From: a virus
Virus record (IMG/VR): IMGVR_UViG_3300020442_003949
Coordinates: 27,013 to 91,012 of that record
Direction: 5' to 3' (one strand)
Length of the DNA: 64,000 bases
Part shown: piece by piece, positions 1-64,000 of the stretch
Layout of the letters: every line of letters begins with the position of its first letter
Position numbering within the stretch: position 1 is the stretch's first letter
The notes under the pieces: generated by a model
What the model was told of the DNA's origin: nothing
The model's input: only the letters and a program-made list of their open reading frames with translations
Database searches by the model: none
Position numbers and translations under genes: made by a program

Positions 1-907
1 CATTTTCTTTCAACACACCAAAAACATAAGCCACATTCTTTTAGCTCTATAGAATCCTTTGCAATTGAATAGTATGTGTAATCTATTCCTAAAAGATTTT
101 CATTCTTATAATCACCTTCACAACTTCTTGTTACGTTAAAGAAATCCATAATATCATAGTTTTTATATTGTTGTACAATCCAATCTTTTTCTATAAGACG
201 CAACGGCTCTAAACACCAAGAAATTCCTTCATGTTTGATGTATGCTAAAGTTTTTAAGTCATGTGTAACATTGTCTCTATTACACATTCTATCTTTAATA
301 TCAAAATCTACAGTAGGATTTTGTGTAGTAGCATTATAAACAGCATTATACTTGTTATAGAATGCCAAATAACTATTAAAGGAAGAAATTAAAACTTGAT
401 CTGGGGATCTATCGCCAACAATATTTCCCACTACACCATGCTCCAACTCAGGCGGTATATAAGTTGTTTCTCTATTATCTATTATATTTGGAAATCTATT
501 CTTAAGCCAATTATACACATTTAACGATACATCACCTTGCCAAGGACGTGTTTTCCAACATCTTTTATATGTAATAACATCAATTTTACATTTATAATTT
601 TTTTCTTGAATTATTGTTGCTAGTAGGTAAGTTAGCATAGCACTATCAGCACCACCACTTAAATTAATCGCAACTTTGTTCCAATTAGGATTTAACGGAA
701 TTGCAACGCCATTTATTAAATGTGTTTGCAAACCTTGCTCTAATAATCGATCCTTAATACTACCATATAGCTTTTCTTTTGCCAAAAAAAAAGCTCATGA
801 TCAGATATATTATTATGTATTCTTTTTGTTTCTTCTTCAATAAATTTAAATTGATCAAAATTATAATTATTATTAAAAATACAAGTTTGATATAATGTAT
901 TATCCAT
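1..907 (-). CDS. QueC-like PP-loop ATPase (7-cyano-7-deazaguanine synthase-like); frameshifted at a T9 run (784-792) and truncated by the window edge
   Basis: Not in the ORF track; translated by hand. ATG at 907 with AAGGA RBS gives MDNTLY...DHELFFW and stops at 740. The -1 frame continues LAKEKLYG...VAINLSGGADSAMLTYLLA...VTRSCEGD...ECGLCFWCVERK to position 1. The SGGxDS PP-loop, TRSC and CxxCxxC are QueC-family-like motifs. Confidence 0.7.
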
Positions 908-909
908 TT

Positions 910-2208
910 TTATCCTTTATTGTAACTATTTATTGGTCTTTTAAGATTTTTAAAATCAGGCACATACCTCACTGCCTTTTTTGGAAACATCGCATATAAT
1001 TCTTCTATCATAATTGACATATGTGGGAATAATCTATCCCAATCAGTTTCTGGTCTTTTGATTTTAAAATATGAAAATGCCATATCATAATGCCATGCTG
1101 TTGTATCAATTATGTTTGTACCGATTAAGTTTTTTATTTTGCTTAAATATCTTATGAAATAATCTAATTTATGTTGTTCGCAAAACTTAATAGCATCATT
1201 TTGATCTTCTTTAAAACGCTTAGGCATTCCTATAATAGTCATTCCCATCTCATTTGCATAGTTAAATGCAAACCTTGTTATTGTATGCCGAAACATTTCT
1301 TTCATCTTCTTTGGTCCTAAAGTATCTAAATAAAATTCTATATCATCTTTAAAATACGGCACACTATATACGTTTAATGTATTAACAATTCTAATATCAA
1401 TATTTTTAAAATCAGCATCTAAAATATAATTCATATTTCGCATAAGCCGATTCCATTGTAAACCATGTCTTATTGCTTCGGCTCTATCTCTTGTTGAATC
1501 TACACTAACATCAAAAACACACTTTATATCTTTGTGTTTATCAAATAAATTTATATAATCATTAAAAACTTTTTCTTTGGTATTGAAATTTGTATGCAAG
1601 AACAAAAAAAGTTGTTTATTAGGAACAATATCTATAATTTGCTCTATAAGCCATAAACTATGTGGATTATATGTAGGCTCTCCTCCTGAAATTATAAAGG
1701 TATACTGTACGTTAGGGTTATATTTTTTGTTTTTTAAATACGTAATAAAGTTTTTTATAGCAGATTCAAACCATTCATCACTAGTACCTACTGTAGGAAT
1801 TCCTATTTCTTTTGCCCAACTTGAACTATCCTTAGGTGCGCAATATACACATTTTAAATCACATGCACTACTAAGATTGATAGTAAATCTTTCAATATAA
1901 TCATCATCTAATAAACTTTTTTTAAAACTTTCATCTAATCTACTATGAAACAAATTTCTATTTTTAAAAAAACTATTAGGCAAGGATTTAGTACAAGTAA
2001 AACAACTTGGCTCTGGTAACTTGTTATGAAGAATCATTGATTCTTTACGACTTTTTAATTCAGGATTATGACATAAAATATTTGGATTGTTAAAATCTTT
2101 TATGTCTAACATAATATCAGTAGTTTTACAACAATTGGTAATACTACCTCGCATAAGTCTTAAATCCATACTGTAGAATAATTCACTACAAATATTCTGT
2201 TTATCCAT
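910..2208 (-). CDS. Radical SAM protein with N-terminal Cys-rich (SPASM/twitch-like) segment
   Basis: CDLKCVYC (CxxxCxxC), SGGEP, HTN, SVDS; N-terminal NCC...CFTC. Confidence 0.9.
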   Translation of the reverse strand: MDKQNICSELFYSMDLRLMRGSITNCCKTTDIMLDIKDFNNPNILCHNPELKSRKESMILHNKLPEPSCFTCTKSLPNSFFKNRNLFHSRLDESFKKSLLDDDYIERFTINLSSACDLKCVYCAPKDSSSWAKEIGIPTVGTSDEWFESAIKNFITYLKNKKYNPNVQYTFIISGGEPTYNPHSLWLIEQIIDIVPNKQLFLFLHTNFNTKEKVFNDYINLFDKHKDIKCVFDVSVDSTRDRAEAIRHGLQWNRLMRNMNYILDADFKNIDIRIVNTLNVYSVPYFKDDIEFYLDTLGPKKMKEMFRHTITRFAFNYANEMGMTIIGMPKRFKEDQNDAIKFCEQHKLDYFIRYLSKIKNLIGTNIIDTTAWHYDMAFSYFKIKRPETDWDRLFPHMSIMIEELYAMFPKKAVRYVPDFKNLKRPINSYNKG

Positions 2209-3571
2209 TTTTTATTCTTGTAAGGTATACATCTTCCACATCATCTATCTGATAATTCTGAAATACATCATTAAAACGTTTTTTAAATAATCTATCAGAA
2301 TATCTTCTATACACAAAAAAAGAACTATACCATTTTGGATCTAATTTTGTTGAATCTATATAATCTTTAATTTCGTCTAATATTTTTATTGCCGATTCAA
2401 TAGGTACGAATGTATCCTTTGATTTTAAATATCCATAGTTATCTTTGTAGTTTACTAAAGTCTTTCTTAAATACTTCTCATACTCTATTATTGCATCCTT
2501 TGTTTCATTGATATCTTCATATACTTCATTCCTAAACTCATGCATTATTAATGATGGATTTATATATTCTGGAGTTTGAACTGGGGCTGCTTTTATATCA
2601 TCAAGAGGCAAAGTTAAAATACTTTCAAATACATTTTTAATATCCATTATTTGATATATTGAATATGTAATAACTCCTACTATCTTGGAATTAGTATTAA
2701 TTTTCCTAAACTTATCTAAATTTGTAGATAATGTATTCCAATCTCCGTCTCGAAAATATCTATAAATATTTGTTCCTGCATCTATGCTTATATTCATAGT
2801 TACTTTTTTAAATTTTGAAAGCAAATCATTAAGGCGATCCATATCAAACTCAGCATTAAAATTTGTATAAAAAAATATGTGTAAATTTTTTGCATTAGGA
2901 TGATGTTGTAATAATTCTAGCGCAAGAAAAAATTGCTGTTGTTTGAGCGGCTCGCCTCCGCTACAATCAAATTGTTCTAAATTAGGAAAATTATCACATA
3001 AATCATTAATTATATTCCTTGTGTCATCTAAACTCAATTTCATTCTTTGATATCTTTCTTTATCCTTAGGCTGATGACGAAGTCCTAATAATTGATAAAT
3101 TAAATTATTAGATAATTCCTTACGATATTTTTCTATTTCTGATTGTAATCCTTTTAGTTTTGTTTCCCAACTACTTGAAAATGTAGAGTCACAATGCAAA
3201 CAAGACATATTACAACTATTATTAAATCTTAATTCAATATGTTTTAATGCTTTATAATCCATTTCTCCTGTTTCAGAATTATAAAATTCTTTACTAAAAT
3301 TTTTACTATAATCAAATCTCATAGATTTTAAATTTACTGCTTCCATTTCTTTACATAAATGACACCCAGCAGGAAATTTTCCGGATTGCAGTTGTTTCCT
3401 ATGATTTCTAAAATTTTCATTATTCCAAAAATCACTAGTCACCTTTCCTTCCAAAATATGCAAAGGGTCAACTTGTGTAGGGCAACTAGTTGCAAATCCG
3501 TTCTTATAGTTAACACCATGTAAGCTATAAAAACAATTAAGACTCATTGTATAATTATCTAATGTATTCAT
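2201..3571 (-). CDS. Radical SAM protein with N-terminal Cys-rich (SPASM/twitch-like) segment
   Basis: CNMSCLHC, SGGEP, YTN, ISIDA; N-terminal C...SC...CHLC. Confidence 0.9.
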   Translation of the reverse strand: MNTLDNYTMSLNCFYSLHGVNYKNGFATSCPTQVDPLHILEGKVTSDFWNNENFRNHRKQLQSGKFPAGCHLCKEMEAVNLKSMRFDYSKNFSKEFYNSETGEMDYKALKHIELRFNNSCNMSCLHCDSTFSSSWETKLKGLQSEIEKYRKELSNNLIYQLLGLRHQPKDKERYQRMKLSLDDTRNIINDLCDNFPNLEQFDCSGGEPLKQQQFFLALELLQHHPNAKNLHIFFYTNFNAEFDMDRLNDLLSKFKKVTMNISIDAGTNIYRYFRDGDWNTLSTNLDKFRKINTNSKIVGVITYSIYQIMDIKNVFESILTLPLDDIKAAPVQTPEYINPSLIMHEFRNEVYEDINETKDAIIEYEKYLRKTLVNYKDNYGYLKSKDTFVPIESAIKILDEIKDYIDSTKLDPKWYSSFFVYRRYSDRLFKKRFNDVFQNYQIDDVEDVYLTRIKNG

Positions 3572-3584
3572 AGGTTTATTGACT

Positions 3585-4670
3585 CTATTCAGTACTTATT
3601 TTAGTAAATTCATTATGATAGGCTTTGTTTTTAGCACAAGTTCGTATACATCTAGAGACGTGCTTATTATGATAAGGATTCCAACTAGATTCTAATACTT
3701 CTGTGTACCAAGGATGAGAAATTATTTCATCTATATTGTAATATATTAAGCTGTTCCAATTTAGATCAAATGAATTAAGTTTATCTAATATTCCATCTTT
3801 ATTTCTTATCGTACTATCCCACAAAAAACAACAAGGCCACACTGTTAAATTACTTGCTATAAAAATTTCACCTTCATGAACAAATTTACAAACAATTGTA
3901 TCTGTTACTTCTTTTATTTGCTCTTCTGATAATTGCTTAGTAGAACTAGATTCTATAAATTTATCTAATTCTTCAATTTCTTTTATCTTACTATGTTCTT
4001 TTTTTCCAGTAGTAGTAATTATATAATTTTCTGTATTGATCTTTTTAGTAGCTTTGTCACGTTTTTGTATATTAGACATCCACTCATTATAGCTATTCCG
4101 CATACCAGTCCTAGTTGAAAAAGTAAAGCCTAATTCTTTTGCACGATTGTATGCAGCATCTAATTCATATTCATTATGATCAAATACAATATAAACCCAT
4201 TGCCCACTTCCTTCACTTGCATTTTCTGCAAATGCAACCATATTACGATCAATTATCTTATATGAAGTATTAACTCGATATATATGATTTGTTTCTTTAA
4301 ATCCATCTACACACCAATGAACATGGACCAACCCAGGCCTTGCTCTAGATATTTCTCCAAGCCGTGCCCACCAGTCTGCACTTTGAATTCCACCATTTGT
4401 ACTAACTTCACAATACGCATTGTTTTCTGTTAAATAATCAATCATATCTACCATTTCAAAGTTTTTTGCAGGATCTCCTAAAACTCCACAAAACTTAAAC
4501 ATTTTACCTTGAATATTTTCTTTTAAAGGAAAGATACGTTGGATTTCTTTAAGTCCAAAACTTTTAATTTTGTATTTTCCTACATTCAGTGTTCTAGCAC
4601 ATCCAGGACATGCTGCATTACAATCGCTAGTAATTTCTAATTCGATTTTTTTAATATTATTTCTAAGCAC
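3585..4670 (-). CDS. Radical SAM protein with C-terminal twitch/SPASM-like domain
   Basis: CNAACPGC, CGVLGDP, STNGG, VDG; C-terminal C..WPCC..CIRTC; GTG start. Confidence 0.9.
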   Translation of the reverse strand: MLRNNIKKIELEITSDCNAACPGCARTLNVGKYKIKSFGLKEIQRIFPLKENIQGKMFKFCGVLGDPAKNFEMVDMIDYLTENNAYCEVSTNGGIQSADWWARLGEISRARPGLVHVHWCVDGFKETNHIYRVNTSYKIIDRNMVAFAENASEGSGQWVYIVFDHNEYELDAAYNRAKELGFTFSTRTGMRNSYNEWMSNIQKRDKATKKINTENYIITTTGKKEHSKIKEIEELDKFIESSSTKQLSEEQIKEVTDTIVCKFVHEGEIFIASNLTVWPCCFLWDSTIRNKDGILDKLNSFDLNWNSLIYYNIDEIISHPWYTEVLESSWNPYHNKHVSRCIRTCAKNKAYHNEFTKISTE

Positions 4671-4695
4671 AAATTATTTACCTTTTCATGATATG

Positions 4696-5775
4696 CTATT
4701 TAAATTGTTCTGAAAATACGTCAAACTCTATGCCACACTTCATACTACAAACCTTTAACCTTCCATTGTTACAACCTGTGATTTTCCAACTACGTTCTAT
4801 ACTATCAAATATACCTGTTTCAAAAACAGCCTTCAATCCATGTTTCTTAACATTAATTGCATCTTTACCGCCAACAGCATTGATAAAGTTCCATATTTGT
4901 TCAACTTTAGGATCTTTGTGCCACCACTTATACATGCGTCCAGCAGTCCAGCAGCAAGGCATAACTAAACCTTCAGCTGTAATAAACAAGCTGCCTTGAT
5001 CTTTTACTTTACAATTGATAGGTACTACATCATAATATTCATCCATACTACCATATTTCTCAATCAATAAATCCTGTCTAGTTAAGGCTTTATTTTGGTA
5101 TATTACAGTTGGCTTTTTAAGTTTTGTAGTTTCTTTTCCATTCCGATTTTTAGCTTGATGTACTTCTTTCTTTTTATTATTTGCTGTAATAAATCTACCT
5201 GTTTTTTTAGGAATAAATCTTTCACATCCCCATTTTTTAGCCAAAGCTTTTGCTTCATCTACTTGATGTTCGTTGTGCTTAAATATTAAAAAATCCCAGC
5301 GAGCTCTGCCGCCTGCGTCAATGAACGCTCGCATATTGCGTTCTACATTATTCCAGACAACACCTTGCCTATACAAATGATTAGTGTCGCTAAGGCCATC
5401 TACGCTGAAAATAACAGCACCCATTTTACCAAAGACTTCAGCCAATTCACGCCACCACGCTTCATCTTTTGCCCCTGCATTTGTGTTCATAGAGAGCCAT
5501 ATTTTGCTGTTATGCTCTCTAAAGTATTTGAATATATCTAGTGTATAACGGGAAACAATAGGATCACCTAGGTTGCCACACATGTACATAGTATCTAACT
5601 GTTTTATAAATTCAGGTTCAAATATACGTTTGCAATCTTCTAAAGTAAGCTCACTAAGATCAATATGAGGATTTAAACCTTCGCCATTCATATTACGATC
5701 ACACATAGGGCAGTTTGCTTGACAATTTTGTGTATTTTCTAAATGAATTGTTTTTATATCGTAGTAATTATACAT
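4696..5775 (-). CDS. Radical SAM protein with C-terminal twitch/SPASM-like domain (paralog of 3585-4670)
   Basis: CQANCPMC, CGNLGDP, NTNAG, SVDG; C-terminal C..MPCC..CSMKC. Confidence 0.9.
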   Translation of the reverse strand: MYNYYDIKTIHLENTQNCQANCPMCDRNMNGEGLNPHIDLSELTLEDCKRIFEPEFIKQLDTMYMCGNLGDPIVSRYTLDIFKYFREHNSKIWLSMNTNAGAKDEAWWRELAEVFGKMGAVIFSVDGLSDTNHLYRQGVVWNNVERNMRAFIDAGGRARWDFLIFKHNEHQVDEAKALAKKWGCERFIPKKTGRFITANNKKKEVHQAKNRNGKETTKLKKPTVIYQNKALTRQDLLIEKYGSMDEYYDVVPINCKVKDQGSLFITAEGLVMPCCWTAGRMYKWWHKDPKVEQIWNFINAVGGKDAINVKKHGLKAVFETGIFDSIERSWKITGCNNGRLKVCSMKCGIEFDVFSEQFK

Positions 5776-6631
5776 GCAAGTATTCTATCATTTCTTTATC
5801 GAGATAAATCATATCTTTTAGTTGATCTAACTTTTGTTCGAACTCTTTAAGATCTTCTAAATTGTCGTGATATAATTCTCTAGCAATCTCTTTATTCTTA
5901 CTAGTAATTTTAAGGTCAAGTGGTTTATTAATCAACCTAATTACTTCCTCAACATATAGATCAAACCTATTATCAGTGTCTTCGTCAAAACTTAAATCAC
6001 AGTCAAAAATAAATCCGTATTCTTTTAGTTTTTTATACATACCTGGATATCCGTAATTAAGGAAAGGCTTTCCGCTTAGTAAGGGTCTAAATGTTTTTTC
6101 TGATATAAAAAAGTAAGGAACGCCTGTAACACTACAGGTCTCTATTTGAAATTCAAATAAGCTACAGTACCATTCTTCTGGTAGGTTTCTTTTGACATCG
6201 TAATGACTTTTTACATTATGTTCTGAAGGTAAGGCAACTTCAGGCCACAAACTGTAAATACCATAATCTAATACTTTTGCGTTTTTTAGTTTAGATATTA
6301 ATGCAGTTCTAGTAGTACTATGTGCTCCATTTAGAGATATAAACTTCCAGTCACATCTAGGTGTATAATCTACTAAGGGTCTTTTATACATCCAATACAA
6401 AGGAAAAGTCCTAATATTGTCTGACTGCGAATCTACGCTCGAACAATAAATTGTGCTATTCTTAATTACTTCGGGTTTTACATTATACCTTACAGTTAAT
6501 TCTTCTATAGGTTCTGTAGAAATATCTATGTATGTGTTAATTTCAAAAAATCTGTTAAATAAATCTTGTCGAGATAAAAATTTTTTATGCAAGCAACAAC
6601 TATTTAATCCTAACTCCCTAAGCATTTTCAT
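5768..6631 (-). CDS. Putative glycosyltransferase (GT-B, GT10-like 'EK' motif)
   Basis: ET...FISEKTFRPL...KPF...LKEYGF, paralogous to the C-terminus of 11735-13024. Start moved to ATG 6631 to reduce overlap with the upstream gene. Confidence 0.45.
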   Translation of the reverse strand: MKMLRELGLNSCCLHKKFLSRQDLFNRFFEINTYIDISTEPIEELTVRYNVKPEVIKNSTIYCSSVDSQSDNIRTFPLYWMYKRPLVDYTPRCDWKFISLNGAHSTTRTALISKLKNAKVLDYGIYSLWPEVALPSEHNVKSHYDVKRNLPEEWYCSLFEFQIETCSVTGVPYFFISEKTFRPLLSGKPFLNYGYPGMYKKLKEYGFIFDCDLSFDEDTDNRFDLYVEEVIRLINKPLDLKITSKNKEIARELYHDNLEDLKEFEQKLDQLKDMIYLDKEMIEYLHV

Positions 6632-7160
6632 ATAAAAATCCAGATATTTGTAATGTGTATTTGTTATGCATACCTGCGTTAGCACTAAGGTGTAAATGAT
6701 TGCTGTCCCATATATAACCTTGATTTGCTTTCCAATGAGTGCTATTATACCATGTGTTTTTTATTTTATATTGTAAAAAATGACCTTCTTTCCAATCTTC
6801 TAGATATATATGGGCTCTTACTTTTTTCCTAGTATCATTTGGAAACTTTTTTTTAATTTGAAAAAAAGTATCTCTATGTATAGGAATTACGTTCCCAGGA
6901 GGTTGTAAAATGCTGCTTACTGTTATTACTTCAATTCCTAATTGATTACCTAAATTTTCAAAATCAATCTGTGTGTTATTCCACCATAGTTGCCTAATTA
7001 AGGTATTATTAGTATCATAACTATCAGGAAAACCTCCATATGTTTCATGGATATCTTCAAGCTCGTGTATTTGGTGAGTTATACAACTACCTTCATGTAC
7101 ATTATAGTCCGCACTTAAAAAAATTTCAGTGTCATATATTATTGTGGTATCATAGATCAT
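6618..7160 (-). CDS. Cupin / 2OG-Fe(II) oxygenase-like protein
   Basis: QPPGNVIPIHRD (HxD)...HLSANAG...YTLQISG, a His-x-Asp...His facial triad pattern. Confidence 0.6.
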   Translation of the reverse strand: MIYDTTIIYDTEIFLSADYNVHEGSCITHQIHELEDIHETYGGFPDSYDTNNTLIRQLWWNNTQIDFENLGNQLGIEVITVSSILQPPGNVIPIHRDTFFQIKKKFPNDTRKKVRAHIYLEDWKEGHFLQYKIKNTWYNSTHWKANQGYIWDSNHLHLSANAGMHNKYTLQISGFLYENA

Positions 7161-7175
7161 AAATTAATTCCATAT

Positions 7176-7706
7176 CTATACATCTTTTCCTCTAGATTTA
7201 AAATAAAATATTTTTTGTATATTATACATTACATTTATAGAAGACATATAATATTTTTCTATGTAATCTAAATTATCAACAAAAGTAAAACTGTCAGGAT
7301 CGATTACTACTATTTTTTTTGATTTAGTAAAGGCAAAATTAGATAATAATGGATCTGTATGGATAAAATACTTATCATCTGGTAAGGATTTTGAATAGTT
7401 TAAAGTTTCTAAAAATATAGAAGGTAAAAGTGAACTTATATTAATTATCTCAGTTTTTTCTAACAAATGATAGTTGTCACTATTTTTTATTAAGTCTTCT
7501 ACAGTACAAATAATATCTGGAATATATTCCATAGTATAAGTTTGTTCATCGATAATATCTAAAACTTTTACATACATAGATTTTTTTTTTGATAATTGGT
7601 TATAAGCATACAACCAATACTTGTCAATCTTGGTGTATTTTAAATATTTTATAACTATATTGTTTTTAAGAGTAACAATAGATTTAGAATTTTCGTGTAT
7701 AATCAT
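7176..7706 (-). CDS. Small kinase-like protein (protein kinase/APH-like fold)
   Basis: VIK, YTMEYI, HTDPLLSNF (HxDxxxxN) and IDPD motifs. Confidence 0.6.
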   Translation of the reverse strand: MIIHENSKSIVTLKNNIVIKYLKYTKIDKYWLYAYNQLSKKKSMYVKVLDIIDEQTYTMEYIPDIICTVEDLIKNSDNYHLLEKTEIINISSLLPSIFLETLNYSKSLPDDKYFIHTDPLLSNFAFTKSKKIVVIDPDSFTFVDNLDYIEKYYMSSINVMYNIQKIFYFKSRGKDV

Positions 7707-7785
7707 TTATCTAATCCTATATCACTAAGTTTTTTCATTTAGAAATTCTGCACTTAAAATATTAGTATCATATTTAATTGTTGTA

Positions 7786-8055
7786 TTATAAATCATAAAT
7801 TAATTTTATATCCGTTCCAGGGCCTGCTAGACTGGGTAAATCTCCATACTTTTCTACATACCATTTAATAACCGCAAGGTACCAGTTTCGACTATTATGA
7901 TGTGCTTGTTTGTTGAATTGGTTTATATTATTATTAGTAGCTTGCATAGTGCTAAGTGCTCGTGAACTTTCTTTTTGCAGTTCTCTTAAAGAAAATTTTT
8001 CTAGATAGATTTTTTTATCTATGTCCAATTCGCATAAATCGTTTGTATTGACCAA
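7786..8055 (-). CDS. Hypothetical protein
   Basis: 89-aa ORF in operon orientation, overlapping the upstream gene end; start uncertain (TTG). Confidence 0.6.
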   Translation of the reverse strand: MVNTNDLCELDIDKKIYLEKFSLRELQKESSRALSTMQATNNNINQFNKQAHHNSRNWYLAVIKWYVEKYGDLPSLAGPGTDIKLIYDL

Positions 8056-8878
8056 CGTCTAATTCTCCTTCATAGTATAATTCACTTAATGGTGTTATTT
8101 CACCAAATTGTTCTAATGATTCTGAACAATTAACATGATCTTCGATACCTTTGAAATTATTAGTTTGCAAGATTACCAATTTTCCAATAGGAATTTTTTC
8201 ATACCATTTATCAAAATTTTTAACATGTTCACAACTAGTATTAATAATTGTATTCACAGCGTCCTTTATTGGATAAGACATCCTATTATTTTTTTTACTC
8301 CAATAAGTCCATTCGTGAATATCATAATTGAGATTTAGAATATTATCAGTAATTGCTTTAAATCTCCAACTTTGCTCAACCCAACGTTTATTAAAAATTT
8401 CTGCTATTTCTATACAACTAGGATCTATATCAAAACTTCTTATTTTATCAACAATTATTCCACTCTCAAATAACATTGGACCTAGTGTTGCATACCATCC
8501 GGCACATAGATACACTGTTCCTAATGGCTTGTTCAATTTTTTTAAGTTATCTATTAACCATTTTTTACTATGTAACTGACCTCTTGAAAAACAATCTTTA
8601 TTATAAGGAATTTTTAATCTATGTAAAGATTTAAAGGATGCAACTAAACTTGTATCGATATAATAATTTAGGATAGGCCATAATTTCCATTCATTATCTT
8701 CTAAAATTAGTTTTCTTAAATTATCATTATATTCGTGTGTTAATGGAGAACTTGCAAGCAATCTAAATAGACTGTGCATATCTTTATCAATATAAAGTCT
8801 CCTTAAATCTGATAGATTTGCGTTTGTAGGATAAAGTATCTCTAATCTATCTAATAACTCAAATAATTGAAGACTCAT
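8015..8878 (-). CDS. Class I SAM-dependent methyltransferase-like protein
   Basis: VYLCAGWYA (motif I-like), SFDIDP (motif II), INTSCEH. Confidence 0.6.
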   Translation of the reverse strand: MSLQLFELLDRLEILYPTNANLSDLRRLYIDKDMHSLFRLLASSPLTHEYNDNLRKLILEDNEWKLWPILNYYIDTSLVASFKSLHRLKIPYNKDCFSRGQLHSKKWLIDNLKKLNKPLGTVYLCAGWYATLGPMLFESGIIVDKIRSFDIDPSCIEIAEIFNKRWVEQSWRFKAITDNILNLNYDIHEWTYWSKKNNRMSYPIKDAVNTIINTSCEHVKNFDKWYEKIPIGKLVILQTNNFKGIEDHVNCSESLEQFGEITPLSELYYEGELDVGQYKRFMRIGHR

Positions 8879-10517
8879 ATTTTTCTCTTAACCAATCAAA
8901 GTCATTTATAAGCTTCAATGCAGCTAAATTGTCTTTATTTTCATAACCATAATTTCTTCCTGCATTTGCTCCTAATATAGCAAATTGACCATATAACTTA
9001 TCTGCACCAACTGTACACCATACATCTAATCTTTCTTCTGTTTCTTTAGACTTTTGTCTATCAATAATCTTAGATGCTAATTTACAACATTCTCTAAAAG
9101 CAGATTTCCAAGTTGAAAACTCATCAACATTAAATGCAGTTATATTAGAAACTTGTGGAATTGATTTAAATTTATCTGTTATACTAGTTGTCATGTCAGG
9201 TTTGGATATATCCATATTGATTGTTAGTTGCCGAGGAAATAACTTTATTCCACCATATCCGTACACTAAATCATTGATTGGATTTTTTGACCTCCACACA
9301 TGAACAGTCTCTCTATCCCAAGTGTCTACAAACAATTCAAAATTAAAATCATCCATTAAAATAGCATCTGCATCTACAATCCATACCATTTCAGATGTAG
9401 ATTGCTTTGCTGCCTGTATATGTGCTTGATGGATACCTTTTACACCATGAACACGAGTAGCATGAGGTGCTTTCTTGAGTAATTCTTTATAATGCTCATC
9501 TGCATTTACCTCGTCGTAGCTTATAAACACAACATCATATGGTTTATGCTTACTAGCAATAATATTCCATTCTTTTTTATAAACTATATGCCTATGCTCT
9601 AACTCTCTACGACTTATAGGATGATATTTAGAAAACAAGAACACGCCATTATACTTTTCGTCGTCATTACATATATTCTTAAAGGCATGATTTTCTTTTC
9701 TTTCATACTCAAATTCTTTACCTCTATAAGTATAAAATATATCAAAGTTAAAATCTAATAACTCTATACTATTACTTGTGCCAAAAAACATTTCTGTATT
9801 ACAAGTATTTAGAGCATGTTCATACTCTTCGTATGTATCAATTGTAAATATTGGATATTTACTTGCTCTTGTTGCTACAGTTTCATATTCTTTTTTATGA
9901 ACAAGATGCCTGTATTCTATTTCTTTTTTTGAAACAGGTTTATGTTTAGAAAATAGATATAACCCATCATATTTTAATTCGCCACATACATCATTTAACC
10001 AGGCATGATTTTCTTGCCTATTATATTCTTCTGCTTTACTTACTCTAAAATAAACATTAGGCATATCAATTATATCAACCATAGAAGAAATACCATAAAA
10101 CATTTCTGTTTTGGAACTTGCTAATGCCTGTTCATACTGCTCCATTGTATCAATGATAAAAATCTCATAAGGTTTAGGAGTACTAGCAATAATTGGTACT
10201 TCTTTTTTTCTGACATAAAACCTATAATCAACTTCATTTTTTGATAAAGGATAAGTTTTTGGTAGTAATGCTATACCATCGTAACAATCTCCATTTAAGA
10301 AAGTATGAGGATATTCTTGAGAAAAATTATCGGGAATATAATCAAACAAAAAGGAATTGTCAACTATAACATCAGGATACACTGTATAAAAAAATTTAGT
10401 AGTTGTCTTTTCCTGCGCTGAAAATACTGAAGTAGCAAATTTTAATGTAAAAAACTTTTCTCTTAAATTTTTATACGTTTCATCTTTTGAATCGTTGATA
10501 TAAAAAATATCATACAT
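8859..10517 (-). CDS. Glycosyltransferase (GT-A/GT2-like) with repeated N-terminal domains
   Basis: C-terminal YDVVFISYDE...RVHGVKGIHQAH...WIVDADA (DxD)...YGYGGIKLFP; about three ~100-aa N-terminal repeats. Confidence 0.65.
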   Translation of the reverse strand: MYDIFYINDSKDETYKNLREKFFTLKFATSVFSAQEKTTTKFFYTVYPDVIVDNSFLFDYIPDNFSQEYPHTFLNGDCYDGIALLPKTYPLSKNEVDYRFYVRKKEVPIIASTPKPYEIFIIDTMEQYEQALASSKTEMFYGISSMVDIIDMPNVYFRVSKAEEYNRQENHAWLNDVCGELKYDGLYLFSKHKPVSKKEIEYRHLVHKKEYETVATRASKYPIFTIDTYEEYEHALNTCNTEMFFGTSNSIELLDFNFDIFYTYRGKEFEYERKENHAFKNICNDDEKYNGVFLFSKYHPISRRELEHRHIVYKKEWNIIASKHKPYDVVFISYDEVNADEHYKELLKKAPHATRVHGVKGIHQAHIQAAKQSTSEMVWIVDADAILMDDFNFELFVDTWDRETVHVWRSKNPINDLVYGYGGIKLFPRQLTINMDISKPDMTTSITDKFKSIPQVSNITAFNVDEFSTWKSAFRECCKLASKIIDRQKSKETEERLDVWCTVGADKLYGQFAILGANAGRNYGYENKDNLAALKLINDFDWLREKYESSII

Positions 10518-11733
10518 TTCTAGTATTGCCGTAATGAATTACAATATAATTAGGATCATTAAATTTACGCCACGGATCAACAACAATAGAACCTACTGGT
10601 ATATTGCAGTATAAAGAATCATGTTGTTCTTGATTCATATACGAATAGGTAGTAGTAGCTGAATGAGCAAGCAAAACTACACAAGGTGAAGTAGGAACAA
10701 AATTGTCGCCTGTTTGAGGATCAATGTATTGTGGTGTAATACCGTATTCTTCGCAATAATGGCCAATTAATATAGAGTAACTTCCTTCTTCGTACGGCAC
10801 GTTAGGTTTATATGCTTTACCATGAATTAAAATAGGAAATCCGGATTTTTTTGATTCCTGCACTAATTTGCCAGCTAAATTCTTTGCTTGTATTTCTCTA
10901 GCTGTCATTATAGCATCAAACAAATCATACCCTAGCCCTAAATCGTCAGCCATGTATCGTAACGCAATATTATCTCTAGGATGACAAGCTCCGCCGTCGC
11001 CCATGCCTGCTTTCATATATTGCGGACCCATTATACGCCAGGTAGATTTAGCTAAAGCATCTGTTACAATATCAACATTTATATTTCCTTGTATTTCTGC
11101 TACATCTTGAATCATATTCACTAGAGATAATTTTGCTGAAATAAAAGTATTGTAAAATACTTTTATACATTCGCATTCGTCCCAAGTGCCAACAATATAA
11201 CGTGGCTCATTCTGCATTATAGTCTTATAAAATTCAACTAATTTTTTTGCAGGACCTGTTTCTTTGCCGTCTTCGGTTCCTATCATTACCATTTCAGGAT
11301 TTACCATGTCCCACGCTACACTGCCCATAGCAATAAGATAAGGATTATACACAAATTCACAGTTTGTAACTAAAGGTGCTAACTCTCTGCGAACGGTTCC
11401 TGGCAAGACTGTTGATATTAGAACTAGGAGTTGAGATTTTTTCATATAATGATTTGCTTCTTTTAGCACAGATTTTGCTATATCATATGAAAAATCTTTT
11501 GGAGGTAAATCTACGATAGGTGTTTTGCCATCGTATCTTGTATCGTGTGGTGTAGGTACTGCTACAAATACAATATCTTTTCCTTCAACTACTTCTTTGA
11601 TTGATTCAACAACTTTGACGTTATTTGACTTAACAGATTGTACATCATAACCATCAACTTGATAACCATTTTTTGCTATTTCAGTAGCACAAGGCATACC
11701 TAATTTTCCTAAACCAATATATCCAATCTTCAT
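10510..11733 (-). CDS. ugd: UDP-glucose/GDP-mannose 6-dehydrogenase family protein
   Basis: IGLGKLG Rossmann motif, FVAVPTP, STVLPGT, YNP, catalytic K (IKVFYN) and C (GGACHPRD), AYKPN, DPWR. Confidence 0.9.
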   Translation of the reverse strand: MKIGYIGLGKLGMPCATEIAKNGYQVDGYDVQSVKSNNVKVVESIKEVVEGKDIVFVAVPTPHDTRYDGKTPIVDLPPKDFSYDIAKSVLKEANHYMKKSQLLVLISTVLPGTVRRELAPLVTNCEFVYNPYLIAMGSVAWDMVNPEMVMIGTEDGKETGPAKKLVEFYKTIMQNEPRYIVGTWDECECIKVFYNTFISAKLSLVNMIQDVAEIQGNINVDIVTDALAKSTWRIMGPQYMKAGMGDGGACHPRDNIALRYMADDLGLGYDLFDAIMTAREIQAKNLAGKLVQESKKSGFPILIHGKAYKPNVPYEEGSYSILIGHYCEEYGITPQYIDPQTGDNFVPTSPCVVLLAHSATTTYSYMNQEQHDSLYCNIPVGSIVVDPWRKFNDPNYIVIHYGNTRNV

Positions 11734-11734
11734 C

Positions 11735-13024
11735 TTATTCCTTATTAAAAAAGTCTAGTAAAATTGGTATTAAATCTGTCTGATAATACCAATTTTCAAC
11801 ATTCTTTACCGTATATAAATTATGTAATAAATCTGGTAGCATTTCATATAAAATTGATACCCATTGATTATCTGGTATACCATACAACCTGTCAAATTCT
11901 TTTAAAACCTTCCTAAGCCTTTGATGATTGTCATCTATTTCATCATAACTGTGATCTATCCATTTATCAAACATTCTATATCCATAACTTCTTAATGCAG
12001 CTACATTACCTTTTGGACCAGCAACAATAAAAGGCTGTAGCATTCCAAAAGGTTTAAATGACTTTTCTGTTATAAATGGAACTTCTACCCTATCTTCCCA
12101 TGTTTCACTCACTAATTGAAAATAACTTTTTAAAGTATGTATCCAACCCACTCTATCAGCTAAATTGATATCTAAATCTAAATTGTTGTGATTTTTACTC
12201 ATATCATTTGCTTCAATTATTTTACAATGAATATCTCCAATTTTATGTAATTGTTCAAATTCTTTTTTATATTCGGAAAAATCCTCTGCCCAAGAATAAT
12301 TTCTTAATTGTTCTGCATCACAAGGAGCACATTCGGTAAATCTACCTAAACTATATAATGCTCTATCATATCTATGATGCATTTGATGAGCTACTATTAC
12401 AACTCTAGCCTTTCTAGGCCTCCTATTATAATTTAATGATTTATACGGAACACGTTCTTTTCTTATAATAGAATGAATTTTTTCTTGCTGATTTTTATTT
12501 GATATCGGATCATCCCATTGTATAAACCTTTCTAAATGTCTACCAGCAACTATATTATAAGCATTTTTAGTTCCTAGCTTACCTTTATACTCGCCTACTG
12601 CATGTGCTCCTGTTATTATAGTAATATTACTAGGTACAGTAAATAAAGCATTACAAAAATTCCCTATATGTGGATCTGCATAACCATCAAATGCGTTACA
12701 TTCTGTGTCATCACATATTAGCCAGTGTACTAAACCATTTTCACTGTCTTCTTTTATCCGTTTTGACATAGGAAAAACACCTGGATTATAATCCAGGGAT
12801 TGCCAATCACCGAAAATGAAATCTAATTCACGGCGAGCATGAGAAAAAATAACATACTTGCTGCCAACAGGTAAGTCAAAAATTGTTTTATAAGTGTATA
12901 AACTTAATTTATCATAACTCTCTTTAAACATGCTTAGTGTACATATGGGTTTCACATCATTTCGAGGTATACCTACAAAAAGTTCTTTTCCTATTTTTGT
13001 AATTAGAAAAACAATTTCTGTCAT
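11735..13024 (-). CDS. Putative glycosyltransferase (GT-B, GT10-like 'EK' motif)
   Basis: LNYNRRPR, LVSET...FITEKSFKPF...QPFIVAG...LRSYGY..F...IDHSYD. Confidence 0.5.
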   Translation of the reverse strand: MTEIVFLITKIGKELFVGIPRNDVKPICTLSMFKESYDKLSLYTYKTIFDLPVGSKYVIFSHARRELDFIFGDWQSLDYNPGVFPMSKRIKEDSENGLVHWLICDDTECNAFDGYADPHIGNFCNALFTVPSNITIITGAHAVGEYKGKLGTKNAYNIVAGRHLERFIQWDDPISNKNQQEKIHSIIRKERVPYKSLNYNRRPRKARVVIVAHQMHHRYDRALYSLGRFTECAPCDAEQLRNYSWAEDFSEYKKEFEQLHKIGDIHCKIIEANDMSKNHNNLDLDINLADRVGWIHTLKSYFQLVSETWEDRVEVPFITEKSFKPFGMLQPFIVAGPKGNVAALRSYGYRMFDKWIDHSYDEIDDNHQRLRKVLKEFDRLYGIPDNQWVSILYEMLPDLLHNLYTVKNVENWYYQTDLIPILLDFFNKE

Positions 13025-14427
13025 TTTTTATTATCCCAATAAAAATCATACATTTCAGGAAAAGTTTGTAAAAAATTTGTATCTCTACGCCTATCATGCT
13101 CATCTACAAAAATTATAAAATCTTTCCTGTGTTGTTGTAAATCAACACTGTCAAAATTATTATCTTTAAATATATCAACAATCCTTTGAAATTTTGCAAG
13201 TTCCCATGAATAGAAACCGTAATTTTCTTTTCCTCTTATATTTCTATACTCAAGATTATTTTGCATAAAATCTCTATATTTCGTAAAATGCTCTGACCAA
13301 TTTTTGTATCCTATGAATATAGACTGATGTTTTGGCCAACGTAAGTAAGGTGTATCTAATATAATTGGAATTGCTTTATTTGTTCCACCAAATTCTAATT
13401 TAAGTTCTAAAATATCTTTCAAAAATTTATCAAAAGAAAATATGCTTAAAACATTGAACGTGCTTGTGCATGTAAATGTACAATTTGGAACTTCTATTAG
13501 TATTCTTCTAATATTATGTAACCATTTATTGTAATCTAGTCCATATCTAATATAATTTGCTTGATCGCCGTATGCTTCTGCACTTGTAAAAATTTTTAAT
13601 TTTTTTACTTTCCTTTGCCCACCAATAATTTTTATTTTTTCTACAAATTTATTCATTATTTCATCTGTAGGACAAAGATTACTATTGATAGAAAATTCTA
13701 AATCAGGCCTTGGATTCAAAATTAAATCATCAAGAATTTTAAATGTATCTTTTGTTAAAAGAGGTTCTCCTCCTGTAATCCTGAAATGCTTTAGATCGTT
13801 TGCTAATGTAGGCCACCATTTCCAAAAAGCTTCTACGTAAGGATTATGTTCTTTATTAGGAATAGGCATGTGATCATGCCTTTTTAACCAACTTAAATCA
13901 TGCAAATTTGAACTAGTAGGATAAGGCCCATATTCATTTATTTCTTCCATCCATTTACTACTTACTTGCGGAGAACAATAACTACATTTAAAATTACAAA
14001 CACTACTAAAACTAACTTCTAAATAAGATGGATTTACATTCTTTTTCCAATGAGAATTTATAATGTCATTTACATAAGGTTGTGCCCACCATTCGTAAGA
14101 CTTAAACATTCTATCACTTAATATAGAATCATTATTGTCCTCTACTTTCCAACAATAATCGCACTCACTAGGCCTTTTACCTTCTAACATTTCTTTTCTT
14201 GCAAGTTTTTTCCAATAAGTGTTATGCAATGCACTTGGGTGATGATTAACTTCGTCTAATGGTATTTTATGCGGTTCAGGATGATGACAACTGTGAGTTA
14301 ATCCATTATGTAAATGTAATGTTACTTGCTTCCATTTTGCTGTACAAAAAGTAGGAGATATATTATCTAAAACCGATTCTTTATAATTTTTTACTTTCTG
14401 CAAAAAATTGTTTTCTTCAATACTCAT
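13021..14427 (-). CDS. Radical SAM protein with N-terminal twitch/SPASM-like domain
   Basis: CNFKCSYC, TGGEP, NSN; N-terminal FCTAKW...SCHH...ECDYCW. Confidence 0.92.
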   Translation of the reverse strand: MSIEENNFLQKVKNYKESVLDNISPTFCTAKWKQVTLHLHNGLTHSCHHPEPHKIPLDEVNHHPSALHNTYWKKLARKEMLEGKRPSECDYCWKVEDNNDSILSDRMFKSYEWWAQPYVNDIINSHWKKNVNPSYLEVSFSSVCNFKCSYCSPQVSSKWMEEINEYGPYPTSSNLHDLSWLKRHDHMPIPNKEHNPYVEAFWKWWPTLANDLKHFRITGGEPLLTKDTFKILDDLILNPRPDLEFSINSNLCPTDEIMNKFVEKIKIIGGQRKVKKLKIFTSAEAYGDQANYIRYGLDYNKWLHNIRRILIEVPNCTFTCTSTFNVLSIFSFDKFLKDILELKLEFGGTNKAIPIILDTPYLRWPKHQSIFIGYKNWSEHFTKYRDFMQNNLEYRNIRGKENYGFYSWELAKFQRIVDIFKDNNFDSVDLQQHRKDFIIFVDEHDRRRDTNFLQTFPEMYDFYWDNKK

Positions 14428-15347
14428 TCTGGATCAATTACTTTCTTAGATATCCGTGTAGGATTCATATAAACTGTTTTAAAAAATTTACTTTGCTTAA
14501 AATTTAACGGCTCTCTCGCAATTGGAAGATTCAACTGTTTAATTAACTGTTCCCCAGTAATATGTATTTGATTTTCAAGTTGAGCTAATGAAAATTTTTC
14601 ATATTCTGTAAACCATAAATTGTTCAAATATTGAAAATCTCTTACATTTACGTAATTCCAATTAGAACACATAGTTTTAAACAGACCTTCTCTAGCGCCC
14701 ATAATAGCCCAATTACCATTTTCAACATCTGCACCAATCATCAACCATATATATAGTCTGTGTAAATTTTTCCAGTGATTTTCTTTAAACTGATCTAATG
14801 TAGGTTTAACACCTTGATCAAGTGCCATTTTTACGCCTTCGCGAAATCCTGCTCGCCAAGCTTGATGTGGAGTTGCATTATTATATATATCAGAAAAACA
14901 AGAATTCATCTGTATATATTCTACATCCCAACAAAAATCTACTTGAGCATGTGGATTATCTTTATCTGCATTCTCATGAGTTTTCATATTTAAAACAAAT
15001 TCTTTAGGCCAACATTTTACTCCACCATTACCATACATAAGTCCATTTATTACATTATAGCCGCACCATGAAATAACTTTATTTTCTAATTCTATATGTT
15101 CTTCAAAATCAATTTCCTGCGTTAAAAAATGTTCTCTTATACGATTATCACCATCAATTGTTACAAATCTATCTGTTTCAGATAGATTTGCACAGGCCTT
15201 GTGCGCTGAATCAGAACCTTCTACACCATGCACTCGTTTTGCCCAAGGAATTTTTTTGCACAAATCAGCGTAATTTTGTTCTGCGTTAGGCTCGTCATAA
15301 CTTAGAAAAATAACATCATAATCTAAAACTTTAAATTTAGTAGACAT
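14424..15347 (-). CDS. Glycosyltransferase (GT-A like; paralog of the C-terminal domain of 8859-10517)
   Basis: YDVIFLSYDE, RVHGVEGSDSAH, TIDGDN (DxD), YGNGGVKCWP, AWRAGFRE; start placed at ATG 15347. Confidence 0.65.
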   Translation of the reverse strand: MSTKFKVLDYDVIFLSYDEPNAEQNYADLCKKIPWAKRVHGVEGSDSAHKACANLSETDRFVTIDGDNRIREHFLTQEIDFEEHIELENKVISWCGYNVINGLMYGNGGVKCWPKEFVLNMKTHENADKDNPHAQVDFCWDVEYIQMNSCFSDIYNNATPHQAWRAGFREGVKMALDQGVKPTLDQFKENHWKNLHRLYIWLMIGADVENGNWAIMGAREGLFKTMCSNWNYVNVRDFQYLNNLWFTEYEKFSLAQLENQIHITGEQLIKQLNLPIAREPLNFKQSKFFKTVYMNPTRISKKVIDPE

Positions 15348-15900
15348 ACCCGACTCTTTCATAATTGTAATCAAAAATTTTATTTGTATAAATGCTAATC
15401 AAACTACCTTCTTTGTTATGTTCAAATTCTTCAGAAAAATCTATAATGAAATAATGTTTTTTTATTAGTTGTTCTAAGTCAACTTGTAATTGTTTATAAA
15501 GAATATTTGGATTATTAAATTCCGTTACACTAAAAAATAGTTGGAAATTATCTAAAGCAATATTTGTTTTACACTCTACTTCTAATTGATCATTAATCAG
15601 GAATTTCCAACATACTTCATCACAACTTTGAATTATTGTAATTCCAGATCTATCAATATTTTGTGGAATTTGGTAAAGAATTTGATTTATATTTTTAGAG
15701 AAAACATCTATTTCATTTTTCTTTTTAAATTCATATATATTTTTTGTTTCATTAAATTCTACAAAAAATTTGTTTGATGATTCTTTTCCTTCATGAATTA
15801 ATTTTACATCTTCTATATCTACCTCAACAAAATTCTCCAAAGGCTGAATATTAGTAATAGAAAGAATTTTTCCATTGTCTGGATTAAATTTTACAAACAT
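15337..15900 (-). CDS. Hypothetical protein
   Basis: 187-aa ORF tightly packed in the operon. Confidence 0.7.
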   Translation of the reverse strand: MFVKFNPDNGKILSITNIQPLENFVEVDIEDVKLIHEGKESSNKFFVEFNETKNIYEFKKKNEIDVFSKNINQILYQIPQNIDRSGITIIQSCDEVCWKFLINDQLEVECKTNIALDNFQLFFSVTEFNNPNILYKQLQVDLEQLIKKHYFIIDFSEEFEHNKEGSLISIYTNKIFDYNYERVGYVY

Positions 15901-15902
15901 TA

Positions 15903-16727
15903 TTATATTCCTAAATACTTTTCATACGTACTTACAATACTTTCAGTTGCAAAATCATTATTTACATAATGGAATATTCCATCTTGCAAATAATTACCAA
16001 TATACAATTTCAAGTCATTTGTAAGATATACTGGAACTTTATCTTGCCAATTATCTTTAACTGATTGCCAATCTTGAACATAGGGTTTCATATGAACAAA
16101 TTTTAAAAAATCTACTTTTCTATTTGTTATTTCCGTATCATTATTTAGAATTTTACTTGCAATTGCACAAGTTAAATCCATACTAGGTTGCTTTGGATAA
16201 AATTCTTTACAATATTGACCATAAAAAAGTTCCCAATTTTTTGAAATTAATTCTACCCAAGTAAAAAAATCTTGCGAAGACGGACTTTTCTTAAAATAAT
16301 GCAAACCGTTATATAAATTAGGTAAATTATTATATGTAAATGATTTCCTATAATAATCATTAGTGATTAATGTAGATCTATAAGTAAAAACCTTAGATAA
16401 GTAAAATAAATTATAATTTTGAAAAAAATTCCACCACGCATCTAACTGATTTAAAACTAAAATATCAGTATCTAATACAATTGTTTCGTCATAAGGACTA
16501 TTGTGATAAATTTTCCATCTATTAAGCACATCATATCTTGAATTATCATGCTCTATCCAAGAAGGTTTTATTACAAAATCAAAAATGCTTTTATATTTTT
16601 TTGGAACTCTTGAATTAGTGATTATTGATATTGGAATTTCTGAATTAATCTTTAAACTAACAGCAGCCAAGCAAGCCTGTTTGACATAAGAATTACCTTT
16701 AGCATAAAATACATATCCTTTAGACAT
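15903..16727 (-). CDS. Glycosyltransferase (GT-A, GT8-like)
   Basis: SPYDETIVLDTD (DxD), NGLHYFKKS, FVHMKP; ATG 16727 with AAGGA RBS. Confidence 0.65.
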   Translation of the reverse strand: MSKGYVFYAKGNSYVKQACLAAVSLKINSEIPISIITNSRVPKKYKSIFDFVIKPSWIEHDNSRYDVLNRWKIYHNSPYDETIVLDTDILVLNQLDAWWNFFQNYNLFYLSKVFTYRSTLITNDYYRKSFTYNNLPNLYNGLHYFKKSPSSQDFFTWVELISKNWELFYGQYCKEFYPKQPSMDLTCAIASKILNNDTEITNRKVDFLKFVHMKPYVQDWQSVKDNWQDKVPVYLTNDLKLYIGNYLQDGIFHYVNNDFATESIVSTYEKYLGI

Positions 16728-17622
16728 TTTTAAATTCCTTATCAATGCATCTATTTAAACTAAACTTATTCATTACATGAACTGATAAACCATTTGTAAC
16801 TGCTAGTGTATATTCTCCTAAATAATCTTCTTTTTCTAACAAGAATGTTATTTTTTGGTCTTTAATATTGTAACAGATATCTTTATCTGTAGTATAGTAT
16901 AACCTTCCTGGCATAGATTTTGCGAAATCACCTTCTGTATAACCATTCATAATATGAATAGCAATACTAAATGCATGATCATTTCTAAAATAAGATTGAT
17001 TAATTTGGAAAATTGATCTATAATGATTCCAGTTTTCTTGTATGTGTTGAACTAAATCAAAAAATATTCTATTTTCTTTAGATTTCCGAAAAAATACTAC
17101 AGTAGCCCAATAAAATTTAACTCCTATGTCATTTATATACGTAAATTCATTAGATTTTCTGAATAAAGTTAAATCACATGCATCATGATAAATTAAAAAA
17201 TTATTATTTTGCTGAAAACACTGTAAATATTGATCATTACATAAAACAATATCTGTGTCTAATAATAATGTTTCATCATACGGAGAAATATCATAAGCTT
17301 TTGATCTTAATTGATTTTTAAATTGTAATTTAATTCTAGTTAGGGTGCCATCTCTATAATTTTTATAAAAATGATTTTCTGTTGTGCTTAATACCGTATT
17401 TTCATTATTATTTTTTTCCGACCAAACTACTTCTATAATATTATCAAAAACTTCCTCTGCATCTTGATATTGTTTTTTTAGATATTCTAAACTATCTGTA
17501 ACTACTGTTGTAGGTAAATTAAGGTAATATTTTACTTTTTTTGCAAGAAAATATGCCTGTTTTAAATAATCTATTTTTGCATTATTCCTTGCAAAAAGTA
17601 AAATGCCCGCAGATTTATTCAT
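16720..17622 (-). CDS. Glycosyltransferase (GT-A, GT8-like; paralog of the neighbouring gene)
   Basis: SPYDETLLLDTD, ATVVFFRKS, RNDHAFSIA, HVMNK. Confidence 0.65.
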   Translation of the reverse strand: MNKSAGILLFARNNAKIDYLKQAYFLAKKVKYYLNLPTTVVTDSLEYLKKQYQDAEEVFDNIIEVVWSEKNNNENTVLSTTENHFYKNYRDGTLTRIKLQFKNQLRSKAYDISPYDETLLLDTDIVLCNDQYLQCFQQNNNFLIYHDACDLTLFRKSNEFTYINDIGVKFYWATVVFFRKSKENRIFFDLVQHIQENWNHYRSIFQINQSYFRNDHAFSIAIHIMNGYTEGDFAKSMPGRLYYTTDKDICYNIKDQKITFLLEKEDYLGEYTLAVTNGLSVHVMNKFSLNRCIDKEFKNV

Positions 17623-17966
17623 AAATTAACTAAATTTTCTACAGTTCTTTGTTTTTTAATCTGACTATATTCAGTGAGATATTTATTTGTTGCTCGAAAG
17701 TAAACATCTAAGATATCTTTAAAAAAAGACTTTAGATCTTCTATATATATTGGTATATTGTTATCATCTACTAAAATTAATTCATCTTGATTATTACGAA
17801 TCATTATATCACAAAAAGAAATTAATTCTTTTGAAACTGTAAATTGACTACCATTTGTATAATATATAGAATTTTGAGCGAATTGCTCTTGAAATATTTT
17901 TGTTTGATTGTGAAGTGTAACCATGTAATTTGAAAAAGCTAATGCTTTCTCTAATTTTTCATCCAT
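17619..17966 (-). CDS. Hypothetical protein (first gene of the modification operon)
   Basis: 115-aa ORF with AGGAG RBS, downstream of TATAAATA. Confidence 0.8.
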   Translation of the reverse strand: MDEKLEKALAFSNYMVTLHNQTKIFQEQFAQNSIYYTNGSQFTVSKELISFCDIMIRNNQDELILVDDNNIPIYIEDLKSFFKDILDVYFRATNKYLTEYSQIKKQRTVENLVNL

Positions 17967-17987
17967 ACTTCTCCTATAAATGTATTT

Positions 17988-17995
17988 TATTTATA
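17988..17995 (-). promoter_or_regulatory. T4-type late promoter TATAAATA heading the enzyme cluster
   Basis: Exact TATAAATA in the intergenic gap, about 20 nt upstream of ATG 17966; gp55 is encoded in the window. Confidence 0.6.
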
Positions 17996-18025
17996 AAAGA
18001 GAAATAAAGATGAAAATAACATTGA

Positions 18026-18952
18026 TTAGAAATTACTGTTTGTAATATAAGAAGGCGACGACACTGAAACGTAAGAACCCGAAGCAATAAATTCATCTAC
18101 CGAACAAGTTATAGTACCTTGTACATTTTCATCTTGTGCAGCTCCTAAACCAGTCTGATCTCCAGTATCATTATCTTCTAATCTAACTTCAAATCCAAGC
18201 CTCCAAGCATCAATATTTTCCTTTACTCGCACATATATTGCATTTTCTGCATACACTGCAGCTCCGCCAGTCGAACTGTAAAGATTTGTATACGATGTAG
18301 TTAAGCCTGCATGTGTATTATAATTACAAACAACAGGGTCTGGTGCGTTAGTAACCATAGTTTGCCAGTCTAGAGTTTTTTGTTCAGATCCACTATATGA
18401 ATGCGACAAATTAATTCTTATTTCGCCGCCAGTATTGAAAAAATGTCGTCTTGCTGCAAGAGATCCAAAATCTACTGTAAAAATAAAATTTTTCGTTCCA
18501 TTCCAGCCTGCTGCTAATGAACTAGACCGGACTGATAAATTTGTTGTCATCTGTGAAGTATTCAAACTTACTGTAGGCAAACGATTAGTTTCTATCTGAT
18601 TTGTATAATACACATATTGATTATGTGTGTCATTTTCTGATCCATCTGCTGCTCCTGCAGTTATCCAATCTCCTACTGCAATATCTCCTAAATTAAATGC
18701 TGCTGTCGTTTGATGAATCCAGCATTTTTGAATATCAGTTCGTAAATCATCTAGTTGTTGTGCTGTAACAAAATCTCCAACTGAAGGTTGAGCAGGATAA
18801 TTACTTGCAACAACTTGTCCGCTTGTTACTGTTTGTCCATAGCCAAAACCGTCATTTGCAGTAGCTGTTCCTAATATTTGGGCTACTTTGCTTTGCATTG
18901 TATTGTAATCTGCAGCATTAATAGATCCGCCCTGTGATACTGTTGCTACCAT
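18026..18952 (-). CDS. Virion structural protein (tail/fibre-associated)
   Basis: Gly/Ser/Thr/Ala-rich, GYGQT and RHFFNTGGEIRI motifs; last gene of the tail-fibre block. Confidence 0.65.
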   Translation of the reverse strand: MVATVSQGGSINAADYNTMQSKVAQILGTATANDGFGYGQTVTSGQVVASNYPAQPSVGDFVTAQQLDDLRTDIQKCWIHQTTAAFNLGDIAVGDWITAGAADGSENDTHNQYVYYTNQIETNRLPTVSLNTSQMTTNLSVRSSSLAAGWNGTKNFIFTVDFGSLAARRHFFNTGGEIRINLSHSYSGSEQKTLDWQTMVTNAPDPVVCNYNTHAGLTTSYTNLYSSTGGAAVYAENAIYVRVKENIDAWRLGFEVRLEDNDTGDQTGLGAAQDENVQGTITCSVDEFIASGSYVSVSSPSYITNSNF

Positions 18953-18975
18953 TATCGCTCCTTAAATAATATACG

Positions 18976-18983
18976 TATTTATA
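18976..18983 (-). promoter_or_regulatory. T4-type late promoter TATAAATA
   Basis: Exact motif overlapping the upstream stop codon, 23 nt before ATG 18952 (AAGGAG RBS). Confidence 0.55.
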
Positions 18984-20544
18984 CAATAATTTCTATTATT
19001 CCTATTTCATCTGAATCATAATCTTCTAAACTTTTACCAATGACACTGCTATACTTATAATCATCCATTTTAACTGTTGTTGCAACACCTGACATGTTAG
19101 ATGTAACTAATATATCACCTTTTCCTATCTTACCTACGACCTTGCAAGGTATGCGACCCCGTAAAGCAACTGTGACTGTTATTCCTTCTAACTCGCTGTT
19201 CATTATATGTGCAGGATTTGTTGAAACAACACCTATTACTTTTGTATCACAATAAGTTTTTGATTCTGTAACTTCAGCTGAGCCACCTATGATCATAACA
19301 GTACCTGGCTCATAGCCTTTATCGCTAAGATATTTTTCTGCTAAATCCGCATACTGAGCTGCAGTTGCAGTTCCCCTAAATAAATTAGCATGGATATCGC
19401 CTGATATATCTCGAGCAACTACAGAAACGCCAGCAGTTGCTGCAGCATACGCTTGAAAATAATCGGTTACTAGGTTGCTTTGAGCATTAACGTATTCTAC
19501 TTTAATCAAATCAGCTTTGTCAGCTGTTCCTTTGAATGCTGTTGCGTACATAGATTGAAATGCATTTGTATCACTTCCTATATCTACAACTCTATTACCA
19601 GCAGCAACTGGATCAAAAGCAGAGCTATTTGGATCTATCACTAAATTATAGCCTGGTAAGATTTGATTATGTTTTAAACGCACAGGCATTCTTATGTCAT
19701 CATTTGTATCTCTTACTTGGAAAAATACATCATAACCGATTTCATTACCAATGATCGCTTGTTTATCATTTACAATACGCAACCGCAAATCATTGTCATT
19801 ACCAATGCCTATTCCGGTATCATTAAAATTTACTTGTCCATCAAAACTTGCATTCGCTTTTTGCACAAAATTTGACGCATCTGTACCACCTAACCTATCT
19901 GCATTTGTAGCTGTACCCCACCACCTATGAGCAGTGCTCGTAACTCCACTTGTAGCATTTATAGTATTTTTAAGAGTCAATCCTTCATGAATTTTGTCAA
20001 ACCCTGGATAATCAGTAGCATCTTCTACGCCTATGGTAAAAGTCAACCCACTTATTATATGGACAACCTCATCATCAATAACACTTACAATAACAGGACG
20101 ATTGACTCCGTTGCTATCTCTTATAGTTCTACTTTGGAACTGAGTAATACTATCACCAGTTCCTTGTGGGCCTATCAAAATCCATTCGGTCCCATTATAT
20201 GCGTATAACTGTTCATTTTGTGTATCCCACCAAAAATCACCAACAGTTAGCCCTGCAGGGGCTTCTGTTCCAACTTCTGATCCGCCAGTTGTTCGCCATT
20301 TTGTTCCGTCGTAAAATTTAAGTTTGTTATTACCATTATCAAACCAAACTTGTCCACCTATTGCTTTAGGCGGTTCATTTGCTCCTGCAAAATTTTCAAG
20401 CAAAAATACAAAATTTTCATTTTGTATTTCTCCATATCCAGCATAATTTTTTCCAACTAACTTAAGATCTGTAGTTTGATCAATTGTTCCATCTTCTACT
20501 ACAGTAAGTTGAGCAGTGTTATACGTATTAATTATATAAGCCAT
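18979..20544 (-). CDS. Tail fibre protein with C-terminal intramolecular-chaperone/autocleavage-like domain
   Basis: Shared N-terminal module (DGTID..TDLKLVGKNYAGYGE..NENF..LLENFA); GTATNADRL fibre motifs; C-terminal YADLAEKY...GVVSTNPA...VALRGRIPCKV..KGD. Confidence 0.7.
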   Translation of the reverse strand: MAYIINTYNTAQLTVVEDGTIDQTTDLKLVGKNYAGYGEIQNENFVFLLENFAGANEPPKAIGGQVWFDNGNNKLKFYDGTKWRTTGGSEVGTEAPAGLTVGDFWWDTQNEQLYAYNGTEWILIGPQGTGDSITQFQSRTIRDSNGVNRPVIVSVIDDEVVHIISGLTFTIGVEDATDYPGFDKIHEGLTLKNTINATSGVTSTAHRWWGTATNADRLGGTDASNFVQKANASFDGQVNFNDTGIGIGNDNDLRLRIVNDKQAIIGNEIGYDVFFQVRDTNDDIRMPVRLKHNQILPGYNLVIDPNSSAFDPVAAGNRVVDIGSDTNAFQSMYATAFKGTADKADLIKVEYVNAQSNLVTDYFQAYAAATAGVSVVARDISGDIHANLFRGTATAAQYADLAEKYLSDKGYEPGTVMIIGGSAEVTESKTYCDTKVIGVVSTNPAHIMNSELEGITVTVALRGRIPCKVVGKIGKGDILVTSNMSGVATTVKMDDYKYSSVIGKSLEDYDSDEIGIIEIIV

Positions 20545-20582
20545 TCCATATTACCCCTAGTTTATTAGTTGTATTTACCCTA

Positions 20583-22595
20583 TTAAACAACTATTCTATC
20601 TACACCTGTACTATTCCAATTAGCCCCATCACTCTGAAATTTATAAATAAATCTGTCAACTATAAATTCAATATTTGTAGTTGAACCAGAATATGCCGGA
20701 TTTGCAACAATATCTTGTACAACTGCTACTGTTCCACTATTATCAAAATTCCTAACTGTCACTCTTGATTTTTGCAATACAGCGGTATCCTCTTCAGATA
20801 CTGTTATAGGAAACACTGCTGTAATTTGCCTAATCCTTGTTGCCATAATCTTTACATTTTGCCCAACTAAGGAATTCTCAATTGGTAACATGTAATTCAT
20901 CACTTGCCTTACATTGTCAATCGTTGATGCATAAAATGGCGTGTAATCAGGGTCACCTTCTGCAATCAACCCATTTATGTCTAATGATAATAAAATTTCT
21001 GCACCATCTACAGCCCTATCTACATATTCTTTATTTGCAGCATCTTTTAAATCTACAGGATCAGCTAAATCGGTAATCCTGTTATGTGTTGAAAAACTTA
21101 CTGTGCCTTGTTGTTGCGCTGTTCCATTTGCATCGATTGTTAATCCTGTACCATTAATCCTGCTAATGCTTGCAGAATCTATACTTACATTATCTACAAC
21201 TAAACTTGTCAGTGTTCCTATATCTGTTAATCCAAGAGCTTGAGTTACACCACTATGTAATTCGTTACTACTTAAAACAGGTGTTCCATCTATTTTAAAT
21301 GCAGGATCTAAATTATTGTTCGTAACAGCTAAATCAATATCTTGATTACTTGTCCACGATAATGTATTTTCTTTCCATAAAAATTCTTTGTTTCCTTCTG
21401 AACATCTTACAATAATTCCTGCATCATCTACTGCTAAATTGTTTCCTTCAATGTTGTCTGCACCTATTGCTAATTCTATATTTTTATCTTCAATATACAA
21501 AATTTGTGAATTAACATACGTAATTTCACCACCAACTATAAGAGATCCATTAACATTAAGATCTCCGCTAAACGATCCATTTGCATTTACTGTAAGTTTA
21601 GATACTACTTGATCATTCTGTAAAGGAACATTATCAAATATTTTAAGTTCATATTCTGAACTATCTAGCAATAACGCATTCAAAAAATAATTTTGATATT
21701 GATTATTTTTAAATCGTAATCCATAATCACTGTCTTGCTCTAAATTATCGGCAAAAACTGTAGATCCAAATATTTTTACATTATGGAAAGGTTTATCTCC
21801 AACGCCTATTGTTATTCCTTGACTATTTTTAATAGAGATACTACCAGTAGTTGTACCATTTCCATCTGTAGGTAAAAAATTAACGCTTGTTTTTTGGACG
21901 CCTTGATCATCTAACAAAAATTTTGCATTTATTGCTGTTCCCCTATACCAAAATCCATCAATGGCTGTTTCAGCATTTGCATCTGCTAAATTAAACCCTT
22001 TGTATAATTTTTGACGTTTAGGTTCCTGTGTATCATTAGCATCTACACTTAAACCAGTTATTGCAAATTCTACAGGAATAGTAAACTCAGCAGGACTATA
22101 AATCCCAACTAAAACACCACCTAAAAATAATTTCAATATAGTGCGTGTAACATTTTGTATATCTACTTGACTTGCAGATTCGAAACCTGTTTTACCTTGC
22201 CCTGCATCATAAGTAGGTCCTACTAATGTTAAATCTGATCCATCATACAAATATAATCTATTATTTGCATTATCTATCCAAATATCACCAGCAACTAAAT
22301 TAGTTGGTTGAGAACTGTTTACTATAGTTCCAGTAGCAGACCTAAATGTAACGCCATTAAATATTTTTAATCTCTGATCTTGCTTATCGTACCATAATTG
22401 TCCTGTAAGAGGATTAGGTGGCTGTGATGTACTTGAAAAATTTTCTAAAAGTTTTACAAAATTTTCATTTAACCATTCTCCAAATCCTTTATAATTCCTA
22501 CCTATTAGTGTTAAATCGGTGCTACTTGTGTCAATTATTCCATCCGTAAGATCAACCAGTAGTTCACCATCTGTTCTATTAATTCTATAACTCAT
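20583..22595 (-). CDS. Tail fibre/baseplate-attached protein
   Basis: Same N-terminal module (DGIID..TDLTLIGRNYKGFGE..NENFVKLLENFS...GQLWYD); DAANKEYVD fibre motif. Confidence 0.7.
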   Translation of the reverse strand: MSYRINRTDGELLVDLTDGIIDTSSTDLTLIGRNYKGFGEWLNENFVKLLENFSSTSQPPNPLTGQLWYDKQDQRLKIFNGVTFRSATGTIVNSSQPTNLVAGDIWIDNANNRLYLYDGSDLTLVGPTYDAGQGKTGFESASQVDIQNVTRTILKLFLGGVLVGIYSPAEFTIPVEFAITGLSVDANDTQEPKRQKLYKGFNLADANAETAIDGFWYRGTAINAKFLLDDQGVQKTSVNFLPTDGNGTTTGSISIKNSQGITIGVGDKPFHNVKIFGSTVFADNLEQDSDYGLRFKNNQYQNYFLNALLLDSSEYELKIFDNVPLQNDQVVSKLTVNANGSFSGDLNVNGSLIVGGEITYVNSQILYIEDKNIELAIGADNIEGNNLAVDDAGIIVRCSEGNKEFLWKENTLSWTSNQDIDLAVTNNNLDPAFKIDGTPVLSSNELHSGVTQALGLTDIGTLTSLVVDNVSIDSASISRINGTGLTIDANGTAQQQGTVSFSTHNRITDLADPVDLKDAANKEYVDRAVDGAEILLSLDINGLIAEGDPDYTPFYASTIDNVRQVMNYMLPIENSLVGQNVKIMATRIRQITAVFPITVSEEDTAVLQKSRVTVRNFDNSGTVAVVQDIVANPAYSGSTTNIEFIVDRFIYKFQSDGANWNSTGVDRIVV

Positions 22596-22600
22596 TATAA

Positions 22601-24679
22601 TTATCCTGCATAAATTATATAATTTAGTGTCATAAATGGATTTAACACATCAAGTGGGTTATTTAATGTACCTTCTGTTTGTATTCCTTGAGTATTTTCC
22701 ATTGCAAGACCAGTAAATTCAGTTTGTTGTTGATAATACGGATAATCTTTAATTCCGTCTGCAATTACTTCAAATTGCTTTTCTGCAACTGCATGAAATT
22801 GCACAGTATCATCATAGTTTAATGTATGTTTATGATCAGGTAGATTTGATTCAGCTATGGTTAATTTCTCTATTCCTCCTGTACCTCCTAAAACTTCTGC
22901 ATTACTATTTGTAACAACAGGAGTATTTGGCACAATATCTCCCATATTATGCATACCCATTACAAATCTACCTCGCAAATCAGGTAATGCAAAATAACCG
23001 GCTTGTACTAATTCTTGTGCTTTGAATCTATAATTAATAACTGCAAATAATGCATCATAATCTGCTCTTTGAACTTCTTGACCATTACACAATAACCATC
23101 CAGTAGGAGGTTCTTCTCCTGCATATGGAACAACAGTTCCAATAGGCGTAATTGGAACTGTCGATAATAAACTTGAAACTGTAATTTTTTTCAAACCTAT
23201 ATCTGTTGTTTCCCTAAACAATAACAATAAATCATTTTCTTGTGTAAATTCTGTTACATCCTTATTTGCTATTACATTATTATCTAATGTTGTAGCAAAT
23301 TCTACCAATTCTCCTTGGCCATTAAAATTAATATCAGGTGCTGTTATATCTCCTAAAAATCTAAACGTAGACGATTTTGCTAATTTATTTGCTGAACCAG
23401 CACGACCAGTTACACCTCCTGTAACATTACCAGTTACATCTCCATAAAATCTTTTGGAATATATTCCTTCATATCTTTTGCTCGGCTGACCAATATATGA
23501 ACTTGCTTGTCCTAATAAATCCTCAGCATCAACTGTGGGCTCTATTTTATCACCTATAATTTTACTATCATTTGAATGATTTAAATATAGGTTTTCACCA
23601 ACTGTCAAACTTTTTGCTACTGCAACACCACCTGCAGTCTTAATTGATCCACTTGAAATTTGAGTACTGTTCCTAGTACTATTGACAATTAAATTTCCTT
23701 TTGTAGTATCTGCTACAGGAACTGTTACTGTTACATCTCCATGCACATCCAATTCAGAACTAGGATTGTCTGTATTAACACCTATACTCATAGTACTGCT
23801 ATCATATCGCATTATTGTCCTAAATAATCCGTCATTTTTTACTTTTACATCAATAGCAGATCCTGCAACATTGTGTTTTATAATACCTATTGATCCTTCA
23901 ACATTAAGAGCAAACTCTGAATTCCTACCTAAGACTATTCCATCGTTGCTTAAAACAGATAAAGAAAAACTACTTGAACTAGGAGCGTCACTCCTTAGAA
24001 AATTACCAGCTGGTACTGTTTCATTATTAACAAGTAATGCATCTGCTTTCTCAGCAACCCCTATATATTTAGGAACCGGATTGTTAGGTATATTTTTTGT
24101 TGTTAAGTTTAACCCCGGCTTTACTGTGGAAAAACCATCAATCTTTGACTTAGGAGTAAACTCGTTCATTGATATTATTACTGCAGGTGTGTTATTTACA
24201 TCAATCTGTAATATATTATAATTTACATCATCTATACCTAAAACAACCTTAGGCGTAGATCCTGTAACTGATCCTTCGCTAAACTCTGGTCCAATTAAAA
24301 TCCAGCCAGCTTGATCCGTAAACATATATAATTGCAAATTCTCACTGTCTATCCACAAATCACCTTCAGTTTTATATATAGGCTGTGCTACAGATTTATT
24401 CACCCCATTAACCGGTATCCAATTTGTACCGTTATACACCATTAATTGTTCATTGCCGGGTGTAGAATCATACCATAGTTGACCTTCTACTGGTATATCT
24501 GGATTAGTTGGTGCAGCAAAATTTTCTAATAAATGTAAAAAGTTTTCAGCTATTATTGTTCCATATGATGTGGTATTTTTTCCTGGAAGTTGTAATGATG
24601 TTTCACTGTTTATAGTTCCATCTTCTACAACAAGAGATAATTTATTTACGGAATCAGTAAAAGATATTTCATAAGGCAT
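22601..24679 (-). CDS. Tail fibre protein with phage tail collar domain
   Basis: Same N-terminal module; C-terminal PIGTVVPYAG..PPTGWLLCNGQ...LFAVI...FALPDLRGRF tail collar motif. Confidence 0.8.
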   Translation of the reverse strand: MPYEISFTDSVNKLSLVVEDGTINSETSLQLPGKNTTSYGTIIAENFLHLLENFAAPTNPDIPVEGQLWYDSTPGNEQLMVYNGTNWIPVNGVNKSVAQPIYKTEGDLWIDSENLQLYMFTDQAGWILIGPEFSEGSVTGSTPKVVLGIDDVNYNILQIDVNNTPAVIISMNEFTPKSKIDGFSTVKPGLNLTTKNIPNNPVPKYIGVAEKADALLVNNETVPAGNFLRSDAPSSSSFSLSVLSNDGIVLGRNSEFALNVEGSIGIIKHNVAGSAIDVKVKNDGLFRTIMRYDSSTMSIGVNTDNPSSELDVHGDVTVTVPVADTTKGNLIVNSTRNSTQISSGSIKTAGGVAVAKSLTVGENLYLNHSNDSKIIGDKIEPTVDAEDLLGQASSYIGQPSKRYEGIYSKRFYGDVTGNVTGGVTGRAGSANKLAKSSTFRFLGDITAPDINFNGQGELVEFATTLDNNVIANKDVTEFTQENDLLLLFRETTDIGLKKITVSSLLSTVPITPIGTVVPYAGEEPPTGWLLCNGQEVQRADYDALFAVINYRFKAQELVQAGYFALPDLRGRFVMGMHNMGDIVPNTPVVTNSNAEVLGGTGGIEKLTIAESNLPDHKHTLNYDDTVQFHAVAEKQFEVIADGIKDYPYYQQQTEFTGLAMENTQGIQTEGTLNNPLDVLNPFMTLNYIIYAG

Positions 24680-24683
24680 AATA

Positions 24684-25298
24684 TTATTCTCCTGCTATAC
24701 CAGATAAACTCTGGACACGGACGGTATAATCTATTTGGATTAACCTATTTAAACTTTTTTGCACAGGATGAAAAATTACATGTGTAATTAACATCATATT
24801 ATTATCCGTATTCCAACTTTTCAAACCTAATTCATCAAACACATATAAACTATCTGTTGTAGACGCAGTATCAAACGCATCCTGTCCTACAGGTTCTCCA
24901 TAATCTAACAAACAAGAAACTAAAACATCTGTATAATTTGTTCCACTTACATGCCTAACCTCAGTTTTATTACGAAATGCATCAATATTGTTTACACTTC
25001 TATCATCTACTACTTTTTCAAATGTTTCATTATACAAACTTGCATTTGTACCTGTACTATTAGGAGTTAAATATGTAATAATACCTGTTGGATCTACACT
25101 TGTTCCACCATTACCAAAAGCCATTGAATAAATAAAACCATTACCCGAATTACTTAAACTTTGTGCTAGGGCAATGCTCATGTTTTCATAATGAATTGCA
25201 TTCCTTTTGTTAACGAAAATTTCATTAGTTTTCGGATCATAAATTTTAATATGTCCTTCAACACATACTCCATTATTCTCTTTTAATTTATCATTCAT
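24684..25298 (-). CDS. Baseplate/virion structural protein
   Basis: GHIKI, NAIHYEN, FDELGL, THVIFHPVQKSLNR; sits between the giant wedge gene and the fibres. Confidence 0.7.
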   Translation of the reverse strand: MNDKLKENNGVCVEGHIKIYDPKTNEIFVNKRNAIHYENMSIALAQSLSNSGNGFIYSMAFGNGGTSVDPTGIITYLTPNSTGTNASLYNETFEKVVDDRSVNNIDAFRNKTEVRHVSGTNYTDVLVSCLLDYGEPVGQDAFDTASTTDSLYVFDELGLKSWNTDNNMMLITHVIFHPVQKSLNRLIQIDYTVRVQSLSGIAGE

Positions 25299-25318
25299 AA
25301 TTTTTCCTACTAAGTTAT

Positions 25319-28300
25319 TTATCTTGGCAAGTCTGCCACGACAGATTGTATTTTTTTAACAATTCTATTATCAGTTTCACTTAAAGGCACACCTTTATCT
25401 GTCCAGGTTTTACCAATCCTCCTAATTACATTTATAATTTGACCTTTTGCTGGCACAAACTCTAATTGCAAAATATTCTCATCAAGACTAAATTCTGCAG
25501 GTAAAGTAACATCTGATTCAGGTGAATCCATACTTTGATTATTTTGATAACTTTCTAGTTCAGTTTTCCTTAATCTCCTACCAGCTACAAAAACTTCAAA
25601 TTCATTTACACTAGCTGGTGTAAAATCTAAAACAAATTCTTTATTCTGACCGTCAGCAGTAAATTTTGTTATAATTGTTTCGTCTTTATATGGCAAAATG
25701 CTTGAAACACTTTGATCGTAAACTTCAATACCTTTATTATACAAATGCTTTACACCTGTACCTAACGTACCTCGTCGTAAATGAGTAAGTGTATTACCAT
25801 ACCTTTTCCAATATTCAATACGTTCTCCAGCTATAAAAATTACTCCTGGATATTTACTTTGTTCATTAGGACTAGGTAATCCTTCTCCATTTGTAATTTC
25901 GATTGTTTTATCATACCAATTCAAATCATTGGCTAATTTAATGTTAAGTTGTCCATTTAGAACAGTATAATGATTTTTATTCATTATATCTTTAAATTGA
26001 CTCCACCCAAAAGTATTCTTAAATCTTGTATCACTAAAATGTATTGTTTGAATATTATCATTATCATTTACAGGATCAGTAAGAATTACCTGTAATTTGT
26101 TATCACTCAATTTATAGTCAATGCTTGATTGTAAAATTACTCCATTAACCGCTACCCATACATACTGATCATCTATAGCTGGTTGATTAAGTGGTACAAT
26201 ACCGTTACGTAAAAATCTTAGTTCATAATAATTTTCTGCTGTTTCGCCTATTTCTAACTGTCTTCCAATTTCTTCAAAAACAATTACATCATCTTCATTA
26301 GAAGTTATACCTAACAACCCCAAATCTATAATATTAGATCCTAATCCAAAAGGTGTTTGTATAACAGCTAAAGGATTACTTTGATAAGGAGTTGCAAAAT
26401 TTTCATCATCTATCCGGACATTATTTTTGTAAATAGCATATTGTGCGTTGGCATTCATTTCAAATGGTAATTCTATAATATTTGTATTACCCACTATAAC
26501 AGTCGCGTATCTATCACTAACACCAGGTAATAGTTTTGTACGCTCTATTACATCAAAACTTTGCCAATCTATACTCTGAGTATCGTGATTTGTAAACTGA
26601 TAAACTTTAATATTATCACCATTGCTTAAAGGAGTATGAATATGTAATTGCCCTGGTGTAGAAATAAAATCGCCTTGATCAAAATATCCATAACGATAAT
26701 CTCCTCCAGAATCTACACTATCTTCATAAGCATTAATGTAAACCCGTAAAGTATCTCCTGCAGAAAATATGCCTCTCTTCAATACAATTGTACTTCCGCT
26801 TTGCTGATCATCAGGTAAAGTAGGATCTATAGATTCTGCTGCTGTAAATGTCCATTGCGTCAAATAATTTAATTCAACTGTATTTAAGAATACACGCAAC
26901 TGTTTAAAGCTAACTGTACTAATAGGAACTTGATATAGTTTCAATTGATATTCTAATACGTCTGTACAAACAAAAGTTTCAACATACCCAGGATTTAACA
27001 ATTTGTCATTTACAATAACCATTGTATACCATTCAACCGGTTCCTGTTGCTTAGGTATTTTAGTCAACTCAAACGCTGTTGAACTACCGTCAGCTACAAA
27101 ATTATCAATATGTACATTGCTGAAATTATTTTGACTATTTTCAAAAATTTTGTAATGTATTATACTTCCTTCACTCACAGGATTAGCAAACTTAATTAAC
27201 ACATTATTTGAACTATCATATAATTCACTATCTGTCTTTTTCAATACATAATCTAAATGCTGGCCATTTACTGTTACATAACTACTTACATTATCTACCC
27301 ATCTAGCATTTGTTATATAAGAGCCTAATGTTCCATCAGCAACAATATTATCTGTATCAAGTATATTACTTCCACTACTACCTAATATTAAAATATTAAT
27401 CCTACTATTTTGTGGCAGAGTATTTGTAAATTCTATTAGCTTTCCTTCAACATTGACATTATAATCAACTGCAACAGTTTTTATTTTATTATCTACATTC
27501 ACAATAACCGAATCTACTGATATCGGATATTCTAATAAAGAAAAACTATTTTGTTGTCCGTCAGCAATATAATTTAAAGAAACAATATTACTAATACCTG
27601 GTGTTGGTCTTTCGTAAACTTTTATATTTACTGAGTCCTGTACTAATCCAGGAACTTGTTCTTCAGGTCCTTTTGAAGTTAATGGTGTAATAAAATTATC
27701 ACCATCTATAATTATGTCTTCTGCATTTACACCTAATGCATTACTATAATTTAATTTTCCCCCTCCTACTAGCGCATCAAAGTCTAAATCAGTAGGTATA
27801 AAACTACCATCACTAGTAATTTTCCTAATAATTATCTTATCTCCTACTTCTGGTTGTATATTTAAATCTCTAACCAATATACCGTTTAGTACTCCGTCGC
27901 CTGTTATACTATTTGTGACCGCATTAGGATTTGTATTAGATATGTTTTCATCATTATAATTAATATCATCTATCCGCAGATTATTATGATATATGTTATA
28001 TATGATTCCATTTTCCAAAGGATACCTAAAATCTATGTATAATTCATCTAATATTTTTGCAGAAATCAATTCTGTTATTTGCCCTGCAGTGCATTGGTTG
28101 AACAACGGAATAATTTGATTTTCAATATTGTTACTTGCTGTTTCACTTTCACTATTGCCTAAACCATATTTTTGTATTTCATTTGCACTGTTAAAGGTAA
28201 CCCTTGGAACTGCATCTGAAATCCCTTCCTCGTCAACAATATCAATTACTTCATCAAGAACATTTAATATAGATGATCCATCTAAAGGATCTGCTAATGG

Positions 28301-31300
28301 CTCTCCAACTGAGTTTTTATTAAAAATTTCTAAGAAAATATCTGCAACTGTTGGATCTCCTTTTACTAACTTGTTTACTTCTTTTGCAAAATTTATGTAA
28401 TTAATAGCAACTTTATAATTGAATCCAGTAACTGTAATTAACAACAAATTGTTAGGAACTGTATATAGAACATCTTCATAATTTATATCGTACGTATCAT
28501 AAGCTGCTTCTGTATAATTAGCAGTATCCCATCCGCTTTGATTACCAAAATCAAACCCTTTAACTTCTACTCCACCATAATCTACACCATCCATGAGTTG
28601 CGATATATCATTGCCAAATTGCCCTACATAAGGAGTGTATAGCAAATTAATCCTGTCAGCTGCATTTAATAAATTGGTATCTTTTTTGTAACTAACCTGT
28701 ATTGTGGTGAAATTTGGTGCAGGATTGAGCAACGTTATTTGACCTAAGTACCTATTATATGATTTACTTTTATCTAAATAATTAGTATATGTATAATCTG
28801 TAGTCAGAAGATCTTTACCATCAACAGTGACATTAATAGTATTTTTGTTTATACTTATAGGCCATTGCAAATTAAAGATATATTTTGAACCACTTCCTAT
28901 AAATGTTTCAACTGTATCTAAATCTGAAAAAGCAAAAGTCGTTGAAATCCTATCATATTTTAAATTTGTTTGCAAACTTCTTATAATTGGGTTACCAATT
29001 ACAACTGCTAACTTTGCAGAATACCCGTCTGCAAAAGAGCCATTAATAACGATTCTAGGTGCAGACAAATAACCATATCCAGGATTAATTATATCTACTC
29101 TTGTTATACTACCATTTGCTCCTAAATGAGCAACAGCAACTGCACCTGCTCCAGTAGAGCTTTCAAACTCTATGCTAGGAGGTATTCCGTACCCGGCTCC
29201 ACCATCTACTACTTCTACCGATACTACTTGATATGTGCAATTATTTAACCATCCAATATCTGGATAATTTTGTATTTGCTCTGCATTATAAAACCCTAGG
29301 TTATTTGTAGTTATTTTGTAAGGTAATATTTTATTTTCAGTTTCTATATATCTAGGTGGTAAATCAAAATCGCTTATATAAGATGCCACATCCTCAATCT
29401 TATCATAAGCACTTAAAAACTCCCTTATTTTTGCTTTGAACGGTTTAATTTCATTAACATAATCTTCATAACTTGATAAATTATCATTATTAAATGTTAC
29501 ATCTTGCCTTAATTCTCCAACATTATGCTTAATTTTTAAGAAATTTGTTTTAAAAATCCAATCAACTGATGGTTGTTCACTTAATATATAACGTAAACAA
29601 CTAAAGAACAAATTATTGTATTTTATTGCTAAATCGTCTATAAAAATATCATCTTTAATTGCATTTGCTATAATTCTTATTTCTATACTAGGAATATTGT
29701 CATAAAAATAAGTATCAAAACTTATTGTGTCAAAATTTGTAGTAGCAAATGTTGGGTCATACAAACTTCTAGATAATTGTATCGTCCCATTATTCCTACC
29801 AATTGTTTTATAATTTACTGAATAATCTACATTTGCTAATGAATTTATTTTTTCTAACAAAAGCCAACTACCGTCACCTATATTTCTAATTCTTACAATA
29901 TCACCTATGTTATCATCTACACTTGATAATTCATAGGAATAATCAATAGAATGTGTAACCTTAGTTGCTTCGTTATATCCAGCTGCATACCAGTCTATAA
30001 AATACCAATAAAGTGTTGTATTAAACCCTTGACTTTGTATTCTAATCCAAGAATTGTTATTATAATCTCTTTCATATAGAGCCCATTTACCAAAAATTGT
30101 CTCATCTGCTGCAACAAGTGCTGTAAATTTACGTATAATGATGTAGGTAGAATCTGAATAATTTTTTCCTTGGTTTATTATATTCACACTGCCAATACTT
30201 CCGTTGCTTGTCATTATAAATTCTAATTCTAACCCTTCACCTTTGCCTATTACTGCATAAGTAGGGGTGGTTATATATCCTCTTCCAGCGTTTAATACAA
30301 ATACGTCTATTATATGACCATTTTCAATCTGCAAAGAAATTTCAGCCTGCACTGCTTTTGCAACACCATAACTATCTAAGTCACTTTTAGATTCTACTTC
30401 TATATCATAAAAATTAGATGTTAATAATGGCGGGTCGTCAACCCTATAAAAATTTTGTAAATTTTTATTATCAACTAATAACTCTTTTGCTAAATCCTGG
30501 TTTACATGCTCTACATATTGTTTTAACGCTTCTTGCTTGTTTCTAAACCAACCTTGACGTGGTGTATCTAAATTACCATATCTATATTTTTCGCTTAGGC
30601 TTGGATCTGGCACATTGCGTCCATACAAATCATATCCAACAAGACTGTCTATCCATTTTTGGTTCAACTGCTCATTTGGCTGACTAGTTGCTAGACCGCT
30701 TGTAAGCAACTTATACTGATAATGAGTGTTTAGATCTGTAACTTCGTCATAAGTTTGAAAACTCACAGCTACTTCATCGTTAACAAAATCATTTTGTAAA
30801 TTATACAAAGAAAATTCATTTGCTGAAATTAATGAAATAAATTTATATCCTTGCGTTAACGTATTACCTAATAAATTTGAAATTTTATCTGCTGATAAGT
30901 TTCTACCATCTATACTAGGAATACTTGTTTTATTTTTCACCCAATAAAAATAACGTAAGACATAACTTTGACTTGTAGTGTCATATACTCTTTGCGTTGA
31001 ATATGAAGCATTTCCATATTTTGTTTGTCCTGTTATATTTAATGAAAAACCTTCACTTGTGCCTTGTAATGCATCCCACTCTGCTGGTAAAAAATTACTG
31101 CCTACCCACTCATAAATATCTATTGTTGAGTTAGGCCATAATCTTCCCCAGTTCAATGCTGAATAAGTAATATCGTTTATATACGGATAATAATATCTAA
31201 CGTTTGTTAAATCCCACCAAATCTTACCTATATATTCTGTGCCCCAAGACGCTCCTGTATCAACAACCTGATTATTAGTTCCGACAGTATATACAGCAGG

Positions 31301-34300
31301 ATCATAATACGATTTATAAGTGATATTTTGGTCAGCTGATCCAGGAATTTTTCCTTGTAACGGATCAATATAATCTAGATTGTATAAAAACTCATTATTC
31401 TTTTTATTGTAAACTAGAATTTTTTTAATTTTATTCAAATCCGGTACAAATTTTGGTTTATTATATTCTATCCATAACTCGTTAACATCTTTTCTAAATT
31501 CTACAATCTTACCAATTTTAATATCACTTGATTCTATTGTTTTTGCTGTAGGTAAATTAACATATAAAGAATTTCCACTTGAATTGAAATTTATTCCTAT
31601 TTCATACACCTTTGAATCTATATTTTCATATGAAAATTTTTCTCTATAAATAAACTGATCATACAAATTATAATATACATAAATTTCTCCAACATTTACA
31701 TTTGTATATTTAAATGTGGTAAAATTATTATCAAATGTTGTTAAAATATTGTCAAATGTTGTTTGCTGAGTAAATTTTCCATTGTATGCTGTAATAAAAA
31801 GTATATTGTTATGTAACAACACATTATACCCAAATTTTTGCAGTGTGACTGATTTAGGACTAGTAATTGTTTGATCTAATTCAAATTTTTGATTTTTTAA
31901 CTTGTATACGTATACGCTACCGTCATCAAAATTATTATTATCATCAAGAGACAGTCCTACAACAAAGATTGATCCGTCATCGTTAATTGACAATCTATCT
32001 GCAAAATTTGTGTTTGCTTTAGGTGCAACAATATTTTGCATCCATCTATAAAATCCATCCTGTAATCTATAAACTGCTATAGAATTCGTAATATCTGTAT
32101 TATATTTCACTTGAACAATTAAAACTTCCCCATCTGCACTGACAGCAAATGTTCTTGCAAAATCATACATGCCATCAGCAGGAATTGTGCTTATGTCTGC
32201 ACTATCAAAAGTAACTAAAAAATCATTCATGTTATTTGGTATACATCCACTATAATCTATTAGTTGATTTATTAATTGCCAAAAATTATTATTTGCTGGA
32301 GATATTCCTTCTTGTAAATTTGTCCTTGCAACATAAAAACTGTTTTCAAAATACACTATATCATTTGTAAAATAAATTACAGATTCGTTATAAGGTCCAC
32401 GATATTTTTTATTCCTTGCTAAATCCCAATTATATTGCAAACCGTCTATTTCTCCAAATTTATAAAAATACATTTTACCAGGATATGTTTCGGAATTAGT
32501 TTCATCTGCAGCTAAAAAATAACCTGTATATATATTATTATTTTGCCTTACTTGCACTTGCTGTCCAAAATAATGATTATTTCTACTATCAGGACTTACT
32601 AACGTCTTTTGATGCAGATAATTTGTCCCAAATTTCTCAAAGACATAAACACTACCTTCATTGTTATATAAACTAGGAATTCCTGTTGTATCTACAGGAA
32701 TAGAGAATAGTTCTTGCCAAGATACACTTGTATTCGACGGAATATTAGGTAATTTTGATATTCCTTGCACCTGCTCTGTTGTGTACACCCAATATTCTTC
32801 ACCTATAATTTCTTTTTGTTGTAATCCAGTTTCTTGACTTATAACAATTGGCAAATTTCCAAATGTTTCGAATATTGCAAGTTTGCCTACACTTGTTAAT
32901 GTATCATTTGCTAAATTTACTTGTTGAGATACTCCAAATTCCCTCACTGCTGCATATATATTTTCTCTACCAAAATAATCATTTTGATTTGCAATTGGTA
33001 ACATTTCTAGTAATGAATCATTTTGACTCCATTCGCCTTGTACATTATCTACATAAACAGTTACATTATTATTTGTATTTCTTTGAACATACATGACTTC
33101 TGCAGTGTTTGTTGTTCCTACTTCTCTAATAATTTGACCTTGCCCAGAACCATTTACAACTAGGTTACCTGTTCCATCTTCTTCATATTTTGCAACTAGT
33201 AGATAAGGTAATCCTTCTGCAAACCTATTTTCATTATAGATAATGTAACCATCCCACAGATTCCAAATTGTTTTTTGTTCACTGCCTTCCATTAAATCAT
33301 CTGTACTAAAACCTATTGATTGTATCGAAGTATATATATTTTCTACTACATTATCTACAGGCCTTGCAAAAATTTCTCCACTTATGCTTCCTATTAATTC
33401 GTCTAGGAAATTAAATTCATTCCCATCATAATTTTTACTATAGTATTGAATTTGAATTTCATAGATAGGATTTGTAATGTCTATGCTATCATCAGCAACT
33501 TTAACCGTATTAGAAAACACAACAGCACTTGCTTGCTCATTATTTCGCTGTTTTAAAGTTTCTCCTACGAATACTTCTGGCGGAAGAGAAAATCTTGTGT
33601 TTCGCACCCGTAGTATAGAAACTGTTTTTGCTAGCTTATTAAATTGTAGCTTGCACACATCTCCTTGATTAGAATAATCACTCATTTCTTTAGGCAACCG
33701 TAGCCCAAAATAACTTAAAGGGGCAGTTTTTGCGCTGTATACGCCTGCTGGACTGATGCTTGTGCCATTATAACTGAGCGACCTAATTAAACTTGGTTCA
33801 CCGCTTATTCCTTTATCTTCATATATAGTATCATTTAAAATATTATAATAAATCCTGTCTTTTACAGGATTATTTGTTGTTCTTATTTCACTAATTATTA
33901 AACCTTTTGCAGTATAATCAGTGTCTGCATACACGTAATATTCAGGAGTAGTAATTGCAATGTAACCTTCAAAATAATTATCATTGATAGTTTGTCTTAC
34001 AAATTGCCCAATTGTTGTAATACCTACTGACAGAATTCCTTGCTCTGCAAATTCTCCTGCAACATCAGCCAAATAGAGTATAAAACTATTAGAAGCTTCA
34101 GGTAAAGAATATAGATATACAACGGTCCCTAGAGCAGTTTCTGAAGATAAAACCTGTCCAATTTCGGGAGTAGCTGCTGCGTTATCTACCGTAACAATTT
34201 CTTGAAACTTAAAATCAATAGCATGGTCTTTACTAATAAATTCACTCCATAATTGATTATTATCTACAAATACTGTCTGATCGTTAAATGGCTCTGTAGG

Positions 34301-37300
34301 TAATAATTCTAATTGAGTTTGATTAGCATTGGTTAATTTATTCCAATACAAAGAAATAGAATTACCAGATTCTATTGCTTCATACAAGTCTTTAGATACA
34401 CGTACAAGTAATTGCGTAGTAGTGACAGGTGTTTCCTGTGCTTTATAAGACAACGGATAGTTGCCAGTAAGTATAATCAGAGGCTGTTCAGAATCCTCGT
34501 AAATTAAATTATTGTCAATTAAAAAATCTACTGTTGAAAAATATGGATCAACAACTGTAAACGGTTCATACTTATTGATATCGACAAGAGCTTGCCATGT
34601 AAGGCTGTTATATGTTACAATATCTCCTTGTGTATAGTCTACATCTTGGCTGTATTCACCTTTATTTCTAGTCATAATATTGCTAGCATTTGGTGCACCT
34701 ACTACCAAAATCCTACCATCTGCGGATAAATCTACACTACTGCCGAATTTTTTTGGATTCAAAGATTTGGCAAATTCTATAACTAAAGTAGAATTATTTG
34801 GTAATGCATCAGACCCGTTAAATATAATTTTATTTTCTGCAACATTAATTTCATAATAGATCTTTAAATCAGCAGATAATTCTTCGTACTCTTCAATAGG
34901 ATCAATCTTTATAGCATTTATATAAACAACTTGGATATTTTGCACATTATTCATTACCCTTGTTGCCCAATCCTCTGAACTATATCCTGTTGGCTCATCT
35001 AAACTAAATTCGGTCAAATTTGATGTGTTTAATTGAAACTGAATTGGAGATTCAGGAAGCAAAATTTTCAAAAGTGTCCATTTATTGCTTATACTAGGCC
35101 GAGAATACACGTAAACTTTACCATCTCCGTCGTCAGGTGCCCCAACTGCCATATAATTATTATTTTTGTTTACCGCTACTGATTTTGAAAAATTTGTAAA
35201 ATTATTATTAGCACTAACAACATTTTTTGTAAATTCGTAATTACTATAAGGTTGTAATACTCGCCATTCTCCATTACCGATATCATCTACCCAAAATTTG
35301 TTTTTTATAGAAGATTCAAAGCTATTAATAACATCAGTCAAACCATCTAAATTAGGTATCCTTACAGATTTTAAAACTGTAAAAAACCCTTCAAAAATAT
35401 CTGCAGTTTCTTTTTTAACTACATCTACAACCTCTTCTGCAGCACTTAACGTAATTTGCGAATGAAAAATATCTATAATTTCAAAAAATCCTTTTACAGA
35501 ACTTTTAACAAATTGTGTTTCTGCAGTTGAATCTTTAGCTGTATAAGATCTTCCTAAAATATTTTCTATACCAATAATTTCTCCTATTACTAAATCTTTT
35601 GGTATGCTTGCTAGCTCTAATATAATACTTGTTAAAGATCCTTCAATAGTTTTTATGTTTTTAATTTCTATATCATGCTTTACATATGAATATACATTCC
35701 ATGAGTCTCCTACTGAACCTATCCAAATTAAATCGTTAGAATTGTATTCTTCAATATTTTCATTTAATAAGTCTGCATATTGAACTAAGGTATGATTTAC
35801 ATCATTCACACTTACATACCCTGCATGATTGAACACTGTGCTTTTAGGTAAAAATGTAGGAAATATATCATTAGTAAAATTCTCATCTTTATTATAAATC
35901 TTGTAATCAGGTATTCTTAAAATTAAATCAGTTTCTTTTCCAGTTATATTATTAGTTAAAATGACAGGTTGTGGGTTAAGTTTAATTTTTGATTCATCTA
36001 TAACAACATCAAATTCTGCATAAGTTCGATAATGGCCATATATCCCTGTTCTTACTCCCCACTCTTCGTAAAATTCAAAACTGTCTTTATCTGCGCTTGA
36101 CAAAACATCAAATAACTTTGAAAAGGCATTTTTTGTACCTTTATCTTGAATGTATCCTTGATAAAATTTGTACTGACTAACTTCATTATTAATAATGTTT
36201 TCTAAATACTTCCTTTTTTGATATCCTATTAAATGTTGTGCTAATTTTTGTTGCTCAACATTTAAACTATCACTGTCTAAATCATAAAAATCTTTAAACT
36301 GATCAACATGATAATCAAAATTAGTATATAATTTAGATTCTGGAATATCTGTAATTTTTTTCCATATATTAAAATCAAAAATGTCAGATCCATTTATCTT
36401 TGATTTGGCAGAATAATAAAATTCTTTATATTTTACAACCTGCCCAGTGTAATAATCATTCCAAGCCTTCCATTCAGTTATTTCTGCTTTGTCATAAAAA
36501 AATCCTGGAATATTAAGAGATCCGTTCCAATTTGCTGTTTTATACCCTGCTATTCGTATTCTTTCTTGCCTATAACCCGGTTCTTGATCATAAATAACAT
36601 CGTTAAAAACTGTTGTGTTATCTATCAAAACTGCATGTTCTTTGTATATTAATGGAATTCTTATAAAATAAATACCTGCTGCTGTGTTTACAGTGTTAAT
36701 TTGAAAAATATTTGTAAAATCTCTATAAAATTTTAAATTATCTTTTGGTATGTACGTACCATCAGCTTTTAGAACACTATAACCTATTGAAGAATTTAAT
36801 GTATTGCCAACAAAAGCTTTTGTATTAGTGTACGTTATCTTATCTGCTCCTGGACTTAAAGTTATTAATGATCCTTTTTTCCAATTTTGTGTTACCCAAA
36901 ATAAAAATTGTTTTACCGAGAAAAGCCAATCTGCTACATCATATTGGTCTTCGACAAAATGATCAAATGTAAAACCTAAAGATTGTAAATATTGTCCATA
37001 TCCCAGTAAAAAATCAACTACGTCTTGATGCGTTTGAAAAACTGTGCCATAATCTAAAGTGCTTGGTATATGTTCAAATCTTTTACGGATAAAAGCTGTA
37101 GAACCACCTATTATTGGCAATTTGTCTAAAGAAGCAAATCTAGATTGATCAAAGGTATCTTGACTTCTATGCGTAATTTTTGCTCTATAGTACTGATTGT
37201 CTCCTACTTTTACAATGGTATCTTGACTATAGGTTTTATTAGGTTCCCAAACTACAAAACTTTCACTTACTCCACCTATATTGATAACAGTGTCTGCATC

Positions 37301-40300
37301 TCTTGGTATAGCTTTAAAATATGTAAATGAAGGCACTAAACTATCGTAACCTTTGATATAAAAACCATTTTCTTGCTTCTCAATTATTACACCACTGTAA
37401 ACAATTTCATCAATTGGAAAACTTGTAATTAATTTTATATCATAATTTTCGTTAGGAACAAAAACATTTCCTTCATTAAGCGGTGTCCTACTATCAAGGA
37501 TTAATTTTAGTTTACGTTTATCAGTAAATCCACCTAATTTAAAACTAATCCTATTCTTTATATTCTGTACAGATGTTTTGTAATTTTCAAATAAATCTGT
37601 AAAAATAGTGTTTTGATATTCAGTAATATAATTTATTAATCCACTTGTCGGCTGTGTTGGTCCAGGATAAACCAATTTGTCAAGTTGTAAATGATTAGTT
37701 ATGGCTTCGTAAATAATTTGATTATTCTTGCCTCTGACTTGTTGATTTCTGTCAAACCCTGTGCTGAAGGTATAAGCAGGTCTATTCAAAACAAAACTTT
37801 TTAGTAAAGAAAAAGGATATTCACTACTACGCCGCCATGCTGACTCTACAGGTCCGCCATCGCCAAATTTAAAATCACGCTTTACACTCTGCAAATCATA
37901 TGTTGATACAATTCCTGCAAGTGTAGGAGGCAACAATTCGCCGTGCTCGTCCACAGGAATAACAAGATTTAAACCTTTTCGAATAAATTTATTTTTAATT
38001 TTGAAGGTAGGTTGCCGTATAATACCATTTTCAATATCATTCCACATCAATTTATTGTTTTTTGTATAGGGTTTATCTCCGTACTGCCCTTTCCACCATT
38101 TAGGTTCGATTGTAAAACCTAACATTTCCCAAGGATGGGTATGTGGACGATCTGTATTAAATAAAAACTTGTAAAGTTGGCGCCACCAACCCGGAGAGCT
38201 TAATCCATTTTTTAAATATGTAGAACTGTAATTATATGTAAAAGCATTAAATCTATCAAAAAACTTATTTTCAGCATAATCTACATTTACTAATCTTGTC
38301 CAATCAAAAAAATCTTGAAACATAATTGTTGTAGTAGATTGAGCTGGAGTAACATTTGATTGATAATATTTTTGTTGTATAAGATCGATGTCAAATAAAT
38401 TTTCATCATAAGAAATTTTAATATTATTAAAAATCCTTTTTTCTAATTCTAATAACAACTGATCTCTATAATCTTTAAAAGCAGGTATTAAGCTACCATC
38501 ATGTCCTTGTATTACAACTTGGCCATTTTCATACTCAGTATATAAATTCGTATCTTGCTGCGCTTTATTACTGTGTGTTTTAGGAATAAAAAATGCTGTT
38601 GATAATCCATTAAATTTATTAACTGTAAATTCTCCTGTTCCTTCATTTTCAATATCTTTTTGAACTGCCTGTTCATAATCTAAATATACAGGATAAAACC
38701 AACCTAATTGATTATCTTCATTAGGTTCAAGTATTTTTTCCCCATAAATTTTATATGGTAACGTGCTATCTACAAATGACTTGTTCTGAACAGTTGTATC
38801 AATATACAGTTCCGGAATATACTTGGGATACAGACCTAACTTAGTAGGTGTAGGAGGTACAAAATTTTCTAAAGTGCTTTCATATTCATATATGTCTATT
38901 ACATCGTTTGGCTTCCTAAAACCTAATAAGCGTACAAATCCTTCCGCATTAAATTCATAATCTTTTTTATAAATTAATTGTATACCATTTCTGTATACCG
39001 AAACTGCTTTATATGACGGCACATCATTGTCAAAAACTTCACTAATTGCAAAGTATTCTTGATCTTTGTCAACAATAATATCTGAGTTAACCTTTGCTCC
39101 ACCTGTTGGAATCATATCACTGATTGCAAATGGCATGTCTGCATTTTTATCTTTATTAATGCTTTCCATTATTTTATCAAAATGCGTTTTAACTGGTCCA
39201 TCAAACCCTAAATTTGACGCTGTTTCTATAAAAAGTCTTTTGAATTTACTGTATTCAACCTTAGCAAATGTTATTGCTTTCTTAACATTTGCATTTTTAT
39301 CTAACAAGTGATAAGCATACAAATTGTACAATGAAGAATGTTTTAAAAACTTTTTTCCATATTGACTACTATTACCTAAGTCTCGCAAATTACTTGTGCC
39401 AGGATAAGTTCCTACAAAATCATTACTTTCTTCTACAATTGTAGAAACATGATCTATAATTTCTCCTAACGTAAAAGTTGAAATATTTTGATTTAATGGA
39501 TTTTTTTCTAAGTTACATGGAATTTCATAAAAACCATTCTCATTTTTAGGAAATGTGCTTCTTGTTTTAATCAATACACTTTTATTTTTTGCAATTATTT
39601 TACTAAATTTGAGATAATGATTTTGATTTACATCCGTTGTAATAATAAAATCATTATCTTTGCTTTGCAATTTATTATCTATATAAACTCTAATCCATAA
39701 ATTTTGTATAAACCTGTTATCATCATACATATCTAAAGGAAATATGTCTTGTCCTGCACTAATAAATTGCCTAAAAACTGGCTGTAATGCGCTACGAGAT
39801 TTAACCCACCCATTTATACAATCATACTCTTCTCTGTTTTTATAACGCCGTAAATAACTTATATCTGTTTTATAACTATAAACTGTATTATCATTATTAT
39901 AAGTAAAAGATTGGTTTAACAAATCAAAATTAAAAACAATATCTCCGCTATTTTTTATGTTTTGATATTGTAATGGAAAATTCAATTCATTATCATTGGC
40001 GCCATTTCCTACAGCATACGAAAATAATTTATTTCCACTAAATTGGCTATAACTGTATTTTACTGTATCATTTAGTGAAACATCATCATAATCAAATAAA
40101 TCAAACAAAGGTGCTTGATTTAATCCAATTTTATCCTGCGACTGCTTCCATGCATTACCTGTATAATGAAAATATTTTCCCCTATAATTGTTACCTTTTG
40201 TAATCAAAACACATTCATTATCAAGTGGAATACCATCATCTTCCTCAATTAAACTTATCTGAGTTGTATTCTTAAATGTTAAAAATTTTACTTTAAAAAT

Positions 40301-41836
40301 CCTGTTTTTAACCAGACCATCTGTATCAGCAACAAATAAAATCCTTAAACCTTCAGTAATATCTATTCCATCAATATTGTATCCTAATGCTCCTTCTATT
40401 GTCGAAAATACGTCAGTTGTAACAGTATCAATTAAATCTACATTTTTTTTAATTTGAGTGCCAAAGTTAAAAAGTTTTATATTTGATTCAAATTCAATAA
40501 TAGGCCTTTTTGCTCTACTTTCTTGATCCAACAAAATTTCTTGTTTATTAAGTGTAAAAGATTTTTCAATTACATCTTTATGAAACCATCTGTTATACTT
40601 ACTCCACAAATTACCATCATTACTTGCTCTGTTAATCACTATGTAATCTTTTTCTTCAGCATAGCCTAGAGCTTCTCCAAAAGGCATTTGATCAAACCCA
40701 TTGTTATCAAAAGCTACTTCTTTATCAGCAACAAAAACACTGTTCAATCTCAAATCATCGGCGTTAATTAATTTTATACTATCACCTACTCCCTCAACAA
40801 ACCATTCTCCATCGGCATAAACAGTAGGAGATACATTACCTGCAAAAGCAATTTGCATTCCATTACTTAATGCCCAACCATCACTTGTAGTATAAGTGCT
40901 TTTTCCAATAATTTCTTTTTCAACATCAATTGATGAATTTTCTATAATATCGAATATCTTTATTGCTCCAAAAAGATTAGGATCATCTTTAGAAATATAA
41001 AATAAATTATCCGGCACAGTATCGCTGACTGTCCATTCGATAACACCTTCTGATATAAAATTATCCGTAATTTCATTACCATCTATATCATACTTGGTTA
41101 TACCATCTAGATATATCAATGATGTATTGGTAGTACTATCACCAAACTCTACTCCTGGTGTAAAAGAAATTTTTGTCACAAAAGCTATAGGATAATTAGG
41201 TGTATCAATGATAAATTTATATGTTTGCCCTCTATATAGCGTTACATTCGGATTGTTAGTTAATCCATCTGGTGTAAAAATGTATGTAAAATTGTCAACA
41301 TTATCTCTTAAATTAATTTTAAACGTACTCGCAACTTTATTACTTTGCCCTGCAACTGTGCATGTTTCAGGACCATTTGGCAACCAATAATACTCTCTAA
41401 AATTTGTAAATTTATCCCAATCTATATGAGGATCCCAACTATATGATTCGCTTGCATTAATATTAGACTGATTGCTATCACCATTTAAAATTTTAATATG
41501 GTTGATTATATCTATATAATCAGAATAAAACTGTAAATTACCTAATTCATCTTCAATTACAGTAGCTGGTTCTAACTGATAATTGATCCTATTATCATCA
41601 ACATCGCCTAGATAAATGTCTTTATTGGCGTCAAAAGCTCGTGCATGTTTTCTTCCAACAAACGCATTTAAACTTTTCACAACACCTGGTTGTGTCATTT
41701 GTTCTAAAGTGCTATTTAAGAATTTTTTATTAAAATTAGTTCTAAAATATTTAGGCAAATGGTAATAAGAGCGTCTTTCGTCATTATTACCGTCAGTTGG
41801 CAAACTAGGTTCATTTTGGTTGTTTTCAAATGCCAT
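25319..41836 (-). CDS. Giant (5505 aa) baseplate wedge/structural protein
   Basis: Uninterrupted 16.5-kb ORF after the gp6-like gene. It has FG-GAP-like propeller repeats, ChtBD3-like W/Y modules, GGxGY repeats, (A)DGxxxxF repeats and RRGTLGT near the C-terminus. Confidence 0.8.
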   Translation of the reverse strand: MAFENNQNEPSLPTDGNNDERRSYYHLPKYFRTNFNKKFLNSTLEQMTQPGVVKSLNAFVGRKHARAFDANKDIYLGDVDDNRINYQLEPATVIEDELGNLQFYSDYIDIINHIKILNGDSNQSNINASESYSWDPHIDWDKFTNFREYYWLPNGPETCTVAGQSNKVASTFKINLRDNVDNFTYIFTPDGLTNNPNVTLYRGQTYKFIIDTPNYPIAFVTKISFTPGVEFGDSTTNTSLIYLDGITKYDIDGNEITDNFISEGVIEWTVSDTVPDNLFYISKDDPNLFGAIKIFDIIENSSIDVEKEIIGKSTYTTSDGWALSNGMQIAFAGNVSPTVYADGEWFVEGVGDSIKLINADDLRLNSVFVADKEVAFDNNGFDQMPFGEALGYAEEKDYIVINRASNDGNLWSKYNRWFHKDVIEKSFTLNKQEILLDQESRAKRPIIEFESNIKLFNFGTQIKKNVDLIDTVTTDVFSTIEGALGYNIDGIDITEGLRILFVADTDGLVKNRIFKVKFLTFKNTTQISLIEEDDGIPLDNECVLITKGNNYRGKYFHYTGNAWKQSQDKIGLNQAPLFDLFDYDDVSLNDTVKYSYSQFSGNKLFSYAVGNGANDNELNFPLQYQNIKNSGDIVFNFDLLNQSFTYNNDNTVYSYKTDISYLRRYKNREEYDCINGWVKSRSALQPVFRQFISAGQDIFPLDMYDDNRFIQNLWIRVYIDNKLQSKDNDFIITTDVNQNHYLKFSKIIAKNKSVLIKTRSTFPKNENGFYEIPCNLEKNPLNQNISTFTLGEIIDHVSTIVEESNDFVGTYPGTSNLRDLGNSSQYGKKFLKHSSLYNLYAYHLLDKNANVKKAITFAKVEYSKFKRLFIETASNLGFDGPVKTHFDKIMESINKDKNADMPFAISDMIPTGGAKVNSDIIVDKDQEYFAISEVFDNDVPSYKAVSVYRNGIQLIYKKDYEFNAEGFVRLLGFRKPNDVIDIYEYESTLENFVPPTPTKLGLYPKYIPELYIDTTVQNKSFVDSTLPYKIYGEKILEPNEDNQLGWFYPVYLDYEQAVQKDIENEGTGEFTVNKFNGLSTAFFIPKTHSNKAQQDTNLYTEYENGQVVIQGHDGSLIPAFKDYRDQLLLELEKRIFNNIKISYDENLFDIDLIQQKYYQSNVTPAQSTTTIMFQDFFDWTRLVNVDYAENKFFDRFNAFTYNYSSTYLKNGLSSPGWWRQLYKFLFNTDRPHTHPWEMLGFTIEPKWWKGQYGDKPYTKNNKLMWNDIENGIIRQPTFKIKNKFIRKGLNLVIPVDEHGELLPPTLAGIVSTYDLQSVKRDFKFGDGGPVESAWRRSSEYPFSLLKSFVLNRPAYTFSTGFDRNQQVRGKNNQIIYEAITNHLQLDKLVYPGPTQPTSGLINYITEYQNTIFTDLFENYKTSVQNIKNRISFKLGGFTDKRKLKLILDSRTPLNEGNVFVPNENYDIKLITSFPIDEIVYSGVIIEKQENGFYIKGYDSLVPSFTYFKAIPRDADTVINIGGVSESFVVWEPNKTYSQDTIVKVGDNQYYRAKITHRSQDTFDQSRFASLDKLPIIGGSTAFIRKRFEHIPSTLDYGTVFQTHQDVVDFLLGYGQYLQSLGFTFDHFVEDQYDVADWLFSVKQFLFWVTQNWKKGSLITLSPGADKITYTNTKAFVGNTLNSSIGYSVLKADGTYIPKDNLKFYRDFTNIFQINTVNTAAGIYFIRIPLIYKEHAVLIDNTTVFNDVIYDQEPGYRQERIRIAGYKTANWNGSLNIPGFFYDKAEITEWKAWNDYYTGQVVKYKEFYYSAKSKINGSDIFDFNIWKKITDIPESKLYTNFDYHVDQFKDFYDLDSDSLNVEQQKLAQHLIGYQKRKYLENIINNEVSQYKFYQGYIQDKGTKNAFSKLFDVLSSADKDSFEFYEEWGVRTGIYGHYRTYAEFDVVIDESKIKLNPQPVILTNNITGKETDLILRIPDYKIYNKDENFTNDIFPTFLPKSTVFNHAGYVSVNDVNHTLVQYADLLNENIEEYNSNDLIWIGSVGDSWNVYSYVKHDIEIKNIKTIEGSLTSIILELASIPKDLVIGEIIGIENILGRSYTAKDSTAETQFVKSSVKGFFEIIDIFHSQITLSAAEEVVDVVKKETADIFEGFFTVLKSVRIPNLDGLTDVINSFESSIKNKFWVDDIGNGEWRVLQPYSNYEFTKNVVSANNNFTNFSKSVAVNKNNNYMAVGAPDDGDGKVYVYSRPSISNKWTLLKILLPESPIQFQLNTSNLTEFSLDEPTGYSSEDWATRVMNNVQNIQVVYINAIKIDPIEEYEELSADLKIYYEINVAENKIIFNGSDALPNNSTLVIEFAKSLNPKKFGSSVDLSADGRILVVGAPNASNIMTRNKGEYSQDVDYTQGDIVTYNSLTWQALVDINKYEPFTVVDPYFSTVDFLIDNNLIYEDSEQPLIILTGNYPLSYKAQETPVTTTQLLVRVSKDLYEAIESGNSISLYWNKLTNANQTQLELLPTEPFNDQTVFVDNNQLWSEFISKDHAIDFKFQEIVTVDNAAATPEIGQVLSSETALGTVVYLYSLPEASNSFILYLADVAGEFAEQGILSVGITTIGQFVRQTINDNYFEGYIAITTPEYYVYADTDYTAKGLIISEIRTTNNPVKDRIYYNILNDTIYEDKGISGEPSLIRSLSYNGTSISPAGVYSAKTAPLSYFGLRLPKEMSDYSNQGDVCKLQFNKLAKTVSILRVRNTRFSLPPEVFVGETLKQRNNEQASAVVFSNTVKVADDSIDITNPIYEIQIQYYSKNYDGNEFNFLDELIGSISGEIFARPVDNVVENIYTSIQSIGFSTDDLMEGSEQKTIWNLWDGYIIYNENRFAEGLPYLLVAKYEEDGTGNLVVNGSGQGQIIREVGTTNTAEVMYVQRNTNNNVTVYVDNVQGEWSQNDSLLEMLPIANQNDYFGRENIYAAVREFGVSQQVNLANDTLTSVGKLAIFETFGNLPIVISQETGLQQKEIIGEEYWVYTTEQVQGISKLPNIPSNTSVSWQELFSIPVDTTGIPSLYNNEGSVYVFEKFGTNYLHQKTLVSPDSRNNHYFGQQVQVRQNNNIYTGYFLAADETNSETYPGKMYFYKFGEIDGLQYNWDLARNKKYRGPYNESVIYFTNDIVYFENSFYVARTNLQEGISPANNNFWQLINQLIDYSGCIPNNMNDFLVTFDSADISTIPADGMYDFARTFAVSADGEVLIVQVKYNTDITNSIAVYRLQDGFYRWMQNIVAPKANTNFADRLSINDDGSIFVVGLSLDDNNNFDDGSVYVYKLKNQKFELDQTITSPKSVTLQKFGYNVLLHNNILFITAYNGKFTQQTTFDNILTTFDNNFTTFKYTNVNVGEIYVYYNLYDQFIYREKFSYENIDSKVYEIGINFNSSGNSLYVNLPTAKTIESSDIKIGKIVEFRKDVNELWIEYNKPKFVPDLNKIKKILVYNKKNNEFLYNLDYIDPLQGKIPGSADQNITYKSYYDPAVYTVGTNNQVVDTGASWGTEYIGKIWWDLTNVRYYYPYINDITYSALNWGRLWPNSTIDIYEWVGSNFLPAEWDALQGTSEGFSLNITGQTKYGNASYSTQRVYDTTSQSYVLRYFYWVKNKTSIPSIDGRNLSADKISNLLGNTLTQGYKFISLISANEFSLYNLQNDFVNDEVAVSFQTYDEVTDLNTHYQYKLLTSGLATSQPNEQLNQKWIDSLVGYDLYGRNVPDPSLSEKYRYGNLDTPRQGWFRNKQEALKQYVEHVNQDLAKELLVDNKNLQNFYRVDDPPLLTSNFYDIEVESKSDLDSYGVAKAVQAEISLQIENGHIIDVFVLNAGRGYITTPTYAVIGKGEGLELEFIMTSNGSIGSVNIINQGKNYSDSTYIIIRKFTALVAADETIFGKWALYERDYNNNSWIRIQSQGFNTTLYWYFIDWYAAGYNEATKVTHSIDYSYELSSVDDNIGDIVRIRNIGDGSWLLLEKINSLANVDYSVNYKTIGRNNGTIQLSRSLYDPTFATTNFDTISFDTYFYDNIPSIEIRIIANAIKDDIFIDDLAIKYNNLFFSCLRYILSEQPSVDWIFKTNFLKIKHNVGELRQDVTFNNDNLSSYEDYVNEIKPFKAKIREFLSAYDKIEDVASYISDFDLPPRYIETENKILPYKITTNNLGFYNAEQIQNYPDIGWLNNCTYQVVSVEVVDGGAGYGIPPSIEFESSTGAGAVAVAHLGANGSITRVDIINPGYGYLSAPRIVINGSFADGYSAKLAVVIGNPIIRSLQTNLKYDRISTTFAFSDLDTVETFIGSGSKYIFNLQWPISINKNTINVTVDGKDLLTTDYTYTNYLDKSKSYNRYLGQITLLNPAPNFTTIQVSYKKDTNLLNAADRINLLYTPYVGQFGNDISQLMDGVDYGGVEVKGFDFGNQSGWDTANYTEAAYDTYDINYEDVLYTVPNNLLLITVTGFNYKVAINYINFAKEVNKLVKGDPTVADIFLEIFNKNSVGEPLADPLDGSSILNVLDEVIDIVDEEGISDAVPRVTFNSANEIQKYGLGNSESETASNNIENQIIPLFNQCTAGQITELISAKILDELYIDFRYPLENGIIYNIYHNNLRIDDINYNDENISNTNPNAVTNSITGDGVLNGILVRDLNIQPEVGDKIIIRKITSDGSFIPTDLDFDALVGGGKLNYSNALGVNAEDIIIDGDNFITPLTSKGPEEQVPGLVQDSVNIKVYERPTPGISNIVSLNYIADGQQNSFSLLEYPISVDSVIVNVDNKIKTVAVDYNVNVEGKLIEFTNTLPQNSRINILILGSSGSNILDTDNIVADGTLGSYITNARWVDNVSSYVTVNGQHLDYVLKKTDSELYDSSNNVLIKFANPVSEGSIIHYKIFENSQNNFSNVHIDNFVADGSSTAFELTKIPKQQEPVEWYTMVIVNDKLLNPGYVETFVCTDVLEYQLKLYQVPISTVSFKQLRVFLNTVELNYLTQWTFTAAESIDPTLPDDQQSGSTIVLKRGIFSAGDTLRVYINAYEDSVDSGGDYRYGYFDQGDFISTPGQLHIHTPLSNGDNIKVYQFTNHDTQSIDWQSFDVIERTKLLPGVSDRYATVIVGNTNIIELPFEMNANAQYAIYKNNVRIDDENFATPYQSNPLAVIQTPFGLGSNIIDLGLLGITSNEDDVIVFEEIGRQLEIGETAENYYELRFLRNGIVPLNQPAIDDQYVWVAVNGVILQSSIDYKLSDNKLQVILTDPVNDNDNIQTIHFSDTRFKNTFGWSQFKDIMNKNHYTVLNGQLNIKLANDLNWYDKTIEITNGEGLPSPNEQSKYPGVIFIAGERIEYWKRYGNTLTHLRRGTLGTGVKHLYNKGIEVYDQSVSSILPYKDETIITKFTADGQNKEFVLDFTPASVNEFEVFVAGRRLRKTELESYQNNQSMDSPESDVTLPAEFSLDENILQLEFVPAKGQIINVIRRIGKTWTDKGVPLSETDNRIVKKIQSVVADLPR

Positions 41837-41847
41837 TAAGCTTTCCT

Positions 41848-44800
41848 TTAATAATTTATAATACCAGATTGTATACCGGTTGTTTGATTAGTAGATGTAG
41901 TTACATTTCCGCCTGCTTGCAATCTTAGTGCAGTAATTTCATCTATTATTTCTATATTACTTACTGTTGCACCGCTGATTAATAATTCATCATCTTCGCA
42001 TTTAATTTCATACAAACTACCAAAAACTTGATTTGCTTGCAGTGGTACTAATAATACTGAAACAATATTTGGAGCCATTTCTTTGATAAGATATGCACTT
42101 AATTCCTCCATATAAAATGTTTGTCCAAAATCCCAATTATTAAGACTAAAATATTGACCTATTAAAGTTATAATTTGTGATTTAATATCATTATCATTTA
42201 ATTCTAATTCTGCATTTTTTATAACTTTAAAAATTGCTTGCAATGAAGGATGAGCCTTATCTCCAAATAATATTCTATATTTTGCTGGATGGTAAATAAT
42301 TTCATCAGTTAGTGATTTTATTTTTTCAATTGCAGCACCATAACTTATATATATTTGATCTGAAGATAAGGGTAAAGGCATCTCCGTTATTGTGCCTGCA
42401 AGATAATCTCTAAATTCTGTATCATATTGTCTGGTAAGAATGTATGTGTCAATTATATTAGATATGCTTGGGTCAATCCTATTATCCTCATCTGCAGCAT
42501 GTTCATATCTAAATTGTAATTTATCTCTGCCTTTAAATGCTTTGTAATCATTAGTGATACTTAATATAGACGCAGATTTGTTTACAATTTGAAAATAATC
42601 TTCTGCAGCAAAATAAAGTAGTTGATTATCTTCGTATTGACTCATAGGACCTACACTTACTGAATTTTCTATAACTATAACTCCTAATTCTTCAGCTGAA
42701 ATATAATTAAATACTTCTACACCATTTAAAGATAGAGTTTTCTTTTGGAATACATATTTTTGCAGCGGTAAAATGTTAGGCGCTACAATATCGAGAAATA
42801 AACTTTCATTATCAGAGATACCATCATCGTCACTATCAAAGAAATCAATCTCTACTTTTTTACTTGTAACATATCCTAAAGCATCTCTATAAGAATCTGA
42901 TATTGCCCAATCAAAATTAGTAGTGAAATTATTCACTGATTTTTCTATATCAGTAAACGGTTTTGTATTAATTGATAATACAGAAATTTTATCTCGTACA
43001 ATTTTTCCTGTTTTACTATCAAAAATTTTATCAGATTTATCAAAATAAAAAGCAATTTGTTTTTGACTTTCAAAAATATATCTTGCTGCCCTATACTCTA
43101 GCGTATAATTAACTAAGTTAGTAGTAAAAAGCAAAAGCCAACTCGTATCTAACTTCTGGCCCGTTGTATCACCACTTTTTCCTAAACTCCAGGCATCTAG
43201 CGTATTCAAGTTTTCTTCATTTATTATTGCCCATGTGTCTGATATTCTATCATATCTTAGTCCAAATGTTTTATAATTAAACATTAAATTTACAATTTCT
43301 GTTTTTACCGCATCACTTATATTTTTTGAGAGGAAAGGTCTAATTTCACTCAACAAACTACCAGATGGTAATTTATCTGCAAACCACATAGCACCGTTAC
43401 CATTATCATCTAATATTGTACCATCTGTTACAGTATTAACTACTTTCCTCCACAAATAAGTTGTAGCACCTTTATAATCAGCTGGACCTTCTAATAAATC
43501 CAAATTTGGAGTAAAATGATAACCTGCAGGCGCTTCAAATTTTATATGAGTATTGGGCCTTATAAATTGCAAAATACTTGTAGTAGCTTTACCGATTATC
43601 TGATAAACACTATTTTCATTTATCAATCGTCCAGTATATAAATTAGTAGCAGATGTAGTTAACTCCCATCTAATACCTTGATCTACATAAGGAATAGGTG
43701 TAACATTACTGTAATAAAAATTTTTCACTGCCTGTTTTTTACAAACAGGGTCAACAACATTAAATAAAAACTGTTCTATTTCTGTAAAAGTTTCAAATTG
43801 AAACTGTATTTTTTCATTGTAAAATTCTTGATATATTATACCATCAGTCCCATACAAGTTTGTTCTACTATATTTCCCCGTTGCGTCTATCAAATCAAAA
43901 TATCTAGATATACCACTTGAGATCCTATTAACACTCTTAGTTTTTATTATTTCGTTGCTAGAAAGTAAAGGACCAACTTGATAGTCTTCAGCAGTAATTA
44001 AACGATTTTGAGTGTAATAACTCATCGGCGCTAATTTCCTAATGCTTTCGTTATCTTCACTCTGTTCTGCGTTATCTACTGTATACTGTAATTCTAACAC
44101 CAACGATAATGTCTCAAGTTTACCTGATTGGCTTGTATATTCAAAATCAACACCTATACCTAACATTTCTCTCGGTGTAATGTTATATCTTGCATTCCTA
44201 CTAGTTCTAAAATAAAGCCTAAAATTTCCAACAGGTAAATCCCCAAAAACACCATCTGAAAAAATTATAGTAATTCTATCATTCACCCTTGTAAGAACAC
44301 TGTAGATAGTTCGTATGTTTTTACTTACATCGTTGTAGATAATATTATTACCCTCTATAGATTCTACTTTTGTCCATAATTCTGTAGGAACACCTTCATC
44401 ATTTAATTTATATAACCATACATCGTCATTGTTTACATTTACAGCATCTATAGTTACTAATTGATTACTACTCGGATTTGTTACTTCAAAATCACCATAA
44501 TCAATACCGCCCTGCTTAAACATTGCAAAAAAACCAGTGTTATTGCTTGCTGGTCCTATACCATCTTCTCTATATAAAATACTAAATCGGTCATCCGGTA
44601 ACGGTGTTTGTTCATATATTGTAGACTGGAAATCGACAGGCACTAATTCAAAATTAACCGAAGCTCCGTCTATGGTCTTACTAAATGTAGTAATCGGTAA
44701 CTCACCTACATTGATAGAATTAATTTTGTACTTACTCGTAGTTATATCTTCAATATTTGATTTTTTAACTGGATTTCCAAATTGTTCAGTGCTTCTAAAT

Positions 44801-45288
44801 GATTTGTTTATAACTTTTATAAACTGTTCGTACCAATTGCTATTACTAGGGTCATTCCATATAATGTTTTGATTTTGCAAAGATAAATTATTAGAATCAT
44901 AGGTTACTTCCGTTGTCCTAACACTTGTGATTTTCAACAACCCGGAAGCAGAAACATTTCTAGTAGGATTATAACTTAATAACCTAGCTAGCCGGAGTAT
45001 GCTTTCTCTCCTTTCGGCTAATTCAAGGAAATTTTCTCTGGCATTTAAATCTATCCTAAATGACAAATTTTGCCCAAGATAAGCAATTAAATCAATAAGA
45101 GCAATATACTCTGAACTTTGTATATAATCATTAAAATCCTCTGGATAATTTTCTCTAATATAATCGATCATTACCCGTTTTAAATTTTCAAAATCATAAC
45201 TTTGAAAATCAGCTGTCTGGTATGTTTGATAAATCCTTTTCCAATCCTCTGCTACCAAAAGCCTATTTTGTCTATCTGTAGAAGACAT
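41848..45288 (-). CDS. Baseplate wedge subunit (T4 gp6-like)
   Basis: YDFENLK, DFND, ENFLELAERRESILRLARLLSYNP, FSDGVFG, QNRLITAEDY. Confidence 0.85.
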   Translation of the reverse strand: MSSTDRQNRLLVAEDWKRIYQTYQTADFQSYDFENLKRVMIDYIRENYPEDFNDYIQSSEYIALIDLIAYLGQNLSFRIDLNARENFLELAERRESILRLARLLSYNPTRNVSASGLLKITSVRTTEVTYDSNNLSLQNQNIIWNDPSNSNWYEQFIKVINKSFRSTEQFGNPVKKSNIEDITTSKYKINSINVGELPITTFSKTIDGASVNFELVPVDFQSTIYEQTPLPDDRFSILYREDGIGPASNNTGFFAMFKQGGIDYGDFEVTNPSSNQLVTIDAVNVNNDDVWLYKLNDEGVPTELWTKVESIEGNNIIYNDVSKNIRTIYSVLTRVNDRITIIFSDGVFGDLPVGNFRLYFRTSRNARYNITPREMLGIGVDFEYTSQSGKLETLSLVLELQYTVDNAEQSEDNESIRKLAPMSYYTQNRLITAEDYQVGPLLSSNEIIKTKSVNRISSGISRYFDLIDATGKYSRTNLYGTDGIIYQEFYNEKIQFQFETFTEIEQFLFNVVDPVCKKQAVKNFYYSNVTPIPYVDQGIRWELTTSATNLYTGRLINENSVYQIIGKATTSILQFIRPNTHIKFEAPAGYHFTPNLDLLEGPADYKGATTYLWRKVVNTVTDGTILDDNGNGAMWFADKLPSGSLLSEIRPFLSKNISDAVKTEIVNLMFNYKTFGLRYDRISDTWAIINEENLNTLDAWSLGKSGDTTGQKLDTSWLLLFTTNLVNYTLEYRAARYIFESQKQIAFYFDKSDKIFDSKTGKIVRDKISVLSINTKPFTDIEKSVNNFTTNFDWAISDSYRDALGYVTSKKVEIDFFDSDDDGISDNESLFLDIVAPNILPLQKYVFQKKTLSLNGVEVFNYISAEELGVIVIENSVSVGPMSQYEDNQLLYFAAEDYFQIVNKSASILSITNDYKAFKGRDKLQFRYEHAADEDNRIDPSISNIIDTYILTRQYDTEFRDYLAGTITEMPLPLSSDQIYISYGAAIEKIKSLTDEIIYHPAKYRILFGDKAHPSLQAIFKVIKNAELELNDNDIKSQIITLIGQYFSLNNWDFGQTFYMEELSAYLIKEMAPNIVSVLLVPLQANQVFGSLYEIKCEDDELLISGATVSNIEIIDEITALRLQAGGNVTTSTNQTTGIQSGIINY

Positions 45289-45338
45289 ATCTTTTTCCTT
45301 TTTGTATATTTATTTGCTTTAAAACCACGCAGTTTATA

Positions 45339-45794
45339 TTACGCAGACAAGATACCGGCATTTTTATCAAAATTTAATTGCATAGATTCTTGAATATTAT
45401 AAGGCAAATACACTAAATTACATTCTATTTGTATACCGCTTTCATATTCTTGAATAGTTACTTTATCAACCGTTATCCTAGGATCATTTGCAATTATAGC
45501 ATTTACATTATCAATAATTAAATTACGTAGAGTAGGCGTAAGAGGTTCAAAAAGCACATCCCATATTATGGTGCCAAAAGTGGGATCTCCTAATTTTTCA
45601 CCTTGCCTTATATGAAAATGATTTAATAAATCTTGTTTTATAAGATTTAAATCGTATAAAAGAACACTTGTGTTATTTTCATTTACAGTGCTCACACCTT
45701 TGTAAATTTTTGTCCCAGCAATAAATTTTCTACTTTTGTTTACAGAAGAAACATATATTTCTTCATACAAAGATTTTTCTCTTGGTAAACTCAT
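45339..45794 (-). CDS. Baseplate wedge subunit (T4 gp25-like)
   Basis: DLLNHFHIRQGEK..PTFGTIIWDVLFEP...DPR. Confidence 0.85.
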   Translation of the reverse strand: MSLPREKSLYEEIYVSSVNKSRKFIAGTKIYKGVSTVNENNTSVLLYDLNLIKQDLLNHFHIRQGEKLGDPTFGTIIWDVLFEPLTPTLRNLIIDNVNAIIANDPRITVDKVTIQEYESGIQIECNLVYLPYNIQESMQLNFDKNAGILSA

Positions 45795-47846
45795 CTATCC
45801 TCCTATGCTACCCTGAAATCCTGAATTTCCTGTTTGCGGCGCTGGAGCAGCAGAACCTTTTCTAAAAGTGTCTTCTTGTGCTCCACCTTTATGTGTTATT
45901 GGAGATTTTATAATTTCTTGCTCATAATTTATTGCAAACACACATCCATCTACAATTGAGATAGTGCTATCAGTTTTATCAGGATAAAATGTTTTTGGTT
46001 CTAAATTTTCATGACTAAAATACGGTTCATGCGTAGGTATCCGTATAGGAATAAACGCATGATGAGCACATTCAGGTAACAATGCATCTATTGCTAATCT
46101 GGCATCTTTTGCATCTGGTCCTGGTGCACCTTTAGCAGAGCCGCTACCAAAATATTGTATCGAACTCATCCTGTTAACAGGTGCATTGTATTCGTTACTG
46201 CTACCTCCTGTAACAAAATTTTTATTCGATGCTTTTAAATGATTAGCATTCATTGCAGTAATAAAATTATTTTTTGCTTTTAACGTTGCGTTGATATTTG
46301 CATAAATGCGTAAATGCTTATCACTTTTTATATCCATATCACCACCGGAATGCTGCCTAAATTCTTCACCAGAACGTTGATCAAAATTTGTATCTGCTAA
46401 ATGATATGTCCATTCATTTGAATGCTGATGGATATTCCTTTTTGCTAGTAGGAAAAAATCTCTATCAAAAGTCATATGCCCATCTCTAGATACTTCTAAC
46501 TTAATATCTCCTTTTTCAGGATGAGTTCCTATTTTCCAATAAACATCACGTGAAACATCTATGTACAAATTATCGCCTGGTTGAGCGACGGTAGGAAGAT
46601 CTTCAAAACTATTCCATTTCCATGTTCCGTCTTCATTTTTTATACCTAACTCAGGTCTTAATGCAGGATCTTTTTTTATTTCAGCTGTTCCAACTTTCCA
46701 ATGGGTAGCATTACCAGATTCTAAACGCATTTGTTCCCTAGCCTTGATATTAACATTTCCTGATGCTTCTAAATTTATATCTCTATTTGCTTTTAAATTA
46801 AAGTCAGTTTCTGAATGTATACTTACACTATCATCCGCATATATGTCAATTTTTCCATTACTTGTTAACTCTATCCATGCATTACCTTGCGAATTGATAA
46901 TATAAATTAAATCTTCTGTATTGTGCATTACTATCTGATGACCTGTTCTAGTTCTCCATCGTGTAAGTTCATTGTGTGGTAGATAAACATCACCATCAGT
47001 TTCATTTTTTTCTACATAAGCATAAGTAGGCGGATCTGTATTAGCTGGTTTCTTTCGCAATATTTTTTCATCACCGTCGTCCATTACAAAACTTGTACCA
47101 CCTAAACGACTAAAAGGAACATTCGTCTGACCAAATTTTTCACCATATTGTACCATTGACGCTTTTCTATCTGGATGTCCAGGACTACTAATACCAACAA
47201 CCATACTGGGAACTTCTCTCCTAGCACTAGATGTAGTAGTTCCTCGTGTTTGATCAACAATAGATTCTGACCATTTTGTAAGCCCTTGCCGTTCTAAAAT
47301 ATCTGCTTGTTTTATGTCAACTGGTTTATTATATTGGGTAGGATCACTGCCTGTTCCTTTTTCTACTAATTTATTATATTCGCCTACTGGAACAATTTTC
47401 GAATTATACTTTCCACCATCTATGCTATATTCAGAACTAGCATTACCTGGTATCATAAAATTCATAAATTTATCTTGAATACAACCTATCCAATATCCGT
47501 ATCCAAAATTATTTTCAGCCATCAAAACTAAAACTTTAGTATCAACATCAGGCGGCACTGCCCAAAAACCATAACTTTTTTGCGTTGCGTCAAAACCTGC
47601 ATTTGGTTTAACCCCTTTCCTAGGAGTTTGTCCTAAAAAAGGACTTACATAAGTACAAGGAATATAATATCCGCTGCTTTCTCCTGGGCTACCTGCTTCT
47701 GTAGATTTTAAAATCTCAACTTCAATAGACCCCATAAATTCTGTATCTAAGTGATTTGCAACTCTACCAATGTATGGACCTACTCCAGTCATCCATACAG
47801 GTTTTTGCCCTCTTCCATACTGACTTCTAGGAGTGGTAGATGCCAT
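45795..47846 (-). CDS. Baseplate hub/central spike protein (gp5/VgrG-like)
   Basis: N-terminal OB-fold motifs (SYGFWAVPPDVDTKVLV...YWIGC), RTRTGHQI, beta-helix-like repeats, C-terminal PTHEPY. Confidence 0.8.
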   Translation of the reverse strand: MASTTPRSQYGRGQKPVWMTGVGPYIGRVANHLDTEFMGSIEVEILKSTEAGSPGESSGYYIPCTYVSPFLGQTPRKGVKPNAGFDATQKSYGFWAVPPDVDTKVLVLMAENNFGYGYWIGCIQDKFMNFMIPGNASSEYSIDGGKYNSKIVPVGEYNKLVEKGTGSDPTQYNKPVDIKQADILERQGLTKWSESIVDQTRGTTTSSARREVPSMVVGISSPGHPDRKASMVQYGEKFGQTNVPFSRLGGTSFVMDDGDEKILRKKPANTDPPTYAYVEKNETDGDVYLPHNELTRWRTRTGHQIVMHNTEDLIYIINSQGNAWIELTSNGKIDIYADDSVSIHSETDFNLKANRDINLEASGNVNIKAREQMRLESGNATHWKVGTAEIKKDPALRPELGIKNEDGTWKWNSFEDLPTVAQPGDNLYIDVSRDVYWKIGTHPEKGDIKLEVSRDGHMTFDRDFFLLAKRNIHQHSNEWTYHLADTNFDQRSGEEFRQHSGGDMDIKSDKHLRIYANINATLKAKNNFITAMNANHLKASNKNFVTGGSSNEYNAPVNRMSSIQYFGSGSAKGAPGPDAKDARLAIDALLPECAHHAFIPIRIPTHEPYFSHENLEPKTFYPDKTDSTISIVDGCVFAINYEQEIIKSPITHKGGAQEDTFRKGSAAPAPQTGNSGFQGSIGG

Positions 47847-50116
47847 TAGTTTCCTCCTCCCATTTGTGAATAAAATCCTAACTGCCTAAAAAACGGATCA
47901 TCTTTCGCTGATTCTATCACATCAGTTTTTTCTTGATTTCTTATTCTAATTAATTTCAATGTTTGTGTAAATTTTCCATCAGAAAAACTGTTCATTACTT
48001 GCACTACTTGATATACTCCGCTAAATGCACTAGGAGAATATGTACCATCTTGATAAAAATCCATAAACCCAGATGGATCATTATCTGCATCTGCTGTATG
48101 AGGATAATCTAAAGGTGTCCTAAAATTTAATAAAATATGAACTTCTCCATCATGAGCATTCATTGTTCCGTCTGCATTTAAATTAATTGTGTTTTTATTT
48201 GGTTTTGCAATATAATTTCCAAATCCACTATCAATGATATAATACGGATCTCCCCAAATTACTAAAGAAGTATTAATCAAATCAACTGTGCTGTTTAAAA
48301 TAGCATCATTAAAATCTCTTGCAACACTGTTGGCAACTTTATCTAAAGGACCTCCTCCGATTGACCCGGTACCTGGTTTAGCTGCTTCTTCTGCTACGTT
48401 ATTACCAGATTTTGATCCACTAGCTCCGCCTGCATTAGGTATAGCTTTTGGAACAATTTCTTCTCCTGCCCGTCTACTTGCATTTGCATCTAATGTACCT
48501 ATCTTATTTTTACCTGCAAACGGAGTGCTTGCTAAGAAAAATGCCCTGTTAAAAGATATGTCAAAATCAATTACATCATTATTTTTTCCAGTGTATATAT
48601 AATTATATTCTTTTACACATTGTTTTTTTAATGCTTCTATCTTGCTAACTGCTGTTACTGGATTGTATCTACTTACATGTGTTTTATAAGGTAATACCTT
48701 ATAAACATAAATTTTTGGATCTTTTCCGCTCTGTAACACTTGCTCAGGATCATCTAAATTATAAACCTCTAAATCAATTTTAAACCAAGATATCATTCCA
48801 TTTTCGTCAGGTTTTTTATCAGATATTTCTCTACCATACGCACTTAATAATATTACCTCTTCTATTATATCTTGGATATTTGTTCCTGTTTTAAAAGTTA
48901 AAGTCGATAAATTGTCACTTACTTGTATCTGTCTACGTTCAAAAATTCCATCTTTATCATCGAGTTCAACAAATCTTGGACGACTAAACGGCTTTTTCGT
49001 ACCATCTAAATAATTATCAACTATCTTAGACCTACCTATATCATTATTTGTCTGTTTTTTATCAGCAAAATCTCTTGCAATTTCGCCTAAATAACTTCTA
49101 CGAACCATTACACCTAATACAGTTTTTTCTATATCTTCTAATTCTGCATCAAACCAACCAGGTTTACTTGTTTTTTCACTTATAGATTGTTTAAATAATT
49201 GATTCTTTGTAACTAGAGTGTTGCCCCTTAAACTAAATTGTCCTGCACCAAAATTAGCCATTAAATTTGTACTATCAAAAATTTTTTCGCCCGAATCTTC
49301 AGGAAATGCTATTACAAATTCGTCTGGTGTTTTTACTTCTTTCCTACGTCTTCTTTCTTGCTCTCTAGAATTTAGCACAGTAGATAAACTGTACAATCCA
49401 GTTTGTAACATTTCTTTAACTGTACTTCCTACTAATTTAATGTCTGCCTTAATAGATTGAACTTGATCAGTTGCTGCTTGTTCTACCCAAGGTATTGCTT
49501 CAACATCATATACACAACCTGCTTCTGTAACATTAAATGTTACATTTACAAGTTTCATCGGCCACATTCTTCTTAAATGCTTTTTTTCTAAATAATTACC
49601 ATCGTCATCCCAACCTTTAAATTCTACAGTTAACAAATAGGGCATTTCTAAATAATTCGATGCAGGACCTGCTGCTTCTAAAGCAGATTGCTTTAATTCT
49701 TGTAAAAATATACCCATACTGTATGGTTCGGTAACTTGAAATTTGATACGTGTAGCGTTTGTGTGCTTGGATTTTTTATTAGGTGCAATAATACTATCTA
49801 CTTCTACATTATCAATAAAATATTCAACTTGCCCTTCATTTTCTGGTTCAGTTGTTACACCATCAACACCTCCCCCGGACCTAAGAATTATAATTTTTGG
49901 ATTACTTTTCCTATATGTGTCTTCAGGATTATTAATTTCATCTATTGACAAACAACTAAATGTAAAAACATAATTATAACTTACATAATCTTCTAATTCA
50001 TTCAATAAAGGAAAATTACTACTGTTTGTTTGTGGTTTACTCACAACAGAATTATCCGCATCTGAATTTTCATTTCCGGGATCATTATTTGTAGTCGGAG
50101 TTGCATTAACTGGCAT
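47846..50116 (-). CDS. Baseplate hub protein (gp27-like / tail protein)
   Basis: F.VTEPYS, KEYNYIYTGKN.DV, IWGDPYY, FSGVYQVVQV...FSDGKFTQTL; upstream of the gp5-like gene. Confidence 0.65.
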   Translation of the reverse strand: MPVNATPTTNNDPGNENSDADNSVVSKPQTNSSNFPLLNELEDYVSYNYVFTFSCLSIDEINNPEDTYRKSNPKIIILRSGGGVDGVTTEPENEGQVEYFIDNVEVDSIIAPNKKSKHTNATRIKFQVTEPYSMGIFLQELKQSALEAAGPASNYLEMPYLLTVEFKGWDDDGNYLEKKHLRRMWPMKLVNVTFNVTEAGCVYDVEAIPWVEQAATDQVQSIKADIKLVGSTVKEMLQTGLYSLSTVLNSREQERRRRKEVKTPDEFVIAFPEDSGEKIFDSTNLMANFGAGQFSLRGNTLVTKNQLFKQSISEKTSKPGWFDAELEDIEKTVLGVMVRRSYLGEIARDFADKKQTNNDIGRSKIVDNYLDGTKKPFSRPRFVELDDKDGIFERRQIQVSDNLSTLTFKTGTNIQDIIEEVILLSAYGREISDKKPDENGMISWFKIDLEVYNLDDPEQVLQSGKDPKIYVYKVLPYKTHVSRYNPVTAVSKIEALKKQCVKEYNYIYTGKNNDVIDFDISFNRAFFLASTPFAGKNKIGTLDANASRRAGEEIVPKAIPNAGGASGSKSGNNVAEEAAKPGTGSIGGGPLDKVANSVARDFNDAILNSTVDLINTSLVIWGDPYYIIDSGFGNYIAKPNKNTINLNADGTMNAHDGEVHILLNFRTPLDYPHTADADNDPSGFMDFYQDGTYSPSAFSGVYQVVQVMNSFSDGKFTQTLKLIRIRNQEKTDVIESAKDDPFFRQLGFYSQMGGGN

Positions 50117-50118
50117 TT

Positions 50119-50421
50119 TTAAAAACCTAATATTTTTCTTAAATTTGATCCCTTAGGAATTTTTATTTCTACTCCTGCACGTAAGTCATAAACTGGATCT
50201 TGTAAAATATCCATATTTCTTTGTGCAAATACCCACCATAATCTATGATCATTGTACAAATCATAAGCTAATAAGTCTGGTCGATAAGTATATTGAGGTT
50301 CTATTGCGTATGTAACATCATCGTCTTCTGCAGGAACTGGTCTAGGAACCATAATCCCTAAATAAAAATCATTCTGCAATGGCGTGTTTGCGTATGGACT
50401 ATTGGTATTATATACTGCCAT
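50119..50421 (-). CDS. Baseplate wedge protein (gp53-like / LysM-like)
   Basis: YRPDLLAYDLY...LWWVFAQRN. Confidence 0.75.
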   Translation of the reverse strand: MAVYNTNSPYANTPLQNDFYLGIMVPRPVPAEDDDVTYAIEPQYTYRPDLLAYDLYNDHRLWWVFAQRNMDILQDPVYDLRAGVEIKIPKGSNLRKILGF

Positions 50422-51308
50422 TATCTCATTCCTTTCATATTACCCGATAGATAGTATCCTTGTACAAAATATTCTAAACTAAATTTTCTAACTTGTCTAC
50501 GACTGTACATAGGTATTAGTGTTACTGATATTGTACTTTTTGCAGGCACGTATGTACCATTTGTTCCCCCAAATGCACCGTCACCTTTATAATTTTTTAC
50601 TAAGATATAGTCTATATCATTTGCCAATTCTACATTAAAATTACTAACAACTACAGGAACATCCTTAAACACATAATCTCCATATCCATTTAATTTTATC
50701 ACAGGAGGAGGTGAACCTACATTTGGAGTATCACCATATGCCATTTTAGATACTGATCGTAAATAATGGTTTGTTGCAACCCAATAAGCACCGTCATTTT
50801 CATTTTCTACTGGAAATTCACCTGTTATTGTTATATTTTCTAAGGCACTATTTTGATATGCATAAAAAGGATAATTACTATGTATAGGTTTGATTGGAGT
50901 ATACGATGCAGTATGATTAATCATTATAGTAGGTGTTAAAGGAAATATCATTGCATTATCAGAATCTACTAATGGTTGGGTTTGCAGATTGTCGTAACCG
51001 GGAGCTAAACTTAATTTTACCCTCCAATCTAACGAATTATCTGAATTTGATCCCCATGTTGCAGACGCATTACTATCTGCTTCTGCTCCCGGCTCTCCGC
51101 CTTTTGGCAACAAAGATCCAAATTTGCGTATTTCAGCTCCAAATCCTGATTGTGATATACCAGCGTATATTGAGTCAACTCCTTTGCTCAGTCCTGCGCC
51201 TATATTCCATCCATCAGTTCCTATACCTGCGTCAAAACTTGTATTTGGAAGTGAATTAGCTGCATTAGTTGGCATTAAATTATTTTTTACAATTTGATCT
51301 GGTCCCAT
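50421..51308 (-). CDS. Baseplate/tail-tube initiator-like protein (gp48/gp54-like)
   Basis: FPLTPTI, HSNYP, GSPPPVIKLNGYGDYVFKDVPVVV; first gene of the baseplate operon. Confidence 0.6.
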   Translation of the reverse strand: MGPDQIVKNNLMPTNAANSLPNTSFDAGIGTDGWNIGAGLSKGVDSIYAGISQSGFGAEIRKFGSLLPKGGEPGAEADSNASATWGSNSDNSLDWRVKLSLAPGYDNLQTQPLVDSDNAMIFPLTPTIMINHTASYTPIKPIHSNYPFYAYQNSALENITITGEFPVENENDGAYWVATNHYLRSVSKMAYGDTPNVGSPPPVIKLNGYGDYVFKDVPVVVSNFNVELANDIDYILVKNYKGDGAFGGTNGTYVPAKSTISVTLIPMYSRRQVRKFSLEYFVQGYYLSGNMKGMR

Positions 51309-51325
51309 TCACTACTCCTTTAAAG

Positions 51326-51333
51326 TATTTATT
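51326..51333 (-). promoter_or_regulatory. Late-promoter-like AATAAATA for the baseplate operon
   Basis: TAAATA core just upstream of the AAGGAG RBS of the gene starting at 51308. Similar cores occur on the minus strand at 20572-20579, 25316-25323 and 45307-45314, and on the plus strand at 56034-56041 and 63640-63647. Confidence 0.5.
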
Positions 51334-51360
51334 GACTTTTTTAAACACGTATATTATAAT
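51332..51360 (+). promoter_or_regulatory. Sigma70-type promoter for the gp55-gp47-gp46 operon
   Basis: TTGACT (51332-51337), 17-nt spacer, TATAAT (51355-51360), then GGAG RBS and ATG 51384. Confidence 0.8.
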
Positions 51361-51383
51361 AATATTAATCATTTGGAGATTTA

Positions 51384-52166
51384 ATGAAAAGAACTAATTA
51401 CCTAAACAATAAAGACATTTTAAGTGAAATTCACAAAAGCAAAACTACATATTGCAGTTTTAGTGATCAAAAATATCATCAATTTGACATAATTCTTAAT
51501 AACATTACAGATATTAATGATCAAACAATTTTAGAAGCACAAAAAAACTTAATAAAAAGGGAATCTTTATCAACTCAACCTAAAGATATTAAAAAAAATA
51601 CTTTAATATTTAGAATTATGACATACGATCATATTCCAGATGAACCCGGCAGGAAGAAAAATCCAAAATCTATTGCTGATCGCAAAGTAAAACTTAATTT
51701 TCCTCCATTCCAACATTGGAAATTTAATGATGCCGATTCTTTAGAATGTGTAGGTAAAAGTCATTGGAAAGGAGATGTGCATCAAGGTACATTTTCTATG
51801 TCACACGGATTAGCAACTGATAAACTTGCATTAATGTGGATGAAATTGTGTGAAAGATACGCAACAAGAGGAAATGTACGTGGATATACATATAATGACG
51901 AAATGCGAGGGCAAGCAATACTACAGTTAGCACAGATCGGTTTGCAATTTGACGAATCTAAAAGTCAAAATCCGTTTGCATACTATACAGCAGCAGTTAC
52001 AAACAGTTTTGTTAGGGTAATTAATCTAGAAAAACGTAATCAAAACATCCGTGACGATATTTTGGAAATGAACAATATGAATCCTAGTTACACTAGACAA
52101 GCTAACGACGAATGGGCTGTTGCTCTAAAACGTGAAGCAGAGTTCCAAGAAAACAATACATTCTAA
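51384..52166 (+). CDS. gp55: Late-transcription sigma factor (T4 gp55-like)
   Basis: NYLNNKDIL, RGYTYNDEM, FDESKSQNPFAYYT..VTNSF.R...EK; conserved order gp55-gp47-gp46. Confidence 0.85.
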   Translation: MKRTNYLNNKDILSEIHKSKTTYCSFSDQKYHQFDIILNNITDINDQTILEAQKNLIKRESLSTQPKDIKKNTLIFRIMTYDHIPDEPGRKKNPKSIADRKVKLNFPPFQHWKFNDADSLECVGKSHWKGDVHQGTFSMSHGLATDKLALMWMKLCERYATRGNVRGYTYNDEMRGQAILQLAQIGLQFDESKSQNPFAYYTAAVTNSFVRVINLEKRNQNIRDDILEMNNMNPSYTRQANDEWAVALKREAEFQENNTF

Positions 52167-52172
52167 ATTTTT

Positions 52173-53183
52173 ATGTTTAAAAAAGCAGCAGTATTTACTG
52201 ATATACATTTTGGATTAAAAGGAAATAGTAAGATACACAACGATGACTGTGAAAACTTTATTGACTGGTTTATCAAAACTGCTCAAGAAAATAAATGCGA
52301 TGCTGGAATTTTTTGCGGAGACTGGCATCACAATCGTAACAGTTTAAATCTCACAACTATGCAGGCTACACTCCGTAGTTTAGAAAAATTAGGTGCAGCA
52401 TTTGACACTTTTTATATTTTTACAGGTAATCACGATTTATATTACAAAGATAAACGTGATGTAAGTTCTACTGACTTTGCCAGACACATCAAAGGTATAG
52501 AATTTGTAAACTCATTTACAGAAATTGACGATGTTGCCCTTGTACCTTGGTTAGTAGGGGATGAATGGAAGCTTATTGAACAGTGTAAATCTAAATACAT
52601 GTTTGGACATTTTGAATTACCGCATTTTTATATGAATGCAATGGTAAAAATGCCTGAGCATGGTGATTTACGACCTAAACATTTTAAAAATCAAGACCTT
52701 GTGTTTAGTGGTCATTTCCATAAGCGACAAAAACAAGGTAAGATACAGTATATTGGCAATGCATTTCCGCATAATTATGCAGATGCCGGCGATGATGAGC
52801 GTGGTATGATGATATTTGATCGTGAAAATAACCTCGCACCCGAATATATCAATTGGTCAGATGCACCTAAATATCGTACTACAACATTAAGTAAGCTACT
52901 AGATCCCCAAGCAAACATAATTAAACCAAATATGTATCTTAGGGTTACACTAGATTTACCAATATCGTATGAGGAAGCACAATTTATCAAAGAAACATAT
53001 ATATCACAATACAATTGTAGAGAAATTGTGCTAATTCCACAAAAACAGATTGAAGAAATATCAACAGAACTAGATATTAGCCAGTTTGAAACAGTAGATG
53101 AAATTGTTTCCAAAGAAATCAATGCTATTGACAGCGAAAACTTCAACAAAAACACACTGTTAGACATTTATAACGAATTATAA
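52173..53183 (+). CDS. gp47: Recombination endonuclease subunit (gp47 / Mre11-SbcD-like)
   Basis: Metallophosphoesterase motifs DIHFG, GDWHH, GNHD, GHFE, SGHFH. Confidence 0.93.
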   Translation: MFKKAAVFTDIHFGLKGNSKIHNDDCENFIDWFIKTAQENKCDAGIFCGDWHHNRNSLNLTTMQATLRSLEKLGAAFDTFYIFTGNHDLYYKDKRDVSSTDFARHIKGIEFVNSFTEIDDVALVPWLVGDEWKLIEQCKSKYMFGHFELPHFYMNAMVKMPEHGDLRPKHFKNQDLVFSGHFHKRQKQGKIQYIGNAFPHNYADAGDDERGMMIFDRENNLAPEYINWSDAPKYRTTTLSKLLDPQANIIKPNMYLRVTLDLPISYEEAQFIKETYISQYNCREIVLIPQKQIEEISTELDISQFETVDEIVSKEINAIDSENFNKNTLLDIYNEL

Positions 53184-54958
53184 TGCCAATTACAATTAAA
53201 GACCTTACAGTTAAAAACTTTATGAGCGTTGGTAATCAAACGCAAGCCATAGATTTTAGCAAAGAACAATTAACACTGGTTTTAGGTGAAAACTTAGATC
53301 AAGGTGGTGACGATACTGGATCTCGTAACGGAACAGGGAAAACAACTATCATAAATGCACTATCATATGCATTATATGGGCAAGCACTTACTAATATCAA
53401 GCGAAATAACTTAATTAACAAGACAAACAGTAAGGGCATGCTGGTTACATTGCATTTTGAGAAGAATAATACTGACTATAGGATAGAAAGAGGTAGATCT
53501 CCTAATGTAATGAAGTTTTATATCAATAATCAAGAGCAAGAAATCCTAGACGAAAGCCAAGGAGACAGTAGGAAGACACAGGAATCTATAAATGAGCTAC
53601 TAGGCATGAGTCATGACATGTTTAAGCATGTGGTTGCACTTAATACCTACACAGAACCGTTCCTTAACATGCGACAGAATGATCAAAGGATGATTATTGA
53701 ACAACTTCTAGGTATCACACTGTTATCTGAAAAGGCAGAAAGACTAAAAGAGCAAGTACGGAGTACAAAAGAAGCTATATCAGAAGAAGAAGCACGTATC
53801 AGAGCTGTTCAAACCAGTAATGAACATATACAAGAAAGTATTGATAGCTTAAAACTAAAACAATCTGCCTGGAAATCACAAAAAGAGAAAAGTATTGATA
53901 AATTACAACGTAGTATAACCGAATTAGAAGAACTTGACATTGAAAATGAACTAAATTCACATACAAAACTTGCAGATTGGGAGGCGCATAACAACGCAAT
54001 CACAGCATTAAACAAAGAACGTGCTACATTAGAAAGTGCTTTATCTCGTGCAGATAAAACCGTTGATAAAGTTAAAAAAGACATTGAGGAATTAGATAGT
54101 GCTATATGTTATGCCTGTAACCAACCATTACATGCTGACAAAAAACAGGAAATGGTAGATAAAAAGTCCAAAGAATTAGAAGATGCTATTACATATCAAA
54201 CAGAAGTTGCTAAAAAATTAGCAGATGTAGAGCAAGGATTAGAAGAAATTGGAGATATTAATGGTAGACCTAACACTTTTTACGATACAGTTAAAGAAGC
54301 ATACGAACATAAAGAAAATGTTGGTCAATTACGCAATACATTAGAACGTAACCTAGCAGAAACGGATCCCTACCAAGAACAAATTGAAGAATTATCACAT
54401 ACTGCACTACAAGACATTGTCTGGGATACTGTAAACACACTTACAGACTTCAAAGAGCATCAAGAATTCTTATTAAAACTGTTGACTAACAAGGATTCGT
54501 TTATTAGAAAAAAAATAATTGATCAAAACCTAGCTTATCTTAACAATAGACTTACATATTATTTAGATAAACTAGGTTTGCCACATCAAGTTACATTCCA
54601 AAACGATCTAGCAGTAGAAATTACCCAACTAGGTCAGGATTTAGACTTTGATAATCTAAGTAGAGGTGAAAGGAACAGACTAATACTTGGTATGAGCTTT
54701 GCATTCCGTGATGTATGGGAGAGCTTATATCAAAATATTAATTTATTATTCATTGACGAACTGATTGACAGTGGAATGGATACTGCAGGAGTAGAAGGCT
54801 CACTTGCTGTAATTAAAAAGATGGGCAGAGAACGAGAAAAAAATGTTTTCCTTATCAGTCATAAGGATGAATTAATTGGAAGAGTTAATCATGTACTAAA
54901 AGTTATTAAAGAAAATGGTTTTACATCTTACAGTAATGATTTAGAGGTGACAGTATGA
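53183..54958 (+). CDS. gp46: Recombination ATPase subunit (gp46 / Rad50-SbcC-like)
   Basis: Walker A NGTGKTT, coiled coil with CYAC zinc hook, LSRGE signature, LFIDE Walker B, ISH. Confidence 0.95.
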   Translation: MPITIKDLTVKNFMSVGNQTQAIDFSKEQLTLVLGENLDQGGDDTGSRNGTGKTTIINALSYALYGQALTNIKRNNLINKTNSKGMLVTLHFEKNNTDYRIERGRSPNVMKFYINNQEQEILDESQGDSRKTQESINELLGMSHDMFKHVVALNTYTEPFLNMRQNDQRMIIEQLLGITLLSEKAERLKEQVRSTKEAISEEEARIRAVQTSNEHIQESIDSLKLKQSAWKSQKEKSIDKLQRSITELEELDIENELNSHTKLADWEAHNNAITALNKERATLESALSRADKTVDKVKKDIEELDSAICYACNQPLHADKKQEMVDKKSKELEDAITYQTEVAKKLADVEQGLEEIGDINGRPNTFYDTVKEAYEHKENVGQLRNTLERNLAETDPYQEQIEELSHTALQDIVWDTVNTLTDFKEHQEFLLKLLTNKDSFIRKKIIDQNLAYLNNRLTYYLDKLGLPHQVTFQNDLAVEITQLGQDLDFDNLSRGERNRLILGMSFAFRDVWESLYQNINLLFIDELIDSGMDTAGVEGSLAVIKKMGREREKNVFLISHKDELIGRVNHVLKVIKENGFTSYSNDLEVTV

Positions 54959-55191
54959 TAGAAGACGATACTCACGACTTGCTGACCAAAGCATACTTAG
55001 AATATTTTATTGAAAATGAAAAGTTTGAACGTAAATTATCTCATAGAACTCACGCTTCAAGCCGGAGATCTTTAAGAAAGATAATTACTTTAGCAAGACA
55101 AAGACAAAAAGAAATCCACGAGAAGTATGCCATCGAAAAGCAAATCAAAAGGCAAAGGGTTCGAGAGAGAAATAGCAAAGCATCTCTCTGA
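54955..55191 (+). CDS. Small basic protein, possibly Hc1 (histone H1-like) family-related
   Basis: ENEKF...SRRSLRKIITLARQRQKEI resembles the Hc1-type helical hairpin; ATGA overlap with gp46. Confidence 0.45.
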   Translation: MIEDDTHDLLTKAYLEYFIENEKFERKLSHRTHASSRRSLRKIITLARQRQKEIHEKYAIEKQIKRQRVRERNSKASL

Positions 55192-55642
55192 AATGTATAA
55201 TAATTCATTTACAAGGGTTCCAGACAGTGGTGCTTTCACTGGTGGTAAGAACAATTACCGACGAGAAACACTCACAGAAGGACAGGTTAGAGCCCATAAA
55301 GGAGATATTATACCTCCTGACCATTGGAAATACTTTAATGCAGAGTGTAAAAACTATGCAGGATTTCCCTTCCATCAATTACTCACTAAAGGCCCCATAC
55401 CACAACTTGAAAACTGGCTACAACAAACACTTGAGGCAGCAGACCAAGGCGATGTAAACATCCTCTTTATGAAATTTGACCGCATAGGCAAATATATCGC
55501 ATACCAATTACCACAAAACTTCAAAACCAACAGGCACTTAGACTACACAGACAAGGCTAACAACACTTGGAGACTTACAGGTTACAATGACTTTTTTGAA
55601 TTAAACAAAGAAGCATTCGAAACTTGTTGTACAGGCGCTTAA
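55127..55642 (+). CDS. Holliday-junction-resolvase-like PD-(D/E)XK nuclease (Hjc type)
   Basis: KGKGFERE...SGA...GDII...AECKNY (E...D...ExK). Confidence 0.75.
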   Translation: MPSKSKSKGKGFEREIAKHLSEMYNNSFTRVPDSGAFTGGKNNYRRETLTEGQVRAHKGDIIPPDHWKYFNAECKNYAGFPFHQLLTKGPIPQLENWLQQTLEAADQGDVNILFMKFDRIGKYIAYQLPQNFKTNRHLDYTDKANNTWRLTGYNDFFELNKEAFETCCTGA

Positions 55643-55649
55643 GGCTATA

Positions 55650-55950
55650 TACGAGACATTGTTTGATTAGGGTTGCCTAATCCATCTTGAGGTGTTGTTT
55701 ATACACAACACCGGATACTGGTGTGTCTCACTCACGATAACCCCTAAAAACCTCTAGCACTAGGAACGAAGCAGAGGATAGTGTAAGTTTAACTTACATG
55801 ATGTCGGTGTAGGTAAGGGAAAGGCAGGAGCCCTTGGGGTCGTACAAAACACCTACTTCATAGTCACGGCAAATGCAACTCACATGAAACATTTTTTAAA
55901 AGACTTGGAACCTTTTACAGGTTCCGTCTGACCAAAACAATCTACATGAA
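55650..55950 (+). ncRNA. Putative large structured non-coding RNA (or structured origin element); family unassigned
   Basis: No credible gene and visibly GC-richer than its flanks. At least nine complementary helices, including a predicted pseudoknot (see findings). Strand inferred from flanking transcription and G-U pairs. Confidence 0.6.
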
Positions 55951-55988
55951 CCATTTATTAATTCTAAATTATTAATGCTAGGAGAAAT

Positions 55989-56031
55989 GTGTTAGAGCGT
56001 AAGCGAAAACACTAATGAGCGTAGCTCATTA
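55989..56031. other. Pair of hairpins with GCG(N)AGC-type mini-loops
   Basis: GTGTT-agaGCGTAAGCgaa-AACAC (55989-56012) and TAATGAGC-GTA-GCTCATTA (56013-56031). Confidence 0.5.
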
Positions 56032-56059
56032 ATACTAAATATATAAAAGTGAGTTAAAC

Positions 56060-56956
56060 ATGCATGTATATGAGATAATAGAAGCGAATGTAGACGGTAA
56101 TACTATTAATTTGCCTAAAGGATCACAGATAGTACAAAAACCTACTTCTGAATTACCTAAAGGATCACAGATAGTACAAAAAACTGATAAACAATCTTTT
56201 AATAAAACCACACCTACTCCTATTCCTTCTGACACACCTAAACCATCTGATAATCCTGCAAATACTCCTGGTCCATTTAAGAAAGCTTTTAAAGCAACAT
56301 GGGGAGTAATGAAGAGGATCTTTACGTTTAAGTTCCAATTAATACTTAATAGTATTCTAGAAGCTGACAATTTACATAAAATTTCGAAAGAATATGCTAT
56401 GATTATGGAATTAAACAATTGTTCAGGAAAAGTTGTACCAAATCATACCGCAGAATGGCAAGGTAAAGAATATTCTAGTTTGGAACTGGTCAAGCGATTA
56501 AATCATCGTGTATACAAAATGAAAAAAGACGTAGCCCAAGGACTTGGTAGGATATTACTTGCTTCAGTTGGTGCTGATCTAATAACTCAATACAAAGACG
56601 ATCTATCTAAGGTACCGCACATAGGTAAAATTTTTAAAAGGATCCCTTTTAAAGCAACAGCAGGCGGGCAAGCTGCCAGACAAATAATGGATGAGATTGT
56701 AGAAGCTACTAACAGCGAACATATGTTTTATGCGATTGGAGATTATATGGTAGGCGATTATCTTGGTCACCTTACCTTAGAGCTATACAGTCAATGTGAT
56801 AAAACAAAAAATGAAGCTCTTACTTTCAGTGGCGTAAAATTAGATATCGGCAGTATAGGTCCAAAATCTTTAAAGCAGGACACAAGAAAACTAAAAAAGA
56901 TATACGACGAAATACTAGCTAACAGCCCAATGATAGCGGATTTGATGTCTAAATAA
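56060..56956 (+). CDS. Hypothetical protein with Pro/Thr-rich N-terminal region
   Basis: 298-aa ORF after a TAAATA motif; begins M.V.EII.E. Confidence 0.75.
   Translation: MHVYEIIEANVDGNTINLPKGSQIVQKPTSELPKGSQIVQKTDKQSFNKTTPTPIPSDTPKPSDNPANTPGPFKKAFKATWGVMKRIFTFKFQLILNSILEADNLHKISKEYAMIMELNNCSGKVVPNHTAEWQGKEYSSLELVKRLNHRVYKMKKDVAQGLGRILLASVGADLITQYKDDLSKVPHIGKIFKRIPFKATAGGQAARQIMDEIVEATNSEHMFYAIGDYMVGDYLGHLTLELYSQCDKTKNEALTFSGVKLDIGSIGPKSLKQDTRKLKKIYDEILANSPMIADLMSK
56114..56182 (+). repeat. 42-nt-period duplication (LPKGSQIVQK x2)
   Basis: cctaaaggatcacagatagtacaaaaa at 56114 and 56156. Confidence 0.9.
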
Positions 56957-57188
56957 AAGGCAAATGGGTATTTTTTGTTGTTTCTAGATTATCTTCAATT
57001 ATTGCTGCAATTATTTGTTTATCATCAGCAGATATTTTAAACATTACATCATCATAGGATAAAGATCCACGCATATACCATGCAAGTCTATATACTGTGT
57101 GTTTAATTTGTTTAGATTCTTGTTCGTAGGTTTTTGACAGGGTTATAAGGTCAGATTCCGAGTAGTTAATGATTTCTTGCCGAAAAAA
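56949..57188 (-). CDS. -1 frameshift extension of the gp26-like gene (G/GT-type tail assembly chaperone, 77 aa)
   Basis: The frame is open from slippery T-TTT-TTC (57188-57182) to TAG 56949: RQEIINYSESDLITLSKTYEQESKQIKHTVYRLAWYMRGSLSYDDVMFKISADDKQIIAAIIEDNLETTKNTHLPFI. No ATG occurs in its first 36 codons. Confidence 0.7.
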   Translation of the reverse strand, partial: FFRQEIINYSESDLITLSKTYEQESKQIKHTVYRLAWYMRGSLSYDDVMFKISADDKQIIAAIIEDNLETTKNTHLPFI

Positions 57189-58012
57189 CTTGAATAATCC
57201 ACTGATATTTTAGATTTAAATTCATGTTCGCAGTTTTCATTACTACATTTTGCAGAAAAATCAGGCAGAGACCATGTATCATTCATTTCTTTTACAGTGT
57301 CTTGGATCATATTGAAAATTTCTGCGTCATTATTAATTACAAATTGTTTTATAGCATTAAAATCAAATTCAACATCCGTGCCGTTAGAAATATTATGCAC
57401 GTGATTTATTGCAACACTTGCTGTTAATTGGGTTAAGTCATTGAATACTTCTTGCCGAAGCTTGTCTTTACGGTCGGTATCCTCGTCTGGTATGGCTTTT
57501 TCTATATGAGCTAATCGTTTCTGCAGTGAAAAATTTTCTTTACTTAACGAAGTTTGTTCAGAATAATTTAAAGGACGTAGTTCAAAACGCAGATCAGTTA
57601 TATTGAAGCTTTTCTTAATTTCATTACTAGACAACACTTCTAGTAACCCTGGTAGATTCAAATCATGTTCTGTCGATTCATTACATTTTGGACAGCTTGT
57701 TGTTACAGGCATTGTGTCACCGTAGGTTGCCATGCGTATTGCAATTAATATGTAATCCACGTCATAACTTACAAGTTTCCATGGATCCAATATGTTAGGC
57801 ACACAGCTTTTTATTATCTGTGCAGTAGCTTCACCAGAAAATAATGCATCCGGAGTTTTGATAATTAATTCGTCCATTGTATTCATACCAAAGACTGGCA
57901 ATCCGTCACTCTTTCCGTCTTTAATTATACTTTCATCATAAAAAATACCTGTAGAAGGAAGATCTATGAATATTTTTGCTTGTCTTTGGTATTGTTGTAA
58001 AAAACTTGTCAT
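57143..58012 (-). CDS. Baseplate hub assembly protein / tail chaperone (T4 gp26-like)
   Basis: IDLPSTG.FY, DELIIKTPDAL, DVDYILIAIR..TYG, CPKC...CSNENC zinc site, ends DYSSFF. Confidence 0.75.
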   Translation of the reverse strand: MTSFLQQYQRQAKIFIDLPSTGIFYDESIIKDGKSDGLPVFGMNTMDELIIKTPDALFSGEATAQIIKSCVPNILDPWKLVSYDVDYILIAIRMATYGDTMPVTTSCPKCNESTEHDLNLPGLLEVLSSNEIKKSFNITDLRFELRPLNYSEQTSLSKENFSLQKRLAHIEKAIPDEDTDRKDKLRQEVFNDLTQLTASVAINHVHNISNGTDVEFDFNAIKQFVINNDAEIFNMIQDTVKEMNDTWSLPDFSAKCSNENCEHEFKSKISVDYSSFFGKKSLTTRNLTL

Positions 58013-58022
58013 TGTTTTCCCA

Positions 58023-58043
58023 TATAAATATAATATACTTATA
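58023..58043. promoter_or_regulatory. Paired late promoters for divergent genes: TATAAATA (+, 58023-58030) and TATAAGTA (-, 58036-58043)
   Basis: Both lie in the 56-nt gap between the divergent starts at 58012 (-) and 58069 (+). Confidence 0.6.
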
Positions 58044-58068
58044 TTCTGATTTTGTAAGGAAATTATTT

Positions 58069-60813
58069 ATGGCTTTTACGCAAGATGAATTAGATCAACT
58101 GAAAAATACTTTAGCCCAAGGCATAGAAACTGGATTTAAAAAATATCAACCAACCAACAATCAACCAGGGACTAGATCAGGTCCTCCAGGAGGCTCTTTA
58201 GAATCTGCCTTAGGTGCAGGATCCGACGGATTAAAAGGTGCCTTTGGTGATATGATCGGTGTACTTAATAATGGTAAGGGCAATCTAGCTGATTTTGGCA
58301 GCATGGTAAGCAAAGTAGGAGACGGATTAGGCAGTGCATTTACAAATATACCAATGATCGGTGGTGCATTAGGCGATGCGCTGAAAGGTTTAAGTGGCGC
58401 TGTTGCATTTAGTAGTGCCCTAATCCAGGACAATGCTGATATGTTCCGATATCTCAGTAAAGTAGGAGGAGGATTCAACGGCGATCTAGGTAAACTTAGA
58501 ATACAGGCAGCAGAAGCAGGATTAGGTTTACAAGACTATGCTGAATTGATCTCAGAAAATGGACAAATAATGTCTATGTTTGCAGGAGGAGTAGACGGCG
58601 GTGCAGAAGCAATATCAGAATTAGGTAGAGGATTATTTGAAACTGGAATGATTGACCAGTTTATGAATATGGGAATGACTGTTAAAGAAAGCAATGAATT
58701 TTTAATAAGGAATTTAGCTTTAACAAGACGAAGCTCTTTGTTTCAAAATAAAAGTACCCAAGAACAAATATCTGCAGCTAATGAGTTAGCTATAAAAATG
58801 ATGACAATGAGTAAACTCACTGGCAAAAACATCCAAGAAATGCAAAATGAAATGATGGAGAGAAATAGATCCGGAAAATCAATCGCTGCTCTAAGATTAC
58901 TAGAGATGGATGGTATTTTGAATGCGGAAGATGCGCGAGCTGCAATGCAAACTGGTTTAGAAGGTGCACCGAAGGTGATGAAAGACCTTATGGATGATTT
59001 AATTGCTACAGGTGTGCCTATGAGCGAAGCTACTAAGAATTTTGCTGCAATCAACGGAGAAGCATATAATCTAGCTATGCAAGCAAGAGAAGCATTGCAA
59101 AGAGGTGACACAGCAGAAGCAGAACGCTTGACTAAAGAAGCTACTGCAGCTACTTTAGAATTTGCAAAAAGTAGGCAAGGACTTACCTTAGCAACCTTAT
59201 CTGATGTAAGTGATGTTGCCCAAACACAAGCAGATGCGCTGGCAGAAATTAATCCATTAATTACGCAGATAGAGCAGCATGTTGGAAGGACGGGAGATGT
59301 AATAGAAGGATTCAATCTTGTTGTAGAAGAAATGACTCAAAAAGTTAGAGATACCGCTGCAGGTACTATGCCAGGTACCGAAGTATTTGGAGCAGTGCGA
59401 GAAACTGAACAAGTTATGAGTCAACTAGCTGCACAAGTTAATCGCCTAATAGGTGAAGGATTGAGCAGTGAAGAAATGATGAGTGCAATGCAATCATATA
59501 CCCAAACTCTTGAAAATGTATCCTTTGAGGAATTAGAAGATAAGATCCAAGGAATGATTACTACCGCTTCGTCTTTGGTCGATAGAGATCCTATAGATAC
59601 GCAAACTGCGGAGCTAGAAAAATTAATTAATAGGAAAGATGAAAATATCGCATTCCAGCTGCAAGCAGGAAAGGAACCAGTAACTGCTGAGGAAATCTAT
59701 ACTTTGATGCAGCGAATGAAAGATCCAAATTCTTCAGTAGATGATCAACAGGCTGCTTTTTCTAGACTGCAAGAATTAAATGTGCTAGACAAAGATAAAA
59801 ATGTTACAGAAGCGTACATGAGTGAAAAAGCAAGATTCCAAAAGAAAGATTTTGAAGAAGTAGAAGCAAGCGATAAACGGATAGAATACAAAACTATGCT
59901 AGACGATTTAAGCGAATCAATAGGCGGATTTGTAAATGAAACATTAGATTCTTGGTCAGAGAAATTTAATAAGTTTATAAATGAAGATCTTGGTTTACAG
60001 GCATTCTTAGATAAATTTGAAAGTTTTTCAGAGAAATTTATGAAGTTTGTAAATGAAGATCTTGGTTTACAGGCATTCTTAGATAAATTCCAAAGTTTTT
60101 CAACTTCATTAGGAGAAATAAAAGATTCATTTTCTATTACAATTGATGAATATACAGGTAAGCTAAGAGATAGTATTGACGGAGTTGTTGAATGGTATGA
60201 CGAAATGACAATTGCAATCGATGACTTTATAGCAAGTATAAAAAAATCATACAATAGTATAACTGAATGGACGAAAGACATGCAAACTACTATCCAAGAA
60301 TTTTTTGAGACTCCATTTAACGAATTATGGAATGAATGGTTTGGTAGCACAACAGATAATAATGAAAAAGCCACTGTAGGAATGTTTACACCTCAGAGTT
60401 CTACTGATTTACCTATTCAGATTGAAGATCCTGTAATGCCTAATCAAACAATCAGTAAATCTTTAGCAAAACTAGAAGATATAAAAACAAATGTTCCAAA
60501 TCGATCAGATGTAGCAACAGCAAAAGAATATGAAAAACTTGCAGCAAAAATTCAACCAGAACAAAAAACTATCACTGATCGACAATATCAAGAGCTTATA
60601 GATGCAACAAATAAAAATACAGAAATTTTAAATACCTTAGCTCTAGCTTATACTGAATCACAACCTAATAGAATGCAAGAAAATCCAGATTTAACTAAAT
60701 TACTTACAGATCTTAACACAACAGCGAAACAACAATTAGAGATAAATACACAAAGCATGAATCTAACAAAGAAAAGTCTAAGTCTTAACAATGATCAATT
60801 AATGTATGCCTAG
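58069..60813 (+). CDS. Tail tape-measure-like protein (914 aa)
   Basis: Long alpha-helical Ala/Gly/Glu-rich protein with periodic W/F repeats in the C-terminal part. Start moved to ATG 58069 (AAGGA RBS, late promoter), which removes the overlap with the gp26-like gene. Confidence 0.7.
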   Translation: MAFTQDELDQLKNTLAQGIETGFKKYQPTNNQPGTRSGPPGGSLESALGAGSDGLKGAFGDMIGVLNNGKGNLADFGSMVSKVGDGLGSAFTNIPMIGGALGDALKGLSGAVAFSSALIQDNADMFRYLSKVGGGFNGDLGKLRIQAAEAGLGLQDYAELISENGQIMSMFAGGVDGGAEAISELGRGLFETGMIDQFMNMGMTVKESNEFLIRNLALTRRSSLFQNKSTQEQISAANELAIKMMTMSKLTGKNIQEMQNEMMERNRSGKSIAALRLLEMDGILNAEDARAAMQTGLEGAPKVMKDLMDDLIATGVPMSEATKNFAAINGEAYNLAMQAREALQRGDTAEAERLTKEATAATLEFAKSRQGLTLATLSDVSDVAQTQADALAEINPLITQIEQHVGRTGDVIEGFNLVVEEMTQKVRDTAAGTMPGTEVFGAVRETEQVMSQLAAQVNRLIGEGLSSEEMMSAMQSYTQTLENVSFEELEDKIQGMITTASSLVDRDPIDTQTAELEKLINRKDENIAFQLQAGKEPVTAEEIYTLMQRMKDPNSSVDDQQAAFSRLQELNVLDKDKNVTEAYMSEKARFQKKDFEEVEASDKRIEYKTMLDDLSESIGGFVNETLDSWSEKFNKFINEDLGLQAFLDKFESFSEKFMKFVNEDLGLQAFLDKFQSFSTSLGEIKDSFSITIDEYTGKLRDSIDGVVEWYDEMTIAIDDFIASIKKSYNSITEWTKDMQTTIQEFFETPFNELWNEWFGSTTDNNEKATVGMFTPQSSTDLPIQIEDPVMPNQTISKSLAKLEDIKTNVPNRSDVATAKEYEKLAAKIQPEQKTITDRQYQELIDATNKNTEILNTLALAYTESQPNRMQENPDLTKLLTDLNTTAKQQLEINTQSMNLTKKSLSLNNDQLMYA
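59956..60102 (+). repeat. 72-nt (24-aa) tandem duplication in the tape measure gene
   Basis: SEKFNKFINEDLGLQAFLDKFESF / SEKFMKFVNEDLGLQAFLDKFQSF, near-identical DNA. Confidence 0.9.
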
Positions 60814-60825
60814 GTAGAGAAATAA

Positions 60826-62598
60826 ATGAGCTGGAAAAAATTTTTTACATCAGTAGATCCTACTGGTTCTCAAAATTCAGGTTTTGGACCTATAAGTGGT
60901 CGTGAATTTTCAAGTAAAGCGGGACCTGCAAAAACAAATTATAATTCTTTCTTACCAGACGTTTATACAGGCGCTCCTAATCGTGTAGAAAGATATGGAC
61001 AATACAATACCATGGACATGGACTCGGAAGTAAATGCTGCACTAGATATCTTAGCTGAATTTTGCACTCAAAAAAATAAAAAAAATGATACACATTTTGA
61101 ATTCAAATTTTACAAAAATGCAACAAATACAGAAGTTCAAATTCTAAGTGAATACTTAAAACAATGGTATAAGTTACAACAATTTGAAACAAGAATGTTC
61201 CGCATTTTACGTAATACATTTAAATATGGTGATGCATTTTTCTTAAGAGATCCTGAAACAAAAAAATTATTTCATGTTGATCCAGGAAAAATAAATCGTA
61301 TTATAGTAAATGAAAGTGAAGGTAAAGAACCAGAACAATATATTGTACAGGATGTTGCTTTTAATTTTAAAAATTTAATTGCTACGCAACCGCTACAAAC
61401 AAACGGTAGTGTAACTGGCGGAGGTACTGGATACTTAACAGGTGGTGTAAGAGGAATGACTGGGCCTACAAATCCAGGTCAAGTTGGATCTAGATTTCAA
61501 TTAGAACAAGAAGAAGTAGCAGTAGATGCTGATCATATGTTACATATCAGTTTAAGTGAAGGCTTAGATGAAAATTTTCCTTTTGGCAATAGTTTATTAG
61601 AAAGTATATTTAAAGTATACAAGCAAAAAGAATTATTAGAAGATGCTATAATAATTTATAGAGTTCAAAGAGCACCGGAAAGAAGAGTTTTTTACGTTGA
61701 TGTGGGTAACATGCCTAGTCATCTTGCTATGCAATTTGTTGAGCGTGTAAAAACGGAAATCCATCAAAGGAGAATCCCATCCAAAACAGGCGGCGGAACA
61801 AATGTCATAGACAGTAGCTACAACCCCCTGTCAATCAATGAAGATTATTTTTTCCCGCAAACAGCAGAAGGTAGAGGCAGTAAAGTAGAAACATTACCTG
61901 GAGGCACAAATCTAGGCGAAATAGATGATTTACGATATTTTACAAATAAATTAGTTAGGGGATTAAGGATACCCAGCAGCTATCTACCTACAGGTGCAGA
62001 TGACAGTAATGCCCAATATAATGACGGTAGGGTAGGTACAGCTTATATTCAAGAATTAAGGTTTAATACATATTGTGAAAGATTGCAAAATTTGTTAATT
62101 GACGAATTTGATCAAGAATTTAAAAGATACTTACTAGAAAAAGGTGTGAATATCGATACATCTATGTTTGATATTAAATTTTGTCCTCCACAAAATTTTG
62201 CTGCATACAGGCAATCAGAATTAGATACTGCACGAATTGGAAGTTTTGGTCAAATACAAGCAATTCCTTTTATTGCCAATCGCTTTGCATTGAAACGTTA
62301 CTTAGGTCTTAGTGAAGAAGAGATTGCCGAAAATGAACAACTTTGGCGAGAAGAAAATGATGAAGAATTAAATGCAACAGATACAGATGCTGCAGCAGAA
62401 ATGCGAGGAGTAGGTATTAGTGGAGCAGGAATTAGTTCAGATATTTCAGGCGCAGAAGATATTGCAGATATTGAAAATATGGAGGACGGAGGAGAAGGTG
62501 AAGCTCCGACAAGTGCTACAGATCCACAACCGGCTGCTGATGCAACAGCTGGAGCAGATGCTGGAGGAGTACCAGGACCAGGTGGTGCAACGGTTTAG
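60826..62598 (+). CDS. gp20: Portal protein (T4 gp20-like)
   Basis: LLEDAIIIYRVQRAPERRVFYVDVGNMP, EDYFFPQTAEGRGSKVETLPGG.NLGEIDD..YF..KL..GLRIPSS. Confidence 0.95.
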   Translation: MSWKKFFTSVDPTGSQNSGFGPISGREFSSKAGPAKTNYNSFLPDVYTGAPNRVERYGQYNTMDMDSEVNAALDILAEFCTQKNKKNDTHFEFKFYKNATNTEVQILSEYLKQWYKLQQFETRMFRILRNTFKYGDAFFLRDPETKKLFHVDPGKINRIIVNESEGKEPEQYIVQDVAFNFKNLIATQPLQTNGSVTGGGTGYLTGGVRGMTGPTNPGQVGSRFQLEQEEVAVDADHMLHISLSEGLDENFPFGNSLLESIFKVYKQKELLEDAIIIYRVQRAPERRVFYVDVGNMPSHLAMQFVERVKTEIHQRRIPSKTGGGTNVIDSSYNPLSINEDYFFPQTAEGRGSKVETLPGGTNLGEIDDLRYFTNKLVRGLRIPSSYLPTGADDSNAQYNDGRVGTAYIQELRFNTYCERLQNLLIDEFDQEFKRYLLEKGVNIDTSMFDIKFCPPQNFAAYRQSELDTARIGSFGQIQAIPFIANRFALKRYLGLSEEEIAENEQLWREENDEELNATDTDAAAEMRGVGISGAGISSDISGAEDIADIENMEDGGEGEAPTSATDPQPAADATAGADAGGVPGPGGATV

Positions 62599-62610
62599 GA
62601 TAAATACAAT

Positions 62611-62865
62611 ATGATACTTAGAGAAATTTTTTACTACAACAAAGAAACTATGGAAATGAATGACGAGGATCGCTATCAACCTCAATATGATGATTCTATA
62701 GTTGATTTAGATGATACTAGGAAAATTAGACTTACATTAAAACAAATAAATCGTGCAAGAAAATCTAGCGAAATGCACGAAAAAGAAAAAGCAAACGAGT
62801 TGGAATTTGTAAGACAGATGTACGGTATGGCTGCACAAGCGGCTGCAGCAGAAGCGCCTATTTAA
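62611..62865 (+). CDS. Small head-module protein
   Basis: MILREIF...DTRKIRLTLKQINRARK...VRQMYG; directly after the portal gene. Confidence 0.7.
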   Translation: MILREIFYYNKETMEMNDEDRYQPQYDDSIVDLDDTRKIRLTLKQINRARKSSEMHEKEKANELEFVRQMYGMAAQAAAAEAPI

Positions 62866-62869
62866 TATT

Positions 62870-63595
62870 GTGAAAATAAATAAATCTCTTTATACCAAAG
62901 CTGAATGTAAAGCTTTAATAGCTGAAAAAAGAATTCAAAAAAATAAAAAAAAAGACCTTCCTACACAAAATTTAAAAGTTTCAAATAAATTTGATATACC
63001 AACAACCAATAAAATAGCCTTTGTCTTAGGAAATGGTACTTCTAGACAAGGAATTAATCTAGAAAAACTCAAGAAATTTGGTCCGATCTACGGTTGTAAT
63101 GCGATTTATAGAGATTTTTTAGTCGATTATTTAATTGCAGTTGATGTTAAAATGGTTTTAGAAATTAACATGGCAGGGTTTCAAAATCATAATAAGGTTT
63201 ATACAAATCCTAATAAAGCATACTCAAAAATGAAAAATTTAAATTTTTTCCAACCTAGCAAAGGATGGAGTAGTGGACCAACAGCATTATGGCTTGCATC
63301 TACACATAAGTACGAACAAATTTATATTTTAGGATTTGATTACAAAGGTTTAGCTGGCGGAAAAATTATTAATAACATTTATGCTGACACAAGGAATTAT
63401 AAAAAAAGTACAGATGGTGCTACATTTTTCGGCAATTGGATGCGACAAACAAGGAGCGTACTTCAGGAGTTTAAACATATAAAATTTACAAGGATAATTA
63501 ATGACACTCACAATTTTTCACCAAGAGATTTAGAAGACTGTAAAAATTATAATACTCTACACTTAGATTTTTTTAAAAAACATTTTACAGTGTAA
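62870..63595 (+). CDS. Maf/DUF115- or sialyltransferase(CstI/II)-like Rossmann protein
   Basis: AFVLGNGTSR, IYGCNA, DYLIAVD, SSGPTALWLA, IYILGFD. Confidence 0.55.
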   Translation: MKINKSLYTKAECKALIAEKRIQKNKKKDLPTQNLKVSNKFDIPTTNKIAFVLGNGTSRQGINLEKLKKFGPIYGCNAIYRDFLVDYLIAVDVKMVLEINMAGFQNHNKVYTNPNKAYSKMKNLNFFQPSKGWSSGPTALWLASTHKYEQIYILGFDYKGLAGGKIINNIYADTRNYKKSTDGATFFGNWMRQTRSVLQEFKHIKFTRIINDTHNFSPRDLEDCKNYNTLHLDFFKKHFTV

Positions 63596-63692
63596 AATGA
63601 ACGTTTTTTCACCTTTTTAAGCTGGTTTTTTACATTTTAAGTAAATAATATTATGACAGCCTTACCATTTGGTAAATTTATAGGAGTTAATG

Positions 63693-64000
63693 ATGGCAAA
63701 AAAGAATGTTAGAAAAAAAGTTAACGAAAATACAAATAACGTTAAAGTTGACAAATTTCAACAAATGTTAGAATATTTAGTTAATGAAGAACAAGCAAAA
63801 GCAGAAGCAATCTTCCATGAAATAGTGGTAGAGAAATCAAGACAAATTTACGAAAACTTACTTGAAGACGAATTAAATGACGAAGAAGTTGATGAATCAG
63901 ATGACGAAGAAGTTGATGAATCAGATGACGAAGAAGTTGATGAATCAGATGACGAAGAAGTTGATGAATCAGATGACGAAGAAGTTGATGAATCAGATGA
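63693..64000 (+). CDS. Acidic prohead core/scaffold-like protein (5' part, runs off the window)
   Basis: AGGAG RBS at 63682; MAKKNVRKK...KFQQMLEYLVNEEQAKAEAIFHEIVVEKSRQIYENLLEDE, then acidic repeats; position downstream of portal. Confidence 0.65.
   Translation, partial: MAKKNVRKKVNENTNNVKVDKFQQMLEYLVNEEQAKAEAIFHEIVVEKSRQIYENLLEDELNDEEVDESDDEEVDESDDEEVDESDDEEVDESDDEEVDESD
63877..64000 (+). repeat. Perfect 24-nt tandem repeat (DDEEVDES)n, at least 5 copies
   Basis: atgacgaagaagttgatgaatcag x5 plus a partial copy at the window end. Confidence 0.95.

Follow-up and report, generated by a model that had tools for sequence, protein, structure and literature searches.

The DNA analysed here (the window, 64,000 nucleotides, bases 27013-91012 of a 91-kb contig) belongs to an uncultured marine T4-like giant phage whose portal protein is closest to those of PA5oct and Atu_ph07. 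The contig amounts to about 23% of the phage genome, which is the share in hand. Positions 1-17966 of the window read as 19 minus-strand ORFs, most of which overlap their neighbours by a few bases (Table 1; genes are named below by their lower coordinate). An earlier sequence-only reading had described this region as a complete 18-kb cluster of co-oriented enzyme genes, with five radical SAM genes and three pairs of glycosyltransferase (GT)-like paralogs, running in the same direction as the fibre and baseplate genes. The co-oriented enzyme genes are real, all three paralog pairs (15903/16720, 14424/C-terminus of 8859, and 11735/C-terminus of 5768) were recovered by BLASTP within the window, and the fibre and baseplate genes, as far as position 51308, are indeed transcribed from the island's strand. 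The island sits within the phage's host-recognition region. The cluster does not, however, end at window base 1: the window's left edge cuts it, and 16 more same-strand genes occupy a further 13 kb leftward, reaching contig base 13828. The full island has 36 genes over about 31 kb and, while five radical SAM genes do lie in the window (910, 2201, 3585, 4696 and 13021), it holds ten.

The island consists of two parts, a phage-specific head module and a variable tailoring module. The head module comprises a 115-aa leader, a GT8-like pair, a 187-aa protein and a GT-A protein. The tailoring module carries a second GT-A domain, GT-B transferases, a UDP-glucose dehydrogenase (UGDH), a PP-loop ATPase, a small kinase-like protein and the ten radical SAM enzymes, along with methyltransferase-like proteins and several oxygenase-like ones with an HxD..H pattern; to these the extension left of the window adds a TauD dioxygenase, a fatty-acid-desaturase-like protein, a nitroreductase, a second methyltransferase and a B12-binding radical SAM enzyme. 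Membrane segments were predicted in one of the 36 island proteins and not in the other 35, and no flippase, polymerase, polyprenyl-phosphate transferase, lipid-carrier, ligase or export gene was found among them. Within the block, signals for sigma-70-like promoters or terminators did not exceed chance.

Table 1. Features of the island within the window and immediately upstream of it.
Position	Strand	Feature	Evidence or remark
1..785	-	PP-loop ATPase, QueC-like by motif	SGGADS and C-terminal CGLCFWC (CxxCxxC)
910..2208	-	Radical SAM, N-terminal-twitch-related, below family cut-off	PF04055, 39 bits
2201..3571	-	N-terminal-twitch radical SAM enzyme	NF033640, 191.9 bits; CX3CX2C at residue 120
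3585..4670	-	Short radical SAM enzyme, paralog of 4696	PHROG 21308, 9e-11; CX3CX2C at residue 17
4696..5775	-	Short radical SAM enzyme, member of the conserved radical SAM trio	PF04055
5768..6685	-	GT-like protein, C-terminus paralogous to 11735	BLASTP 4e-6 to the C-terminal region of 11735
6618..7160	-	Cupin/2OG-oxygenase-like protein, by motif	HxD...H pattern (IHRD ... HLH)
7176..7706	-	Small kinase-like protein, by motif	HTDPLLSN (HxDxxxxN), VIDPD
7786..8055	-	Conserved 89-aa protein, no assigned function	Copies in loci L020 and L023
8015..8878	-	Rossmann-like, methyltransferase-like candidate, conserved core	By motif
8859..10517	-	552-aa protein, repeated N-terminal half-domains and C-terminal GT-A-like domain	BLASTP to 14424
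10510..11733	-	UDP-glucose 6-dehydrogenase, accessory	PF03721, PF00984, PHROG 9148 (1e-94)
11735..13024	-	GT-B fold glycosyltransferase-like protein	AF2 model, pLDDT 86.9
13021..14427	-	N-terminal-twitch radical SAM enzyme, core	NF033640, 331.7 bits
14424..15374	-	GT-A fold glycosyltransferase-like protein	AF2 model, pLDDT 92.4
15337..15900	-	187-aa head-module protein, no assigned function	G001 homolog 37% identical
15903..16745	-	GT8-like glycosyltransferase, head module	Paralog of 16720
16720..17622	-	GT8-like glycosyltransferase, head module	Motif and weak profile evidence
17619..17966	-	115-aa leader gene, no assigned function	First island gene in relatives
17988..17995	-	TATAAATA, T4-late-promoter-like motif	21 nt before the leader ATG at 17966
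18026..18952	-	308-aa Ser/Thr-rich structural-looking protein, candidate acceptor	Own TATAAATA at 18976-18983

When the GT-like genes were checked against known folds, AlphaFold models placed 14424 among GT-A and 11735 among GT-B proteins. The model of 14424, the island's most conserved gene, matched GT-A enzymes with a Foldseek probability of 0.99 and a VIA Z of about 10 over residues 13-165. Its top Foldseek matches were the glycocin S-glycosyltransferases ThuS and SunS, and further structural matches included ppGalNAc-T and the viral proteins PBCV-1 A64R and Mimivirus R699; several of these (ThuS/SunS, ppGalNAc-T and A64R) glycosylate proteins or peptides, which we counted for fibre glycosylation. 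Within the 14424 family D76 is invariant and D74 nearly so. The family comprises 1264 clusters at 50% identity, has no Pfam model, and is joined to GT-B domains (bona fide GT28/EryCIII-type ones) in proteins of 715-809 aa. Its paralogous domain at the C-terminus of 8859 (BLASTP 6e-28; weak PF00535 match, 18.8 bits) is kept in the cultured Ralstonia phage RsoM2USA and in bacteria, and 8859 as a whole has a 76% identical homolog in the related phage G001. The 11735 model matched GT-B enzymes over its full length (Foldseek E 3e-5, probability 0.99-1.0), with glycogen synthase, OtsA, WaaG (including that of P. aeruginosa), BshA and TarM at the top, and 11735 and 5768 have an (I/F)(T/S)EK(S/T)F(K/R)P motif in common. 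The assignment of 15903 and 16720 as putative GT8-like enzymes comes from an invariant P-x-DET...D-x-D motif and from a profile search whose sole match was glycogenin-1 (E 0.22). Additionally, 15903 matches PHROG 1903, and PF01501 occurs in 27% of the members of the Atlas named cluster nearest to 16720.

A CX3CX2C motif is present in ten of ten radical SAM enzymes of the island. Gene 910, with the motif at residue 116, scores 142.5 bits against NF033640, for which the cut-off is 170 bits. The two short enzymes 3585 and 4696 are paralogs (BLASTP 4e-30), and 4696 has homologs in G001 (64% identical) and in Bdellovibrionota loci (42-47%), while the core enzyme 13021 is 39% identical to RsoM2USA ORF349, 42% to its G001 counterpart and 44-46% to those of Bdellovibrionota. 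Short paralogs and N-terminal-twitch enzymes alike have peptide or protein maturases as their next-best NCBIfam matches (SkfB, PapB, mycofactocin and anaerobic sulfatase maturases, for instance), all far under the family cut-offs, and the B12-binding enzyme resembles, among others, RiPP C-methyltransferases. The substrates of SPASM/twitch radical SAM enzymes are more often peptides or cofactors than sugars, which counts against fibre glycosylation.

The sequence-only reading had further proposed a uronic-acid-containing glycan, and assigned a methyltransferase, an oxygenase, a kinase-like protein and a PP-loop ATPase. The UGDH was confirmed: it shares 47-62% identity with the HTVC008M and cyanophage Bellamy enzymes (62% with the latter), and its GLGKLG and GGACHPRD motifs suggest a functional enzyme. 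However, the uronic acid step is accessory; the parts of G001 and RsoM2USA that were compared yielded no UGDH. The PP-loop protein carries both of its expected motifs; its gene body extends to window position -27, and its N-terminal 55 codons (740-907) lie in a different frame, across a T9 run at about 787-795. It gave a weak match to PHROG 1550 (QueC-like, E 3e-4) and none in Pfam and PDB searches. The remaining three assignments (8015, 6618 and 7176, respectively) retain their motifs, but searches of Pfam and PHROG and a PDB profile search gave nothing informative. Gene 8015 has homologs in G001, RsoM2USA and Bdellovibrionota loci with an invariant GW...DxD...NTSCEH pattern, 6618 has a 63% identical homolog in phage locus L033, and 7176 has none among the loci compared. 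Copies of 7786 (56-69% identical) lie downstream of the 8015 homolog in L020 and L023. For 15337 no Pfam or PHROG family was matched; RsoM2USA ORF351 has the same size and position.

The island was also proposed to be driven by a late promoter, on account of an exact TATAAATA at its head. This sequence is the T4 late promoter, which depends on the sigma factor gp55. It is present at the proposed position on the minus strand, and the phage encodes a gp55 homolog. As an 8-mer, TATAAATA is rarer than expected in the window (6 copies versus 19.7 expected), so its mere presence is no more than chance would give; the informative feature is where it lies. The shorter ATAAATA occurs 27 times in the contig, and 8 of the 27 copies fall 12-33 nt before a same-strand start, a zone covering 1.4% of the sequence. 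Five of the eight starts belong to structural genes and one to the island leader, where the spacing equals that at baseplate and fibre genes. Similar to T4 late transcription, then, there is an exact motif before the leader, enrichment before structural genes and a gp55 homolog; unlike it, at least four relatives have sigma-70-like promoters at the head. In these four (L019, L021, L026 and L032), TTGAC(A/C)-N15-18-TATAAT precedes the leader instead of the late-type motif, so late timing and co-expression with fibres are not conserved. TAAATA-type motifs are retained in L019 and L021 by the genes immediately before the leader, one of which is the homolog of 18026.

The proposed synteny with fibre genes is borne out by related phages. 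The head module directly follows fibre genes in 16 of 17 phage-type loci, and does so as well in G001 and RsoM2USA (ORF354-347), the latter being the sole cultured phage in which the core was found; it occurs in none of the 47 bacterial-type loci. The leader is the first island gene in G001, RsoM2USA (ORF354) and 11 more loci, and homologs of 16720 are found in phage loci only, with fibre genes upstream in 16 of 17. These phages were sampled from soil (Ralstonia), freshwater and the sea, presumably from unrelated hosts, which favours an acceptor intrinsic to the phage over a host-specific one. Nevertheless, the synteny may mirror common descent or a hot spot for accessory genes. Comparison with G001 shows that paralogs are gained and lost to an extreme degree between close relatives. 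The 308-aa protein 18026 has a Ser plus Thr content of 20%, the top of its neighbourhood. Its homologs, in which a C-terminal E(N/Q)VxGT(I/L)T motif leads into a tail rich in S, T and P, stand directly before the island in RsoM2USA (ORF355), in L019 and L021 and, as two copies, in G001. In RsoM2USA, ORF361, ORF359 and ORF356, encoded just upstream, were identified as virion proteins by mass spectrometry (PMC8504454).

Homologs of the tailoring module are found in Bdellovibrionota chromosomes (rpoB lies 30 kb from one such locus, in G010), at 45-67% identity for the tailoring enzymes. A 380-aa radical SAM enzyme (contig 21660-22802) is 63-67% identical, a twitch enzyme (contig 25577-26980) 58-61%, and 14424, the C-terminus of 8859, and 8015 are 32-45% identical. 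The bacterial clusters resemble the island in their orthologous enzymes and in tandem arrays of NF033640 paralogs; they differ from it in being chromosomal and in lacking the GT8 pair, leader and fibre genes. Because these chromosomes lack fibre genes, a phage fibre is not the native substrate of the radical SAM trio or of the GT-A and 8015 proteins, whose counterparts there are 35-67% identical. The bacterial genes lie among three canonical GT2 genes, together with a cupin and a QueC-family PP-loop gene to whose product the phage PP-loop protein shows no detectable similarity. No flagellin or Wzx gene adjoins the bacterial clusters.

PBCV-1 and Mimivirus encode host-independent cytoplasmic glycan synthesis for virion surface proteins, including nucleotide-sugar enzymes. 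The island is linked to them through the structural matches of 14424 to A64R and R699; these are eukaryotic viruses, however, and the likeness is at fold level, with 7-15% identity. To our knowledge, radical SAM arrays are not a feature of the giant-virus machineries. The host-recognition cluster known from pelagimyophages and cyanomyophages offers another parallel. In these marine T4-like phages, a large and hypervariable stretch surrounding the tail-fibre genes gathers GTs and radical SAM cassettes that vary between close relatives (PMC7029224, Zaragoza-Solas et al. 2020). Both have GT8-type glycosyltransferases, UGDH and radical SAM cassettes near tail fibres. In contrast, BLAST-level overlap with the Bellamy and HTVC008M sugar modules is limited to UGDH, the present phage is giant and its island far richer in radical SAM enzymes, and the conserved head module is not described in PMC7029224. 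In mycobacteriophages, GTs glycosylate the C-termini of capsid and tail-tube subunits, with the acceptors proven by mass spectrometry (Freeman et al. 2023, as summarised in PMC12619734). There, as here with the S/T/P-tailed candidate preceding the enzymes, GT genes adjoin structural genes; unlike the present island, the mycobacteriophage systems involve one to a few GT genes and no radical SAM tailoring.

Our best reading of the island, which we favour tentatively and at somewhat less than even odds, is glycosylation of virion fibres. From the observed gene content, folds, synteny, promoter motif, enzyme solubility and bacterial homologs we infer its acceptor, the order of its steps and all of its chemistry. 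In the cytoplasm, sugars from host nucleotide sugars and from phage-made UDP-glucuronate would be attached to a phage protein, most plausibly the upstream Ser/Thr-rich 308-aa protein or the fibres, and radical SAM, oxygenase, methyl and phosphoryl tailoring would then diversify the growing glycan. If this is true, the receptor-binding apparatus would wear a variable sugar coat. An unlikely alternative is that, during infection, the lipid A-core or another inner-leaflet glycolipid of the host is the target of the soluble GT8-like, GT-B (WaaG-like) and kinase-like enzymes. The cell surface would thereby change, for instance so that superinfection is blocked or progeny do not adsorb to debris. 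GT8 and WaaG-type enzymes and small LPS kinases are soluble or peripheral and work at the cytoplasmic face, which counts for a host target; since LPS-core enzymes are soluble as well, the scarcity of membrane proteins is compatible with one. Remodelling of the host envelope would also fit P. aeruginosa WaaG among the 11735 matches, the early-type head promoter of the four relatives, the GT2 neighbours of the bacterial homologs, and the O-chain modification that PMC7029224 proposes, with no tests reported, for pelagimyophage GT8, UGDH and radical SAM genes. Against it, the head module is kept across soil, freshwater and marine phages, whose hosts should differ in core structure; the head promoter of this phage is late-type; and the carrier, flippase, ligase and export genes are missing from the island, as is Wzx near the bacterial clusters.

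We regard it as rather improbable that the radical SAM enzymes, oxygenases and methyltransferases modify the polypeptide of a fibre or 18026-family protein directly, in a RiPP-like manner, with glycosylation as one of several decorations; crosslinks, epimerisation, hydroxylation or C-methylation, as the chemistry involved, are equally doubtful. The next-best NCBIfam matches to peptide and protein maturases, the B12-binding enzyme's resemblance to RiPP C-methyltransferases, the Asp/Arg-hydroxylase-like cupins and TauD enzyme of the island, and ThuS and SunS as best matches of 14424 all point this way. Those maturase matches fall far below cut-off, though. Neither a precursor peptide nor a domain for leader recognition (RRE) turned up, the bacterial homologs have GT2 genes as neighbours and no evident peptide gene nearby, and the paralog arrays look like glycan-cluster diversification. 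Also improbable, and slightly more so, is that the infected cell makes a small glycoside or a nucleoside-like molecule, comparable in type to aminoglycosides or nucleoside antibiotics. Twitch and B12 radical SAM enzymes, GTs, a dehydrogenase, methyltransferases, a kinase-like protein, a PP-loop amidotransferase-type enzyme and a nitroreductase do recall aminoglycoside and nucleoside clusters, the island enzymes are soluble, and close homologs occur in predatory Bdellovibrionota; genes for "antibiotic synthesis" have been speculated on in a cyanophage (PMC12801897). Yet the island shows no scaffold-forming enzyme, transporter or resistance logic, its head module is tied to fibre genes and stands in a late-type promoter context here, and the extreme turnover of paralogs suits surface diversification better. 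DNA hypermodification, in which the GTs and the QueC-like PP-loop enzyme would yield glycosylated or 7-deazaguanine bases, we consider very improbable. In its favour are the QueC-like Cys motif, a FolE gene 23 kb upstream on the other strand, and known cases of DNA hypermodification by virus GTs (Pyle et al. 2024, as cited in PMC12619734). No TGT or DpdA was found in the 91-kb contig, however, FolE belongs to a separate module with a sigma-70-like early promoter, and the PP-loop protein shares no detectable similarity with the bacterial QueC-family protein. The island is moreover embedded in structural genes, and its bacterial homologs accompany GT2 enzymes, which speaks for glycan over DNA as the substrate.

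The right-hand part of the island had been described in the sequence-only reading as a complete 18-kb cluster. The block itself is real, with 19 co-oriented minus-strand ORFs in window 1-17966, most of them with overlaps of a few bases, but it is not complete, because the window edge cuts it and 16 further genes continue on the same strand to contig base 13828 (contig positions are counted from the first base of the contig), giving an island of 36 genes. Within the window, the five radical SAM genes and one UDP-glucose dehydrogenase (UGDH) gene that had been proposed were borne out by Pfam, PHROG, and NCBIfam, and the three proposed pairs of glycosyltransferase (GT)-like paralogs were recovered by all-against-all BLASTP (15903 and 16720, 14424 and the C-terminus of 8859, and 11735 and the C-terminus of 5768; window genes are named by their start coordinates). 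Motifs are the sole evidence for labelling window genes as a methyltransferase, an oxygenase, and a kinase. The left extension adds five radical SAM enzymes, including a B12-binding one, together with a nitroreductase, a methyltransferase, an Asp/Arg-hydroxylase-like cupin, a TauD dioxygenase, and a fatty-acid-desaturase-like protein. Five small ORFs in this extension carry an SDR-like TGxxxxIG motif, a sulfotransferase-like TRTGST motif, and two HxD..H oxygenase-like patterns; if the latter mark O2-dependent oxygenases, these would adjoin ten O2-sensitive radical SAM enzymes. The far end of the island abuts a convergent gene with a major tropism determinant N-terminal (Mtd_N) domain, which carries its own copy of the T4-late-promoter-like 8-mer TATAAATA, and with fibre genes at the other end, receptor-binding-type genes thus flank the enzymes on both sides.

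Features of the contig, by position
Feature	Coordinates	Strand	Remarks
Plus-strand module (L002)	contig 250-4778	+	left of window; SbmA/BacA, Bmp-family binding protein, 2OG oxygenase, GTP cyclohydrolase I (FolE)
Mtd_N protein, 486 aa	contig 12371-13831	+	converges on island end
Five small ORFs	contig 15436-18113 and 24991-25584		left extension; motifs seen by eye only
Radical SAM, 380 aa	contig 21660-22802
Twitch radical SAM	contig 25577-26980
PP-loop gene, SGGADS body	window 1-785	-
PP-loop gene, N-terminal ORF	window 740-907	-	55 codons
Gene 8859	window 8859-10517	-	552 aa
Ser/Thr-rich candidate acceptor	window 18026-18952		directly upstream of island; own TATAAATA; Ser+Thr 20%
Giant single ORF, 5,505 aa	window 25319-41836	-	between baseplate wedge gene and fibre genes
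gp55 late sigma factor homolog	window 51384-52166

Predicted membrane segments are absent from 35 of the 36 island proteins and present only in the terminal desaturase-like protein, with unannotated ORFs assessed by a hydropathy scan and not by a family search. No lipid-carrier (polyprenyl-phosphate) transferase, flippase or ABC exporter, or polymerase was found among the 36 proteins. The pathway therefore appears to be cytoplasmic, and the integral membrane proteins that characterize a Wzx/Wzy- or ABC-dependent surface polysaccharide locus are missing from the island.

The window covers bases 27013-91012 of the contig (91,012 bp, IMG/VR), which CheckV estimates to be 23% complete, so that the phage genome is likely several hundred kb in length. 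The G+C content is about 30%. Besides the gp55 homolog, the products of the window include wedge and hub proteins of a T4-type baseplate, fibres, a portal, and gp46/47-like nuclease subunits. The portal shares approximately 51% identity with its counterparts in the giant phages PA5oct and Atu_ph07 and their relatives, and megablast found no match to the 18 kb in the phage collection. The giant ORF has a partial, 48% identical homolog in the related phage contig G001 and is weakly similar to ORF361 of the cultured Ralstonia giant phage RsoM2USA; the ORF361 protein exceeds 288 kDa and was detected in virions by mass spectrometry (PMC8504454).

Synteny with fibre genes, a check proposed for the cluster, held across related phages. 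The 53.8-kb contig G001 has the same slot, in the order giant protein, fibres, a 30-kb island, and then convergent Mtd_N, DUF2201, and MoxR genes; its island holds about 12 radical SAM genes and lacks a UGDH, and relative to the island described here the ends are conserved and the middle is reshuffled. RsoM2USA is the sole cultured phage found with the family of 14424. Its ORF354-347, directly after giant-protein and fibre-like genes, form a minimal island in the order leader, GT8-like pair, small unknown, GT-A, a single N-terminal-twitch radical SAM, second GT-A, and 8015 homolog. Mass spectrometry has identified the products of ORF361, 359, and 356, encoded immediately before it, as virion proteins (PMC8504454). 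Among species-representative genomes, a scan located 80 loci, including 17 on phage contigs and 47 others with enough upstream sequence. The 17 phage loci carry the GT8 pair, with fibres upstream in 16, while the GT8 pair, the leader, and fibres are all absent from the 47 non-phage-type loci. GT genes adjoin structural genes, as in a virion-glycosylation locus of the mycobacteriophage or chlorovirus type, in this phage, G001, RsoM2USA, and 16 of the 17 loci. Many of the 17 phage contigs were mis-binned into metagenome-assembled genomes (MAGs). Giant-phage contigs with fibres and island (L017/L025 on the 335-kb PBPT01000016.1, L019/L020, L021, L031, and L033) stand in public MAGs labeled Neomarinimicrobiota, Rickettsiales, Bifidobacterium, Fischerella, and Haliscomenobacter, and these labels are probably binning errors.

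The soluble pathway, the conservation of the head module (leader, GT8-like pair, small unknown, and GT-A 14424), and the Ser/Thr-rich family encoded upstream lead us to favour, tentatively and at rather less than an even chance, virion glycosylation followed by tailoring. The enzymes would glycosylate either the 18026 protein or the fibres, and the putative glycan would then be tailored by radical-SAM, oxygenase, methyl, and phosphoryl steps. Members of the 18026 family, RsoM2USA ORF355 among them, have in common an E(N/Q)VxGT(I/L)T motif at the C-terminus and a tail rich in S/T/P. Remodelling of the host LPS core by soluble enzymes seems unlikely to us; modification of the host O-chain was the guess offered for pelagimyophage host-recognition clusters, in which GT8s, UGDH, and cassettes of radical SAM genes had been noted (Zaragoza-Solas et al., PMC7029224). 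The head module is conserved in phages from soil, freshwater, and sea, which argues for an acceptor intrinsic to the phage. The radical SAM enzymes might instead act directly on the fibre protein, which we consider quite unlikely, and the chance that the island product is a soluble metabolite is slimmer still. DNA hypermodification is very improbable, as TGT is absent from the contig: PF01702 (DpdA/TGT) had no match in these 91 kb, which represent about 23% of the genome. A FolE gene is present, but in a separate module with an early-type promoter.

Virus-encoded virion glycosylation is known in chloroviruses, mimiviruses, and mycobacteriophages. To our knowledge, a battery of radical SAM enzymes occurs in none of these systems. 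The island would thus be a putative new, radical-SAM-rich form of virus-encoded glycosylation. If the product decorates fibres, sugar chemistry would add another source of variation in host range and immune evasion among the abundant phages of the ocean. Glycosylation of mycobacteriophage virions is described as established (Freeman et al. 2023, as cited in PMC12619734), and the moraphages, an aquatic giant-phage lineage, are reported to have four core GT families (PMC12619734). As RsoM2USA is a cultured phage with a minimal core (ORF347-355), the question is directly testable.

Many of the 47 non-phage loci are Bdellovibrionota chromosomes, in which the tailoring genes have strikingly close homologs. 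The 380-aa radical SAM protein is 63-67% identical to its Bdellovibrionota counterparts and the twitch enzyme 58-61%, followed by 13021 (44-46%), 4696 (42-47%), and 14424, the 8859 C-terminus, and 8015 (32-45%). In one genome, a homolog and rpoB lie 30 kb apart on the same contig. At locus L085, the genes flanking the homologs encode three canonical GT2 enzymes, a QueC-family PP-loop protein, a cupin, and an amine oxidase. Of 121 sampled Bdellovibrionota genomes, 26 had proteins scoring above the cut-off of the NCBIfam N-terminal-twitch radical SAM model NF033640, often encoded in tandem arrays of five to seven genes, against none of 14 control genomes. Such paralog arrays (for example G055:C4:2575-9905, G037:C1:2382985-2402698, and G009:C9:77432-99809) mirror the expansion in the phage. 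No Wzx flippase genes were found near the bacterial homolog clusters, and a flagellin-glycosylation island was rejected as their identity, since flagellin genes are found either on separate contigs or at distances above 50 kb. With a head that is phage-only and tied to fibres, and tailoring genes that have bacterial homologs, the island comprises two modules, one phage-specific and the other common to a cellular pathway, and the chromosomal link in Bdellovibrionota offers a cellular system for study. Rhodobacterales chromosomes (L044, L047, L058, L060, L061, L089, and others; Ruegeria, Sulfitobacter, Tateyamaria, and Cribrihabitans) carry a lone GT-A homolog of the 14424 family at 35-40% identity, with no island radical SAM genes within 10 kb.

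The proposed GT folds were recovered on AlphaFold models for 14424 (GT-A) and 11735 (GT-B). The 14424 model (pLDDT 92.4), built from 54 family members, retrieved GT-A enzymes first in Foldseek (probability 0.99-1.0, E ~1e-4), including ThuS/SunS, RmlT, WrtF, TarP, ppGalNAc-T, and PBCV-1 A64R, and VIA-align matches, among them B4GALNT1 and a Leptospira GT, reached Z 9-10 over residues 13-165 with an rmsd of ~3 Å across ~140 residues, nucleotidyltransferases being nearly equal at Z 8.7. In the DxD of the family (motif IDGDN), D76 is invariant and D74 nearly so among the 54 members. Against Pfam GT2 (PF00535; cut-off 23.3 bits), 8859 scored 18.8 bits and 14424 had no match; the kinship of 14424 to GT2 is one of fold and not of Pfam membership. 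The 14424 family comprises 1,264 clusters at 50% identity in a representative search and, in a word-indexed search, at least 7,996 matching proteins, has no Pfam model, and includes members fused to GT28/EryCIII-type GT-B domains; this large, uncharacterised family is a possible source of new enzymology. In 8859, the N-terminal 330 residues hold two internal repeats whose unit of ~110 aa is similar to the beginning of the GT-A domain (...PYEIFIIDT.EQYE.AL...), and its RsoM2USA and bacterial counterparts consist of the C-terminal domain alone. The 11735 model (pLDDT 86.9) matched GT-B enzymes across its full length, namely glycogen synthase (E 3e-5, probability 1.0) and also OtsA, WaaG, BshA, and TarM (350-490 columns). 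Genes 15903 and 16720 have no Pfam match; PF01501 occurs in 27% of members of the nearest named Atlas cluster, and a five-sequence profile retrieved glycogenin-1 chains as its sole, weak match (E 0.22). Given that match and the P-x-DET...D-x-D motif, which is invariant in the five aligned sequences and places DxD behind a hydrophobic strand, we label this pair GT8-like only. PDB searches with single sequences of 16720 and 11735 returned only noise, and profile searches with the 14424, 11735, and 8015 families were uninformative.

Each of the ten radical SAM proteins has exactly one CX3CX2C motif, and eight exceed the PF04055 gathering score (29.5 bits). Of the other two, 13021 scores 27.5 bits to PF04055, yet 331.7 bits to NF033640 (curated cut-off 170 bits), and 3585 is assigned solely via PHROG 21308 and paralogy to 4696. 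The ten fall into four NF033640-related proteins, three short ones (320-360 aa), two further related ones, and one B12 type. Gene 2201 (191.9 bits) and the twitch gene at the left of the window edge (412.5 bits) also pass the NF033640 cut-off, and 910 (142.5 bits) lies below it. The twitch gene at contig 25577-26980 has Pfam SPASM at residues 12-97, N-terminal to its radical SAM domain at 217-312, and a single-sequence PDB search with the twitch radical SAM gave only noise. NF033640 is a second large, uncharacterised family that could hold new enzymology. One speculative and somewhat unlikely reading is that the twitch and short radical SAM arrays form an uncharacterised class tailoring protein-linked glycans or the fibre polypeptide, which giant phages and predatory Bdellovibrionota would swap and shuffle for hypervariable surface chemistry at prey or host contact. 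If the arrays do tailor contact surfaces, they would provide a new enzymatic route to receptor-binding diversity, beside fibre swapping and diversity-generating retroelements.

The exact TATAAATA reported at 17988-17995 is on the coding strand, 21 nt 5' of the leader ATG, and so has the placement of a late promoter (about 10-30 nt before a late gene in a gp55-encoding phage). Overall, the 8-mer is rarer than chance (6 copies versus 19.7 expected). Its ATAAATA core lies 12-33 nt before a same-strand start in 8 of 27 contig copies (~0.4 expected): five structural starts (gp6-like wedge, fibre and virion genes, and the Mtd_N gene), the island leader, and two small ORFs in the left module. The left-hand plus-strand genes FolE and, further to the right, MoxR and VWA have TTGAC(A/C/T)-N17-TATAAT-like promoters, unlike the late-type motifs of the structural genes, and sigma-70-like sites and terminators inside the island are not above shuffled expectation. 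The position of the core, the contrast with the left module, and the lack of an internal excess make a late-type promoter at the island head a reasonable reading of the sequence in this phage. The late promoter did not, however, extend to relatives as a conserved trait: the leader gene of L019, L021, L026, and L032 is preceded by a sigma-70-like -35/-10 promoter, with TAAATA-type motifs kept at the genes just upstream in L019 and L021 (one an 18026 homolog), and G001 and L017 have only GAATAA(A/G) at that position. Timing is therefore of little weight for the family as a whole.

The UGDH has a three-domain architecture: it matches PF03721 (61 bits) and PF00984 (59.6 bits), with its C-terminal domain at 24.1 under a cut-off of 30, and has both GLGKLG (NAD-binding GxGxxG) and GGACHPRD (catalytic Cys). 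The Bellamy/HTVC008M sugar module (methyltransferase, carbamoyltransferase, NadE-like, UGDH, and GT) was considered as a counterpart and rejected, UGDH alone being common to both. The cupin-like 6618 and contig 21145-21657 genes have no detectable relationship. Orthology of the phage PP-loop protein to the QueC-family protein of the bacterial cluster was not supported, as the two showed no similarity, and a PDB search with the single PP-loop sequence gave only noise. The two parts of the PP-loop gene are in different frames that meet at a run of nine T (window ~787-795), a break which may reflect an error in sequencing, phase variation, or programmed slippage.

Follow-up and report, generated by a model that had tools for sequence, protein, structure and literature searches.

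GOLLD (RF01998) and ROOL (RF03087) are long, multi-domain, pseudoknotted RNAs of phages and mobile islands, and their function is unknown. To our knowledge, neither has direct-repeat boxes that co-vary. Matching short direct repeats are a feature of other systems, namely DR1/DR2 of hepadnaviruses, the template repeats of DRT2, and the target repeats of P4 CI and P1 c4. Such repeats stay identical because a single strand, or a single antisense partner, pairs with both copies. A further described RNA is relevant to the locus analysed here: Polynucleobacter-1 (RF01718), an orphan candidate RNA reported from Burkholderiales and from fresh water and estuaries (Weinberg et al. 2010, PMC2864571).

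The window analysed here is a stretch of 64,000 nt, to whose numbering and + strand all positions refer unless a locus is named. It comes from a 91-kb IMG/VR fragment that CheckV estimates at 23% of the genome. The gene order of interest starts with gp47 (52173-53183) and gp46 (53183-54958), the latter having its nearest cultured relatives (~48% amino-acid identity) in giant phages, including PA5oct, Phosso and Atu_ph07. A 78-aa ORF follows, then the final gene of the gp47-gp46-nuclease block, which encodes a resolvase-like PD-(D/E)XK nuclease of 171 aa (55127-55642, + strand; PF24608, Pfam match at 1.6e-27). After a gap of 417 nt (55643-56059) comes an unannotated gene of 298 aa, with its ATG at 56060. 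Nowhere else inside the window is there an ORF-free stretch as long as this gap, as a preliminary description of the DNA had noticed; ORF-free stretches also occur at the window edges (1-909 and 63596-64000). The ORF between gp46 and the nuclease (54955-55191) is basic, overlaps the start of the nuclease gene by 65 nt, and has no family match above threshold.

No described RNA family accounts for the gap. No Rfam family reaches threshold over the window, and a relaxed scan of the gap returned noise. The covariance models of ribozymes, introns, RNase P, tmRNA, 6S, T-box, c4, CI, GOLLD and ROOL all lack a match to the element, and ARAGORN finds no tRNA or tmRNA in it. The earlier failure to liken it to a tRNA, a tmRNA, RNase P or an intron is thus borne out by these models. 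The RNA shares with GOLLD and ROOL the general character described above but is shorter than either.

The relation to Polynucleobacter-1 is of another kind. The RF01718 model does not match the window at its gathering score of 37 bits, nor at E-values up to 10, and does not match 13 other type-A and type-B relatives at E-values up to 1. It does match four loci of a sister lineage (L064, L071, L072 and L088, with 59-115 bits), directly after the nuclease, and scores above its cut-off in three of 151 sampled Burkholderiales genomes. In the sister phages and in Burkholderiales, the match starts right after the upstream gene and occupies the place of the 5' modules of the window RNA, with homologous twin boxes and a module 3 behind it (seen in L064, G056 and G009). 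However, the 141 positions of the model cover only the 5' third of the sister RNAs, and the twin boxes and module 3 are in no catalogued model. These matches, together with the same modules downstream, indicate that what RF01718 catalogues is the 5' third of a sister version of this RNA, and that the window RNA is itself no member of RF01718 as modelled.

The RNA, its modules and its ends

The stretch 55643-56033 is almost certainly a structured, pseudoknotted, non-coding RNA of ~390 nt, made of three modules and belonging to what we call the twin-box family. This degree of confidence applies to the reality of the RNA and to its family membership; the mechanism proposed below is a separate claim and is put forward much more cautiously. 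With the nuclease as bait, viral and metagenome contigs yielded 169 loci; in 86 of these, an iterated nhmmer profile of the gap detected a homologue immediately behind the nuclease gene and in the same orientation. The nhmmer searches identified the element in 179 loci overall, one per locus each time. It is single-copy in every genome checked, including a complete one of 381 kb, and its sequence is kept even where the adjoining nuclease shares only ~50% protein identity. The window RNA has profile homology to the family and carries its traits: boxes preceded by ACTC and ATCT, a pseudoknot domain with GGAACGA, and a GAGCGNNAGCGAA loop with a terminal hairpin.

The first conserved base lies 1 nt past the stop codon of the nuclease, and homology among close relatives, which differ in their downstream gene, stops at 56033. 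The preliminary description had delimited an element of about 300 nt, from 55643 to 55960. Its start stands, but the RNA continues for ~75 nt beyond the proposed end, up to a third module. The remaining nucleotides of the gap (56034-56059) form the leader of the next gene, which in relatives is the site of a late-promoter box.

Module 1 (55643-55732) begins with a conserved 5' leader, GGCTATATAC, which is followed by nested helices. Its consensus includes 17 pairs, 14 of them with double (compensatory) changes. These changes affect two hairpins (55665-71/55676-82 and 55691-98/55705-12) and a helix CATC/GGTG (55683-86/55720-23) that had been overlooked before. The helix GAGACAT/GTGTCTC that encloses these helices (55653-58/55724-29) is absent from the 17-pair consensus and was left uncounted; its inner pairs are weakened in close relatives.

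Module 2 (55733-55950) gathers a pseudoknot domain (module 2a, 55733-55861), both boxes, and the hairpin between them. The pseudoknot results from a long-range helix (55734-37 and 55741-44 with 55836-43) that crosses the helix GTAGGT/ACCTAC (55809-14/55851-56). The domain, where compensatory changes are found, further includes a helix CCTCT..GC/GC..AGAGG (55751-58/55771-77) whose loop carries the invariant GGAACGA, a variable hairpin GTGTAAGT/ACTTACAT (55781-88/55792-99), and a hairpin AAGGG/CCCTT (55815-19/55831-35). Counted over 20 diverse sequences, the nested helices of the module together with the inner pseudoknot pairs have 95.2% of their cells paired; column shuffles reach 80.1%, and slid partners 28-53%. 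Changes on both sides were observed in 24 of the 34 pairs. The strand ACGA..CCCC (55734-44) pairs with GGGGTCGT (55836-43) in all 20 sequences even if the letters differ, and the mean energy of this long-range helix is -11.9 kcal/mol for cognate strands, -7.4 for non-cognate ones, and -5.5 for shuffled ones. The formation of the helix by different letters in every sequence and the gap in energy between cognate and other strands show that the pseudoknot, already drawn in the preliminary description, is real.

The inter-box hairpin, GGAACCT/AGGTTCC (55907-13/55919-25, in an element spanning 55902-55932), has 8 pairs and 97.5% of its cells are paired. Its compensatory forms include GGAACCG/CGGTTCC and TTCACCC/GGGTGAA. 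An extension by GAC/GTC is possible, as judged by eye and without counts, and a conserved GTCTGAC (55926-32) lies on the 3' side. A helix GTCA/TGAC (55863-66/55929-32) had been thought to enclose this hairpin, but only 50.6% of its cells are paired, which is the level of the shuffles. Every other helix proposed at the outset is supported by compensatory changes in distant relatives, save the uncounted GAGACAT/GTGTCTC, and all the sequence stretches then named lie where they had been placed.

Box 2 is followed by an AT-rich spacer (55951-55986) that is variable even among relatives 95-99% identical elsewhere. The RNA then ends with module 3 (55987-56033), which is conserved in relatives. In this module, a helix GTGTT/AACAC (55989-93/56008-12) encloses the conserved loop GAGCGNNAGCGAA and precedes a terminal hairpin with a GTA loop (56013-20/56024-31), for which 96.7% of the cells are paired and seven of the eight pairs have double changes. 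The covariation anticipated among homologues is therefore present in all three modules and in the pseudoknot. Mutual information also pointed to a loop-loop contact (columns 157 and 267 of alignment A3), which we judged to be phylogenetic noise.

Folding of the lone sequence is better than that of dinucleotide shuffles, as had been expected, and this on both strands, the energy being more unusual on the - strand (z -4.6) than on the + strand (z -2.8). The composition of the pairs is informative about the strand. G-U pairs are frequent (about 35 cells counted in the module-2 alignment, for about 5 cells with A-C), and at two positions of module 1 no other pair is as common as G-U, a pattern that fits the + strand only. 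The excess of G-U pairs over A-C mismatches argues for an RNA of the + strand, and against either a minus-strand RNA or a pure DNA signal. Hence, the comparison of homologues demonstrates a real, strand-specific RNA of a large and mostly uncatalogued family, as far as sequence evidence can do so. The initial suggestion of a large, unassigned, pseudoknotted phage RNA encoded on the + strand agrees with these data.

Parts of the stretch are present in fourteen runs recorded as RNA, the element being found in metatranscriptomes of marsh and estuary, and metatranscriptome contigs from four studies cover the nuclease gene and the element and bridge both; DNA carry-over is possible in such libraries, so that these contigs prove neither transcription nor its ends or strand. 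In one RNA run, the depth over the element is 2-3.5x that over the nuclease gene. The contigs from RNA libraries include no skipped, spliced or rearranged joints. Since the element starts right after the stop codon of the nuclease and the two are bridged by contigs from RNA libraries, their co-transcription is plausible.

The twin boxes and their possible partner

The inter-box hairpin is flanked by two boxes on the + strand, each made of a constant tetranucleotide and a variable heptanucleotide. Box 1 is ACTC followed by ACATGAA (55878-88, with the 7-nt box at 55882-88), and box 2, placed 62 nt after box 1, is ATCT followed by ACATGAA (55940-50, with the 7-nt box at 55944-50). The preliminary description had listed three occurrences of ACATGA. 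Two of them, at 55882 and 55944, correspond to the conserved twin boxes, whereas that at 55796 is simply one strand of the variable hairpin.

The boxes were placed using the profile alignment, and not their mutual identity. In all of the 36 non-redundant RNAs, box 1 and box 2 have the same first six letters, and yet 12 different words are found at these sites. On a tree built without the box columns, the boxes changed at least 17 times. This can be seen even between the sister loci L096 and L097 (branches of 0.04), in which both boxes differ, and differ alike. The identity is confined to the boxes, because the positions that flank them agree only 20-60% of the time. Across the family, the boxes have 6-7 nt, are 49-66 nt apart, and always flank one conserved hairpin. 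In distant lineages with only module 1 in common, the equivalent place is taken by twin boxes whose sequence is unrelated (e.g., GGGAAAT or GAAAAG). There are no forms with a single box among the 164 elements that cover the region. Partition-function folding gives the boxes unpaired probabilities of 0.48 and 0.43, for 0.41 in the RNA overall, and so does not predict a greater exposure of the boxes, which counts against their role as pairing sites. This covariation is direct, not complementary, and implies that the two sites must match each other. The conservation of identity through at least 17 changes is an unusually clean evolutionary signal, and it suggests that a step of sequence matching is central to the function of the RNA.

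Our preferred reading, which we regard as possible although falling somewhat short of an even chance, is that one short nucleic-acid sequence is the pairing partner of both boxes, which would thereby serve as a lineage-specific address. The RNA would be made as the tail of the transcript of the recombination operon, or from its own start just past the stop codon, and would end at the hairpin of module 3. Its working part would be the identical 7-nt boxes, each presented behind a helix and a constant ACTC or ATCT. The identity of the boxes would be maintained by the need for each to pair with one and the same short sequence, be it on two copies of one molecule or in two alternative registers on it. 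This partner could be an RNA or DNA acting in trans, or the template DNA of the RNA itself, in crossed register. The fast and lineage-specific turnover of the boxes would make them a specificity tag, while the roles of scaffold and stabiliser would fall to the folded 5' domain and module 3. A contact of 7 bp alone is weak, and this counts against a base-pairing mechanism. Identifying this partner could bring to light a new type of control over phage replication, of gene regulation, or of conflict between phages and islands.

The known systems with direct repeats resemble the boxes only in part. The twin boxes share with DR1/DR2 and with the repeats of DRT2 the presence of matching direct repeats, but the reverse transcriptase of a template-jump model was not found, even in the complete genome. 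The target repeats of P4 CI and P1 c4 have an antisense partner, for which we found no counterpart near the RNA, and the Rfam models of c4 and CI are without match. More generally, the reverse complement of the box is absent within 2-3 kb of the RNA, no column of the alignment co-varies with the box by Watson-Crick rules, and there is no anti-box near the starts of homologous genes. The box is not repeated in the window as a motif or promoter, and neither box nor anti-box is enriched genome-wide in six genomes. A search for homology in the flanks of box and anti-box sites in six genomes gave no in-register match, but its sensitivity is low, given that the boxes themselves were not recovered across genomes either. 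The complete 381-kb genome (G001) lacks same-direction intergenic anti-boxes and twin anti-boxes; on the opposite strand, three complement sites are intergenic, of which one lies within a tRNA stem. Two genomes have a third box where the downstream gene starts, but such boxes are not enriched (25% vs 20% in controls).

Two analogies with known RNAs were discarded. A reading of tRNAs in the manner of a T-box is at odds with the lack of a 7-nt match to the box among the anticodon loops listed for G001: none of these loops complements the whole box, the Met tRNAs reaching four of the seven positions, and the boxes of distant lineages follow no codon logic. A type III toxin-antitoxin system similar to ToxI was rejected on the grounds that only the 7-nt box is repeated, its flanks being as divergent as stated above, and that the neighbours scanned (the nuclease, gp46, a baseplate protein, and two proteins without clear family) include no known toxin.

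The most economical sub-case of the base-pairing reading, a candidate at this stage, is an R-loop or primer formed in crossed register on the RNA's own DNA. The RNA would stay on its template, or return to it, with the RNA of box 1 pairing with the template at box 2 and vice versa, and the hairpin looped out. The crossed pairing would set the register of the R-loop, and the 3' end would prime replication through the AT-rich spacer. Such a role as origin or primer RNA would explain the lack of a separate partner and would require two coordinated mutations per box change, not three. It is also consistent with the variable AT-rich spacer 3' of box 2, with a locus beside recombination and replication genes, and with the presence of the same RNA in integrase-bearing bacterial islands, which could borrow the replicator. 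Furthermore, in five related genomes the cumulative GC skew reaches a global or local minimum at a distance of 4-8 kb from the RNA. However, this minimum is several kb off and coincides with a reversal of gene direction, and the five genomes, having a common gene order, count as one observation, so that it is weak evidence for an origin. The weakness of a 7-bp RNA-DNA contact and the elaborate pseudoknot domain, which is left unexplained, also weigh against this role, which we consider unlikely. Individual positions of the cumulative minimum are near 78 kb in G000 (about 51 kb in the window) and near 204 kb in G001.

A bolder version, which seems to us decidedly improbable, is that of a self-specifying replicator or primer RNA that would re-anneal in crossed register on its own gene and thereby start DNA replication, with the rapidly changing box as a private address. 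Giant phages would use this RNA, and integrative bacterial islands would copy it. If true, these islands would use the copied RNA to ride on giant phages, or to interfere with them.

Alternatively, the boxes could be identical cleavage sites of an RNA-guided or sequence-specific RNase, leading to the release of a hairpin RNA of ~50-65 nt. The invariable location of the boxes around one conserved hairpin, their spacing of 49-66 nt and the constant tetranucleotide ahead of each are what one would expect of such processing, and some contigs of RNA libraries begin or end near the borders of modules or boxes (e.g., 55729-55879 and 55713-55954). Yet, contig ends are not RNA ends, and the RNA contigs cross both boxes unbroken and without a joint. 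For a protein nuclease, at least 17 shifts in specificity would be required, and no guide complementary to the box was found. This makes processing quite unlikely in our view.

Genomic neighbourhoods of the RNA

The phage RNAs lie at the end of the block of gp47, gp46 and a small nuclease, ahead of a late promoter. A T4-type late-promoter box, TATAAATA, matched at seven or more of its eight positions, is found within 60 nt after module 3 in 61 of 115 distinct relatives, compared with 14 of 224 control stretches; our own reading of the window gives a match of 6/8. The RNA could thus be a cis-acting 3'-UTR at the end of the operon, which would stabilise or terminate the early/middle recombination transcript and insulate it from the late promoter. 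Its start 1 nt past a stop codon, its end at a hairpin just ahead of the late-promoter box, and its constant position behind the recombination block fit this explanation. Nevertheless, a pseudoknotted RNA of ~390 nt whose twin boxes co-vary goes far beyond what this role calls for, no U-tract accompanies the terminal hairpin, and the bacterial copies are in another context, divergent from a DUF6641 gene. We thus give this explanation a low probability.

We scanned viral contigs without the nuclease bait, using as a motif the stretch that starts with the 3' arm of the hairpin between the boxes and ends with ATCT. Among the 120 stretches retrieved, 98 are true members according to both the profile and the twin boxes. 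The gene upstream of these 98 encodes an unrelated GIY-YIG protein of ~145 aa (PF19835) in 77 cases and a PD-(D/E)XK nuclease of PF24608 in four. A nuclease is therefore directly upstream, on the same strand, in 81 of the 98 loci, and 11 of the other 17 have less than 300 nt of upstream sequence. The GIY-YIG gene is catalytic-only, is encoded on the strand of the RNA, and is usually located behind gp47 and gp46 (examples are L213:1973-2413 and L214:926-1375, with 75 further loci). The slot between gp46 and the RNA appears as a case of non-orthologous displacement, in which it is occupied either by GIY-YIG PF19835 or by PD-(D/E)XK PF24608, always on the strand of the RNA. Homologues of the GIY-YIG protein in the cultured phages Melnitz, phiM12, S-SRM01 and P-HM1 are in other contexts, without a comparable gap behind them.

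The bacterial copies have different neighbours. Two of the Burkholderiales loci were read and have the full architecture, including module 3 and ACTC/ATCT boxes with the sequences AGCGAAA and GGCGAAA, but the upstream ORFs called in them are not nucleases. In both loci (L455:8873-9340 and L452:1466-1966), the RNA is divergent from a gene of DUF6641 (PF20346, phrog_31551), a family that is absent from the phage genomes searched. When we compared the proteins flanking bacterial and phage copies, they were unrelated. In G056 (L455), a tyrosine recombinase of 212 aa (L455:6730-7368) is encoded two genes downstream of the RNA. Upstream of the RNA, the same island has a Zorya-like defence operon (L455:9849-17947), with a 493-aa protein, MotB_plug/OmpA, EH_Signature and SNF2+Mrr_cat. 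These copies are in small chromosomes (1.7-1.9 Mb) and may provide an experimental handle that uncultured phages lack.

The architecture of the RNA is thus kept with either nuclease upstream, or with none, showing that the RNA is an autonomous module and not a nuclease accessory. It had been suggested from the window alone that the RNA is a partner or guide of the nuclease at 55127-55642, and the counts above do not support this: a specific guide role for that protein is unlikely. It is true that a small nuclease gene of the same orientation almost always immediately precedes the phage RNA, and the occupation of the slot by two unrelated folds could mean that 'a nuclease' is wanted there. However, the obligate linkage to one nuclease family that characterizes guide RNAs fails here, and a single conserved scaffold is unlikely to fit folds as unrelated as PF24608 and PF19835. 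Cultured phages carry the GIY-YIG gene elsewhere, and the turnover of the boxes tracks no nearby target. All considered, the chances that the RNA is the guide or partner of the adjacent PD-(D/E)XK nuclease are very slim.

The overlap regions of tyrosine recombinases are sequences of 6-8 bp that are free to vary and yet must match between two sites. The resemblance of the boxes to such regions, and the tyrosine recombinase gene close to the RNA in one bacterial island, suggest that the boxes might act at the level of DNA, as direct-repeat sites for protein binding (iterons) or as recombination sites akin to heterospecific lox/FRT spacers, but this is highly improbable given that the compensatory evolution is strand-specific and G-U-tolerant, as expected from selection on RNA, that the boxes lack flanking inverted arms, and that recombination would excise just ~60 bp and leave single-box elements, of which there are none (0 of 164).

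The twin-box family is very widespread in uncultured aquatic phages related to T4, most of them giant, and is also present in some bacterial islands. An RNA common to hundreds of such phages and catalogued only as a fragment from a sister lineage reveals, by the contrast between its spread and its absence from RNA catalogues, a substantial blind spot in phage biology. The counts of displacement between GIY-YIG and PD-(D/E)XK, the late-promoter boundary and the negative searches for a partner are new to this analysis. Searches with blastn using RNAs of three lineages revealed no copy in cultured phages. A pattern scan of prokaryote genomes produced at least 120 chance matches, with no family member among the matches listed.

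A few loci depart from the typical arrangement. In L042, L044, L047 and L049, module 3 alone was detected, ~1.1 kb (L047 and L049) or 2.9 kb (L042 and L044) past the nuclease; this lineage may have a far longer RNA, or one that inserted genes interrupt. Another clade, without profile match (L046, L048, L056, L154, L159 and L160), has CTC+TTTCAT and TCT+TTTCAT 62 nt apart on the opposite strand (minus strand of the oriented loci, at about 3474 or 2474). This pair may be due to chance or may belong to a diverged element. Finally, the complete 381-kb relative G001 (L170-L189) encodes about 40 tRNA genes detected by ARAGORN (e.g., L170:11837-11910 and L170:17688-17762), including one with a 4-base anticodon (tatg) and one that reads TAG (anticodon cta).
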